From: Candidatus Marinacidobacterium sp.
Lineage (GTDB): Bacteria; Acidobacteriota; Vicinamibacteria; Marinacidobacterales; Marinacidobacteraceae
Reading direction: 5' to 3'
Length of the DNA stretch: 64,000 bases
Assembly (NCBI GenBank): GCA_965204755.1
Contig: OZ242011.1
Coordinates: forward strand, 3,680,001 to 3,744,000
This document shows, one piece after another, positions 1 to 64,000 of this stretch. The position numbers were made by a program, and so were the translations under genes. Position 1 is the first letter of the stretch. Each line of letters begins with the position of its first letter. The notes beneath the pieces were generated by a model. The model made no database searches and was not told the DNA's origin. It was given only the letters and a program-made list of their open reading frames with translations.

Positions 1-1803
1 GGAACCGTGGCCTTCCTGGGCGCCCTCGTCGGCGCGGCCGTCGGGCTCGCCTACGCCGCCGGGATGATCGAGTTGCTGACCGGGGCCTGGGGCGGCGCGG
101 TGGCGGGCGCGTTCGCCGTCTCCGGCGGGGGGAGCGCCGGCCCGCCGCTGGAACTCTTCGCGAGTTGGCGGTCCGTGGCCACCGGCGCCTTCGGCGGACT
201 GGAGATGGCGGCGCTGAGTTCCTGGTGGACCGCGCGCCGGCTGCTCGGGCGCGCTCCCCGCGCCCTCCTGGCCGGCGACCTCTCCGAGGAGCCGGCGGCA
301 GGAGTCTGGCTCCCGGCGCCCGGCGTCTCGACGGAGGGCGGCGGGGGCCCCTCGGAGCGCGAGCCGGTCCCGGGGCGCTCCCGCCCGACCGCCGCTCTCG
401 CTACGGCCGCGGCGGCGCTCGTCCTCGTCGCTCTCACCGGCTTCGGGGCGATCCCGGAAGCCGCGGGATTCTTCGGGGCCGGCGCCCTCCTCCTCGGCGC
501 GGCGCTCCTGGGTGCCCGGACCATGCTCCGCGCGCGTTCGGCGTCGGCCGGGTCCCCGGCGCCTTCGAACAGACCGTTCGCCAGCGTTCGCGGGCTCGCG
601 TTCCGGGCCTCCTCGTTCCGTCCGGGGCGCAGTCTGGCCGCGGTGGCGATGATCGCCTTCGCCGCGTTCCTCCTCGTCGCCGTGGAGTCGTTTCGCAAGG
701 GCGGCGACCCGGGGGCGCTGCCCGCCGGCGCCGGCGGTTTCCTCGCCGTCACGGAGACCGTGTTGGGGACACCTTGGGATCCGACGGGTCCGGAGGGACG
801 GGAGGCGCTGAACCTTCCGGGGGACCTCGGCGGCTTCCGGCTGACCCCGCTGCGCCTCGCCGGCGAGGAAGACGCCAGTTGCCTGAACCTCTACCGCCCG
901 GATCGGCCGCGGGTCGTCGGCGCGCCGCGCCGGTTCACCGAGGAGAACCGGTTCCCGTTCGCGGCCCACCTCGGCGAGACCCCGGAGGAAGAGGAAAACC
1001 CCTGGCGCCTCCTCCGGCGGGAGCGGGCCGCGGGTGATCCGATACCGGTCGTCGGCGACCAGAACTCCATGACCTATGTGCTGAAGTGGCCGATCGGCGA
1101 GACCCGGAGCCTCGCCTTGGGCCCCGGCGGTGAGCCCGTGCGGCTGCTGTTGGTGGCCACCCTGTGGGACAGCATCTTCCAGGGCGAGTTGCTCATGGCG
1201 GAAGAGGACTTGCTCCGCAGCCTTCCGGCCGACGACGGGTACCGGATGTTCCTGGTCGACGAGGCCGGCGGGGCGGAGTCGGCCGGCGGGGCGGGGCCGG
1301 CCGACGGAACGCCTGGCCGGGAGGAAGCGGCCGCGGCGTTGCTCGCCGACGCGCTCGGCGACTACGGCGCCGTCTCGACCACCGCTCGGGCGCGGCTCGC
1401 CGCGTTCCACCGCGTGGAGAACGCGTACCTCTCGACCTTCCAGGCCCTCGGCGGGCTGGGTCTGCTGCTCGGGACGATCGGGCTCGGGGCCGCGCTCTTC
1501 CGCAGCGCCGCCGAGCGGCGCCGCGAGTGGGCGCTGCTCGCCGCCGCCGGCTACCGGAAACGGGACTTCTGGGAACTGGGGTTTTGGGAGAACGCGCTGC
1601 TGCTCGGCGGGGGCCTCGCCGCCGGGGCGGCGGCGGCGCTGGTGGCGGTCTTCCCGGTCCTCGGCGAGCGCGGCGGCGGCGGCAGCGCGTGGCTCCTGGC
1701 GCTCCTCCTGCTCGGCGTCCTCGCGCTCGGCCTGCTGGCCGGCGGCCTCGCCGCCCGCCTGAGCGCCGGCCATCCCCTGATCCCCGCCTTGCGCTCCGAA
1801 TGA
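1..1803 (+). CDS. FtsX/MacB-like ABC transporter permease (5'-truncated)
   Basis: Frame open from base 1. Multiple TM helices, a periplasmic loop with DASCLNLY, and C-terminal ENAYLSTFQALGGLGLLLG...ERRREWALLAAAGY typical of FtsX-like permeases. Confidence 0.8.
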   Translation, partial: GTVAFLGALVGAAVGLAYAAGMIELLTGAWGGAVAGAFAVSGGGSAGPPLELFASWRSVATGAFGGLEMAALSSWWTARRLLGRAPRALLAGDLSEEPAAGVWLPAPGVSTEGGGGPSEREPVPGRSRPTAALATAAAALVLVALTGFGAIPEAAGFFGAGALLLGAALLGARTMLRARSASAGSPAPSNRPFASVRGLAFRASSFRPGRSLAAVAMIAFAAFLLVAVESFRKGGDPGALPAGAGGFLAVTETVLGTPWDPTGPEGREALNLPGDLGGFRLTPLRLAGEEDASCLNLYRPDRPRVVGAPRRFTEENRFPFAAHLGETPEEEENPWRLLRRERAAGDPIPVVGDQNSMTYVLKWPIGETRSLALGPGGEPVRLLLVATLWDSIFQGELLMAEEDLLRSLPADDGYRMFLVDEAGGAESAGGAGPADGTPGREEAAAALLADALGDYGAVSTTARARLAAFHRVENAYLSTFQALGGLGLLLGTIGLGAALFRSAAERRREWALLAAAGYRKRDFWELGFWENALLLGGGLAAGAAAALVAVFPVLGERGGGGSAWLLALLLLGVLALGLLAGGLAARLSAGHPLIPALRSE

Positions 1804-1863
1804 GCCGCTCGAGGTGACCCGGAGACGGCGTCGGTCCGCGAACCGGCGGGGAGCGGCCGGGGA

Positions 1864-1869
1864 TACGAT
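1864..1869 (+). promoter_or_regulatory. Putative -10 box TACGAT, leaderless promoter
   Basis: TANNNT hexamer 7 nt upstream of ATG 1877; no SD sequence. Confidence 0.45.
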
Positions 1870-1876
1870 TCGGGCC

Positions 1877-4069
1877 ATGTCCAAAACCCGAATCGGTCTC
1901 GTTCTCTCCGGCGTCGCCGCGGCCGGTCTCGTCCCGCTCGCGGGCGCGCAGCCGCCGACTCCGGCTCGCGGCTTCCTGCCCGGCCAGTGGGCGGAACAGC
2001 GGGAGATCGAAGAGCGGTTCCGGAGCGTTCCCGACCCGGAGCGTCTTCGGGAGTACCTGGAATTCATGAGCGAGGAGCCGCACATCGCCGGGTTCGGCGA
2101 CGGGAGTCTCCGGGTCGCGCAGTACGCGCTCGAGAAGTTCCGGTCCTTCGGGCTCGACGCGGAGATCGAAGAGACCGAAGCGCTCATGCCGCTTCCGGTG
2201 GAGCGGCAGGTGGAAGTGCTCGGTCCGGAGCCCTACACCCTGCGGCTCGCCGAACCGGGCGTGCCCGAGGACGAGGACACCTCGGATGCCGGCCTGCTTC
2301 CCACCTACAACGCCTACGCCGCGGACGGCGATGTCTCCGCGGAAGTCGTCTATGTGAACTACGGCATTCCCGAGGACTACGAGACCCTCGCCGAACTCGG
2401 CGTCTCCGTCGAGGGGAAGATCGTGATCGCCCGTTACGGGCGCAGTTGGCGCGGCATCAAGGCGAAACTCGCGCAGGACAACGGCGCCGTCGGCGCGCTC
2501 CTCTATTCCGATCCGGAAGAAGACGGCTACTACCGGGGACTGACCTACCCCGAAGGTCCGTACCGTCCGAAGTGGGGCGTCCAGCGCGGTTCCATCATGG
2601 ACATGCCCACGCATCCCGGCGATCCGCTCACGCCGGGTTTCGGCGCCACCGAGGACCGCGAGAAACTCACCCGGGAAACCGCGCGCACGCTCGTCCGGAT
2701 TCCGGTGCTGCCCATCTCCTGGGGCGACGCCTACCCGATCCTGGAACAGTTGCGGGGAGAGCCGGCGCCGAACGACGACTGGAAGGGCGCGCTTCCCTTC
2801 ACCTACCACATCGGGCCGGGGCCGACGCGGGTTCGAATGCGCACCGCCTACGACTGGAAGGTGCGCAAACTGTTCAATGTGATCGCCCGCATCGAGGGTT
2901 CCGAGTACCCGGATGAATGGATCGTCCACGGGAACCACCACGACGGCTGGTGCAACGGCGCGACCGACCCGATCAGCGGCGCGGTCGCGCTCATGGAAAC
3001 CGCGCGCGGTTTCGGCGAACTGCTGGCGGCCGGACACCGTCCGCGCCGGACGGTGGTGTTCGCGCTCTGGGACGGCGAAGAGTGGGGTCTGCTCGGCTCC
3101 ACCGAATGGGCGGAGACCCACCGCGAGGCGCTCGGCGAGGGAGGCGTGGTCTATATCAACACCGATTCCACCGGCAAGGGTTGGCTCGGTCTTGCGGGAA
3201 GCCACACGCTCCAGAAATTCGTGAACGAGGTCGCGCGCGAAGTCACCGATCCGGAGCGGGGCGTCAGCGTGTTCGAAGCCGCCCGCGCCCGGAGACTGGA
3301 GACGGCGGCGAACCCGGAGGCGAGGGCGGAAATCGAACAGGGCGACGACCTCCGCCTCGGCGCCCTCGGCTCCGGTTCCGACTACACGGTCTTCATCGAC
3401 CATCTCACCATGGCCTCGCTGAATCTCGGTTTCGGAGGGGACAGTCCCGGAGGCGTGTACCACTCCAACTACGACACCTTCCATTGGTACGAGAAGTTCT
3501 CGGACTCGGAGTTCGTTTTCGGTCGGACGCTTTCGCAGGTGGTCGGGACGGCCATGTGGCGGCTCGCCAACGCCGCCGTGCTGCCGTTCGGCTTCACGGA
3601 CCTGGCGGCGGTGATGCGCGACTATGTGCAGGAGATCCGAGAGACCCACGCCGCGATGGAGTCGCCGCCGGAGATCGCCTTCGAATCCATCGAGCAGGCG
3701 CTCGACGCCCTCGAGGAAGCCGGGCAGGGATACGAACGGGCGCTCGCCTCGCTCAGCGGCGCGTCTTCGGAGAGCGTCCTCGGGAGTCCTCGACTCTCGC
3801 AGTTGAACCACTTGCTCTACACCTCGGAACGGCGGCTCGGCTATGAGGAGGGGCTGCCGAACCGGGAGTGGTTCCGCCACCAGGTCTATGCGCCCGGCTT
3901 CTTCACCGGATACGGGGTGAAGACGATTCCCGGCGTGCGGGAAGGGATCGAAGAGGAAGACTGGGAGGCGGCGCGCTTCTATGTGCGCGTCGTCTCGGAG
4001 TCGCTCTCTTCGCTGACCTCGCAGGTCCGGGAGGCGGAGGAGATCGTTCGCGGCCTCACCGGCGGATAG
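1877..4069 (+). CDS. M28 family metallopeptidase (glutamate carboxypeptidase II-like, PA and TfR-dimerisation domains)
   Basis: Signal peptide; GNHHDGW, GATDPISG, WDGEEWGLLGSTEW, GSGSDYTVF, YHSNYDTF motifs; C-terminal WFRHQVYAPG. Confidence 0.92.
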   Translation: MSKTRIGLVLSGVAAAGLVPLAGAQPPTPARGFLPGQWAEQREIEERFRSVPDPERLREYLEFMSEEPHIAGFGDGSLRVAQYALEKFRSFGLDAEIEETEALMPLPVERQVEVLGPEPYTLRLAEPGVPEDEDTSDAGLLPTYNAYAADGDVSAEVVYVNYGIPEDYETLAELGVSVEGKIVIARYGRSWRGIKAKLAQDNGAVGALLYSDPEEDGYYRGLTYPEGPYRPKWGVQRGSIMDMPTHPGDPLTPGFGATEDREKLTRETARTLVRIPVLPISWGDAYPILEQLRGEPAPNDDWKGALPFTYHIGPGPTRVRMRTAYDWKVRKLFNVIARIEGSEYPDEWIVHGNHHDGWCNGATDPISGAVALMETARGFGELLAAGHRPRRTVVFALWDGEEWGLLGSTEWAETHREALGEGGVVYINTDSTGKGWLGLAGSHTLQKFVNEVAREVTDPERGVSVFEAARARRLETAANPEARAEIEQGDDLRLGALGSGSDYTVFIDHLTMASLNLGFGGDSPGGVYHSNYDTFHWYEKFSDSEFVFGRTLSQVVGTAMWRLANAAVLPFGFTDLAAVMRDYVQEIRETHAAMESPPEIAFESIEQALDALEEAGQGYERALASLSGASSESVLGSPRLSQLNHLLYTSERRLGYEEGLPNREWFRHQVYAPGFFTGYGVKTIPGVREGIEEEDWEAARFYVRVVSESLSSLTSQVREAEEIVRGLTGG

Positions 4070-4191
4070 GCGGGAGGCCGACGGCGCCGCCGCCGGGGGT
4101 CGCCGGCGGCCTCAGGAACCGGCGGCGCCGAACCGGACGAGGCCGGAACGCCGGGGAACCGCCGACGGAAGCGGCTCGTATCGGGTTCGGC

Positions 4192-6648
4192 ATGGCCACA
4201 CTCGACACCGCGCGACGCCCCTCCGTTCTTCGCCTCGGCGCAGTCGCCGCCGTGGTGCTCGCCGGCGCCCTCGGTCCGGCGGAGGTGGCGGCGCAGACCG
4301 GTAGCCGCGAGGTTCGGGGCGTCGCACGGGACGCGGTCTCCGGGGAGCCGATCCCGGGAGTCACGGTGTCCGGCGGCGGCCGGGCGACGGTCACCGACGC
4401 CGAAGGCGCGTTCTCGATCTCGCTGCCGGCGGGGGCGCCCGGCCTGACCTTCGTCGCCGAGGGCTACTTCGAGGCGTCGGCGCCCCTGCCGCCGGAAGGC
4501 GCGGCCGCGCCGATGTCCGTGCGGATGCTGCCCCGGCGGATCACGGAAGAGGTCGAGGTCACCGCCGCCGCTCCGGGCCTCGCCCGGCCGTCGGCCACGG
4601 TCGTCCCTCCGGCGGAAGTGCTCGAAGTCGCCGGGACCGCGGACAACATCTTCCGCGCCCTCTCCACGCTTCCGGGAGTGGCCGCCACCGAGGACTTCGG
4701 CAGCCGGCTCGCCGTGCGCGGCGGGACTCCGGACCAGAACCTCACGCTCATGGACGGCGTGGAGATCCACAACCCCTATCGCCTCTTCGGACTGGTGAGC
4801 GCCTTCAATCCGGAAACCGTGGAGAGTTTCTCCCTCTCCGCCGGAGGTTTCGGCGCCGCCTACGGCGACCGCCTCTCTTCGCTGCTGATCGTCGAGAACC
4901 GGCCCGGTCAATCGAACCTGTCGGCCACTTCCTCGCTCAGCATCACCGACGGGAACCTGGTGGTCGAGGGGCCCCTGCCGGGTCCCGGCAGTTTCCTGTT
5001 GACCGGCCGGCGCACTTACTACGATGTGATCGTCGGCCGGGTGCTCGACCAGGACTTCCCTTCGTTCCTCGACACGCAGTTGCAGGCGAGATGGGAGTTC
5101 GCGAACGGGACCCGGCTGACCGCCATCGGTCTCCGCAGCCGCGAGGACACGCAGTTCTCCCAGCAGGGGGAGGAGGAACCGGAGCAGTTCGACTTCGTCT
5201 CGGACACTTCGAGCGACCTCGGCGCCCTGCGGCTGGACGCCGTGTTCGGCGAGCGGCTGACTTCGACGACGATCCTGTCGGCGTACCGCAACGCGGAACT
5301 CCTCGATTTCGAGGGGTCCTTCGTGGATGACGAAGACGGCCGGCCGGAGGAGATCTCTTTCGACCGGGAACTCGCGGTAACCGATGTCTCCCTGCGGCAG
5401 GAGTTCGCCCTGCGCCTCGGCGAAGCGCACCGTTTCGAGTTCGGCGCCGAACTCCATCGGCTCGACTCCGGAATCGAGCAGAGTATCCGCGGCGACCGCA
5501 ACGAGGACGTGGCGAACCCGAGCAGCGTTCTCGGTGGAAGCGCCTTGCCGGACTTCCTGGACTCCGATCTCTCCGGGCTTCGGGGCGGCGCCTGGATCCA
5601 GGACACCTTCACTCCGGGGGAGCGCCTCTCGTTCGAACCGGGCCTGAGGCTCGACTGGAACAGCCTGAACGGCGGGAGCACGATCTCGCCCCGGCTCGCC
5701 GTCGGATGGGACTTCGGGAACGGCCTTCGGGCCCGCGCCGCCGGCGGCGTTTACACGCAGAGCCCGGGTTACGAAAAGTTGATCCAGTCGGACTACTTCC
5801 TCGACCTGTCCCGGCTGAAGGAAGACGGGCTCCGCTACGAGCGCGCGCTCCATGCGGTCGTCGGGCTGGAAAAGACCTTCGGAACCGGGATCCGCCTTCG
5901 CGTCGAGGGCTACCGCAAGAGATTCGAAGACCTGCTGGTCGGGCGGCTGGAGACGGACCCGGAGCGCGCCCTGAGGTTGGCCGCCTACGACTTCCCGGCG
6001 GCGCTTCGGGACAGCGTTCCGCGGCGGGCGCAAATCACGATCTCCCCGGTGAACGGCGGCGCGGGCAACGCCTACGGCCTCGACTTCTATCTCGAGCGCC
6101 TCGACCCCGCGGCCCGCCTCGGCGGCTGGCTCAGTTATGCCTGGGGCCGGGCCGAGCGGGAGACCTACGGAGAGCGCTACCCGTTCGAGTACGACCGGCC
6201 CCACGCGGGGAATGCGGTCGCGCGGTTCCGCGTGAGCGACCGCTTCGCGGTGGCGGGGACCTTCCGACTGGCGAGCGGGTTCCCCTATACGCCGGCCGTC
6301 GGCATTCGGGTCGCGGCGGCCCCCGACGAGCGCGGTCTACTGGTTCCCTCGACCGACGAAACCGGGGCGCCCGTCTATCAGGCCGACCTGGGCGGCGTGG
6401 AGAACCTCCACCGGGCGCGCCTGCCGCACTACTCCCGGCTCGACCTCCGCCTCACTTACCGCCACGGCGGCCCCGCGGGGCGGTGGTCGGTCTATGCCGA
6501 AGTCATCAACGCGCTGAACCGGGAGAACGCCATCGCCATGGCCCATGCGGTGACGGCCGATCCGGACACCGGAGTTCCGACCCTCGAGGAAGTGCCGACG
6601 AGCGGGTTCCCGAGGGTGCCCACGATCGGAATCCGTTTCCGGTTCTGA
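4192..6648 (+). CDS. TonB-dependent receptor with N-terminal carboxypeptidase-regulatory-like domain
   Basis: Signal peptide; plug motif LPGV...VRGGTPDQNLTLMDGVEI; GGFGAAYGDRLSS; beta-barrel ending in IRFRF. Confidence 0.9.
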   Translation: MATLDTARRPSVLRLGAVAAVVLAGALGPAEVAAQTGSREVRGVARDAVSGEPIPGVTVSGGGRATVTDAEGAFSISLPAGAPGLTFVAEGYFEASAPLPPEGAAAPMSVRMLPRRITEEVEVTAAAPGLARPSATVVPPAEVLEVAGTADNIFRALSTLPGVAATEDFGSRLAVRGGTPDQNLTLMDGVEIHNPYRLFGLVSAFNPETVESFSLSAGGFGAAYGDRLSSLLIVENRPGQSNLSATSSLSITDGNLVVEGPLPGPGSFLLTGRRTYYDVIVGRVLDQDFPSFLDTQLQARWEFANGTRLTAIGLRSREDTQFSQQGEEEPEQFDFVSDTSSDLGALRLDAVFGERLTSTTILSAYRNAELLDFEGSFVDDEDGRPEEISFDRELAVTDVSLRQEFALRLGEAHRFEFGAELHRLDSGIEQSIRGDRNEDVANPSSVLGGSALPDFLDSDLSGLRGGAWIQDTFTPGERLSFEPGLRLDWNSLNGGSTISPRLAVGWDFGNGLRARAAGGVYTQSPGYEKLIQSDYFLDLSRLKEDGLRYERALHAVVGLEKTFGTGIRLRVEGYRKRFEDLLVGRLETDPERALRLAAYDFPAALRDSVPRRAQITISPVNGGAGNAYGLDFYLERLDPAARLGGWLSYAWGRAERETYGERYPFEYDRPHAGNAVARFRVSDRFAVAGTFRLASGFPYTPAVGIRVAAAPDERGLLVPSTDETGAPVYQADLGGVENLHRARLPHYSRLDLRLTYRHGGPAGRWSVYAEVINALNRENAIAMAHAVTADPDTGVPTLEEVPTSGFPRVPTIGIRFRF

Positions 6649-6696
6649 CGACCGTCGGCGAACCGGGCGCGTACACTTTTCCGCCGCGGCCGGCTC

Positions 6697-8523
6697 TTGC
6701 CGGCCGCGGCTCCCTTGTACCGACCCTCCCCGTCCTCGATCTTCGGCCGACCCGGGCCCCGGGGGGGCGGACTCAGGGCGATCTCGACCGCGCTTTCGGG
6801 AGCGGCGGCGCTGTTCGGCGGGGCCGCCTGCGGAGGGAGCGGGTTCGGGACGAATCCGGAGCAGCCGCCGAATGTGGTGCTGATCCTGGTGGACGACCTC
6901 GGCTATCGCGATGTGGGTTTCATGGGAGCGACCGAGATTGCGACGCCGAACCTGGATCGGCTCGCGGCGGAAGGCGTCGTTTTCGAAGCGGGCTATGTGG
7001 CGCATCCGGCCTGCACGCCGTCGCGCGCCGGGCTGGTCACCGGCAGATACCCGGCCCGATACGGCATGGACGGGAATTTGGCCTATGCGCCCTTCGATCC
7101 GCACCACGGACTGCCGGTGGAAGAAACCACTTTCGTCCGCCTGCTTCGGGACGCCGGTTACCGCACCGGACTGATGGGGAAGTGGCATCTCGGCGCCGCC
7201 CCCGACTTCCTGCCCCGCGTGCGGGGTTTCGAGGAGTTCGTCGGCTTCCTCGACGGCGTCCACCACTACTGGGGGCGCGAAGTGGACGCCGGAGCCCCGT
7301 ACGAAGCGGCGAGGCAACCGATCATCGAGAACACCGAGCCGGCGCGCCTGGCCGGCGACGAGTACCTGACCGACTACCTGACCGACCGGGCCATCGAGTT
7401 CGCGCGCCGGCCGGCCGCGCCGTTCTTCCTCTATCTCTCGTACAACGCCCCGCACCGTCCGCTGCAGGCCCCGCGGGAACTCATCGCGAAGTACGACCGG
7501 GTTCCGAACGAACGCCGACGGCGGTACTTGGCGATGGTGGATTCGCTCGACCGGAATGTGGGGCGGCTGCTCGACGCGCTGGAAGCGAGCGGGAAGCGCG
7601 AGGACACCGTGGTTTTCTTCCTGAGCGACAACGGCGGCGTCCACCCCGAGAGGTCCGGGCCGACGAACGACTTCGCGGACAACGGCCCGCTTCGGAACGG
7701 GAAGGGCAGCCTCTACGAGGGCGGCATCCGCGTGCCGTTCGCCGCCTCCTGGCCGGCGCGCTGGCCGCGCGGCGCGACCTACGGGCCGATGGTCATCAGT
7801 CTCGACATCGCCGCTACGGTGCTGGCGCTCGCCGGCGTCGAGCCGGAACGCCCGCTCGACGGCGTGGACCTCGATCCGTTCCTCTCGGGCGAAGCGGAGG
7901 GGTCTCCCCACGACCTGCTGTTCTGGCGCAACGGGACGGAATACGCCGTGCGGAGCGCGGACCGCAAACTCGTGCAGCACGGCGACGATCCCCCGGAACT
8001 GTTCTCTCTGGCGGACGACCTCGGGGAGTCCCGGAACCGCCTGCCCGAAGAGGCCGAGAGCGCGAGCGACCTCGCCGCCCGGTGGAGCGAGTGGAACCGG
8101 GCGAACACGGGGCCGCGCATCCGCAGCCGGGGGGAATACGACCGGATCCTCACCGCGTACCTGGACGATCGGGAACGCGCGCAGGCGGCTGCCGCGGAGT
8201 CCGGGGAGTGCCGCATCCGGGCCGTCGTCGGCGCGTCCCCGCCTCCGCCGCCGGTCGGCCTCCGGGCGGTTCGCCGCGACGGCGGAATCGAACTCCGCTG
8301 GCCGCGGGCGAGCGACCCGGGCGCCATCCTGTCTTGGGAGTACCGGTTCCGTCAGCCGGGAGGCGGCGATTGGAGCGGCTGGCAGCGAGTCTATGGGGCT
8401 TCCGGGTGTCTCGACCGCGTCGGGGTAGCCAATGCTCCGCCTGAGGGCGCCGTGGAGGTCGAGTTGCGCGCCCGGAATGCGTCGGGCGTCGGGGCCGCGG
8501 CCCGAGTCGCGTCCACTCCCTGA
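6697..8523 (+). CDS. Formylglycine-dependent sulfatase (probable lipoprotein) with C-terminal Fn3-like domain; start uncertain
   Basis: PNVVLILVDDLG, CTPSR (CxPxR) motif, GKWHLG, SDNGG, GKGSLYEGGIRVP; C-terminal ELRW...WEYR...ELRARNASGVG. Confidence 0.9.
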   Translation: MPAAAPLYRPSPSSIFGRPGPRGGGLRAISTALSGAAALFGGAACGGSGFGTNPEQPPNVVLILVDDLGYRDVGFMGATEIATPNLDRLAAEGVVFEAGYVAHPACTPSRAGLVTGRYPARYGMDGNLAYAPFDPHHGLPVEETTFVRLLRDAGYRTGLMGKWHLGAAPDFLPRVRGFEEFVGFLDGVHHYWGREVDAGAPYEAARQPIIENTEPARLAGDEYLTDYLTDRAIEFARRPAAPFFLYLSYNAPHRPLQAPRELIAKYDRVPNERRRRYLAMVDSLDRNVGRLLDALEASGKREDTVVFFLSDNGGVHPERSGPTNDFADNGPLRNGKGSLYEGGIRVPFAASWPARWPRGATYGPMVISLDIAATVLALAGVEPERPLDGVDLDPFLSGEAEGSPHDLLFWRNGTEYAVRSADRKLVQHGDDPPELFSLADDLGESRNRLPEEAESASDLAARWSEWNRANTGPRIRSRGEYDRILTAYLDDRERAQAAAAESGECRIRAVVGASPPPPPVGLRAVRRDGGIELRWPRASDPGAILSWEYRFRQPGGGDWSGWQRVYGASGCLDRVGVANAPPEGAVEVELRARNASGVGAAARVASTP

Positions 8524-8592
8524 ACCGGCGCCGCCGGGCCGCCCGCGCTCTCCGGACGCCGCTCCGGCCGGGGGTCGCGCGGATGCGGGCGC

Positions 8593-9330
8593 TCAGGGTT
8601 GCGAGACGGGAGCGCTCGCCTTGGATCGCCCCTCGGCGGGCGGGGCCGCTTCGGAAGCAGCGGGCGGCCCGTTTTCGGCGCCGGCGGTCGAATCACCGGG
8701 GGAGTCGGCCGGGTCATCGGCAGGGAGGTCGATCGGCCGTGATCGGATCTCGCGCTGGATGGTCGCCCACACGCACCAGACCATGAGTTTCAGGTCCAGC
8801 CAGGGGCTCATCGCGCGGATATAGAGATCGTCGTAGCGCAACTTCCGCCGCGGCGAAGCGTGGTACCCGCCCGCCGCCTGCGCCAACCCGACGATGCCCG
8901 GCCGAACCCGGAGGCGGCGGGAGAAGCCGGGGAGGTCGCGCTCGAACCGCGCCGCGAGTTCCGGGCGTTCCGGGCGCGGGCCGACCAAACTCATCTCGCC
9001 CCGGAGGACGCTCAGCAGTTGGGGCAACTCGTCGAACCTCAGGCGGCGGAGCACGCCGCCCACGCGGGTGATCCGGGGATCGCTCGGGCCGGCCCATACC
9101 GGGCCGGTTCCCGTCTCCGCGTCCACGACCATCGTGCGGAACTTGAGCAGTCGGAACCGTCGGCCGTCCCGGCCGAGTCGGGTCTGCCGGTAGAAGACCG
9201 GGCCGCCGTCCTCCAGCCGAATCAGGAGGGGGATCGCCGTGAGGAGCAGCAGCCAGAGCGGGGCCAGCAGCGTAAGCGCCGATACCACCACGGCCAAGTC
9301 GAAAGGCCGCTTGTAGCGGCCGCGCTCCAC
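8593..9330 (-). CDS. Priming sugar transferase (phosphoglycosyl transferase, Bac_transf)
   Basis: KRPFD, KFRTM, DELPQL..VLRGEMSLVGPRPE, DDLYI motifs. Confidence 0.92.
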   Translation of the reverse strand: MERGRYKRPFDLAVVVSALTLLAPLWLLLLTAIPLLIRLEDGGPVFYRQTRLGRDGRRFRLLKFRTMVVDAETGTGPVWAGPSDPRITRVGGVLRRLRFDELPQLLSVLRGEMSLVGPRPERPELAARFERDLPGFSRRLRVRPGIVGLAQAAGGYHASPRRKLRYDDLYIRAMSPWLDLKLMVWCVWATIQREIRSRPIDLPADDPADSPGDSTAGAENGPPAASEAAPPAEGRSKASAPVSQP

Positions 9331-9408
9331 CGAATCCCCCCGTCCGCAGGCGTCAGCGGAAAAGGCTCAGGGGGGGAATGAAGTCAGTAGTTGGAACTCG
9401 GGGGGCGG

Positions 9409-10719
9409 TCAGCGAGATGGCTGGCCCATGCCGCGGTACTCGAATCCGTAGCCCCGCATCACCTTGGCGTCGAACAGGTTGTGGAGGTCGGCGATGAGGG
9501 GGCGTCGCATGCTCTGCCGAAGCCGCTCGGCGTCCAGCCGGGCGTACTGGTTCCAGGCGGTCCCGATCACGAGGAGGTCCGCGCCGTCGGCGGCGGCGTA
9601 CGGGTCGTCGAAACAGGAGACACCGGGAAGGGAAGGGGCCGTCCCGTTGACCGCCAGCGGATCGTGCGCGCGGACGGTGGCGCCGCGCTTCCGGAGTTCC
9701 TCGATCACGGCGATGGCCGGACTGTCGCCCAGTTCGCTGGTTCCGGGTTTGAACGCGAGCCCCAGGACGGTGACCGTCCGATCCCGGAGGCCGCCGTCGC
9801 AGGCGCTCTCCAGCGCATTCGCGATCCGCCGCGGGCGGGCCCGGTTGCTCTCCAGGGCGGCTTCGACCACCCGGGTCCGGGCGCCGGCCTCGCGCGCCGA
9901 GTGCACGAGCGCGGCGGCGTCCTTGGGAAGGCAGGGGCCGCCGAACCCCGCGCCCGGATGCAGGTGTTCGCTTCCGATCCGCGCGTCCAGTCCCATTCCC
10001 CGGACGACATCGCGCACATCGGCGCCTTCCCGCTCGCACAGGTCCGCGATCTCGTTGGCGAAGGCGACCTTGGTGGCGAGGAATGCATTGGAGGCGTGCT
10101 TGGCCAGTTCGGCGCTCTCCGGGCTGCAGAACACGAAGGAAACCCCCTTGAGGGCCAAGGGCCGGTAGAGCCGGCGAAGGGCATTCCTGGCCCGCTCCGA
10201 GTCCGCGCCGACGACGACGCGGTCCGGATCCAGGAAGTCGGCGACTCCTTCGCCGGCGCGCAGGAACTCCGGGTTCGCGACGACTTCGACGCGGGCCTGC
10301 GGACGGACCGCCTTGAGGTGTTCCCGGACCCGGCGCGCCGTACCGATCGGAACGGTGGACTTCACCACGAGGAGCGCGCCGCGGTCGAACCAGGGGGCGG
10401 CGCTCTCGATCGCGCTGAAGAGGCGCGACAGGTCCGCGCCGCGCTCCCGCTCCCCGGCCGGCGTGTTCACGCAGAAGAAGACGATCCGGGCGCCGGAAAC
10501 GACGGTCTCGGGGTCCGTGGAGAACGAGAGCCGCCGGCTCTCGATGCCGCGCAGGATGAGGTCGGGGAGACCCCTCTCGTCCACCGGGCATTCACCCGCG
10601 TTCAGCCGTTCCACCTTCTCCCGGTCTATGTCCAGCGAGCGGACCTCGAAGCCCCATTCGGCGAGACAGGCGCCGGCGGTGAGGCCGACCCGGCCGGAAC
10701 CGATGATCGCGACTCTCAC
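9409..10719 (-). CDS. ugd: UDP-glucose/GDP-mannose dehydrogenase
   Basis: Rossmann IIGSGRVG; KSTVPIGT; NPEFLR; AELAKHASNAFLATK; catalytic GFGGPCLPKD; GLAFKP. Confidence 0.9.
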   Translation of the reverse strand: MRVAIIGSGRVGLTAGACLAEWGFEVRSLDIDREKVERLNAGECPVDERGLPDLILRGIESRRLSFSTDPETVVSGARIVFFCVNTPAGERERGADLSRLFSAIESAAPWFDRGALLVVKSTVPIGTARRVREHLKAVRPQARVEVVANPEFLRAGEGVADFLDPDRVVVGADSERARNALRRLYRPLALKGVSFVFCSPESAELAKHASNAFLATKVAFANEIADLCEREGADVRDVVRGMGLDARIGSEHLHPGAGFGGPCLPKDAAALVHSAREAGARTRVVEAALESNRARPRRIANALESACDGGLRDRTVTVLGLAFKPGTSELGDSPAIAVIEELRKRGATVRAHDPLAVNGTAPSLPGVSCFDDPYAAADGADLLVIGTAWNQYARLDAERLRQSMRRPLIADLHNLFDAKVMRGYGFEYRGMGQPSR

Positions 10720-10848
10720 GCGGATTCCTCCCGCCGCGGATCGGCGTTCACCGGACGAAGGCCCGAGGTGGCGGTGGATCGGTTGCGACGGCCGGGACGC
10801 CCGCGATCACGGGAGCGATCTTCCGAATCTCCGGTGTGAGCGGGCTGT

Positions 10849-10880
<32 letters not shown>

Positions 10881-11274
10881 CGGAGCGCCCCCGGAAACCC
10901 GGCCCGGCCGGCCCGGCGTCGTTTCCGGACGCCTTCGAATCGGATTCGGTCAACGGCGTCGAGAGGAGACGGGGGCGGCGATGCAGGGAAACGAAGGTCA
11001 GTTCGCTCCGCCCCGAGCGAGGTGACCCGGAAAGCGGGGACGGCGTCCCGGATCGCTCTCCGGCGACCGTCGAACGCACCGAGCGGATGATATCAGCCGA
11101 GGCGCCGACCCCGGGAAGCCCCGCGCCGCCCGCCTCGACAGTCCGGTCGGCTCGGCGGGTTCCACTCGGCGGCCCGCGGGAGCGGGCGGCGGTCGGTTAC
11201 CGGGCCGGACCGGCGGGAGCCGGAGGGAGGACGGGTTCGTCCGGCAGGGAAGTACCGTACCGTCCGAGTGGGCG

Positions 11275-12729
11275 ATGGCCGCCGCCGGAGTGGACAGAAG
11301 GGAGGGGGCGGCCGACGGCATCGGGCTCGGCGAAGAACGCTCCGGCCCGGGAGCGGGGAGGCCGGCCGCCGGTGAACTCCGACCGCGGCCGGCGGCGGCC
11401 GCGCGGGCCGCCGGCAGCGGCGGGCGTGAAACGCTGGGTCTTCTCTCCACTTGGGGAGGCGTCCATGTCCTGCGGCTCGCCACCCAGAGCGTGCTCGCCT
11501 GGTCGCTGCTGCCGGCCGGCAGGGGGGAGTACGCGGTTGCGGTGCTCTTCGCGACGCTCGCCGGAGTCGTCTCGACCCTGAGCGTCGACCGGGGCGCGCA
11601 ATATTTCTCCATGGCCGGTCGGATCGGCCTCTCCCGGTGTCTCGGAGCCGGGTTCGTCGTCTGCCTGGTCGGGGGCGCGGCGGCCGCCGGCGGCGCGCTC
11701 GCCCTGATCGGCAGCGGGCTTTCCCTCTTCGATCGGGCCGAGCCGGCGGCGGTCCGCCTGGCGCTGCTGCTCGCGGTGCTCGTTCCGCTGGCGGCGGTGA
11801 CCGAACGGCAACTTGCCGGAATGAGGGAGTTCCGCGCGGTTTCCTTCCTGCTTCTCGCCCGTCCGGCGACCGTGCTCGCGACGATCCTCATCCTCATCGG
11901 AGGGTTGGGGTTGGGCGTTTCCGGCGCGGTCCTCGCGCTGGTGGCGGGGAACCTGGTGTTCGTCTGCGTCGGCGCGCTGGAACTCCGCCGCCGGGCCCGC
12001 GCCACATTCGCGCTGCCGTCCTCTCGCGAGTTGTCGCGGATCCTGGGGTACGGCCTCAGGTCGCACGCGGCCCGCATCGGAGAGGCGCTCACCCCGCGGC
12101 TCGGCGTGCTCGCGTTGGGCGCCTTGGCCGCCGACCCGGACGAGATCGGTTGGTTCGCCGTGGCGAGCGCCGTCATGATGCCGATCTCGCTGCTCGGGAC
12201 CACCGCGGCGACGGCGCTGATCCCGCGGGTGGTGGGGCGGGAGGTGAAACGCGCGGAGACGGTCGGCGTCTTGGTCCGGATCGTCTGCTTCGTGACTGCC
12301 GGCGCGGCGGCGGTCTTCTTCACGGTCGCCGAACCGGTCGTGGGGGTGCTGTTTTCGGAGGCGTTCCTTCCGGCGGTCCCGCTGATGTGGCTGATGGCGC
12401 CCGGAATCGTGGCGTACGCCGGCGTCGAGGTGTTCGGCGCCTGGTTCGCGGGAGTGGAGCGGCCGGAGGCGGCCTCGTGGGCGACCGGGGTAGGCATCGC
12501 CGTCCATGTCGCGGCTGTCGTCGTTCTGGTCCCGCCGTTCGGCGTGGCCGGCGTCGCCGCCGCGCTGAGTCTGGACTTCCTGGCCCGGCTGGCGTTCGTG
12601 GGGCTCCGTTTCCGCCGGACGGCGGACTTGCCCCTTCGCGCGGTGTGGACGCCGCGCCGGGGAGACGCGGCTTACCTCCGGTCGGTGCTCCGGTCGGCGC
12701 TCACGCGGCGCGGCGGCGCCGGCCCGTGA
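11275..12729 (+). CDS. Polysaccharide flippase (Wzx/MOP family); start uncertain
   Basis: About 12 hydrophobic segments; LLPAGRGEYA and EIGWFAVA motifs typical of Wzx; polysaccharide gene context. Confidence 0.75.
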   Translation: MAAAGVDRREGAADGIGLGEERSGPGAGRPAAGELRPRPAAAARAAGSGGRETLGLLSTWGGVHVLRLATQSVLAWSLLPAGRGEYAVAVLFATLAGVVSTLSVDRGAQYFSMAGRIGLSRCLGAGFVVCLVGGAAAAGGALALIGSGLSLFDRAEPAAVRLALLLAVLVPLAAVTERQLAGMREFRAVSFLLLARPATVLATILILIGGLGLGVSGAVLALVAGNLVFVCVGALELRRRARATFALPSSRELSRILGYGLRSHAARIGEALTPRLGVLALGALAADPDEIGWFAVASAVMMPISLLGTTAATALIPRVVGREVKRAETVGVLVRIVCFVTAGAAAVFFTVAEPVVGVLFSEAFLPAVPLMWLMAPGIVAYAGVEVFGAWFAGVERPEAASWATGVGIAVHVAAVVVLVPPFGVAGVAAALSLDFLARLAFVGLRFRRTADLPLRAVWTPRRGDAAYLRSVLRSALTRRGGAGP

Positions 12730-12839
12730 GCCGTTCTGCTCGGGCCGGCGCCGGTCGGACCCCCGGGATGGGCGTCGGACCTGCCGGGTCTGCGATTTCG
12801 TGGGCCGGCCGGCTCAAGCGCCCGGCTCAGGCGCCCCGC

Positions 12840-14297
12840 TCATGCACCCCGTTGGGCGGCGGCTGCTCCGTTTTCTTCCCGGTGGCGGGATTCGAGCCCC
12901 AGCACGGCGCCGGCGGCTGCCCACCAGAGCGCCGTCAAATGGAACGAGCCGATCAGGACGGAGCCCTCGAGGAACGAGGCCATTACGCCGAGACCCAGGA
13001 TGAGGACGAGAACGAGCGAGAGGTCGGCGCCCGCGGTCTGGCGCAGGCGCCACCAGCGGCCGAAGGCCGCCGCGAGGATGGTGAACACGATCGCCAGGAA
13101 GAGCAGCGGCGCGAGGAGCCCGGCGTAGAGCGCCCACCGGAGCCACAGGTTGTGTACTTCGACGGTGCGTCCCAGATAGCCGCTCATCAGGATCTGGCGC
13201 CAACCGTGGCCCGTCACCGGACGGCGGAGGATGGCGGCCACGGCCGCGCTGAAGTGCTCCATCCGCCGGGCGCTGACCACATTCAGCACGCTCCCGCCGC
13301 TTCCCCGTCCGGCTTCCTCCAGCGAACGGTTGTACTCCTGAAGGCGGGTCGCGCGCTGGCGGGCGGCCCGTCGTTCGCGGGGGTCGACCGGGTCCCCCGG
13401 CGCCGCTTCCGACGGTTCGTCGAGGTCGCTCACCTCGGCCATCATGCCGGCCGGCACCGGCAGACTCAGATGCCGGAAACAGGTGGCGTCGAGCGCCGTG
13501 ACCCCGACCAACAGACCCCCCCCGACCAGCAGGGCGGCGACGAGTCGGGAGGGGCGGGCGGCGATCACGGCGAAAGTCAAGACCGTGACTCCGGACATCA
13601 GGAGCCCGGCTCGTCCCGCGGAGACGAACTGGCTGCCGAGAATGAGCGCCGCGCCGGCTGCGGTGGCGGCCGTTGCCGTCCACTTCGGCCACTCGCGCGG
13701 CGGCGCCGCCCCGGCGAAGAGGATGGCCATCGGCAGGTAGATGGCGATGCCGATGGACCAGCCGGTGCTCTGCGCGCCGAAGCCCTCCTGCGCGTCCATC
13801 GCCCACAACCGGTCACAGGGAGCGCTCCAGTCGGGAATCGCGACCAGCGCCCGCACGAGGGCGATACCGCTCAGCCCGGCGACGACGAGCCCGGCCCGTT
13901 TGAGGACCGAACCGAGGTCCACCCCCCGGCGAGCGAGGTCGAAAAAGCACCAGAGGAACAGCGCGCTGGCGCCGATGTCCACCAGGAAGCCGACGACATC
14001 CGCCGCCGTCAGCGCCCTCACGAGTCCCGGGGCCGAAAGGAGGACCAGACCGACGAATCCCCACGGCCCGACCAGGCCGCGGGGGATGCGCAGCCGGCCC
14101 TCGGCGAGCGCCGGCAGGAGGACCAGCCCGACCGCGACCACCCAGGCCGCCATCTTGAGCGCCCCGAAGGGGGCGCGCCCGAGGCCCGGCAGCCAATAGG
14201 CGACCGCAAGACCGAGGTACAGGCTGAACAGCCAGGAGACGAAACGATCGAGTTCGGGGCCTCCCCGGGGCAGGACGCGTCGGAGGGCTTCGATCAT
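12840..14297 (-). CDS. O-antigen ligase / Wzy polymerase family membrane protein
   Basis: Multi-TM; SAGRAGLL; periplasmic loop; RRPVTGHGW and HNLWL (HN motif) typical of Wzy_C. Confidence 0.78.
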   Translation of the reverse strand: MIEALRRVLPRGGPELDRFVSWLFSLYLGLAVAYWLPGLGRAPFGALKMAAWVVAVGLVLLPALAEGRLRIPRGLVGPWGFVGLVLLSAPGLVRALTAADVVGFLVDIGASALFLWCFFDLARRGVDLGSVLKRAGLVVAGLSGIALVRALVAIPDWSAPCDRLWAMDAQEGFGAQSTGWSIGIAIYLPMAILFAGAAPPREWPKWTATAATAAGAALILGSQFVSAGRAGLLMSGVTVLTFAVIAARPSRLVAALLVGGGLLVGVTALDATCFRHLSLPVPAGMMAEVSDLDEPSEAAPGDPVDPRERRAARQRATRLQEYNRSLEEAGRGSGGSVLNVVSARRMEHFSAAVAAILRRPVTGHGWRQILMSGYLGRTVEVHNLWLRWALYAGLLAPLLFLAIVFTILAAAFGRWWRLRQTAGADLSLVLVLILGLGVMASFLEGSVLIGSFHLTALWWAAAGAVLGLESRHREENGAAAAQRGA

Positions 14298-14363
14298 CGG
14301 TTCACCGGCGCCGACGCTTGAGCCGCCGCCGCGGGCCCGCGGTCTGCCGCCGGATTACCCGGC

Positions 14364-14484
14364 TCGACACGGGATTCCCGACACCGCTCCCGACCCCGGT
14401 TGGGGGGGGGGGGGGGGGGGGGGGCGTAAGGACTCTCGACAGGACTTCCCGACAGGATTTCGGCTTCTCGACAGGGACTGTCGA
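14364..14484. repeat. Array of YCGAC(A) units ending in the palindrome TCGACAG-GGA-CTGTCGA
   Basis: CGAC starts at 14365, 14379, 14391, 14437, 14450 and 14469; perfect 7-bp inverted repeat at 14468-14484. Confidence 0.6.
14402..14424 (+). repeat. G23 homopolymer tract
   Basis: 23 consecutive G between the divergent O-antigen ligase-like and matrixin-like genes. Confidence 0.95.
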
Positions 14485-14895
14485 TTGCGCCGCCGGAGCC
14501 ACGGTCAGCGATATTCGAGGCGGGCGAGATGGAGTAATCGAAGTGGCGAGGCTCCCGGCGCTCCGGAGAGCCGGATGAGCGGCGGCAATGGTACTACTCC
14601 GCGAGGGCCCGTCGTGGCGGGCGGCCGGGGCGCCGAGTCCTCGACGACATCGCCCGACGGCAAGCGGCGCGCCGGACGGGGCCTCGCCGGTTCGCCGCTC
14701 TGGCGGAGGCCGGTACTCGTCCCGCGCGAAGTCGCGTCGGGTGGACGCCGGCGGATTCGCCGCCGTTGCTCGAACGGCGCTTGGCGGGCTGGGGGACATC
14801 CGGGAGGCGGCGAACGGAACCGGGCGTGGCGAGTCGCTCTCCGGGCCGCGGGGCCGGAGCGGCGCATTCCCCGCGTTTCCGGTAGAGTCAAGCCG

Positions 14896-16056
14896 ATGAA
14901 GCGGCGAGCATCCGGTCCCGCGGGCGGCAGGCCGATCGGGCCTTCCGTCGTCGAGGTCGGGCCGGCCGAAGGCCGGGTCCGGCGCCGGGCGGGGCGGCGC
15001 CGCCCCTCGTTCGCCGCTGCCGTCACCGGGTGCGGCCCGGTTGCCTTCGTCGTCGCCCTCGTTGTCGCCTTCGCTCCGGCCCCCGGCGGCGCTTACCGGT
15101 TCGGGTACCCCGGTTCCGCGGCGTGGAGCCCGGAGAACTCCATCCGCTGGAACGCTTCCGCCTGGCCCGTTCGATTTCGACTGCTGGAGAACGAGAACCT
15201 GGCGCGGCAGGAAGTGTTCGCCGACTCCACCGCCTGGCGGGAGTTCGTCACCGCGGCCTTGGACCAGTGGAACGCCGTTCCGACCTCGGAGGCGGTAGTC
15301 GAATTGGCAGATGAAGCGGCGGCGCAGGACGCTGCGGTGGACGAAGACGGGGTCAACACGATCGGGTTCTCCTCGGTGTTCGAGGACGAAGGCATCCTCG
15401 CCGCGGGATTCGCCTCCTGGGACTATGCGAACGAGGGAGAACTCCGGAGTTGCGATGTGGAGTTGAACCCCGAAGTCGCGCAGCGGGGCACGGCCGAGGA
15501 GCGGCTCGACCGGCTCACCGCGCTCGTCCTGCACGAGGTCGGACATTGCCTGGGGCTGCTCCATACGGTGGTCATGCCCATGCCCTACTACCGGACGCTG
15601 TCCGAAGTCGATCTGACCGGGTTCTACCCGGACCCGACGATGTCCTACGGAAGGGACGGGCCGTTCCTGATGCGGGACGACATGGTGGGCGTCTCGCTGC
15701 TCTACCCGGCGCCCGGGTTTCGCGCGGCGACGGCTTCCTTCTCCGGAACCGTGGTCTTCGACGACGGAACCGCGGCTCGGCACGCCTATGTCCAAGCCGT
15801 GGAGATCTCGGAAGAGGGCGCTCGCGCCGGCCCCGGGGCGTTCGCCGACGGAGAGGGTCGATTCCTCCTGGAGGGCGTGCGTCCGGGGTCGGTGATGCTC
15901 TGGGTGCATCCGATGCTCATTCTCGGCGCCCACCATTTTCCGGGTGAGTGGGCGCTCTCCTTCCAGGACCAGTGGCTTTGGGCCGACGCCCGGGCCGGCG
16001 CCACGGAGGAACTCCCGGAAATCCGCGTGTTCCGGGGGCGAGGCTCGGCGAGGTGA
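14896..16056 (+). CDS. Secreted matrixin-like (M10/metzincin) metalloprotease with C-terminal carboxypeptidase-regulatory-like domain
   Basis: HEVGHCLGLLH (HExxHxxGxxH) at 15532; Met-turn PTMSY; hydrophobic signal. ATG 14896 chosen because TAGAGT lies 7 nt upstream. Confidence 0.82.
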   Translation: MKRRASGPAGGRPIGPSVVEVGPAEGRVRRRAGRRRPSFAAAVTGCGPVAFVVALVVAFAPAPGGAYRFGYPGSAAWSPENSIRWNASAWPVRFRLLENENLARQEVFADSTAWREFVTAALDQWNAVPTSEAVVELADEAAAQDAAVDEDGVNTIGFSSVFEDEGILAAGFASWDYANEGELRSCDVELNPEVAQRGTAEERLDRLTALVLHEVGHCLGLLHTVVMPMPYYRTLSEVDLTGFYPDPTMSYGRDGPFLMRDDMVGVSLLYPAPGFRAATASFSGTVVFDDGTAARHAYVQAVEISEEGARAGPGAFADGEGRFLLEGVRPGSVMLWVHPMLILGAHHFPGEWALSFQDQWLWADARAGATEELPEIRVFRGRGSAR

Positions 16057-16523
16057 CTCCGTTTCGCGGGACGCGTGCGGGCGCCCTCCCGCTGCTCGGC
16101 CTCCTCGCTGCCTTGGCGGCCGCCTCCGGGGCGGCGGCGGCAGCGGAGCCGGCGGATGACGGCGCCCCGGCGGGCGGCGGGCAGGACGCCGCCTGCGACT
16201 TCCGGTTCGTGGCCCAGCCGACCCACGAGGGGTATCTCGACGAGCGGCGGAGGATGTCCCGGGTCCGGCTGACCCTCTGGTACGCGGACCCCGGAACCTC
16301 GGTGAGCCTCGTTCGGCCCTACTACGGCAGCGCCCACAGCGATGTGAACACCTTGCCCCGTCCGCTGGCCTTCCTCTCCGACTTTTCCTCGGCCCGATCG
16401 GGCGCGGAGGGGCGGCTGCAGCGGTTCTCCATCTCCTTCCTCGGGGAACTCGAACTCGCCATCCGCTCTCCGGGGTGCCTTCCCGTCCCGCTTCGTTGCG
16501 ACGAAACGACCTGTTCGGGATGA
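16053..16523 (+). CDS. Small exported Cys-containing hypothetical protein (partner 1)
   Basis: GTGA overlap with the upstream stop; signal peptide; C-terminal FLGELELAIRSPGCLPVPLRCDETTC. Confidence 0.65.
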   Translation: MTPFRGTRAGALPLLGLLAALAAASGAAAAAEPADDGAPAGGGQDAACDFRFVAQPTHEGYLDERRRMSRVRLTLWYADPGTSVSLVRPYYGSAHSDVNTLPRPLAFLSDFSSARSGAEGRLQRFSISFLGELELAIRSPGCLPVPLRCDETTCSG

Positions 16524-17581
16524 ACCGCGCTTTCGTCGCCGGACGGTCCGCGCGGCCGCTCGCCCGGGTGCTCGGGGGGGCGCTCGCCGGCTCGCTGCTC
16601 GCGGCGTCGGCGGGGAGTTATTCCTTCCGGGACTCGGACTACCGGGTCGTCGGGCCGGAATCGGCGCCGAAGTGGGGGCCGGAGGATCGGACGCTCCGCT
16701 TCCGGCTCCTCGAGAACGAGAGCGGCCGGGACTTCCCGGTCGGCGGCGGGACTTGGCAGGAGGCGGCCGCCTCCGCGATCGAGGCCTGGAACGCCGTGGA
16801 CACTTCGGGAATCCGGCTGCTCCTCGAAGACGCAGTGGTCGAGCGGGACTGGGGATCGGGCGGGGACGGCGTGAACACCATCGGGGTCTCCAGTTACCCG
16901 CCGCTCGCCGCGAGTTTCTGGCCGTACGCGATCAACTCGGCGAACATCGAGGACGGGGTCATCACCGGCTGTGACATCGAAGTGAACGCGGAGGCGCCGG
17001 CGGTGCTGAGCGAGGGCCGCCGGTTCTCGTTCTCCTGGCTGGAGGCCCAGATCCTCCACCAACTGGGACACTGCCTGGGGCTCGCGCACTCCGAGCCCTT
17101 CCCGGAGTCCGTCCGCAACCTCCCCGAAATCGAGGGGGAAGGCGACGGGCCGGTCTTCCAACCTGATCCCGTCATGTCCGAGGGCTACATCCGCACCCTC
17201 ACCGCGGACGACATCGCCGGGGTCTCGGCGCTCTACCCCGCCCCGGGCTTCGCCGCTTCGCGCGGCGCCGTACGGGGGGAACTCGCGTTCGAGTACGGCG
17301 GTCCGGCGGCCCACGCCTATGTCCAGACCCTGGTGGTGGAAGACGGCGAGGCGGCGCCCGGCCCCGGAGCGTTCACCGACGCCGAGGGCCGGTTCCTGGT
17401 CGAGGGGCTGCTTCCCGGGCCGGTGATGTTGGTCATCCATCCGATCTTGCTCCGTTTCTCCCACGAGTTCCGCTCCCGGAACTATGTGCTCGACCAGTGG
17501 CGTTTCGTCGAGGTCAGCGCCGGAGCGGTGAGCGAGAGCGAAGGGGCGCCGATCCGGGCGGGCGCGAGGTTCGCGCCGTGA
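16520..17581 (+). CDS. Matrixin-like paralog with catalytic Glu replaced by Gln
   Basis: ATGA overlap; HQLGHCLGLAH at 17057; shared segments with paralog 1 (RFRLLENE, DGVNTIG, LYPAPGF, HAYVQ, GPGAFxDxEGRFL). Confidence 0.82.
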   Translation: MNRAFVAGRSARPLARVLGGALAGSLLAASAGSYSFRDSDYRVVGPESAPKWGPEDRTLRFRLLENESGRDFPVGGGTWQEAAASAIEAWNAVDTSGIRLLLEDAVVERDWGSGGDGVNTIGVSSYPPLAASFWPYAINSANIEDGVITGCDIEVNAEAPAVLSEGRRFSFSWLEAQILHQLGHCLGLAHSEPFPESVRNLPEIEGEGDGPVFQPDPVMSEGYIRTLTADDIAGVSALYPAPGFAASRGAVRGELAFEYGGPAAHAYVQTLVVEDGEAAPGPGAFTDAEGRFLVEGLLPGPVMLVIHPILLRFSHEFRSRNYVLDQWRFVEVSAGAVSESEGAPIRAGARFAP

Positions 17582-18177
17582 CGCGCGGACTCCGCCCTCC
17601 GCCGGAGAGGGCGGACGGCCCGCCCGTCGCCGGCGGACGAGGGGCTTTCCTCGCTGCCGGACAGCCCGGTCGGAGCGGTCGGCGGCGCGGAGGGGGGCCG
17701 ATCCCTCCACTGCTGGGAGCGCTTTGTCTCGGCTGGCTCGCCGCGGGATGCGGCGGCGGCGATTCGTCCGCCCCGGTGACTCCTCGACCGGCGCCCGCTC
17801 CGCCGTCCCCGCCGCCGGAACCCGTTCCGCCCGCCCCGAACTGCGGGGGCATCGAGGTGGAGACGACGCACGAAGGCGTGCGCCGGGAGGAGTACGAGTC
17901 GCTCGGCGCCTCCTTGACCATCCGCGGGCCGAACCCGGAGACCGCCGTGGATGTGGCCTGGCCCTACCGCGACGGGGGGCGGTATCCGCCCCCGAGTTGG
18001 GCCTTCGTGGAGGCCTTCGAGTTCCGCCGCGTCGAGGCCGGGATCGAGCGGACGCTGAAGGTCGAGTGGATCGGCAGCCTCCAACTCGACATCCGGGCGC
18101 CGGACTGCCCGCCCCTGCGGGTGGAATGCGGCGCCGACGACTGCGTCGTCGATCCGGAGGAAGAGACCTCGCCGTAG
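17578..18177 (+). CDS. Small Cys-containing lipoprotein (partner 2)
   Basis: GTGA overlap; lipobox LAAGC; Pro-rich linker; C-terminal WIGSLQLDIRAPDCPPLRVECGADDC matching partner 1. Confidence 0.7.
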   Translation: MTRGLRPPPERADGPPVAGGRGAFLAAGQPGRSGRRRGGGPIPPLLGALCLGWLAAGCGGGDSSAPVTPRPAPAPPSPPPEPVPPAPNCGGIEVETTHEGVRREEYESLGASLTIRGPNPETAVDVAWPYRDGGRYPPPSWAFVEAFEFRRVEAGIERTLKVEWIGSLQLDIRAPDCPPLRVECGADDCVVDPEEETSP

Positions 18178-18247
18178 GTGAGGTCCCGACCGGTCGGGCG
18201 GCGCGCGCGTCCGCCCGGCGGCGGTTCGGCGGCCTCGCCAGCCGGGG

Positions 18248-19585
18248 CTACGGCCGGGGTCCTCCGGTTCCGAAGCCGGAGACGCCCACCTGCCGCGGGA
18301 TGTAGTGGTCGGGGTCCACGGTGCGGTGGAAGACGATCCGCCCGTTGCTCATCACGAACATCGGTTCGTGGGTCGCGTAGATGTCTTCGAGCGGGTTCCC
18401 GTCCACGGCGACCAGGTCCGCTTCCAGCCCGGGCTCGATCGCCCCGGTGCGGTCGCGGATGCCGTACACCTCGGCGGAGCGGACCGTGGCCGACTGCAGC
18501 GCCTGCAGGGGCGTCATGCCCATCTCCACGAAGTGGGTCATCTCCCGGTAGATCCGGTTGTTGGTGCGCGGTCCGTACTGGGTGTCGGTCGAGGTCAGGA
18601 TGGTGACGCCGAGTTCGAGCGCCCGGGCGAAGGCCTTTTCCAGGTAGTGGAGCAGGTGGGCGCCGCGCTGGAAACTGGCGGAACTGTCGTAGTCGTCGTG
18701 CGGGAGGAGGAAGCCCACCACCGAGGTGTAGGTGGGGAGCCAGGCGGTCCCCCGCTCCACCATCATCCGGAGTCCCTCCTCGTCCACATAGGAGCCGTGT
18801 TCGATCGTGGCGCAGCCGGCCACGATGGCGTTCCGCACCACTTCCCGGCCGTGGGCGTGGCAGGCGACCTTCACCCCCAGCGCGTCCGCCTCCTCCACGA
18901 TGGCGGTGAGTTCGTCCACGCCGTACACCATCATCTTGGGGTCGGGCCCGTTCGGGCCGGAAGTCGTGCCGCCGGACCGGGTCTTGATCCAGCGCGCGCC
19001 CCGGTCCACATCGACCCTCACGACTTCGCGCACCGCCTCGACGCCGCGGACTTCCCGGTGCAGGTAGGGGTAGAGACGCGGGTCGGCGAGCGCGGACTGG
19101 CCCAGGTTCGGCAGGACATAGACGCCGGCGGCGAAGATCTCCGGCCCGGCGAGGTAGCCCTTCTCCACCAGGTCGTTCATCCGGACATCGAGGAAACTCC
19201 CGACCGCGGCGCTCTTCATGGTCGTGACCCCGGATTCGAGCGCCCGCTGCATGCCGTCGAGCGTTCGTCCGTGCCAGTGCCCGTCCATGAGTCCGGGAAG
19301 CAGGTGCCGGCCGCCGAGGTCGAGGACATGCGCGTCCTCCGGCGCCGGGCCGGCGCCGACGGAGACGATCCGGCCGGCCTCCACCACGACGACCGCGTCG
19401 TCCAGGACGCTGCCGTCCTCGACATCCACCACCGAGGTGTTCACGAGCGCCACGCGGGGCTGCGGGAGGATTCCGTCCTCGCCCGGCAGGTAGGGGACGG
19501 TCGGCTGGGCGAGAGCCGGGGCCGCGAACAGGGAGAGGAGGGCGGCGACGGGGCCGCGATTCGCGGGGAAGGAGAAGGAGCGCAT
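18248..19585 (-). CDS. Metal-dependent amidohydrolase (Xaa-Pro dipeptidase-like), secreted
   Basis: LLPGLMDGHWH, CHAHG, IEHG, TD, GAIEPGLEADLVAVDGNPLED; SD GGAGG upstream of ATG 19585. Confidence 0.88.
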   Translation of the reverse strand: MRSFSFPANRGPVAALLSLFAAPALAQPTVPYLPGEDGILPQPRVALVNTSVVDVEDGSVLDDAVVVVEAGRIVSVGAGPAPEDAHVLDLGGRHLLPGLMDGHWHGRTLDGMQRALESGVTTMKSAAVGSFLDVRMNDLVEKGYLAGPEIFAAGVYVLPNLGQSALADPRLYPYLHREVRGVEAVREVVRVDVDRGARWIKTRSGGTTSGPNGPDPKMMVYGVDELTAIVEEADALGVKVACHAHGREVVRNAIVAGCATIEHGSYVDEEGLRMMVERGTAWLPTYTSVVGFLLPHDDYDSSASFQRGAHLLHYLEKAFARALELGVTILTSTDTQYGPRTNNRIYREMTHFVEMGMTPLQALQSATVRSAEVYGIRDRTGAIEPGLEADLVAVDGNPLEDIYATHEPMFVMSNGRIVFHRTVDPDHYIPRQVGVSGFGTGGPRP

Positions 19586-19685
19586 GGGGAGTCCTCCGAG
19601 CGGGGAAGGGAAGACTTCCATCGTACGCGCCGCCGGGCGCGTGGGCCGCGCGGCCGGCAGCGCGCCCCCCGGCGCGGGGGACCGA

Positions 19686-20990
19686 CTACAGGAGGGCGAA
19701 CTTCAGCGCGAAGACCACCGCCACCAGATAGACCGCGCCCGGGCACTCGCGGGCCCGTCCGGCGGCGATCTTCGCGCCGGCGTAGGTGAGGAACCCGATC
19801 CCGATGCCGTCCGCGACGGAGAAACTCAGCGGCATGGCGATGGCCGTGGCGACCGCCGGCGCCGCCTCGGTGGCGTCGTCCCAACTCAGTTCGCCGAAAC
19901 TCCGGGCCATGAGCGTCGCCACGAAGAGGAGGGCCGCGGCGGTGGCGTACGGCGGGATGCTCTCGGCGAGCGGCGCGAAGACGAGACAGAGGACGAAGCC
20001 GGCCGCCACCACCAGCGCGGTGAGTCCGGTGCGGCCGCCGCTCTCCACGCCGGCGGCGCTTTCGATGTAACTCGTGGTGGAGGAAGTGCCCGCGAGGGCG
20101 CCGAACGCGGTGGCGCCGGAGTCGGCGAGCAGCGCCCTCCGGAGCCGGGGGAGGCGTCCGTCCGCGCCGAGCATCCCGGCGCGGGTGGTGATCGCCACCA
20201 GCGTCCCCGCGGTGTCGAAGACATCGACCAGCAGGAGCGCCAGGATGACGGAAACCATCGAGAGCGTCAGCGCGCCGGCGAGGTCGAGTTGGAGCAGGAC
20301 CGGCGCCGGGGAAGGGGGGGCGGAGAGCACTCCGGCGAGCGGAGCGCCGCCGAACAGCCAGCCGGCGGCGGAGACCGCCAGGATGCCGAGGATGATCGCG
20401 CCGGGAACCTTCCGCGCCGTGAGCGCGGCGATGGCGACGAATCCGACCAGCGCCGCCACCGGGCCGAAGGCGGTGAAGTCACCGAAGGACACCAGCGTGG
20501 CCTCGTTGTTTTGCACGATGCCGGCGTTCCTGAGCGCGATGAACGCCAGGAAGAGCCCGATGCCGGCGGACATCCCGAGTTTCAGGTCGCGGGGAATGGC
20601 GTTGATCAACCACTCGCGGACCGGCAGCACGCTCAGCAGGATGAAGAGGACCCCCGACCAGAAGACCGCGCCCAGCGCGACCCGCCAGTCGACGGCCATG
20701 CCGAGCACCACGGTGAACGCGAAAAAGGCGTTTTGGCCCATGCCCGGGGCGAGGGCCACCGGATAGTTGGCGAGCAGGCCCATCGCCGCCGTGCCGACCG
20801 CCGCCGCCAGGCAGGTGGCGACGAAGACCGCGCCGAAGTCCATGCCGGTCTCGGAGAGGATTCCCGGGTTCACGACCACGATGTACGCCATCGCCAGGAA
20901 GGTGGTCAGGCCGGCGGTGACTTCGCGCCGCGGCGTCGAACCGCTCGCCCGGACGCCGAAGCGCCGCTCCATGAAGTTCTGCTCTGCCAT
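19686..20990 (-). CDS. NCS2/AzgA-family purine permease
   Basis: REVTAGLTTFLAMAYIVVVNP, APGMGQNAFF, DVFDTAGTL, TSYIESAAG..GGRTGLT. Confidence 0.93.
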   Translation of the reverse strand: MAEQNFMERRFGVRASGSTPRREVTAGLTTFLAMAYIVVVNPGILSETGMDFGAVFVATCLAAAVGTAAMGLLANYPVALAPGMGQNAFFAFTVVLGMAVDWRVALGAVFWSGVLFILLSVLPVREWLINAIPRDLKLGMSAGIGLFLAFIALRNAGIVQNNEATLVSFGDFTAFGPVAALVGFVAIAALTARKVPGAIILGILAVSAAGWLFGGAPLAGVLSAPPSPAPVLLQLDLAGALTLSMVSVILALLLVDVFDTAGTLVAITTRAGMLGADGRLPRLRRALLADSGATAFGALAGTSSTTSYIESAAGVESGGRTGLTALVVAAGFVLCLVFAPLAESIPPYATAAALLFVATLMARSFGELSWDDATEAAPAVATAIAMPLSFSVADGIGIGFLTYAGAKIAAGRARECPGAVYLVAVVFALKFALL

Positions 20991-21310
20991 CAGCGAATCG
21001 CGGCGGTTCGACGGGGTTTTCGGGGAGGCTTCCGCGCCGCGTGGTCGTCGGTGACGCCTCGTCCGGAGCCTCTCCGGAACCCCCCGCTACGGGCCGCGCC
21101 TTTCCCGGCGGCGATGGTATCCGAAAGCCGCCCCTTCGGACGGCCGCGTGACGCGAACCCCGCACCCGTCCGGGCCCGCTTTTCGGGCCGGCCAGCCGGC
21201 GGAGTCAGCCCGCCGAGTCAGCCGGTCGGGCGCGCGGGGAAACCCGGCCGGGGGCTCACACTGCCGAGGCGGCGGCAGTACCCTTCGGCCTCGGTCGAGG
21301 AGGCTCGCCC

Positions 21311-22597
21311 ATGATGCATCGAAGGTCGTTTCTCGCAGCGGCGGGGGGCGCTCTCTCCGCGGTTTCCGCCGACGCCGGGGAGCGCCTCGAGCGGGCGGTC
21401 GCCCGGCTCGGCGCCCGTCCTCCCCAAGAGGCCGCCCGGGACGAAGACTTCTGGTTCCGGGTGCGGGAGGCGTTCACCATCGACCGGAACCACATCAACC
21501 TGAACAGCGGCAGCGTGAGCCCGGCGCCGCTCCCGGTGCAGCGCGCCATGCGCCAGTACTGGGAGATCACGAACATGGGGCCCTCGCTCTATGTGGACGA
21601 ACTCCTGGGGCCGCGGCTCGAAGTCGCGCGGAGGCGGCTGGCCTCGGTGTTCGGCTGCGGGACGGACGAGTTGGCGTTCACCAGGAACGCCAGCGAGGCG
21701 ATGGAGATCCTGCAATTCGGGCTGCCGCTCTCCGCCGGGGACGAGGTGCTGACCACGACCCAGGACTACCCGCGGATGCTCATGACCTTCCGGCAGCGCG
21801 AACGCCGCGACGGCATCGTCCTGCGGCAGGTCCCCTATCCGACGCCGCCGGAGGACCTCTCCGAACTCACCGGGATCATCGAGCGGGCCATCACGCCGCG
21901 CACCCGGGTGCTCCTGATCTGCCACACCACCTACACCACCGGGCAGATCTTCCCGGTGGGGGAAATCTGCCGGATGGCGCGCCGCCGGGGCGTGGAGACG
22001 ATCGTGGACGGCGCCCACGGCTTCGCGCACTTCCCCTTCACCCGCGACGAACTCGACTGCGACTACTACGGGACCAGCCTCCACAAGTGGCTGTTCGCTC
22101 CGGTGGGGACCGGCTTCCTCTATGTGCGCAAGGAGAAGATCCCGGGCGTCTGGCCGCTGATGAGCGCCCCGGAGAGCCAGGCCGGGGACATCCGCAAGTT
22201 CGAGCAGATCGGGACCCACCCGGTCGCCCTGCGGGGGCCGATCACCGAAGCGGTCACCTTCCACGAGGGGCTCGGGCCCGAGCGGAAGGCGGCGCGCCTG
22301 GTGTACCTGCGACAGAGGTGGTCGGAGCGGGTGAAGGAACTGCCGGGAGTGACCGTGCTCAACCCGCCGGACCCGGGACAGGCCTGCGGGATCGGCGCGA
22401 TGCGCATCGAGGGGGTGGACTCGGGCGGCCTGACCGACTTCCTGGAGCGGAAGTACCGGGTGCATGTGCGGCCCCGGTTCGTCGCCGGGGAGTTCGACTG
22501 CATCCGGGTCTCGCCGAGCGTGTTCACCACCCTCGAAGAAGTGGACCTGTTCGCGGCCGGGATCGAGGACGCCGCCCGGAACGGGATCGCGGGGTGA
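21311..22597 (+). CDS. Class V PLP aminotransferase (isopenicillin N epimerase-like) with Tat signal
   Basis: RRSFL Tat motif; DGAHGF; PLP-lysine motif SLHKWLFAP. Confidence 0.88.
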   Translation: MMHRRSFLAAAGGALSAVSADAGERLERAVARLGARPPQEAARDEDFWFRVREAFTIDRNHINLNSGSVSPAPLPVQRAMRQYWEITNMGPSLYVDELLGPRLEVARRRLASVFGCGTDELAFTRNASEAMEILQFGLPLSAGDEVLTTTQDYPRMLMTFRQRERRDGIVLRQVPYPTPPEDLSELTGIIERAITPRTRVLLICHTTYTTGQIFPVGEICRMARRRGVETIVDGAHGFAHFPFTRDELDCDYYGTSLHKWLFAPVGTGFLYVRKEKIPGVWPLMSAPESQAGDIRKFEQIGTHPVALRGPITEAVTFHEGLGPERKAARLVYLRQRWSERVKELPGVTVLNPPDPGQACGIGAMRIEGVDSGGLTDFLERKYRVHVRPRFVAGEFDCIRVSPSVFTTLEEVDLFAAGIEDAARNGIAG

Positions 22598-23907
22598 GCG
22601 GGGCGGCGCGGGACGGCGGGAAGCCGCCGGCCGCCGGCAGCGGCCGCGCGGGGGCGGCCGGACACCGGGGTGGGGCGCGGGCGGACCTCGGGCGACGGGA
22701 CTTCCTGAAGGGCGCCGCGGCGGCGCTCCCGGCCGCCGCTGCGGCCTGCGGGGGCGCGGCGGGGCGCCCGGACTCCGAATCGGCGTCCGCGGGGCGGGAA
22801 GCCGCCGCTCCGCGGACCGCCCTGACGGCGGGGGTCAGTCTCTGGGGGCAGGACCTCGGGCTCGGGGAACTCTTCCGGCCGGGGCCGGCCGGGCGCACCG
22901 AGGTCGAGGCGTACATCGCCCGGTGCGCGGAGCACGGGGTCTCGCGGGTGTTCGCTCCCGGGGCGTCCGCGGAACTCGTGGAGGCCGGCGCGGCGGCCGG
23001 CGTCGAGGTGCACCCGTACAAGGCGGTGGCCTCGCACGGCGGCATCCGGATGTATCCGGCTTGGTCGGCGAATTTCATGGTCCCGAGGTTCGGGACGCCG
23101 GAGGGCCGGGCAATCCTCGACGCCCACCGGCCGATCTGGAGCCATCCGCGGCGCGTGCCGAGCGTGAGCGATTTCCTGCGGGAGCACCCGGAGCATCGGC
23201 ACCGGAACCGGACGCTCGCCGAGGAGTTGGAACCTTGGGACAAGTTGTTCCTGAGCCCGGGTCTCCCGGAGGGCCGCCGCCACGAGGCGGAGGCGTTCGC
23301 CTCGCTCCTGCGGTCGAGCGGCGCCCGGGGCATCGAAGCCGAGTTCGTCTCCATCAACGAGGACGAGGACGGAGTGTCCGTGGACGGCTACGAGGACTCT
23401 ATCGCCGGAGCGTTCCGAGAAGAGACGGGACGCGATCCCTTCACGATCGGGAACGGGGACCCGGAGTGGGTGCGGTTCCGCGCCGACCGCTGGACGGCGA
23501 TGCTCGCGGAGATCGCGGCGGCGGTCCGGGCCGAGCGGCCGAACGCCGTCTTCAGCGCCACCGTCATCAACCGGGAGGCCGACGGCTACCGGAAGGCGAT
23601 GCAGGACTGGGAGTCCTGGGTGGAGCAGGGGATCGTGGACGAGATGCACCTGTGGTTCCGGTCCACCACGGACCTCCCGACGATCGCCCGGCACTGCCGC
23701 CACCTGGCGGCGACCGTCGCCGGGCGGGTTCCGGTGGTCGCCGAGTTCTCCTGCTACCACCCCGGCAGTTTGCAGACCGCCGAGGCGATGACCGCCGCCG
23801 CGGAAGCGGCGCGGGAGGCCGGGGTGGACGGTCTCGGCATCTACCGCAGCCACGCGGTGGAACAACTCGGCTTCTGGCCGATTCTCGCCCGGATGGCGGA
23901 GATGTGA
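22594..23907 (+). CDS. Tat lipoprotein, probable GHL10/DUF187-like TIM-barrel hydrolase
   Basis: GTGA overlap; RRDFLK...AAAC; FREETGRDP, WVRFRAD, QDWESWVEQGIVD resemble GHL10 proteins. Confidence 0.6.
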   Translation: MSGAARDGGKPPAAGSGRAGAAGHRGGARADLGRRDFLKGAAAALPAAAAACGGAAGRPDSESASAGREAAAPRTALTAGVSLWGQDLGLGELFRPGPAGRTEVEAYIARCAEHGVSRVFAPGASAELVEAGAAAGVEVHPYKAVASHGGIRMYPAWSANFMVPRFGTPEGRAILDAHRPIWSHPRRVPSVSDFLREHPEHRHRNRTLAEELEPWDKLFLSPGLPEGRRHEAEAFASLLRSSGARGIEAEFVSINEDEDGVSVDGYEDSIAGAFREETGRDPFTIGNGDPEWVRFRADRWTAMLAEIAAAVRAERPNAVFSATVINREADGYRKAMQDWESWVEQGIVDEMHLWFRSTTDLPTIARHCRHLAATVAGRVPVVAEFSCYHPGSLQTAEAMTAAAEAAREAGVDGLGIYRSHAVEQLGFWPILARMAEM

Positions 23908-23941
23908 GCCATCGCGGGCGCCGCTGCGCTAATCTGAGACG

Positions 23942-24409
23942 GTGAGCGGATCGGGAGTCGCCGGCATCGGCCTCGCGGCCGTGCTCGCCCTCGGCCCGGG
24001 CGCGGCGGCGGTCTGTTCGCTGCTTTGCGACGAGGGCGCGCCGGCCGAGGCGGATCCCGCCGCGCGTCCGGCGTCCGGTTCCGGGCATCACCACGACAGC
24101 GCTCCGGCTGCGCCCCCGGCAGGGCAGAAAGCCGGGCAGGAAGGCGAGCAGAAAGCCGGGCAGGAAGGCGCCGTTGCGAGCGCTCCCGGCGGCTGCTGCG
24201 AGCATCCGGCCGCGTCGGCGCCCGCCTCCCGGGTCGCGGCGCGCGCCGCCGCGTCGGGAGCGCGCGGGGATCGAGCCTCCGCGGGAAGCCCGGTTCCGCT
24301 CGGCCGGGTTCGCGCCGAGGAGTGTCTCCCGGCGCGCTTCGCCTCTGCCGGCGGGGGCGGCGACCCCCCGCCGACCGCCCGCTCTGCGCCCGTCGTCCTG
24401 AGACTCTAG
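23942..24409 (+). CDS. Small His/Cys-rich protein upstream of cop genes (DUF2946/CopL-like)
   Basis: TAATCT 6 nt upstream of GTG; CxxxC, HHH, CC-EH, C-terminal PP...VLRL; internal 24-nt duplication at 24124-24170. Confidence 0.5.
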   Translation: MSGSGVAGIGLAAVLALGPGAAAVCSLLCDEGAPAEADPAARPASGSGHHHDSAPAAPPAGQKAGQEGEQKAGQEGAVASAPGGCCEHPAASAPASRVAARAAASGARGDRASAGSPVPLGRVRAEECLPARFASAGGGGDPPPTARSAPVVLRL

Positions 24410-24554
24410 GCCCCTCCTGCCCGCGCCCCTGCGCGGCGCTCCTCCCCCGAGCAGGGGGGGGGCGGCGGCCCGAGGGCGCGCTCCCTCGATGGCTTCGGCC
24501 CCCCGAGGCCGGCGGCTCGGCGCGAGGCGCCCCGCCTCCGGCAGGAGACTCTCC

Positions 24555-26414
24555 ATGGACTCGTCCCGCCCCCCGGCGGCTTCCTCCGCGTCAACCGCCT
24601 CCCTCTTCCGCCCCACCCGGCGGCAATTCGTCACCGGCCTCGCCGGCGCCGGCGCGCTGGCCCTCGGCGGCCGAACCGGCGCCGCGCCGCTTCACGGGCC
24701 GCGGGCCGGCTCCCCGGACAACGGGATGTCGCCGCCCGAACTCACCGGGACCTCGTTCGACCTGACCATCGGCGAGACCCCCGTGAACCTGACCGGCGCC
24801 CCGCGCCGCGCCCTCACCGTGAACGGTTCGCTCCCGGCGCCGACGCTGCGCCTCCGGGAAGGGGACACGGTGACGCTCCGGGTGCGGAACACCCTGGACG
24901 AGATGACCTCGATCCACTGGCACGGCATCCTGTTGCCCGCGAACCAGGACGGGGTGCCCGGCCTCAGTTTCGACGGGATCCCCCCCGGAGCGACCCACGC
25001 CTTCCGGTTCCGCCTCAGGCAGTCCGGCACCTACTGGTACCACAGCCATTCGGCGTTCCAGGAGCAGCGCGGCGTGTACGGCGCGCTCGTCGTCGAGCCG
25101 CGCGACGGGCGGACGCCGTCCTACGACCGGGACCAGGTCCTCGTGCTGTCGGACTGGACGGACGAGGACCCGCAGCGGGTGTTCTCCAAACTCCGGAAGA
25201 TGTCCCACTACTACAACCGGAACCAGCCGACGCTCGGCGACCTGGTCGGGGAGGTTCGCCGGGACGGGTGGCGGGAGGCGGTGTCCGAGCGGCTCGCCTG
25301 GGCGGCGATGCGGATGAACCGCGCCGACATCGCCGATGTGACCGGCGAGACCTACACCTTCCTGCTGAACGGGCGGCCGCCCGCGGCGAACTGGACCGGC
25401 CTCTTCCGGCCCGGGGAACGGATCCGCCTGCGGATCGTGAACGCAGCCGCCATGACCCACTTCGACTTCCGGATCCCGGGGCTGCCGCTCACCGTGACCG
25501 GCTCGGACGGACAGCCGGTGCATCCGGTCACCGTGGACGAGTTCCGGATCGCTCCCGGCGAGACCTTCGACGCCATCGTCCGGCCAACCGGGCAGGACGC
25601 TTTCGCGCTCTTCGCCCAGGCGATCGACCGGAGCGGCTACGCCGCCGGCGGGCTCGCGGTTCGGCCGGGGCTCAGAGCCCCGGTTCCGGCGCTCGACCTG
25701 CCGCCGCTCCTGACCATGGGCGACATGGGACACGGCGACCATGGAGGGCACGGTGACCATGGAGGGCACGGCGACCATCGGGGCCACGGGGACCACGCCG
25801 CCCGGCCGGCGGCCCCGGCGGCGATGCCGGAGCACGCCGGGCACGGCGGAGGGCGCGGGACCGGCCGCGGCGGTTCCTCGGCCGTCCCCATCGTCCACCC
25901 GGCCAGCGAGCGGGGGAATCCGTTGGTGGACATGCAGATCGAGGCGGCGAGCGCCCGACTCGACGATCCCGGCGTAGGACTCCGGGACACGGGCCGGCGG
26001 CCGCTGACCTACGCCGACCTGCGCTCGGCCTTCGCCGACCCGGACGGGCGGGAACCCGGCCGCGAGATCGAGTTCCACCTCACCGGCCACATGGAGCGCT
26101 ATTCCTGGTCGTTCGACGGCATCCCGTTTTCCGGGGCGGACCCGGTGCGGCTCGGCTACGGCGAGCGGCTGCGCTTCGTGCTGGTCAACGACACCATGAT
26201 GACCCACCCGGTCCACCTCCACGGGATGTGGAGCGACCTCGAGGACGAACTCGGCGGTTTCCATCTCCGGAAACACACCGTGGACCTGCCTCCGGGGACC
26301 CGCCGGACCCTCCGGGTTCGCGCCGACGCGCTGGGCCGTTGGGCCTTCCACTGCCACCTGCTGTTCCACATGGCGGCGGGGATGTTCCGGGAAGTCCGGG
26401 TGGAGGAATCATGA
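24555..26414 (+). CDS. copA: Copper-resistance multicopper oxidase CopA
   Basis: SD AGGAG; Tat TRRQFV; HWHG, YWYHSH, HPVHLHG and HCHLLFHM copper ligands; His-rich linker. Confidence 0.95.
   Translation: MDSSRPPAASSASTASLFRPTRRQFVTGLAGAGALALGGRTGAAPLHGPRAGSPDNGMSPPELTGTSFDLTIGETPVNLTGAPRRALTVNGSLPAPTLRLREGDTVTLRVRNTLDEMTSIHWHGILLPANQDGVPGLSFDGIPPGATHAFRFRLRQSGTYWYHSHSAFQEQRGVYGALVVEPRDGRTPSYDRDQVLVLSDWTDEDPQRVFSKLRKMSHYYNRNQPTLGDLVGEVRRDGWREAVSERLAWAAMRMNRADIADVTGETYTFLLNGRPPAANWTGLFRPGERIRLRIVNAAAMTHFDFRIPGLPLTVTGSDGQPVHPVTVDEFRIAPGETFDAIVRPTGQDAFALFAQAIDRSGYAAGGLAVRPGLRAPVPALDLPPLLTMGDMGHGDHGGHGDHGGHGDHRGHGDHAARPAAPAAMPEHAGHGGGRGTGRGGSSAVPIVHPASERGNPLVDMQIEAASARLDDPGVGLRDTGRRPLTYADLRSAFADPDGREPGREIEFHLTGHMERYSWSFDGIPFSGADPVRLGYGERLRFVLVNDTMMTHPVHLHGMWSDLEDELGGFHLRKHTVDLPPGTRRTLRVRADALGRWAFHCHLLFHMAAGMFREVRVEES
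25731..25796 (+). repeat. 18-nt tandem repeat encoding HGDHGG in CopA
   Basis: cacggcgaccatggaggg-like unit, about 3.7 copies. Confidence 0.85.
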
Positions 26415-27229
26415 ACCGGCTCCCCCGGGCCGTCTGCGGCGGTCTGCTCTGGTTCGCCGCCGCGGGAGCGGACGCCGCGCAGCCGCCCGGCCACCGGCGC
26501 CACCCGCCTCACGGCGAAGGGGGCGGCGAGTCGGCTTCCCCGGACCGGGGCGCCGCCGAGCCGTCGGCCGCGCCGATCACGCCGATTCCGCCGCTCACCG
26601 ACGAGGACCGCGCGGCGGCGTTTCCTCCGGTGACCCCCCGGAAGGCGGCGGACGCCCGGATCGACTCGTTGGTGCTGCTGGAGCGGATCGAATGGGAGGA
26701 GGGCGGCCTGCGGGTGGAGTCGAAGGGTTGGGTGGGCGCCGTCCGGGACCGGCTGCGTTTCCGCGCCGAAGGCCGGGTCGGGGAGGGCGGCCTCCGCGAG
26801 ACCTCGGCCGGCCTCTTCTACGGACGCGCGGTAACCCCGTTCTGGGACCTGGTCGGCGGGCTCGAACTCGATTCCTTCTCCGGCGGCGACACCCGGCTGG
26901 CCCTCGGGGTCTCGGGGCTCGCGCCGTACCGCTTCGAAGTCGAGGCCCTGGCCCTCGTGGGGCCCGGCGGCCGGGCCGGGGTCCACCTCGAGACCGAGTA
27001 CTCGCTGCTCCTCACGAATCGGCTGATCCTCCAGCCGGTCCTGGAATTCGAAGCGGAGCGCGGCGGGGAAGGCCCGCCGGCGGCCGCCGAACTGGAGGGA
27101 GGGTTGCGTCTGCGCTACGAGGTCCGCCGGGAGTTCGCCCCCTACGCGGGAATCGTCTGGAAACGGCGGTTCGGGGACGGCGAACCGGGCGCTGCCCGCC
27201 TCACCTTCGGCGCGCGAGTGTGGTTCTGA
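26411..27229 (+). CDS. copB: Copper-resistance outer-membrane protein CopB
   Basis: ATGA overlap with copA; GLAPYRFEV, LLTNRLILQP, GLRLRYEVRREFAPYAG, terminal WF. Confidence 0.92.
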   Translation: MNRLPRAVCGGLLWFAAAGADAAQPPGHRRHPPHGEGGGESASPDRGAAEPSAAPITPIPPLTDEDRAAAFPPVTPRKAADARIDSLVLLERIEWEEGGLRVESKGWVGAVRDRLRFRAEGRVGEGGLRETSAGLFYGRAVTPFWDLVGGLELDSFSGGDTRLALGVSGLAPYRFEVEALALVGPGGRAGVHLETEYSLLLTNRLILQPVLEFEAERGGEGPPAAAELEGGLRLRYEVRREFAPYAGIVWKRRFGDGEPGAARLTFGARVWF

Positions 27230-28430
27230 TCGGCCCGAGGGCGAAGAGGGTTCCGTCCTGGGCGCCGAAGACGATCCGGTCGCCGGTCACCGCCGGGGAA
27301 CTCATGATCGGGGCCCCGGCGTGGAACTCGGAGACCTTCTCGCCGGTCTCGAGGTCGAGGACATAGAGGCGGCCGTCGGCGTTCCCCGCATAGACGAAGC
27401 CCCCGGCGACCGCCGGGGAAGCGTCGAACCGGGCGCGGGCGCGGAAGGTCCACGCCGCCTCGCCGGTGCGGCGGTCGAGGGCGTGGACCAACTTGTCGCG
27501 CCCGGCAACCACGACCAGTCGGCCGGCGAGCGCGGCCGAGGCGTAGAAGGGAAAATGGCGATCCGGGTGGCGGTACCGCCATCGGAGCGCGCCGGTTCCG
27601 GCCTCCACGGCCAACACTTCGTTGTCGAAGGTGCCGTAGAAGAGGGCCGTTTCCCCGAGGGCCGGCGAGGCCGCGGTGTAGGCGCCGGAGTCGAAGCGGC
27701 GCGCCTCGGTCCCGTCGGAAATCCGGATGGCGCGCAGGACGGCGTCGCAGCCGGTGACCCAGGCGAGTCCGTTCCGAACGGCCGCGGTGGCGTGGACCGG
27801 GCCCTCGGTCTCCACCGACCAGAGCAGCGCGCCGGACTCCCGGTCGAGGGCGTAGAACCGCTCGTCGTAACTCCCGACCAGCACGCGGTCGCCGACGACC
27901 ACCGGCGAAGCCTTGATCTCGGCGCCGGTGGCGTAGGTCCAGCGGGGGAGGCCGCTCTCCGCGTCCACCGCGTGGAGCGTTCCCAGCAGGTCGCCCACGA
28001 AGACGACGCCGTCCGCGACCGCGGGCGAGGACTCGCCGAACCGGTCGTCCTCGAAGTCCGCCGCGCCTCCGCCGCCGGAGCCCGCAGCAGGACTCGCATT
28101 GTCCGTCCGGCCCGGTTCGTAGCGCCAAGCCTCCTCTCCCCCGGCCAAGTCGAGTTTCACCAGCAGGCCGGGAAGGGAGGTGGCGTATACGAACCCCCCC
28201 GCGATCGCCGGCGATCCCTCGACCGAGAAGCCGAGCGGACGGCTCCAGACCGGCTCGAGGTCCGCTCCCGGCCCGGCGGGCGCCGCGCCGCTCAGAGCGG
28301 CGTCGCGCCGGAACTGGGGCCAACCGGGATCTTCGGACTCCGGTTCCGCGCCGCCGAGGCCGGCGGAGACGAGGAGTCCGGCGCCGGCCCGGACGGCGAA
28401 CCGGATGCCCCGGCGGGCGATGGGCGTCAT
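27201..28430 (-). CDS. PQQ/BamB-like beta-propeller protein
   Basis: Signal peptide; WPQFRR; repeated SPAV...VF.G...ALD..TG...W blades. Confidence 0.85.
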   Translation of the reverse strand: MTPIARRGIRFAVRAGAGLLVSAGLGGAEPESEDPGWPQFRRDAALSGAAPAGPGADLEPVWSRPLGFSVEGSPAIAGGFVYATSLPGLLVKLDLAGGEEAWRYEPGRTDNASPAAGSGGGGAADFEDDRFGESSPAVADGVVFVGDLLGTLHAVDAESGLPRWTYATGAEIKASPVVVGDRVLVGSYDERFYALDRESGALLWSVETEGPVHATAAVRNGLAWVTGCDAVLRAIRISDGTEARRFDSGAYTAASPALGETALFYGTFDNEVLAVEAGTGALRWRYRHPDRHFPFYASAALAGRLVVVAGRDKLVHALDRRTGEAAWTFRARARFDASPAVAGGFVYAGNADGRLYVLDLETGEKVSEFHAGAPIMSSPAVTGDRIVFGAQDGTLFALGPIRTTLARRR

Positions 28431-29719
28431 CCGAGGGCGGAGCGGTAGAGCATCCGGGCGCTTTCCTCGGCGAACGGTCGAGGGTTGAACCGGCCAGTCC
28501 ATTCCTCCGCGGCTTCGGCGGCGAGGGCGGCCACGGCGGACTCCGAAAGCCGGTTCCCATCGTCTTGGAGGTCGCCTTCGAGCAGGCCGCCCGCCGCGGC
28601 CGCCTCCTCGATCCAGGCGGCCAGGGCGTCGCCGGCCCTCTCCTCGCGACTCCCGCTTTTCGGGACGCCCGCGGACCCCGCGTTGCGGGCGACCGCCCCG
28701 GCGGCGAGAAGATCGGCGTAGGCGGCGTCCGTCTCTTCCGCTTCCGCGTTCCAGCGAACGACGGCGGGGAGGGTGCGCGCCAGCGCGCGGCCGTGGCTCA
28801 GGCCCCGGTTCCGGGTGAGCGGATTCGCGAGCGCGTGCGCGGCCCCGAGCATCGAGCGTTCGATGGCGGCGCCGGCGAAGAACGCGCCGCGCTGCATCCG
28901 CGCCCAGTGGGAGGAATCGTCGAGTTCCCCTTCGGCCGCCCCGGTGGGCGGGAGTTCCTCCTCCGCGCCGCCGGCGCGGACCACCTTCGGGAAGGACGAG
29001 ACGAGAAGCGCGAACGCGCTCCGGGAGAGGGCGGCGGAGGCCTCGGTGCGGCCGGTGCTCACCGCGGTTTCCACGGCGTGGGCGAGGGCGTCGAAGCCGG
29101 CCGCGGCGCGAACTCCGAGCGGCGCCGAGGGCAGGAGGGCGGGATCGTGGATCACGGCCCGGAACAGCGCCGAGGGAGCGCCGCAAGCCAGTTTCCGGTG
29201 GTCGCGGTCCCGGGAGATGAGCGCGTAGGACTGCGCCTCGCTTCCGGTCCCGGCGGTCGTCGGCGCCCCGATCATCGGGGGGAGGGGCGCCCCGACCCGG
29301 TCGTAGCCCCGGTAGTCCTCCATCCGGCCGCCGCCCGCCAGCAGGAAGCCCACCCCCTTCGCCACATCGAGGGAACTGCCCCCGCCGAGGCCGATCAGCG
29401 AGTCCGCCCCGGCCCGGCGCGCGGCCTCCCGCCCGCGCTCCACCTCGGACTCGCTCGGGTTTTCGCCGAAGTCGGTGAAGGCGGCCGCCCGGATCCCCGC
29501 CTCGGAGAGGATTCGGAGCGCCCGGTCGAGGATCCCGGCGTCGGCGATGCCGGAATCACCGGTTATCAACGGCCGCGCGAAACCGTAGGCGCGGGCGACC
29601 TCGCCCAGGGAGTCGAGCGCGCCGGGGCGGGAGAGGACCGCCGGGGAGGGGCCTTCGGCGAGGCGCCAAGCGCCGGGGAACGGCCCCGGCAGCAGGGAGG
29701 GATCTGCCGGTCGGTTCAC
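28427..29719 (-). CDS. Iron-containing alcohol dehydrogenase
   Basis: GLGGGSSLDVAK, PTTAGTGSE, DALAHAVE, GAAHALANPL, HG; GTG start overlaps the upstream stop. Confidence 0.9.
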   Translation of the reverse strand: MNRPADPSLLPGPFPGAWRLAEGPSPAVLSRPGALDSLGEVARAYGFARPLITGDSGIADAGILDRALRILSEAGIRAAAFTDFGENPSESEVERGREAARRAGADSLIGLGGGSSLDVAKGVGFLLAGGGRMEDYRGYDRVGAPLPPMIGAPTTAGTGSEAQSYALISRDRDHRKLACGAPSALFRAVIHDPALLPSAPLGVRAAAGFDALAHAVETAVSTGRTEASAALSRSAFALLVSSFPKVVRAGGAEEELPPTGAAEGELDDSSHWARMQRGAFFAGAAIERSMLGAAHALANPLTRNRGLSHGRALARTLPAVVRWNAEAEETDAAYADLLAAGAVARNAGSAGVPKSGSREERAGDALAAWIEEAAAAGGLLEGDLQDDGNRLSESAVAALAAEAAEEWTGRFNPRPFAEESARMLYRSALG

Positions 29720-31209
29720 TCCCGCGGCGAGCGGCCCTCCGGAGCCGACCCGTTCGGCGGCGCCCCGGTGGCGGCCTCCAGCTCTTCGAAGGCGAACAGG
29801 CGGTTCCGGCTGGCGATGTAGAGGACGCCGTTCGCCGGGACCGCGCTGGAGTACACCGAACTGCCCAGGTTCATCTCGGCGATCACTTCCTCGGTCGGCC
29901 CCGGACGCAGTACGACCACATCGCCGTCTTCGTCGCCCAGGTACAACTTCCCGTCGGCGACGAGCGGCGAGCCCCAGACCGCGGCGAAGGTGTCGTGCAC
30001 CCACAGCGGCTCGCCGCTCTCCGCATCGAGCGCATGCAGGAATCCGGAGAAGTCCGGGAGGTAGAGGATCCCGTCCTGCACCGCCGCGGTGGAGATGGAC
30101 CGCCGAATGGCGTCGTAGTGCCAGACGCGGCCGGTCTCGGTGATGTCGCCGCGCTTCGTCCCGTCTATGGCGTAGAGGTGGCCGACGCCCTCCCCGTGCT
30201 CGGGGTCCTGGCCGTTCGCGAGGAACAGGTGGTCGCCCACGATGACCGGAGTGGAGATCAGGCTGTTGCGCGTGCGGGGCCAGACGGAATCCTTGGGGTT
30301 CGTGTCGAACTCCCACAGCGTCTCCCCGGTCAGCGCCTCGTACCCCCGCGCCCAGCCGTCGCCTTCGCCGAGGACGACCTGGGTGACGCCGCCGATCTCG
30401 CCGACCCCGGCGGAGGACCACTGCCCGTGCAGGATGTTCTCGCCCACATGGTTTTGCTCCCAGACGAGTTCCCCGGTGTTCTTGTCCACCGCGATGATCG
30501 CCGGCGCGAGCGGGGACGGGATGTTGGCGTGGGTCTCGTCGTGGCCGTTGGAAGTGGTGACGAAGAGGAGGTCGCCGACGCTCACCGGACTGGCGTTCGA
30601 CATGTTGTGCGGGAACGCGCCGAGTTCCTCGATCATGTCCAGCCGCCAGAGGATGTCCCCGTCGTTCGGCGAGAGGTAGGTCTCCTCGGTGTACGGGCCG
30701 TCGTTGCCGTCCGCCAGGCCGTTCGCGTCGAGGGCGAGGACCTCGCCCCGGTTCGTCACATAGAAGACCCGGTCGCCCTCGATCAGCGGCGACGAACAGA
30801 TTCCCTGGTAGGGCCAGTCGTTCACCCGGCCGGTCGGGAGTTTGTCGGAGACCATCTGCCAGAGGAACTCGCCGGTCCCGGCGTCGAAGGCGAGCAGGAT
30901 GCCCTTGTCGCCGGTGATCTCCCGGTCGTAGAGCGCCTCGTTGTTCGTGCCGACATAGACCCGGCCCCCGGCGACCACCGGGTTCCCGTAGGTCTGCGAA
31001 CCGAGCGGCGCCGCCCACTTCACATTCCGCCCGCTCCCCACATCCCACTCGGCGGGAAGGCGGGCGGAACCCTCCGAGACCATGTTCCGGTGCGGCGCGC
31101 CGCCCCACATCGGCCAGTCCTGCGCCCCGGAGGAAGCCGCCGGGACGGGCGCGGCGAACGCCGCTGCGCCGAGGACAACCGCTCCGGCGGCCCGGCCGGC
31201 GATCTTCAT
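29716..31209 (-). CDS. PQQ/BamB-like beta-propeller protein
   Basis: Signal peptide; DWPMWGG; blades such as YGNPVVAGGRVYVG and WGSPLVADGKLY. Confidence 0.85.
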   Translation of the reverse strand: MKIAGRAAGAVVLGAAAFAAPVPAASSGAQDWPMWGGAPHRNMVSEGSARLPAEWDVGSGRNVKWAAPLGSQTYGNPVVAGGRVYVGTNNEALYDREITGDKGILLAFDAGTGEFLWQMVSDKLPTGRVNDWPYQGICSSPLIEGDRVFYVTNRGEVLALDANGLADGNDGPYTEETYLSPNDGDILWRLDMIEELGAFPHNMSNASPVSVGDLLFVTTSNGHDETHANIPSPLAPAIIAVDKNTGELVWEQNHVGENILHGQWSSAGVGEIGGVTQVVLGEGDGWARGYEALTGETLWEFDTNPKDSVWPRTRNSLISTPVIVGDHLFLANGQDPEHGEGVGHLYAIDGTKRGDITETGRVWHYDAIRRSISTAAVQDGILYLPDFSGFLHALDAESGEPLWVHDTFAAVWGSPLVADGKLYLGDEDGDVVVLRPGPTEEVIAEMNLGSSVYSSAVPANGVLYIASRNRLFAFEELEAATGAPPNGSAPEGRSPRE

Positions 31210-33473
31210 TCGCCGGACCCCTCCGCCGCCGGCTCGACCCGGAGGTTGTCGAAGAAGACTTCGGCGGACACGGCGTCCGCGAAGATGCCCGGCGTTCCCT
31301 GCCGGTGGGGAAGGGATTCGCGCCATTCGATGCTCCAGTCCGATGGTTTCGCTTCGCCCCGCGGCCAGACGCGGCCCCGGGCGACGACGCCGGCTTCGTC
31401 CTCGACGACTTCGAATTCCATCGAATACCAGGTGTCGGGCTCCCAAGGGAAGGGGACGCCGGTGATCCGTCCCTCCGTGGGCGTCCACGAGTGGATCTCC
31501 AGGCGTTGGTGGGTGCCCTTGAGGACGAGTTGGTACCGCTGGGCCACGAGACCGGCGTTCCCGAGTTGGCGCCGCCGCATCCGGGCGAGGACATCGGCGG
31601 AGACCCGGTAGCCGGAGAGCGACGGCGGGCCCATATAGACCCGGGCGCGGCGGAGGAAGGGGTTGTCCGCCCGCTTCACGAGCACCCGCGCGCCGTCCTC
31701 GAGGGTGCGGACCGCGTACTTGCCGGTGGCGTTCACCCACTCCCGGGGGACCTCGGAGTCCTCGGCGTCGAAGTCCCAGGCCCAGGGGAGCGGCGGCGTG
31801 ACCCGGAACCGCGCTTCGGCGCGCAGGTCCCCGGCGGAGGCCGCCACCGAGCCGGCGCCGGCGGAGGCGTCCTCCCGGATCCGGAGGATCCCGTCGGTCA
31901 CTTCGCCCGGGAGGCCGTCCACCGACCAGTCGTAGCCGCCGGGCGCCTCCACCGGGAGACCGGCGGCGTCGAAGGCGCGCGCGGTGAGTTCGATTTCGCC
32001 GCCGGGCGCGAGGATCTCCTCGGTCGGGGAGAGCACGAGCCTCGCCGGCGCGGCGGCGGAGGGCGGAGGCGCCGGCGGTTCGGGAGCGGGGGCGGCGGCT
32101 TCCGCGCGGCGTTCGCCGATCGCGTAGAGGTGGGCGCTCGACACCAGGTAAACGACGCCGTCGCTGACCGCCGCCGAGGCGTAGATCTCCTCCGGCGCCT
32201 CCTCGGTCCCGAGGAGATCGTCGTCGAGAACCTCCACCCCGTCCTCGCCGGGCCTCAGGATGAAGAACCGCCCGTTCACGGTGCCCACATACAGGTTCCC
32301 GTCCGCGAGCACCGGGGAGGCGCGCTGGATCGTGCCCAGGTTCCTCGTCCACAGCCGGGAGGCGTCTTCCGCGTGGAAGGCGCCCAGGTTCGCGCTGTTG
32401 TCCATCCAGTAGATCCGCTCCCCGTCGGTGACCCCGGAGGAGTAGCCGCCCAGGAAGCCGGGGATTCGCCACCGCGCCGCCTCCGGTTCGACGAGGCCGG
32501 AGGAGGCGGCGTCGAGCCCGGCGAGCAGGCCCATGACCGAGGAATCGATGTTCTCTTCGCCGTGGCTCACGACGACCAGGTCGCCGATCACCAGCGCGCC
32601 GCTGTTCACGCCGCGCTTGCTCATGGGGAACCGCCAGATCGAAGCGCCGGTCGAAGGTTCGAGGGCGTGGAACGCGCCGTCCCCGCCGCCGACGAGCAGG
32701 GTCCGGCGGCCGTTCAGGTTCCGGACCGACGGGGGCGAGTAGGTGGTGTCGAAGGGACGCTCGCCGGGGGAACTCAGCCAGCGCAGCCGACCGGTGCGCT
32801 TGTCGAAGGCGAAGAACCGGTGGCGGCCCGGCGCGTGCGCGCCCCAGAGCGAACTCACGCCGCTCAGGATCACCAAGTCGTCCACCACGGTAGGCGACGG
32901 GGTCCGCCCGCCGTAGGTGGCGACATAGCCGAGTTCCTCGGGGAGGGAGCGCGACCAGCGGACTTCGCCGTCCGCCGCGTCCAGGGCCAGCAGTTCCCCG
33001 CCGACGGTGAAGTAGAAGACCGTCCCGGTCTCGGCGTCGGCGGCGGGAGAGGACCATCCCACCCGGTGGGGAGGGGAGTCGGCGTGGAAGATGTTCCGGC
33101 GCACGGTCCAGAGCGCCTCGCCCGTCGCGGCGTCCAGCGCGGCGAGTTGCGACTGGCGGGTCGCCTCCTGCCCCGAACCGCTCTGGAGGAACAGTCGGCC
33201 GCCCAGGACGACCGGGGTGGAGCGGCCCCCGAAGGGGACCCGGAAGAGGAGGTTGTCGCCCTCGGGCGACCAGGACCGCGGAAGGCCCGTTTCTTCCGAC
33301 CGCCCGTCACCCGACGGGCCGCGCGCCTCCGGCCAGTCTGCCGCCGCCGGAGAGGCGGTGGCCGCCAACGCCGCGGCGAGCGGGAACCCCCGCAGGCTCC
33401 GCCGCCGGCGTCGGTGAGCGGGGACCCGAGCCCCCCCCGTGGCGCCGGTCGGCGAAGATGCGCCTCCGGTCAC
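31206..33473 (-). CDS. PQQ-like beta-propeller with C-terminal Ig-like and beta-sandwich domains
   Basis: DWPEARGP; propeller blades; Pro linker; C-terminal LVLSP..ELTARAFD and a sandwich ending FFDNLRV. Start approximate. Confidence 0.82.
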   Translation of the reverse strand: MTGGASSPTGATGGARVPAHRRRRRSLRGFPLAAALAATASPAAADWPEARGPSGDGRSEETGLPRSWSPEGDNLLFRVPFGGRSTPVVLGGRLFLQSGSGQEATRQSQLAALDAATGEALWTVRRNIFHADSPPHRVGWSSPAADAETGTVFYFTVGGELLALDAADGEVRWSRSLPEELGYVATYGGRTPSPTVVDDLVILSGVSSLWGAHAPGRHRFFAFDKRTGRLRWLSSPGERPFDTTYSPPSVRNLNGRRTLLVGGGDGAFHALEPSTGASIWRFPMSKRGVNSGALVIGDLVVVSHGEENIDSSVMGLLAGLDAASSGLVEPEAARWRIPGFLGGYSSGVTDGERIYWMDNSANLGAFHAEDASRLWTRNLGTIQRASPVLADGNLYVGTVNGRFFILRPGEDGVEVLDDDLLGTEEAPEEIYASAAVSDGVVYLVSSAHLYAIGERRAEAAAPAPEPPAPPPSAAAPARLVLSPTEEILAPGGEIELTARAFDAAGLPVEAPGGYDWSVDGLPGEVTDGILRIREDASAGAGSVAASAGDLRAEARFRVTPPLPWAWDFDAEDSEVPREWVNATGKYAVRTLEDGARVLVKRADNPFLRRARVYMGPPSLSGYRVSADVLARMRRRQLGNAGLVAQRYQLVLKGTHQRLEIHSWTPTEGRITGVPFPWEPDTWYSMEFEVVEDEAGVVARGRVWPRGEAKPSDWSIEWRESLPHRQGTPGIFADAVSAEVFFDNLRVEPAAEGSGE

Positions 33474-33780
33474 GATGTCGGGTCGAGGGGGGCTGAGGGA
33501 GCCGTTTCGGATGCGTCGGCGGTCAGGTCGATCGTGGCCGGGCGCGGCGACGGAACGGCCGGGGGGCGCCCCCCGACTCGAGCCCGGTCGTCCGGGATTT
33601 TATGCGGACCGCCGCGCCGGAGCCGGAGCGGGCCGCGGCTCCCGAGTCCGATCTCCGACGGCCCGACCGGGGGACACCTGCCCGCGGGCCGCGGTCTCCG
33701 GCACAATACGCCACCACGGACTCCGCCGGGCCGGCGCTTCGACTCCCCTTCGAAGTCGGGCCCGCGGAGGGCCGCCTTCC

Positions 33781-35166
33781 ATGTCCCTCGTTCCTCGGCT
33801 CCTCGGCGCCGGCGGGCTCGCGGCGGCCCTCGCCGCCGGGGCCGCGGCGGCTGCCGGGGAGGAGGGCCGGGGCTGGCCGGGTTGGCGCGGGCCCGACGGG
33901 AACGGACTTTCGGAGGGCGCCGGCCTGCCGGTCCGGTTCGCCGCGGACGAGACGCTGCTCTTCCGGGCGCCGGCGCCGGGGCGGGGGCACTCGTCCCCGG
34001 TGGTGCGGGACGGGCGGGTTTTCCTGACCGCGGCCGTCGCCGGGGAGGTGATCCCGGGGCACGAGCCTCCGGTGCATGTCCGCGGCGGCGAGGTGTACCT
34101 CCATCCGGCGAGCGTGGCGGGAACGCGGCGGCATCGGCTGCTCGCGCTCGCCTACGACGCCGAGACCGGCGAGGAACTCTGGCGGCGGACCGTGCGCGAC
34201 GGCCCGGTGTACGACAACCGCCATCGCGGGAACACCTACGCCTCGCCGACCCCGCTCGCCGACGGCGAACGGGTGGTGTTCTTCTTCGGCTCGGAAGGGT
34301 TGTACGCCTTCTCCCCGGACGGGGAACCGCTTTGGGAACAGGACCTCGGCGACTTCGGCGTCTGGGGTCTCGGGCACGGGATCTCGCCGGTGCTCCACGG
34401 CGAACTCCTGATCCTGGTCTGCGACGACGACGACCGCGGGGAGAACGCCTTCCTGGCCGCCGTGGACCGCCGGACCGGGGAGGTCGTCTGGAAGACGCCG
34501 CGGCAGGTCCGGAAGAGTTGGGCGACTCCGGCGTTCGCAACGGTGGACGGCCGGGTGCAACTCGTGGTCTCCAGTTACGACCGGATCGCCGGTTACGAAC
34601 CGGAGACCGGCGTCGAGTTGTGGAGGACCCCGGGCTTCGAGTCGAACGCCATCCACACCCCGCTCCACGCCGAGATCGGCGGCGAGTCGCTGGTCTTCGC
34701 CTCGACCGGTTACCCGAAGAAGGAGATGCGGGCGCTCCGGCTCGACCCGACCGGCGCGGCCGCCGAGACCGCCTGGACTTACGGGCGGGGGACCGGATAC
34801 CTGCCGTCGGCGCTCCTCTACCGGGGCGTCCTGTTCCTGGTCTCCGACGGCGGGATCGTCACCGCGCTCGATCCGGCGAGCGGCGAAGAGGTGTTTCGCG
34901 GCCGGCCGCGCGCGCCGGGGCGGTACCACGCCTCGCCGGTGGGGTACGAGGGGATGGTGCTCATCGCCAGCATCGAGGGTGCGCTCACCGTGTTCCGCGC
35001 CGGCCGGCGCTTCGAGATCGTGGCCGAGAGTTCGCTTCCGGATTCCTTCTGGGCGTCTCCGGCGATCGCCGGCGGGACGATCTACCTGCGGGGAGAGTCC
35101 ACCCTGTACGGCTTCCGCGATCCCGCCGGCCCGACCGCGCCGGTCTCACCGAACGAAGATCGATGA
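33781..35166 (+). CDS. PQQ/BamB-like beta-propeller protein
   Basis: Signal peptide; WPGWRGPDGNG, GHSSPVV, ASPTP, SWATP, ASPAIAGGTIYLR. Confidence 0.87.
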   Translation: MSLVPRLLGAGGLAAALAAGAAAAAGEEGRGWPGWRGPDGNGLSEGAGLPVRFAADETLLFRAPAPGRGHSSPVVRDGRVFLTAAVAGEVIPGHEPPVHVRGGEVYLHPASVAGTRRHRLLALAYDAETGEELWRRTVRDGPVYDNRHRGNTYASPTPLADGERVVFFFGSEGLYAFSPDGEPLWEQDLGDFGVWGLGHGISPVLHGELLILVCDDDDRGENAFLAAVDRRTGEVVWKTPRQVRKSWATPAFATVDGRVQLVVSSYDRIAGYEPETGVELWRTPGFESNAIHTPLHAEIGGESLVFASTGYPKKEMRALRLDPTGAAAETAWTYGRGTGYLPSALLYRGVLFLVSDGGIVTALDPASGEEVFRGRPRAPGRYHASPVGYEGMVLIASIEGALTVFRAGRRFEIVAESSLPDSFWASPAIAGGTIYLRGESTLYGFRDPAGPTAPVSPNEDR

Positions 35167-35279
35167 ATCGAGGCGGGGCGACGGCGGCGTGGGCCGCCGG
35201 CCCGACCGCCTCGGCCCGGATCTCGCTCCACCGGACTTCACCCGGCCGCCTCGGCGCGGCCCGCATCGAGGAGGACACC

Positions 35280-37190
35280 ATGCGCTCGTCCGCCCGCCGC
35301 CGCTCCGCCCTGGCGCTCTGCTCGGCGGTTTGGCTCTCCCTCCCTTGGGGTTGCTCCGCGCCCCCCGAGGACGGCCCCCGCGAAGTCACGCGTTACGACG
35401 CGACGACCTTCTTCGAAACGGAGACCGTGTTCGGCGCTTCGTTCTCCGCCGACGGCTCGAAACTCCTCATGACTTCCGACCGCACCGGCGTGCTGAACGC
35501 GTACGCGCAGCCGGTGGACGGCGGGCCGCCCGAGCGGATCACCTTCTCGGAGACCGACGCCGCGATCGCGCGGGCGTTCTTCCCCGAGGACGACCGGATC
35601 GTCTATACGGCGGACGAAGGCGGCAACGAACTCACCCATGTGTATGTCACGGAGGCGGGGGGCGAGCCGCGCGACCTGACTCCCGGCGAAGGGTTGCGGG
35701 CGGTGTTCCGCCGGTTCAGTCGGGACGGGGAGACCCTGTTCCTCACCACGAACGAGCGCGACCCGCAGGCGGACGACCTCTACGCCTACGACACGGACGA
35801 CTTCGAGCGCCGGATGGTGTTCGAAAACCCCGGCGAGTTCTCCCTCGGGCCGGTCAGCGGCGACGGCCGGTACCTGGCTCTCCAACGGTCCAGGACGAAC
35901 GCCGACGGCGACCTCTTCCTGGCCGACCTCGCGGACGGCGGCGAACCCGAGCACATCACGCCGCATGAAGGTGACGCCTCCTACGCCCCTTTCGCGTTCG
36001 CGCCGGACGACCGGCGGCTCGCCTACGGGACCGACGCCCACGGCGAGTTCCAGCAGGCTTGGATCTACGACCCGGAGACGAACGAGCACGATCTCCTGAT
36101 CGCCGCCGAATGGGATGTCTGGACGGTCTCCTGGTCGCGCGGCGGCCGGTACCGCCTGAGCGCGTTGAACCGGGATGCGTCCACCGAGATCACGATCCTG
36201 GATACGGAGTCCGGCCGGCCGCTCGACTTCCCGGAGATCACCGGCGACCTCACCGGGGCGTTCGTTTCGCGGCAGGAAACCCGTCTCGCGTTCAGCGTGG
36301 ACAGCGATTCGTCGCCGGCGAACCTGCATGTGCTGGAACTCGAGACCGGGGAGATGCGCCGGCTCACGGATTCGCTGAACCCGGCAGTGGCGCGCGAGGA
36401 CCTCGTGGAAGGCGAAGTCGTCCGCTATCCGAGTTTCGACGGCCTGGAGATTCCGGGAATCCTCTACCGCCCGCATCCGGCTTCGGCCGAGGCGCCGGTC
36501 CCGGCGCTGGTGTGGGTGCATGGCGGCCCGGGCGGTCAGAGCCGGCACGGATACCGCGCCCAGATCCAGCACCTGGTGAACCACGGGTATGCGGTGTTCG
36601 CGGTGAACAACCGGGGTTCGACCGGCTACGGAAAGACCTTCTTCCATCTCGACGACCGCCGCCACGGCGATGTGGATCTCAAGGACTGCGTCGAGGCGCG
36701 GCGCTACCTGGCGGCGCTCGACTGGGTGGACGGGGAGCGCATCGGGATCATCGGGGGCAGTTACGGCGGTTACATGGTGGCGGCGGCGCTCGCCTTCGAA
36801 CCGGAAGTCTTCGCCGTGGGAGTGAACATCTTCGGCGTGACGAACTGGGTCCGCACGCTGTCCAGCATTCCCCCCTGGTGGGGGCCGATGCGCGACGCGC
36901 TCTACGCCGAACTCGGCGACCCCGAAACCGACCTGGAGCGCTTGACGGCGATTTCTCCGCTCTTCCACGCGGAGAACATCGTTCGTCCGATGTATGTGGC
37001 GCAGGGCGCGAACGATCCCCGCGTCCTGCAGGTGGAGAGCGACGAGATCGTGGAGGCGGTGCGAGAGAACGGCGTTCCGGTGGACTACGCGATCTTCCCC
37101 GACGAGGGGCACGGCTTCCGCCGGCGCGAGAACCGGATCGAGAACTCCGACCGCATCGTCCGGTTCCTGGAAACCCACCTGCGCGAATGA
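35280..37190 (+). CDS. S9 prolyl oligopeptidase/acylaminoacyl peptidase (lipoprotein)
   Basis: SD GAGGAGG; lipobox-like LPWGC; HGGPG, GGSYGG nucleophile, GANDPRV, DEGHGF. Confidence 0.92.
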   Translation: MRSSARRRSALALCSAVWLSLPWGCSAPPEDGPREVTRYDATTFFETETVFGASFSADGSKLLMTSDRTGVLNAYAQPVDGGPPERITFSETDAAIARAFFPEDDRIVYTADEGGNELTHVYVTEAGGEPRDLTPGEGLRAVFRRFSRDGETLFLTTNERDPQADDLYAYDTDDFERRMVFENPGEFSLGPVSGDGRYLALQRSRTNADGDLFLADLADGGEPEHITPHEGDASYAPFAFAPDDRRLAYGTDAHGEFQQAWIYDPETNEHDLLIAAEWDVWTVSWSRGGRYRLSALNRDASTEITILDTESGRPLDFPEITGDLTGAFVSRQETRLAFSVDSDSSPANLHVLELETGEMRRLTDSLNPAVAREDLVEGEVVRYPSFDGLEIPGILYRPHPASAEAPVPALVWVHGGPGGQSRHGYRAQIQHLVNHGYAVFAVNNRGSTGYGKTFFHLDDRRHGDVDLKDCVEARRYLAALDWVDGERIGIIGGSYGGYMVAAALAFEPEVFAVGVNIFGVTNWVRTLSSIPPWWGPMRDALYAELGDPETDLERLTAISPLFHAENIVRPMYVAQGANDPRVLQVESDEIVEAVRENGVPVDYAIFPDEGHGFRRRENRIENSDRIVRFLETHLRE

Positions 37191-38683
37191 GCCGGCCGCC
37201 GCCTTCTCCGCGGTTCCTCGCGGCAGCCTTCCTGGCCGGCGCCGTCTTCGCCGGGTCCGTCCCGGCGGAAGCGGAGTGGAACCGCTTCCGCGGCCCGAAC
37301 GGCGGCGGGATCGGGCCGGAGGGGGATCTTCCGACCGCGTTCGGCCCCGGGGAAGCGGTCGTGTTTCGCGCGCCGCTGCCGCCGGGGCACTCCTCGCCGA
37401 TCCTCGCCGGCGGACGGGTGCATGTGACCGGCTTTTCGGAGACGGAGTTCTTCACGATCGCGCTCGACCCGGACACCGGGGAAGAACTCTGGCGGGCCGC
37501 GGCGCGGCGGGATCGGATCATCGAAGTCGATTCCCGGAACAACGCCGCCTCGCCGAGCGTCGCGGCGGACGAGACCGCCGTTTACGCCTTCTTCCCGGAC
37601 CTCGGCCTCCTGGCCTACGACGCGGCCGGAACCGAACTCTGGCGCTCACCGCTCGGTCCGTTCGACAACCTGTATGGAATGGGCGCTTCGCCGATCCTGG
37701 CGGGAGACTTCGTGGTCCTCGTGCTCGACCAGAAACTCGATTCGGAGATCGTGGCCTTCGATCGTGCGACCGGCGCCGTTCGCTGGCGGACCGACCGCCC
37801 GGAGGCGAGCAGCGGCCACTCGACGCCGATCCTGCGGCGGACCGGCGAGGGGCTCGAAGTCATCGCCCCCGGGAGTTTCCGGGTGACCGCGTACGGCCTC
37901 GAAGACGGCGCGCCCCGGTGGTGGGTGGACGGCCTTCCCTGGGAGATGAAGTCCACGCCGCTCCTCGACGGGGAAACGGTCTATGTGAACGGCTACGGCG
38001 CGCCCCTCAACCAGCCGGGGAACCGGCGCGAAGCGCCTTCGTTCGCCGACGCGCTGCGAACGATGGATCGGGACGGGGACCGCGCGATCGCCGAGGAGGA
38101 AGCGGAAGGGCATCCGGCGTCGTGGTTCGCCGTGATCGACCTCGGCAGCGACGGCTTGCTGGGGGAAGCGGATTGGAGTTACTACGAGTCCGTTCTCCGC
38201 TCGCAGAACGGCGTGCTCGCCATTCGGCCGGGCGGCCCCGGAGAGAGCGGCGACCTCACCGCGGAGAACACGCTGTGGAGTTATCGGCGGCGCGTGCCGC
38301 AACTCCCTTCGCCGCTCCTCTACGGCGGCGTGCTCTACCTGGTGAACGACGGCGGCATCGTCACCGCGCTCGACCCGGCGAGCGGCCGGCTCCTTTCGCA
38401 GAACCGGCTCGCGGGCGCGGTGGACGCCTACTACGCCTCCCCGGTCGCCGCCGACGGCAAGTTGTTCTTCGTCAGCGAACTGGGCATGGCGGTCGTGGCC
38501 CGCCCGCTCGAGCCCGGCGAGGAAGCCGCCGAACTCTCCGTCCTTCGGGTGAACCCGTTGGAAGAAGCCGTGTATGCGACGCCGGCGATCGCGCCGTCCC
38601 GTCTCTACATCCGCACCGTGGAGCATCTCTACGCCTTCGGCCGGGGCGCCGGGGCGGAACCGGCTGCGGCCGAGGAGGACTGA
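37187..38683 (+). CDS. PQQ-like beta-propeller with inserted EF-hand-like pair
   Basis: WNRFRGPNG; GHSSP; DRDGDRAIAEEE (38066) and DLGSDGLLGEAD (38138). Confidence 0.85.
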   Translation: MSRPPPSPRFLAAAFLAGAVFAGSVPAEAEWNRFRGPNGGGIGPEGDLPTAFGPGEAVVFRAPLPPGHSSPILAGGRVHVTGFSETEFFTIALDPDTGEELWRAAARRDRIIEVDSRNNAASPSVAADETAVYAFFPDLGLLAYDAAGTELWRSPLGPFDNLYGMGASPILAGDFVVLVLDQKLDSEIVAFDRATGAVRWRTDRPEASSGHSTPILRRTGEGLEVIAPGSFRVTAYGLEDGAPRWWVDGLPWEMKSTPLLDGETVYVNGYGAPLNQPGNRREAPSFADALRTMDRDGDRAIAEEEAEGHPASWFAVIDLGSDGLLGEADWSYYESVLRSQNGVLAIRPGGPGESGDLTAENTLWSYRRRVPQLPSPLLYGGVLYLVNDGGIVTALDPASGRLLSQNRLAGAVDAYYASPVAADGKLFFVSELGMAVVARPLEPGEEAAELSVLRVNPLEEAVYATPAIAPSRLYIRTVEHLYAFGRGAGAEPAAAEED

Positions 38684-38690
38684 AACCCCG

Positions 38691-60031: not shown

Positions 60032-61093
60032 GTGAGGCCGATCCCGGGGCTCGATCCGCCGGAATATGTGACTTGGGCGCCCGACCCGCAGGTCGTCCGC
60101 GAATTCGGGGACCGGGCGTTCGCGGACGACCGCCTGGCGGCCATCCTCGGGGGGACCGACGAGGACCGGCGGCTGGGGTTCTACGAGGGGCTCGCGCGCA
60201 ACCGGCTCCACGACCTGCAGTTGAAGCGCTGGGTGCGCTCCGGCGCGCTCTCGAAGGCCTGGCTCGGCCCCGGGGAAGAGGCCGTCACCGTCGGCGCCTG
60301 CCGCGCGCTCGGCGAGGGCGATGCGGTCGGGCCGATGATCCGCAACGCCGGCGCGGCCCACGAGCGGGGAATGCCGCTCTCCGCGCTCTTCCGGGGCGCG
60401 CTCGGGGCCCGGGACGGCCCGGCGGGGGGCCGCGACCTCCACTTCGGGGATCCCGAGCGCGGCGTGGTGGCGCCGATCAGCATGGTCGGGTCGCTGGTCC
60501 CGGTGATCTCCGGGATGGCGCTCGCCTTTCGGCTCCGGGGCGAGTCGAGGATCGGTCTCACCTGGGTGGGGGACGGGAGCGTGGCGACCGCCGGGTTCCA
60601 CGAGGGGATGGCGGCGGCCGCGGCGCTCCGGGCGCCGGTCGTGGTCGTGATCCAGAACAACCGGATCGCCTTGGGAACGCCGCTGCCCGGGGACGGGGTC
60701 GAGCGGCTCCGGGCCTCCGGCGGGCCCTACGGCGTCCCGCTCCTGGAAGTGGACGGCAACAATGTGCTCGAGGTGTTCGCCGCCGTCGCTCTCGCCCGGC
60801 GGACGGCGCTCGCGGAGTCCCGGCCCGTTCTGGTGCTGGCGCACACCTTCCGCATGGGCGGACATGCGACCCACGACGAGGGGCTGAGCCGGCGGCTCCT
60901 CCCGCCGGAACACTTCGAGTACTACGGCCGCCGCGATCCGGTGCGGGCGTACCGCGCGTTCCTCGCCTCGGGGTGGGATCGCGCCGACGTCTCCTGGCCG
61001 GCGGTCCCGGAGGACCGGCTCGCGGGGATCGAACGCCGCGTCGAGGCCGAAGTCGAAGCGGCGCAGGCGGAGGCGCTCGCCTCGGTCGGGTAA
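60032..61093 (+). CDS. TPP-dependent 2-oxoacid dehydrogenase E1 alpha-like subunit
   Basis: GEEA; GDGS...NN TPP-binding motif; VDGNN; RMGGHATHD; DPV. Confidence 0.85.
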   Translation: MRPIPGLDPPEYVTWAPDPQVVREFGDRAFADDRLAAILGGTDEDRRLGFYEGLARNRLHDLQLKRWVRSGALSKAWLGPGEEAVTVGACRALGEGDAVGPMIRNAGAAHERGMPLSALFRGALGARDGPAGGRDLHFGDPERGVVAPISMVGSLVPVISGMALAFRLRGESRIGLTWVGDGSVATAGFHEGMAAAAALRAPVVVVIQNNRIALGTPLPGDGVERLRASGGPYGVPLLEVDGNNVLEVFAAVALARRTALAESRPVLVLAHTFRMGGHATHDEGLSRRLLPPEHFEYYGRRDPVRAYRAFLASGWDRADVSWPAVPEDRLAGIERRVEAEVEAAQAEALASVG

Positions 61094-61144
61094 CTCCCGA
61101 AAGCGGCCGGCCGGGTCTGCCGGGCCGGTCGGGCGGGCGGCTCG

Positions 61145-61579
61145 TCAGTCCGGGGACTTCTTCGGGCGGCGCTCCACCGGGAAGTGGTTCAGGCCGAGGC
61201 GTGCGGCGGAACGGTCGGTCTGGTCCACGATGGCGGCGGCGTTGATGCCGATGGCGATCACGATCGCCTCGCTGATCTCCTCGCGGGTCGCCCCGGCCTT
61301 GATCGCCTTCTTGATGTGGCCGTCCAGGCACCCCTCACACTGGGCGACCAGCGAACAGGCGAGCGCGATGAGTTCCTGGGTCCGGGCGTCGAGGTGGGCG
61401 TTCTCCGAGAAATAGGTCTCCTTGTAGAACTGGCCGTAGATCGCCTTCATCCGCGGCTCCAGCATCGAGTACGACGCCGGGGGGCGGGCCTGCTTCCCGG
61501 CGCCGCCGACTTCGTCCGGTTCGTAATCGATGCCCGGGATGCGCGCCTCCGCCGGGGAGGGCGCCGTCTTCTTCGCCAT
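61145..61579 (-). CDS. Carboxymuconolactone decarboxylase/AhpD-like protein
   Basis: LDARTQELIALACS..QCEGCLDGH...AGATREEISE. Confidence 0.85.
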   Translation of the reverse strand: MAKKTAPSPAEARIPGIDYEPDEVGGAGKQARPPASYSMLEPRMKAIYGQFYKETYFSENAHLDARTQELIALACSLVAQCEGCLDGHIKKAIKAGATREEISEAIVIAIGINAAAIVDQTDRSAARLGLNHFPVERRPKKSPD

Positions 61580-61827
61580 GCCGTTTCGTCCTGTCCGTAG
61601 TCCTGTCTGGATCGTGGTTCGGGTGGGGCCGCCGTCCCGAGCGCGGCCGGTTTCTCAGCGCCGCCCCGCCGCGGGACCCGCGGCGGCCCGTCTCGGAACC
61701 GGGACGATCCCGCGGAGGATGGCGGCGCGTCGGGGAAGCGAGAGTACACCGAACGCGCTCCGCGAGGGGAGGTTCCGTTCGTCCGCCGCCGCCTCCGGAA
61801 GAGGCGGCCGGGCGCCCGGGTCGGGGT

Positions 61828-63999
61828 TCAGGTTCCGTCCGGGCGGCGGGCGCGGGGTCGGCCCTTCGGTCTCTCGCGCCCGCGGGGGCGGGCGCCGGCG
61901 GGGGGCGGCGCCGGCGCCGCGGCGATCAGTCGGCCGGTGACTTCCTCGATCCGGGTCAGGGTTTCGACCGCCGGAGGCGCGAGGGCGAAGCCCGCGGCGC
62001 GGGCGCGCTCCCGGAGGACCGCCGCTTCGCGCGCGGCTTCCCGGGCCGGGGCGTCGCGGTCGGCGGCGCGCCCCGCGCCCAAGCGGCGCTGGAGGATTTC
62101 GGCCGCGGATTCCGCGCCCGCGTTCGCGTCCCGTTCGCCGGCCAACTCCTCCACCGCGGAAAGGAGCCCGGCCAGCCGGGAGGCGACCAGGGACTGGTCG
62201 AAACGGGTCCCGGCGAAGGCGTCCGGAGCGGCCTCGTACGCCTCGCCCAGGCACTCCGCGAGTCGGCGCTCCGCCTTCTCCTCCTGCGGGCCGGGGCGAA
62301 GTCCGGGGGTCGGCTTCCGGCGGCGGCGGTGCTCGGTCCAGAGTTTCTCCGCCGCCGCCGGGCGCTCGGCGGGGGGGAGCGTCGCCGTCTCTTCCACGCG
62401 GGCCAGGAGGTCGGCTGCGTCCGGCGGGTCCTCGGCCGTCCGGGACGCCTCGTCCCGGGCTCGGCGGCGGCGGTCGCGGGCGTCGTCGCAGGCGGTACGG
62501 AATTCGTCCCAGAGCCGGTCACTCGCGCTCCGTGGGACCGGGGGGGCCTCCTTCCATTCCGTCATCAGCGCGCGAACGCCGGAATGGACCGCTTTTTCGT
62601 CCGTTTCTTCGAGGAGGGCCTTCGCCCGGGCGATCAGCGCCTCCCGCGCGGCGATGTTGGCCGCGAACTCCTGGCGGCGTTGCTTCCGGATCTCGCCGAT
62701 GGCGTCGAAGTAGCGCCGGTTGGCCGCCCGGAACCGCTTCCAGACCTTCTCGGACTTCTTCCGGCCGAGGCCTCGGGCGTTTTCGCGCCACTCGTCCATG
62801 AGGGCGGCCATCTCCGAACTCCGCTTCGGGTCCTCGCCGCCTCCGATCTCCTCGGCGCGTTCCGCCAGTCGGCCCAGCGCCTCGAGTTGTTCGGCGGCCC
62901 GCTTCTCGGCGGCCTCCCGGAGCGGCGCCACCCGCTCGAGCAGCCGCGCGCGGAGGACCGTCCACTCTTCCCAGAGCGCCTGCCCGCGGTCCCGCTCGGT
63001 GTGCCGGACCTCGCGCCACTGTTTCTCGAGTTTCCCGAGTTCGCGGTCGAGCGCGCGCGGGTCCTCGATGGACTCGACTTCCCGGGCGCGGCGGATCAAC
63101 TCCTCCTGTTCGGCGAGGTTCGACCACCTCTTCCACTCCCGGAGTTCGCGCGCTTCACGCAGCCGGGGGATCAGCGCGGCCTGCAGGCGCTCGAGCCGGG
63201 CCCTTCGCTCCGCGCCCAGCGCCCGCCAGTCCGCCGGTCGGTTGCGGAGAGTCCCGAGTTCGCGGAGGGCGGCCTCCGCCTCGGGAAGGGAAAGGGTCTT
63301 CGCGCCTTCGAGTTCGGTCAGCCGCCGTTCGAGTCCGGAGAGTCGAGCCCGGCGGTCCTCGACCTGCTTGCGAGAAACGCGTTCGCGGGCTTCCAGGCGG
63401 TCTTCGATGGCGGACGCCGCGCGGCGGAAACGCGCGGCGTCTTCGGAGTCCGCGGAAGGGCGGACCGGAGCGGGCCGTCCGCCCTCCCCCGGTTCGTCCG
63501 GCGGGCCGCCCGCGTCTCCGGGCGGCGGCGGCAGGTCGGGTTCCGGCGCGGATTCCGCGGCCCCGGCGGCCGCCTCCGGCCGCGCGGACTCCTCGGCGTC
63601 GGGCGGCGCTTCGGTCGCGGCCGGCTCTTCGGTCGCGGCCGGCTCTTCGGTCGCGGCCGGTTCTTCGGTCCCGGTCGGCTCTTCGGAGGCCGGGGTGTCC
63701 GTCGAGGTCGCCTCCTCGGCCGTGCCCGATTTCTCGGACGGGGGCGGCCCTCCCGCCGGTTCGGCGCCGCGGGTCAAGGCGGCGAACCGGCGGTTCAGCC
63801 GCGCGAGTTCGCGCCGGGCTCCTTCGGGGCGCTCGGCGTCCGGACGCTCGGTCAGGCTCTTGAGGAACGACTCCGCCTGGTCCGCGATCTCCGCGAGCGC
63901 GAAGGCGGCCTCGCGCTCCTTCTTCCGGGAAAACGCGCGTTCCCGCGCCGCGCGCGCCGCCGCCTTCCATTCCTCCCGAACCGGAGCGTCTTCGGCGAT
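61828..63999 (-). CDS. DUF349-like coiled-coil protein (5' end beyond the window)
   Basis: Frame stays open to the window end; repeats such as REWKRWSNL..QEEL, W..F.AA...YF and W...PPVPR...LWDEF. Confidence 0.75.
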   Translation of the reverse strand: MAEDAPVREEWKAAARAARERAFSRKKEREAAFALAEIADQAESFLKSLTERPDAERPEGARRELARLNRRFAALTRGAEPAGGPPPSEKSGTAEEATSTDTPASEEPTGTEEPAATEEPAATEEPAATEAPPDAEESARPEAAAGAAESAPEPDLPPPPGDAGGPPDEPGEGGRPAPVRPSADSEDAARFRRAASAIEDRLEARERVSRKQVEDRRARLSGLERRLTELEGAKTLSLPEAEAALRELGTLRNRPADWRALGAERRARLERLQAALIPRLREARELREWKRWSNLAEQEELIRRAREVESIEDPRALDRELGKLEKQWREVRHTERDRGQALWEEWTVLRARLLERVAPLREAAEKRAAEQLEALGRLAERAEEIGGGEDPKRSSEMAALMDEWRENARGLGRKKSEKVWKRFRAANRRYFDAIGEIRKQRRQEFAANIAAREALIARAKALLEETDEKAVHSGVRALMTEWKEAPPVPRSASDRLWDEFRTACDDARDRRRRARDEASRTAEDPPDAADLLARVEETATLPPAERPAAAEKLWTEHRRRRKPTPGLRPGPQEEKAERRLAECLGEAYEAAPDAFAGTRFDQSLVASRLAGLLSAVEELAGERDANAGAESAAEILQRRLGAGRAADRDAPAREAAREAAVLRERARAAGFALAPPAVETLTRIEEVTGRLIAAAPAPPPAGARPRGRERPKGRPRARRPDGT
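63609..63686 (-). repeat. 18-nt tandem repeat encoding TEEPAA linker
   Basis: cttcggtcgcggccggct-like unit, about 4.3 copies. Confidence 0.85.
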
Positions 64000-64000
64000 C

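Follow-up and report, generated by a model that had tools for sequence, protein, structure and literature searches.

Near-complete, genome-wide loss of the palindromes AGCT and ACGT from an acidobacterial chromosome

The window, that is, the whole stretch of 64,000 nucleotides analysed here, is almost devoid of two palindromic tetranucleotides, AGCT and ACGT. It carries a Type I restriction-modification block in DNA of lower GC content (0.67 over positions 44001-52000, against 0.70-0.75 in the rest of the window). Its relevant features are:

1-64000, no strand: the window's share of the chromosome-wide loss of AGCT and ACGT, from word counts
70-75, plus strand: Glu-Leu as GAG TTG, a forced synonymous escape (AGTT at 71), in frame in the gene ending at 1803
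5507-5510, no strand: residual ACGT, within a TonB-dependent receptor gene (3868-6648)
6871-6876, plus strand: Asn-Val as AAT GTG, a forced synonymous escape, in frame in the gene 6697-8523
29780-29783, no strand: residual AGCT, between the called genes 24489-26414 and 31206-33473
43295-45031, plus strand: Type I methylase HsdM (N6_Mtase 1.1e-99, HsdM_N 7.9e-29)
47503-47506, no strand: residual ACGT, in the lower-GC Type I restriction-modification block
49242-49245, no strand: residual ACGT, in the called gene 48386-49465 of the same lower-GC block
49479-53291, plus strand: Type I restriction subunit HsdR, a bystander (T1RH-like_C 2.1e-126, SWI2_SNF2 5.6e-77, HSDR_N 8e-41)
56284-56287, no strand: residual AGCT, within a called minus-strand gene (55342-56349)
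60987-60990, no strand: residual ACGT, within the called gene 60032-61093

AGCT occurs twice and ACGT four times in the window, against about 165 of each expected from its base counts (GC 71.65%). The near-erasure of both words had been recognized in the initial annotation, whose list of residual sites was exact for the four ACGT and for the AGCT at 29780, but missed the AGCT at 56284. The words expected from C-to-T changes exceed their base-count expectations, both for the AluI-type site (AACT 150 against about 62, AGTT 151 against about 69) and for ACGT (ATGT 128 against about 69, ACAT 94 against about 62). The rewriting of codon pairs with AT-richer synonyms was also borne out: AACT is present at 152, AGTT at 71 and ATGT at 1076 and 2331, and the quoted pairs are read at 6871 (AAT GTG) and 2330 (GAT GTC). 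According to our home-made gene calls, the pairs at 70, 151, 1075 and 6871 are in frame, and that at 2330 lies in a stretch with no called gene. Type I enzymes recognize bipartite sites, not 4-bp palindromes, and the HsdM of the window is therefore ruled out as the cause of the depletion, as had already been argued.

The loss is real and genome-wide. On the 3.98-Mb chromosome, about 97% of the AGCT and ACGT words are gone: one strand contains 332 AGCT, against 10,247 expected from base composition, 8,320 from an order-1 and 7,448 from an order-2 Markov model, and 265 ACGT, against 10,247, 11,601 and 7,148, respectively. The observed/expected ratios lie between 0.026 and 0.045, and under the order-2 model ACGT (0.037) and AGCT (0.045) are the lowest two of all 256 tetranucleotides genome-wide. 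Over the same genome, AACT/AGTT and ACAT/ATGT reach 2.4 and 1.6 times the base-composition expectation.

The genome analysed (G000) was compared with 19 relatives, each sampled at 20 kb at least; the lineage is Acidobacteriota, sponge- or marine-associated. Among these relatives, both losses recur only in the congener G001 (0.10 each); G005, which belongs to another genus, has lost ACGT and not AGCT, and 17 of the 19 have normal AGCT and ACGT. A core-gene alignment of 42,790 codons contains 4 residual sites in G000 and 38 in G001, none at a shared position; in the same orthologues the sites of G001 outnumber those of G000 about 10 to 1, and nearly all of the G001 sites are in the preferred-codon frame. 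Where G001 keeps ACGT, G000 reads ATGT in 9 of 17 cases, and where it keeps AGCT, G000 reads AACT or AGTT in 11 of 21, in both cases nearly always in a forced frame. The median protein identity between the two genomes is 78%.

The gene calls, based on a GC3 rule, cover 67-75% of the genome; the observed/expected ratio is about 0.01 in genes and 0.003-0.02 in core genes. A word may occupy all three positions of a codon and the first of the following one (frame 1), positions 2-3 plus positions 1-2 of the next codon (frame 2), or position 3 plus the whole next codon (frame 3). In genes with GC3 of at least 0.84, AGCT was observed 14 times against 1168 expected in frame 1, 23 against 3994 in frame 2 and 10 against 183 in frame 3, and ACGT 15 against 1328, 31 against 2852 and 12 against 161. 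In frame 3 (nnA-GCT and nnA-CGT, the hyphen marking the codon boundary) both deamination products are non-synonymous, and the words are still depleted 10-18-fold; since this frame has no silent deamination route, the loss there must go via outer wobble changes. The depletion is 4-10 times weaker in frame 3 than in frames 1 and 2, which have a silent transition. The product excess is confined to AGT-T, nAA-CTn, nAG-TTn and nAT-GTn, in which the transition is the sole synonymous exit, with AGT-T enriched 4.4-4.6 times. Among non-synonymous products, A-TGT (Arg to Cys) is enriched 2.3-3.2 times, the highest of the 16 A-NNT pairs, and the others are near expectation (nAC-ATn 1.03-1.12, ATG-T 0.84-0.92, A-GTT 1.0, A-CAT 1.13).

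The depletion is strong enough to invert codon preference for entire codon-pair classes. Genome-wide, Glu-Leu is written GAA-CTC (0.48), GAG-TTG (0.25) or GAA-CTG (0.22), whereas GAG-CTG and GAG-CTC together make up 0.63 in normal relatives; Asn-Val is AAT-GTN in 0.98 of 811 pairs, whereas normal relatives use AAC-GTN for 0.91 of their 169 pairs. Thr before T has three synonymous exits and hence a free choice: ACG, 0.405 before other bases, drops to 0.008, and is replaced by ACC (0.71) and ACT (0.24) and not by ACA (0.047; in core genes 0.020, against about 0.018 expected by plain redistribution). The product excess had been put forward as the mark of deamination, but, confined as it is to forced frames and with ACA not favoured, it does not serve as proof of it.

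In the 94.9 kb of intergenic gaps, AGCT was found 16 times (118-206 expected) and ACGT 6 times (115-206 expected), a 7-30-fold depletion. No product-specific excess was seen in these gaps: AACT/AGTT and ATGT/ACAT stand at 0.91 and 0.98 of the order-2 expectation, and, compared with relatives, AACT has risen by the same factor as the control word AAGT (1.59 for each). The context-specific test proposed in the initial annotation thus yields an excess in forced codon frames and none in intergenic DNA, and intergenic depletion without excess is the outcome that the same annotation had taken to favour plain site avoidance. Functional RNA is a different case. The 23S rRNA gene contains 16 AGCT (10-18 in nine normal relatives) and keeps 13 of the 13 AGCT positions that are present in at least six of those nine; variable positions, too, retain AGCT, and the one at column 1229 is peculiar to G000. 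At column 2870, G000 and G001 read ATGT, where eight of eight normal relatives and G005 read ACGT. AGCT is held by 23 of 67 tRNAs. A 12-nt motif with 100 copies in a repeat array carries 69 AGCT, its variants including 22 AGGT and no AGTT; the repeat is lineage-specific and expanded in G000 only. Residual sites cluster in lower-GC DNA.

The restriction-modification load is heavy, with six C5 methyltransferase matches, about 24 N4/N6 methyltransferase matches and 25 matches to PF01555. The supposition that C5 methyltransferases are encoded outside the window was therefore correct, but no nuclease or methylase specific for AGCT or ACGT was identified. Poor T:G repair, also supposed, is at odds with six Vsr matches, five of them uninterrupted and most adjoining C5 methylases, as in the Dcm/Vsr pair of E. 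coli, where, to our knowledge, the Dcm sites have not been purged. Two three-gene modules (C5 methylase, Vsr and GHKL-ATPase), of the type of the PADLOC candidate system PDC-M33, lie at 1259-1264 kb and 1516-1521.5 kb of the genome and match the lineage pattern of depletion. The fold of their subunit A is that of a GHKL-ATPase, with Foldseek matches to Hsp90, TRAP1 and topoisomerase VI-B (E 1e-8). At the c-module, which is uninterrupted in both genomes, G000 and G001 are collinear over 17 kb; the f-module methylase is 65-90% identical between G000 and G005 in every alignment window. In G001 the conserved locus carries, in place of the f-module cassette, another that is 42% identical to it, and this 20-kb locus holds 18 ACGT.

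The best explanation of the purge, and in our estimate a reasonably probable one, is avoidance of restriction sites over a long time, possibly hastened by the mutability of m5C. Weak selection per site would have acted for a long time on the chromosome against the two 4-bp palindromes, the likeliest agent being self-damage by long-resident restriction-modification systems with AGCT and ACGT specificities: an unmethylated site would be an occasional target of the cell's own nuclease, and lineages losing sites would be slightly fitter. Genic sites would be lost only through synonymous changes, and for Glu/Gln/Lys-Leu, Asn/Asp/His/Tyr-Val and Ser AGC before T the sole synonymous exit would be the central C-to-T or G-to-A transition; the excess of AACT, AGTT and ATGT and the rewritten codon usage would arise because this transition is the only synonymous exit for most pairs. 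Sites would stay where function bars change (rRNA, tRNA, a protein-binding repeat), and newly acquired DNA would import fresh ones. Should the candidate modules place their methyl group on the central C, the mutability of m5C might deepen the depletion by another 5-10-fold at sites with a silent transition. The depletion itself, its dependence on frame, its confinement to one genus and the persistence of sites in functional RNA are shown by the data; restriction as the agent of selection, and the identity of the enzymes, for which the two modules are candidates, are inferred.

Some observations count against avoidance. Simple equilibrium selection predicts equal depletion across frames, and frame 3 departs from this; the A-TGT enrichment and the 23S ATGT column hint at a real C-to-T flux; the ratio in genes is far past typical reported avoidance; and the expansion of the repeat in G000 means that AGCT is not absolutely selected against at present. 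In addition, where the candidate methylases have homologues in other DNA, no link to depletion is seen: strong depletion was found at none of six loci of c-type homologues (62-67% identity; lowest AGCT ratio 0.51), depletion in none of three genomes with f-type homologues (54-61% identity), and a ratio below 0.33 at none of 47 metagenome loci of at least 5 kb with f-type homologues (46-64% identity).

As far as the avoidance described by Rusinov et al. (2015; PMC4687349) is concerned, short palindromes are under-represented genome-wide, related genomes share the avoidance, it is strongest for the sites of orthodox Type II systems that have long been resident, the avoidance can outlive the system, and self-toxicity is proposed, all of which resembles the present case. 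The differences are the degree (0.03 genome-wide, about 0.01 in core genes), the loss of two 4-mers together, and the candidates, which are multi-gene GHKL-ATPase modules and not orthodox two-gene systems. The purge is most likely an extreme case of this known phenomenon, rather than proof of methyl-cytosine decay, and the interpretation of the initial annotation is, overall, partly supported.

That interpretation amounts to mutation pressure alone, resident methyltransferases producing m5C in AGCT and ACGT whose conversion to T outruns repair, with no selection on sites. We consider it rather unlikely, even though one of the six C5 methyltransferases is ancestral to the depleted genus and the depletion, as at m5C deamination hotspots, is strongest where C-to-T is silent. 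The AGT-T and A-TGT enrichments, the 23S ATGT column and the C-to-T products that G000 shows at sites kept by G001 also agree with it, but deamination as the cause conflicts with the loss in frame 3, which is equal for the two words despite Ala to Val/Thr being a far milder exchange than Arg to Cys/His, and with the lack of excess of the other non-synonymous products (0.84-1.13). From a rough flux estimate we would expect an approximately 2-fold product excess in neutral 75% GC DNA, against the intergenic values at expectation and the rise no different from the control word; vertebrate CpG decay, by comparison, is accompanied by an excess of TG/CA where the DNA is unconstrained. The AGCT kept in 23S and the one there that is peculiar to G000, the uninterrupted Vsr genes and, weakly, as the motif may be constrained, the absence of AGTT from the repeat point the same way. 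Finally, mutation alone would need a 70-200-fold rate increase, and we know of none as high for methylated hotspots in repair-proficient cells. It is likewise unlikely that the purge is a relic of ancestral restriction systems, now lost or replaced, with sites today neutral and slowly returning. The excess of G001 sites in the preferred-codon frame, the swapped ACGT-rich cassette, the new AGCT-bearing repeat and the traces of lost systems described by Rusinov et al. (2015; PMC4687349) would fit such a history, but G000 core genes remain at 0.003-0.02 despite a codon bias strongly favouring GAG-CTG and GAC-GTG, a level hard to hold without ongoing pressure after synonymous saturation, and the c-module is intact in both genomes.

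A DNA-level process outside restriction-modification, as proposed for clade-A pandoraviruses, appears improbable. In that account (Poirot et al., 10.1101/712018), AGCT reaches zero in GC-rich genomes, intergenic DNA included, ACGT is abundant, and no methylase or nuclease difference is reported; the near-total, lineage-specific loss and the replacement by no single constant word, read there as stringent counter-selection, are similar to ours, as is the failure to find a cognate enzyme. Here, by contrast, the loss affects two words, each a palindrome such as classic Type II enzymes recognize, hundreds of sites survive in functional or new DNA, the genome is dense with restriction-modification genes, including dozens of methyltransferases, and ACGT alone was lost independently in another genus. 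An assembly or base-calling artefact is effectively refuted. Some long-read chemistries do give systematic consensus errors at methylated motifs, but the replacements are frame-aware and synonymous, rRNA and tRNA genes keep sites of the AGCT/ACGT class, and contigs from four other public runs (three studies) agree. In the stretch compared with these runs there were 102 opportunities for site-restoring T>C or A>G differences, and none of the 15 such differences among the 40 listed of 486 restores a site. A 3.67-kb segment with eight residual sites is skipped by the contigs of all four other runs compared.

The window was initially annotated as nearly devoid of AGCT and ACGT, and the accompanying list of surviving sites proved correct for all four ACGT sites (5507, 47503, 49242 and 60987) and for the AGCT at 29780, but overlooked a second AGCT at 56284; from base composition (GC 71.65%), about 165 sites of each word are expected. 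The single 3,975,858-base contig that includes the window at 3,680,001-3,744,000 has 332 AGCT and 265 ACGT, against 7,148-11,601 expected, depending on the model. The Markov-corrected odds ratios proposed as a check leave the depletion in place: at order 2 they are 0.045 for AGCT and 0.037 for ACGT, the two lowest among the 256 tetranucleotides in the whole genome. Each word is thinned about 30-fold over the genome as a whole, and about 100-fold when core genes are considered. Both are self-complementary, i.e. short palindromes typical of Type II recognition sites; the non-palindromic ACCT/AGGT is outside the 20 lowest tetranucleotides of the genome. The codon pairs quoted in the annotation as examples of rewriting were also found, in frame wherever a gene was callable.

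Nineteen relatives were sampled at 20 kb or more: the congener G001 (400 kb), G005 from another genus of the same family (60 kb), and 17 others (20 kb each). The ratio was 0.10 for both words in G001, while in G005 ACGT was at 0.07 and AGCT at 0.92; the remaining 17 were normal (AGCT 0.95-1.78, ACGT 0.64-1.70). The rpoB loci of 28 relatives showed the same pattern of word loss. The depletion of AGCT and ACGT is genuine, is confined to one genus, and ranks among the most extreme cases of short-palindrome avoidance that we could document in a bacterial chromosome. Near-identical DNA is present in sponge and marine metagenomes (17 runs in six studies), and no paper on 'Marinacidobacterium' was found in the literature searched.

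CTAG is likewise low in the genome under study (0.13). The nine normal family members sampled also have little of it (0.00-0.07 of the base-composition expectation), so that its depletion is family-wide, extends beyond the genus, and is a matter separate from the loss of AGCT and ACGT.

According to the initial annotation, two m5C methyltransferases, combined with poor T:G repair, had rewritten codon usage by deamination, which converts AGCT into AGTT or AACT, and ACGT into ATGT or ACAT. These products were scored in genes called by a simple third-position-GC rule, crude but frame-safe, which gave 1,783 genes (67% of the genome), or 2,012 genes (75%) in a looser set.

C-to-T products in called genes (a hyphen marks the codon boundary)
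AGT-T: observed 1,319, expected 285-298
nAA-CTn: observed 4,813, expected 1,795-2,363
nAG-TTn: observed 4,507, expected 2,479-2,725
nAT-GTn: observed 3,716, expected 527-995
nAC-ATn, protein-changing: observed/expected 1.03-1.12
ATG-T, protein-changing: observed/expected 0.84-0.92
A-GTT, protein-changing: observed/expected 1.0
A-CAT, protein-changing: observed/expected 1.13

A large excess of products was confined to contexts that offer no synonymous exit other than the transition, and the protein-changing products were not enriched, with two exceptions. One of these, A-ACT (1.45), falls inside the range of comparable pairs (A-CCT 1.81, A-CTT 1.54); the other, A-TGT (2.3-3.2), is at the top of 16 such pairs, and is a point in favour of deamination. 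The single context with a free choice is threonine before T, where the share of ACG is 0.008 versus 0.405 elsewhere, and the other codons are ACC (0.71), ACT (0.24) and ACA (0.047). In core genes, ACA, which would yield the product ACAT, accounts for 0.020 of threonine before T, and is not raised over the approximately 0.018 that plain redistribution would give (by our own arithmetic, allowing for the general preference for NNT before T). The description of the words as replaced by deamination products is thus correct only in contexts from which the code offers no other way out. Because the code forces that outcome, an excess of C-to-T products inside genes is not diagnostic of deamination; the informative contexts are fourfold codons, non-coding DNA and frames in which the product is non-synonymous.

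In all eight fourfold families, T-ending codons were 1.5-10 times commoner before T-starting codons (for GGT, 0.192 versus 0.039), an effect that, in the two families also examined in relatives (Thr and Ser), was weaker there.

Sites were also counted by frame in genes with a GC3 of at least 0.84, frame 1 denoting a site on codon positions 1-3 plus the next base, frame 2 a site spanning positions 2-3 and 1-2, and frame 3 a site on position 3 plus the next codon.

Sites by frame in genes with GC3 of at least 0.84 (observed/expected)
AGCT: frame 1, 14/1168; frame 2, 23/3994; frame 3, 10/183
ACGT: frame 1, 15/1328; frame 2, 31/2852; frame 3, 12/161

All three frames are depleted at least 10-fold. 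In frame 3 (nnA-GCT and nnA-CGT), where both products are non-synonymous, the depletion in these genes is 13-18-fold, and is the same for the mild products of Ala and the harsh ones of Arg; after A, the GCT share of Ala is 0.006 versus 0.070 in normal relatives, and the CGT share of Arg is 0.005 versus 0.081. Since frame 3 is so strongly depleted, and alike for both amino acids, neutral deamination is insufficient, and cannot produce this pattern. Frame 3 is, on the other hand, 4-10 times less depleted than frames 1 and 2. This gradient fits an additional mutational pressure in the frames with a silent transition; alternatively, by our own reasoning, it could arise under strong selection if mutation feeds rare-codon states at a high rate. 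The loss of the two words is large enough to invert codon preference for roughly ten amino-acid pairs.

Non-coding DNA was represented by 838 short intergenic gaps (94.9 kb), which contain 16 AGCT (118-206 expected) and six ACGT (115-206 expected), the observed/expected ratio for the two words being 0.03-0.14. Under the order-2 model, the products were at 0.91 (AACT/AGTT) and 0.98 (ATGT/ACAT). Compared with gaps pooled from three normal relatives, AACT was at 1.59 times the relatives' level, the same as the control word AAGT, and ACAT at 1.17 times, this being a weak test because the relatives' gaps amount to only 11.5 kb. No product-specific excess was seen in intergenic DNA, either with the order-2 model over the 94.9 kb or against the relatives' 11.5 kb. 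A search of the 64-kb window against Rfam gave no match.

The sites that survive in the whole genome are distributed as follows.

Residual sites by location (of 332 AGCT and 265 ACGT)
rRNA operon: AGCT 24, ACGT 6
tRNA genes: AGCT 25 (in 23 of 67 tRNAs), ACGT 6
Called genes: AGCT 129, ACGT 141
Remaining genome: AGCT 154, ACGT 112

The 23S rRNA gene has 16 AGCT, compared with 10-18 in nine normal relatives; all 13 positions held by at least six of the nine are kept, and one further site is unique to this genome. ACGT occurs twice in the same gene, compared with 4-9 times in normal relatives, and one ACGT that all the others conserve has become ATGT both here and in G001. The tRNA genes were 67 by ARAGORN, and the 23S rRNA gene gave one match only in this 3.98-Mb genome.

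A fifth of the genome's AGCT (69 sites) lies within 100 copies of one AT-rich 12-nt motif, gathered in nine intergenic arrays, all outside the window.

Arrays of the 12-nt motif (genome coordinates)
357894-358232
756031-756420
1207950-1208339
1659955-1660352
2045499-2045907
2895447-2895804
2970772-2971125
3119130-3119618
3494175-3494697

Each array has 9-14 copies on the same strand, spaced by 20-21 or 30-31 bp, in two sub-arrays 200-250 bp apart, a layout resembling that of iterons or centromeres. Sixty-nine copies lead into AGCT, 22 into AGGT, six into AGCC and three into AGGC. The motif was not found, at up to one mismatch, in G001, G005 or three other relatives (G004, G008 and G012), and the genes flanking the nine arrays show no homology to one another.

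The other residual sites are concentrated in lower-GC bins. Six ACGT and two AGCT occur in a 3.67-kb segment (1219225-1222896; L241:11425-15096), which is skipped by the contigs of all four other runs, where 56 other letters are found instead; it has the look of an insertion acquired recently by this strain alone. Over 42,790 codons of core orthologues, the genome under study and G001 have 4 and 38 residual sites, respectively, none of them shared.

Three further approaches to the mutational process were set aside. The direction of substitution between this genome and G001 is unreadable, as the median protein identity is 78% and synonymous sites are saturated. Internal repeats, considered as a mutation clock, are solely tandem repeats inside giant genes, and contain no ancestral sites. 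Strain polymorphism, of which 40 of 486 differences were examined, offers too few as a measure of the mutation rate at the sites. The long tandem repeats (850-875, 3532.8-3545.3 and 211.5-219.2 kb) have units of about 390 and about 693 bp (80-90% identical), extend up to 24 kb, and are presumably giant repeat-protein genes.

Selection against AGCT and ACGT themselves best explains these observations, considering that all frames and intergenic DNA are depleted, that no product excess is seen where the outcome is free, that functional DNA keeps its sites, and that new DNA brings fresh ones. Self-toxicity of long-resident restriction-modification systems is the established model of such avoidance (PMC4687349). 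The frame gradient would accommodate some input from m5C mutability, but does not require it. Among striking parallels, the nearest is the loss of AGCT in pandoraviruses (10.1101/712018), which differs from the present case in that it concerns one word only and occurs without any methylase.

The search for C5 methyltransferases suggested by the initial annotation did find them, with six hits in the genome, along with 25 matches to the N4/N6 methylase family, and Type I and other systems. With so many methyltransferases, specificity is not assignable from presence alone. The poor T:G repair that had been postulated is contradicted by six Vsr hits above the Pfam cut-off, one of which is interrupted by a TGA. 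Two modules match the lineage pattern of the depletion and are candidates for the acting systems.

Candidate modules (genome coordinates)
c-module: about 1259-1264 kb (L110:6155-10828), in the gene order C5 methylase (1262788-1263828), PDC-M33A/B/C genes, Vsr
f-module: 1516-1521.5 kb (L111:6107-11781), layout similar to that of the c-module, methylase at about 1519920-1521071

Besides the C5 methylase and Vsr, the modules encode a DUF6339 protein, a GHKL-fold protein of about 630-660 aa, and a protein of about 300-345 aa that could not be placed in a family. Three genes of the c-module match the models of the PADLOC candidate system PDC-M33 (A, 8.2e-93; B, 2.5e-40; C, 9.9e-23), and the Vsr gene adjoining it is intact, with a partial duplicate beside a 2-kb insertion. 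The f-module matches PDC-M33A alone (6.1e-06), in addition to DUF6339 (0.00079), and judged by sequence would be a distant PDC-M33 variant at best. In Foldseek, the model of M33A, the subunit A of the c-module (mean pLDDT 76), matched GRP94, TRAP1, Hsp90 and topoisomerase VI-B with E-values from 1.2e-08 to 4e-07 and probability 1.00; the low TM-scores (0.2-0.4) reflect the multi-domain build of these proteins. By this fold match, M33A models as a GHKL (Bergerat-fold) ATPase. M33A had no Pfam hit even at E 5, its matches in the protein collection were all 'hypothetical protein', the protein atlas yielded just unnamed clusters, and no paper on PDC-M33 or DUF6339 was found in the literature searched.

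The c-module and its flanks are collinear over 17 kb with G001, and the module was therefore present in the common ancestor of the two genomes; among the 29 relatives searched, none besides G001 had a close homologue (best identity about 31% or less). The f locus is also common to both genomes (L111, 1510001-1530000; L117, G001 241001-261000), the left flank being 74-92% and Vsr 74-78% identical. The methylase-A-B-C cassette at this locus in G001 is only about 42% identical to its counterpart here, and is rich in ACGT, whereas the cassette of the genome under study matches that of G005 over its full length, with methylases 65-90% identical in every 30-column window, the variable region included. 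From these comparisons, the f locus looks like a hot spot of defence-cassette exchange.

It is conceivable, although we regard it as unlikely, that the two modules form a class of ATP-dependent restriction systems, so far uncharacterised, that recognise 4-bp sites (AGCT in the case of the genus-ancestral module, ACGT in that of the module found also in G005) and are much more self-toxic than orthodox Type II systems, with m5C mutability speeding silent escapes. If this were true, the near-complete purge would be a natural read-out of the modules' recognition sequences, and, with the GHKL-ATPase modules as the agents, the genome itself would disclose which sites a defence system not yet characterised recognises.

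Homologues of the two methylases bear on this possibility. Of 13 c-type loci in public genomes, seven have 62-72% identity, one being G001, and the other six have AGCT ratios of 0.51-1.38. The assignment of AGCT to the c-type methylase is neither supported nor refuted by these six genomes, refutation failing because the islands look recently acquired (GC below that of the flanks). For the f-type methylase, five of 400 genomes of the phylum had matches, and 12 sampled stretches of 20 kb showed no ACGT depletion; among metagenome contigs, 47 of 80 loci (at least 5 kb) were scored, and none was below 0.33. Overall, c and f homologues at 46-67% identity (in six genomes, three genomes and 47 metagenome contigs) were not accompanied by matching depletion, which counts against the two candidate modules; these non-depleted homologues may differ in specificity or have arrived recently.

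Whatever the agent, the bias would distort analyses of codon usage, tetranucleotide binning and horizontal transfer in genomes of sponge symbionts.

Other methyltransferase loci were also considered.

Other methylase loci (genome coordinates)
Methylase A (N4/N6): 1033879-1035123
Methylase B (N4/N6): about 2194001-2195020
GHKL-type ATPase with PD-(D/E)XK nuclease-like tail, 653 aa, following C5 methylase d: 2394090-2396048 (L114:11090-13051)

Methylases A and B are orphans in conserved housekeeping contexts, one before a beta-lactamase-fold gene and the other between purL and purF, and are 80-81% identical to their G001 counterparts. Methylase A belongs to a widespread family (63-72% identity across phyla), of which a 125-aa remnant (67%) is found in G005. 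A third enzyme, methylase C, has a Mu-type portal gene as its neighbour. For these N4/N6 methylases (A, B and C), which the depleted genomes share, the search for a nuclease partner found none. The GHKL/PD-(D/E)XK nuclease associated with methylase d was rejected as the agent because it has no orthologue in G001, and so cannot explain a shared purge. The neighbours of this 653-aa protein include another N4/N6 methylase and a gene of the GmrSD type, and the low-GC island of methylase d contains no AGCT in 6 kb and six ACGT. Three such pairs of methylase and GHKL-nuclease, at about 30% identity, are present in the relative G004.
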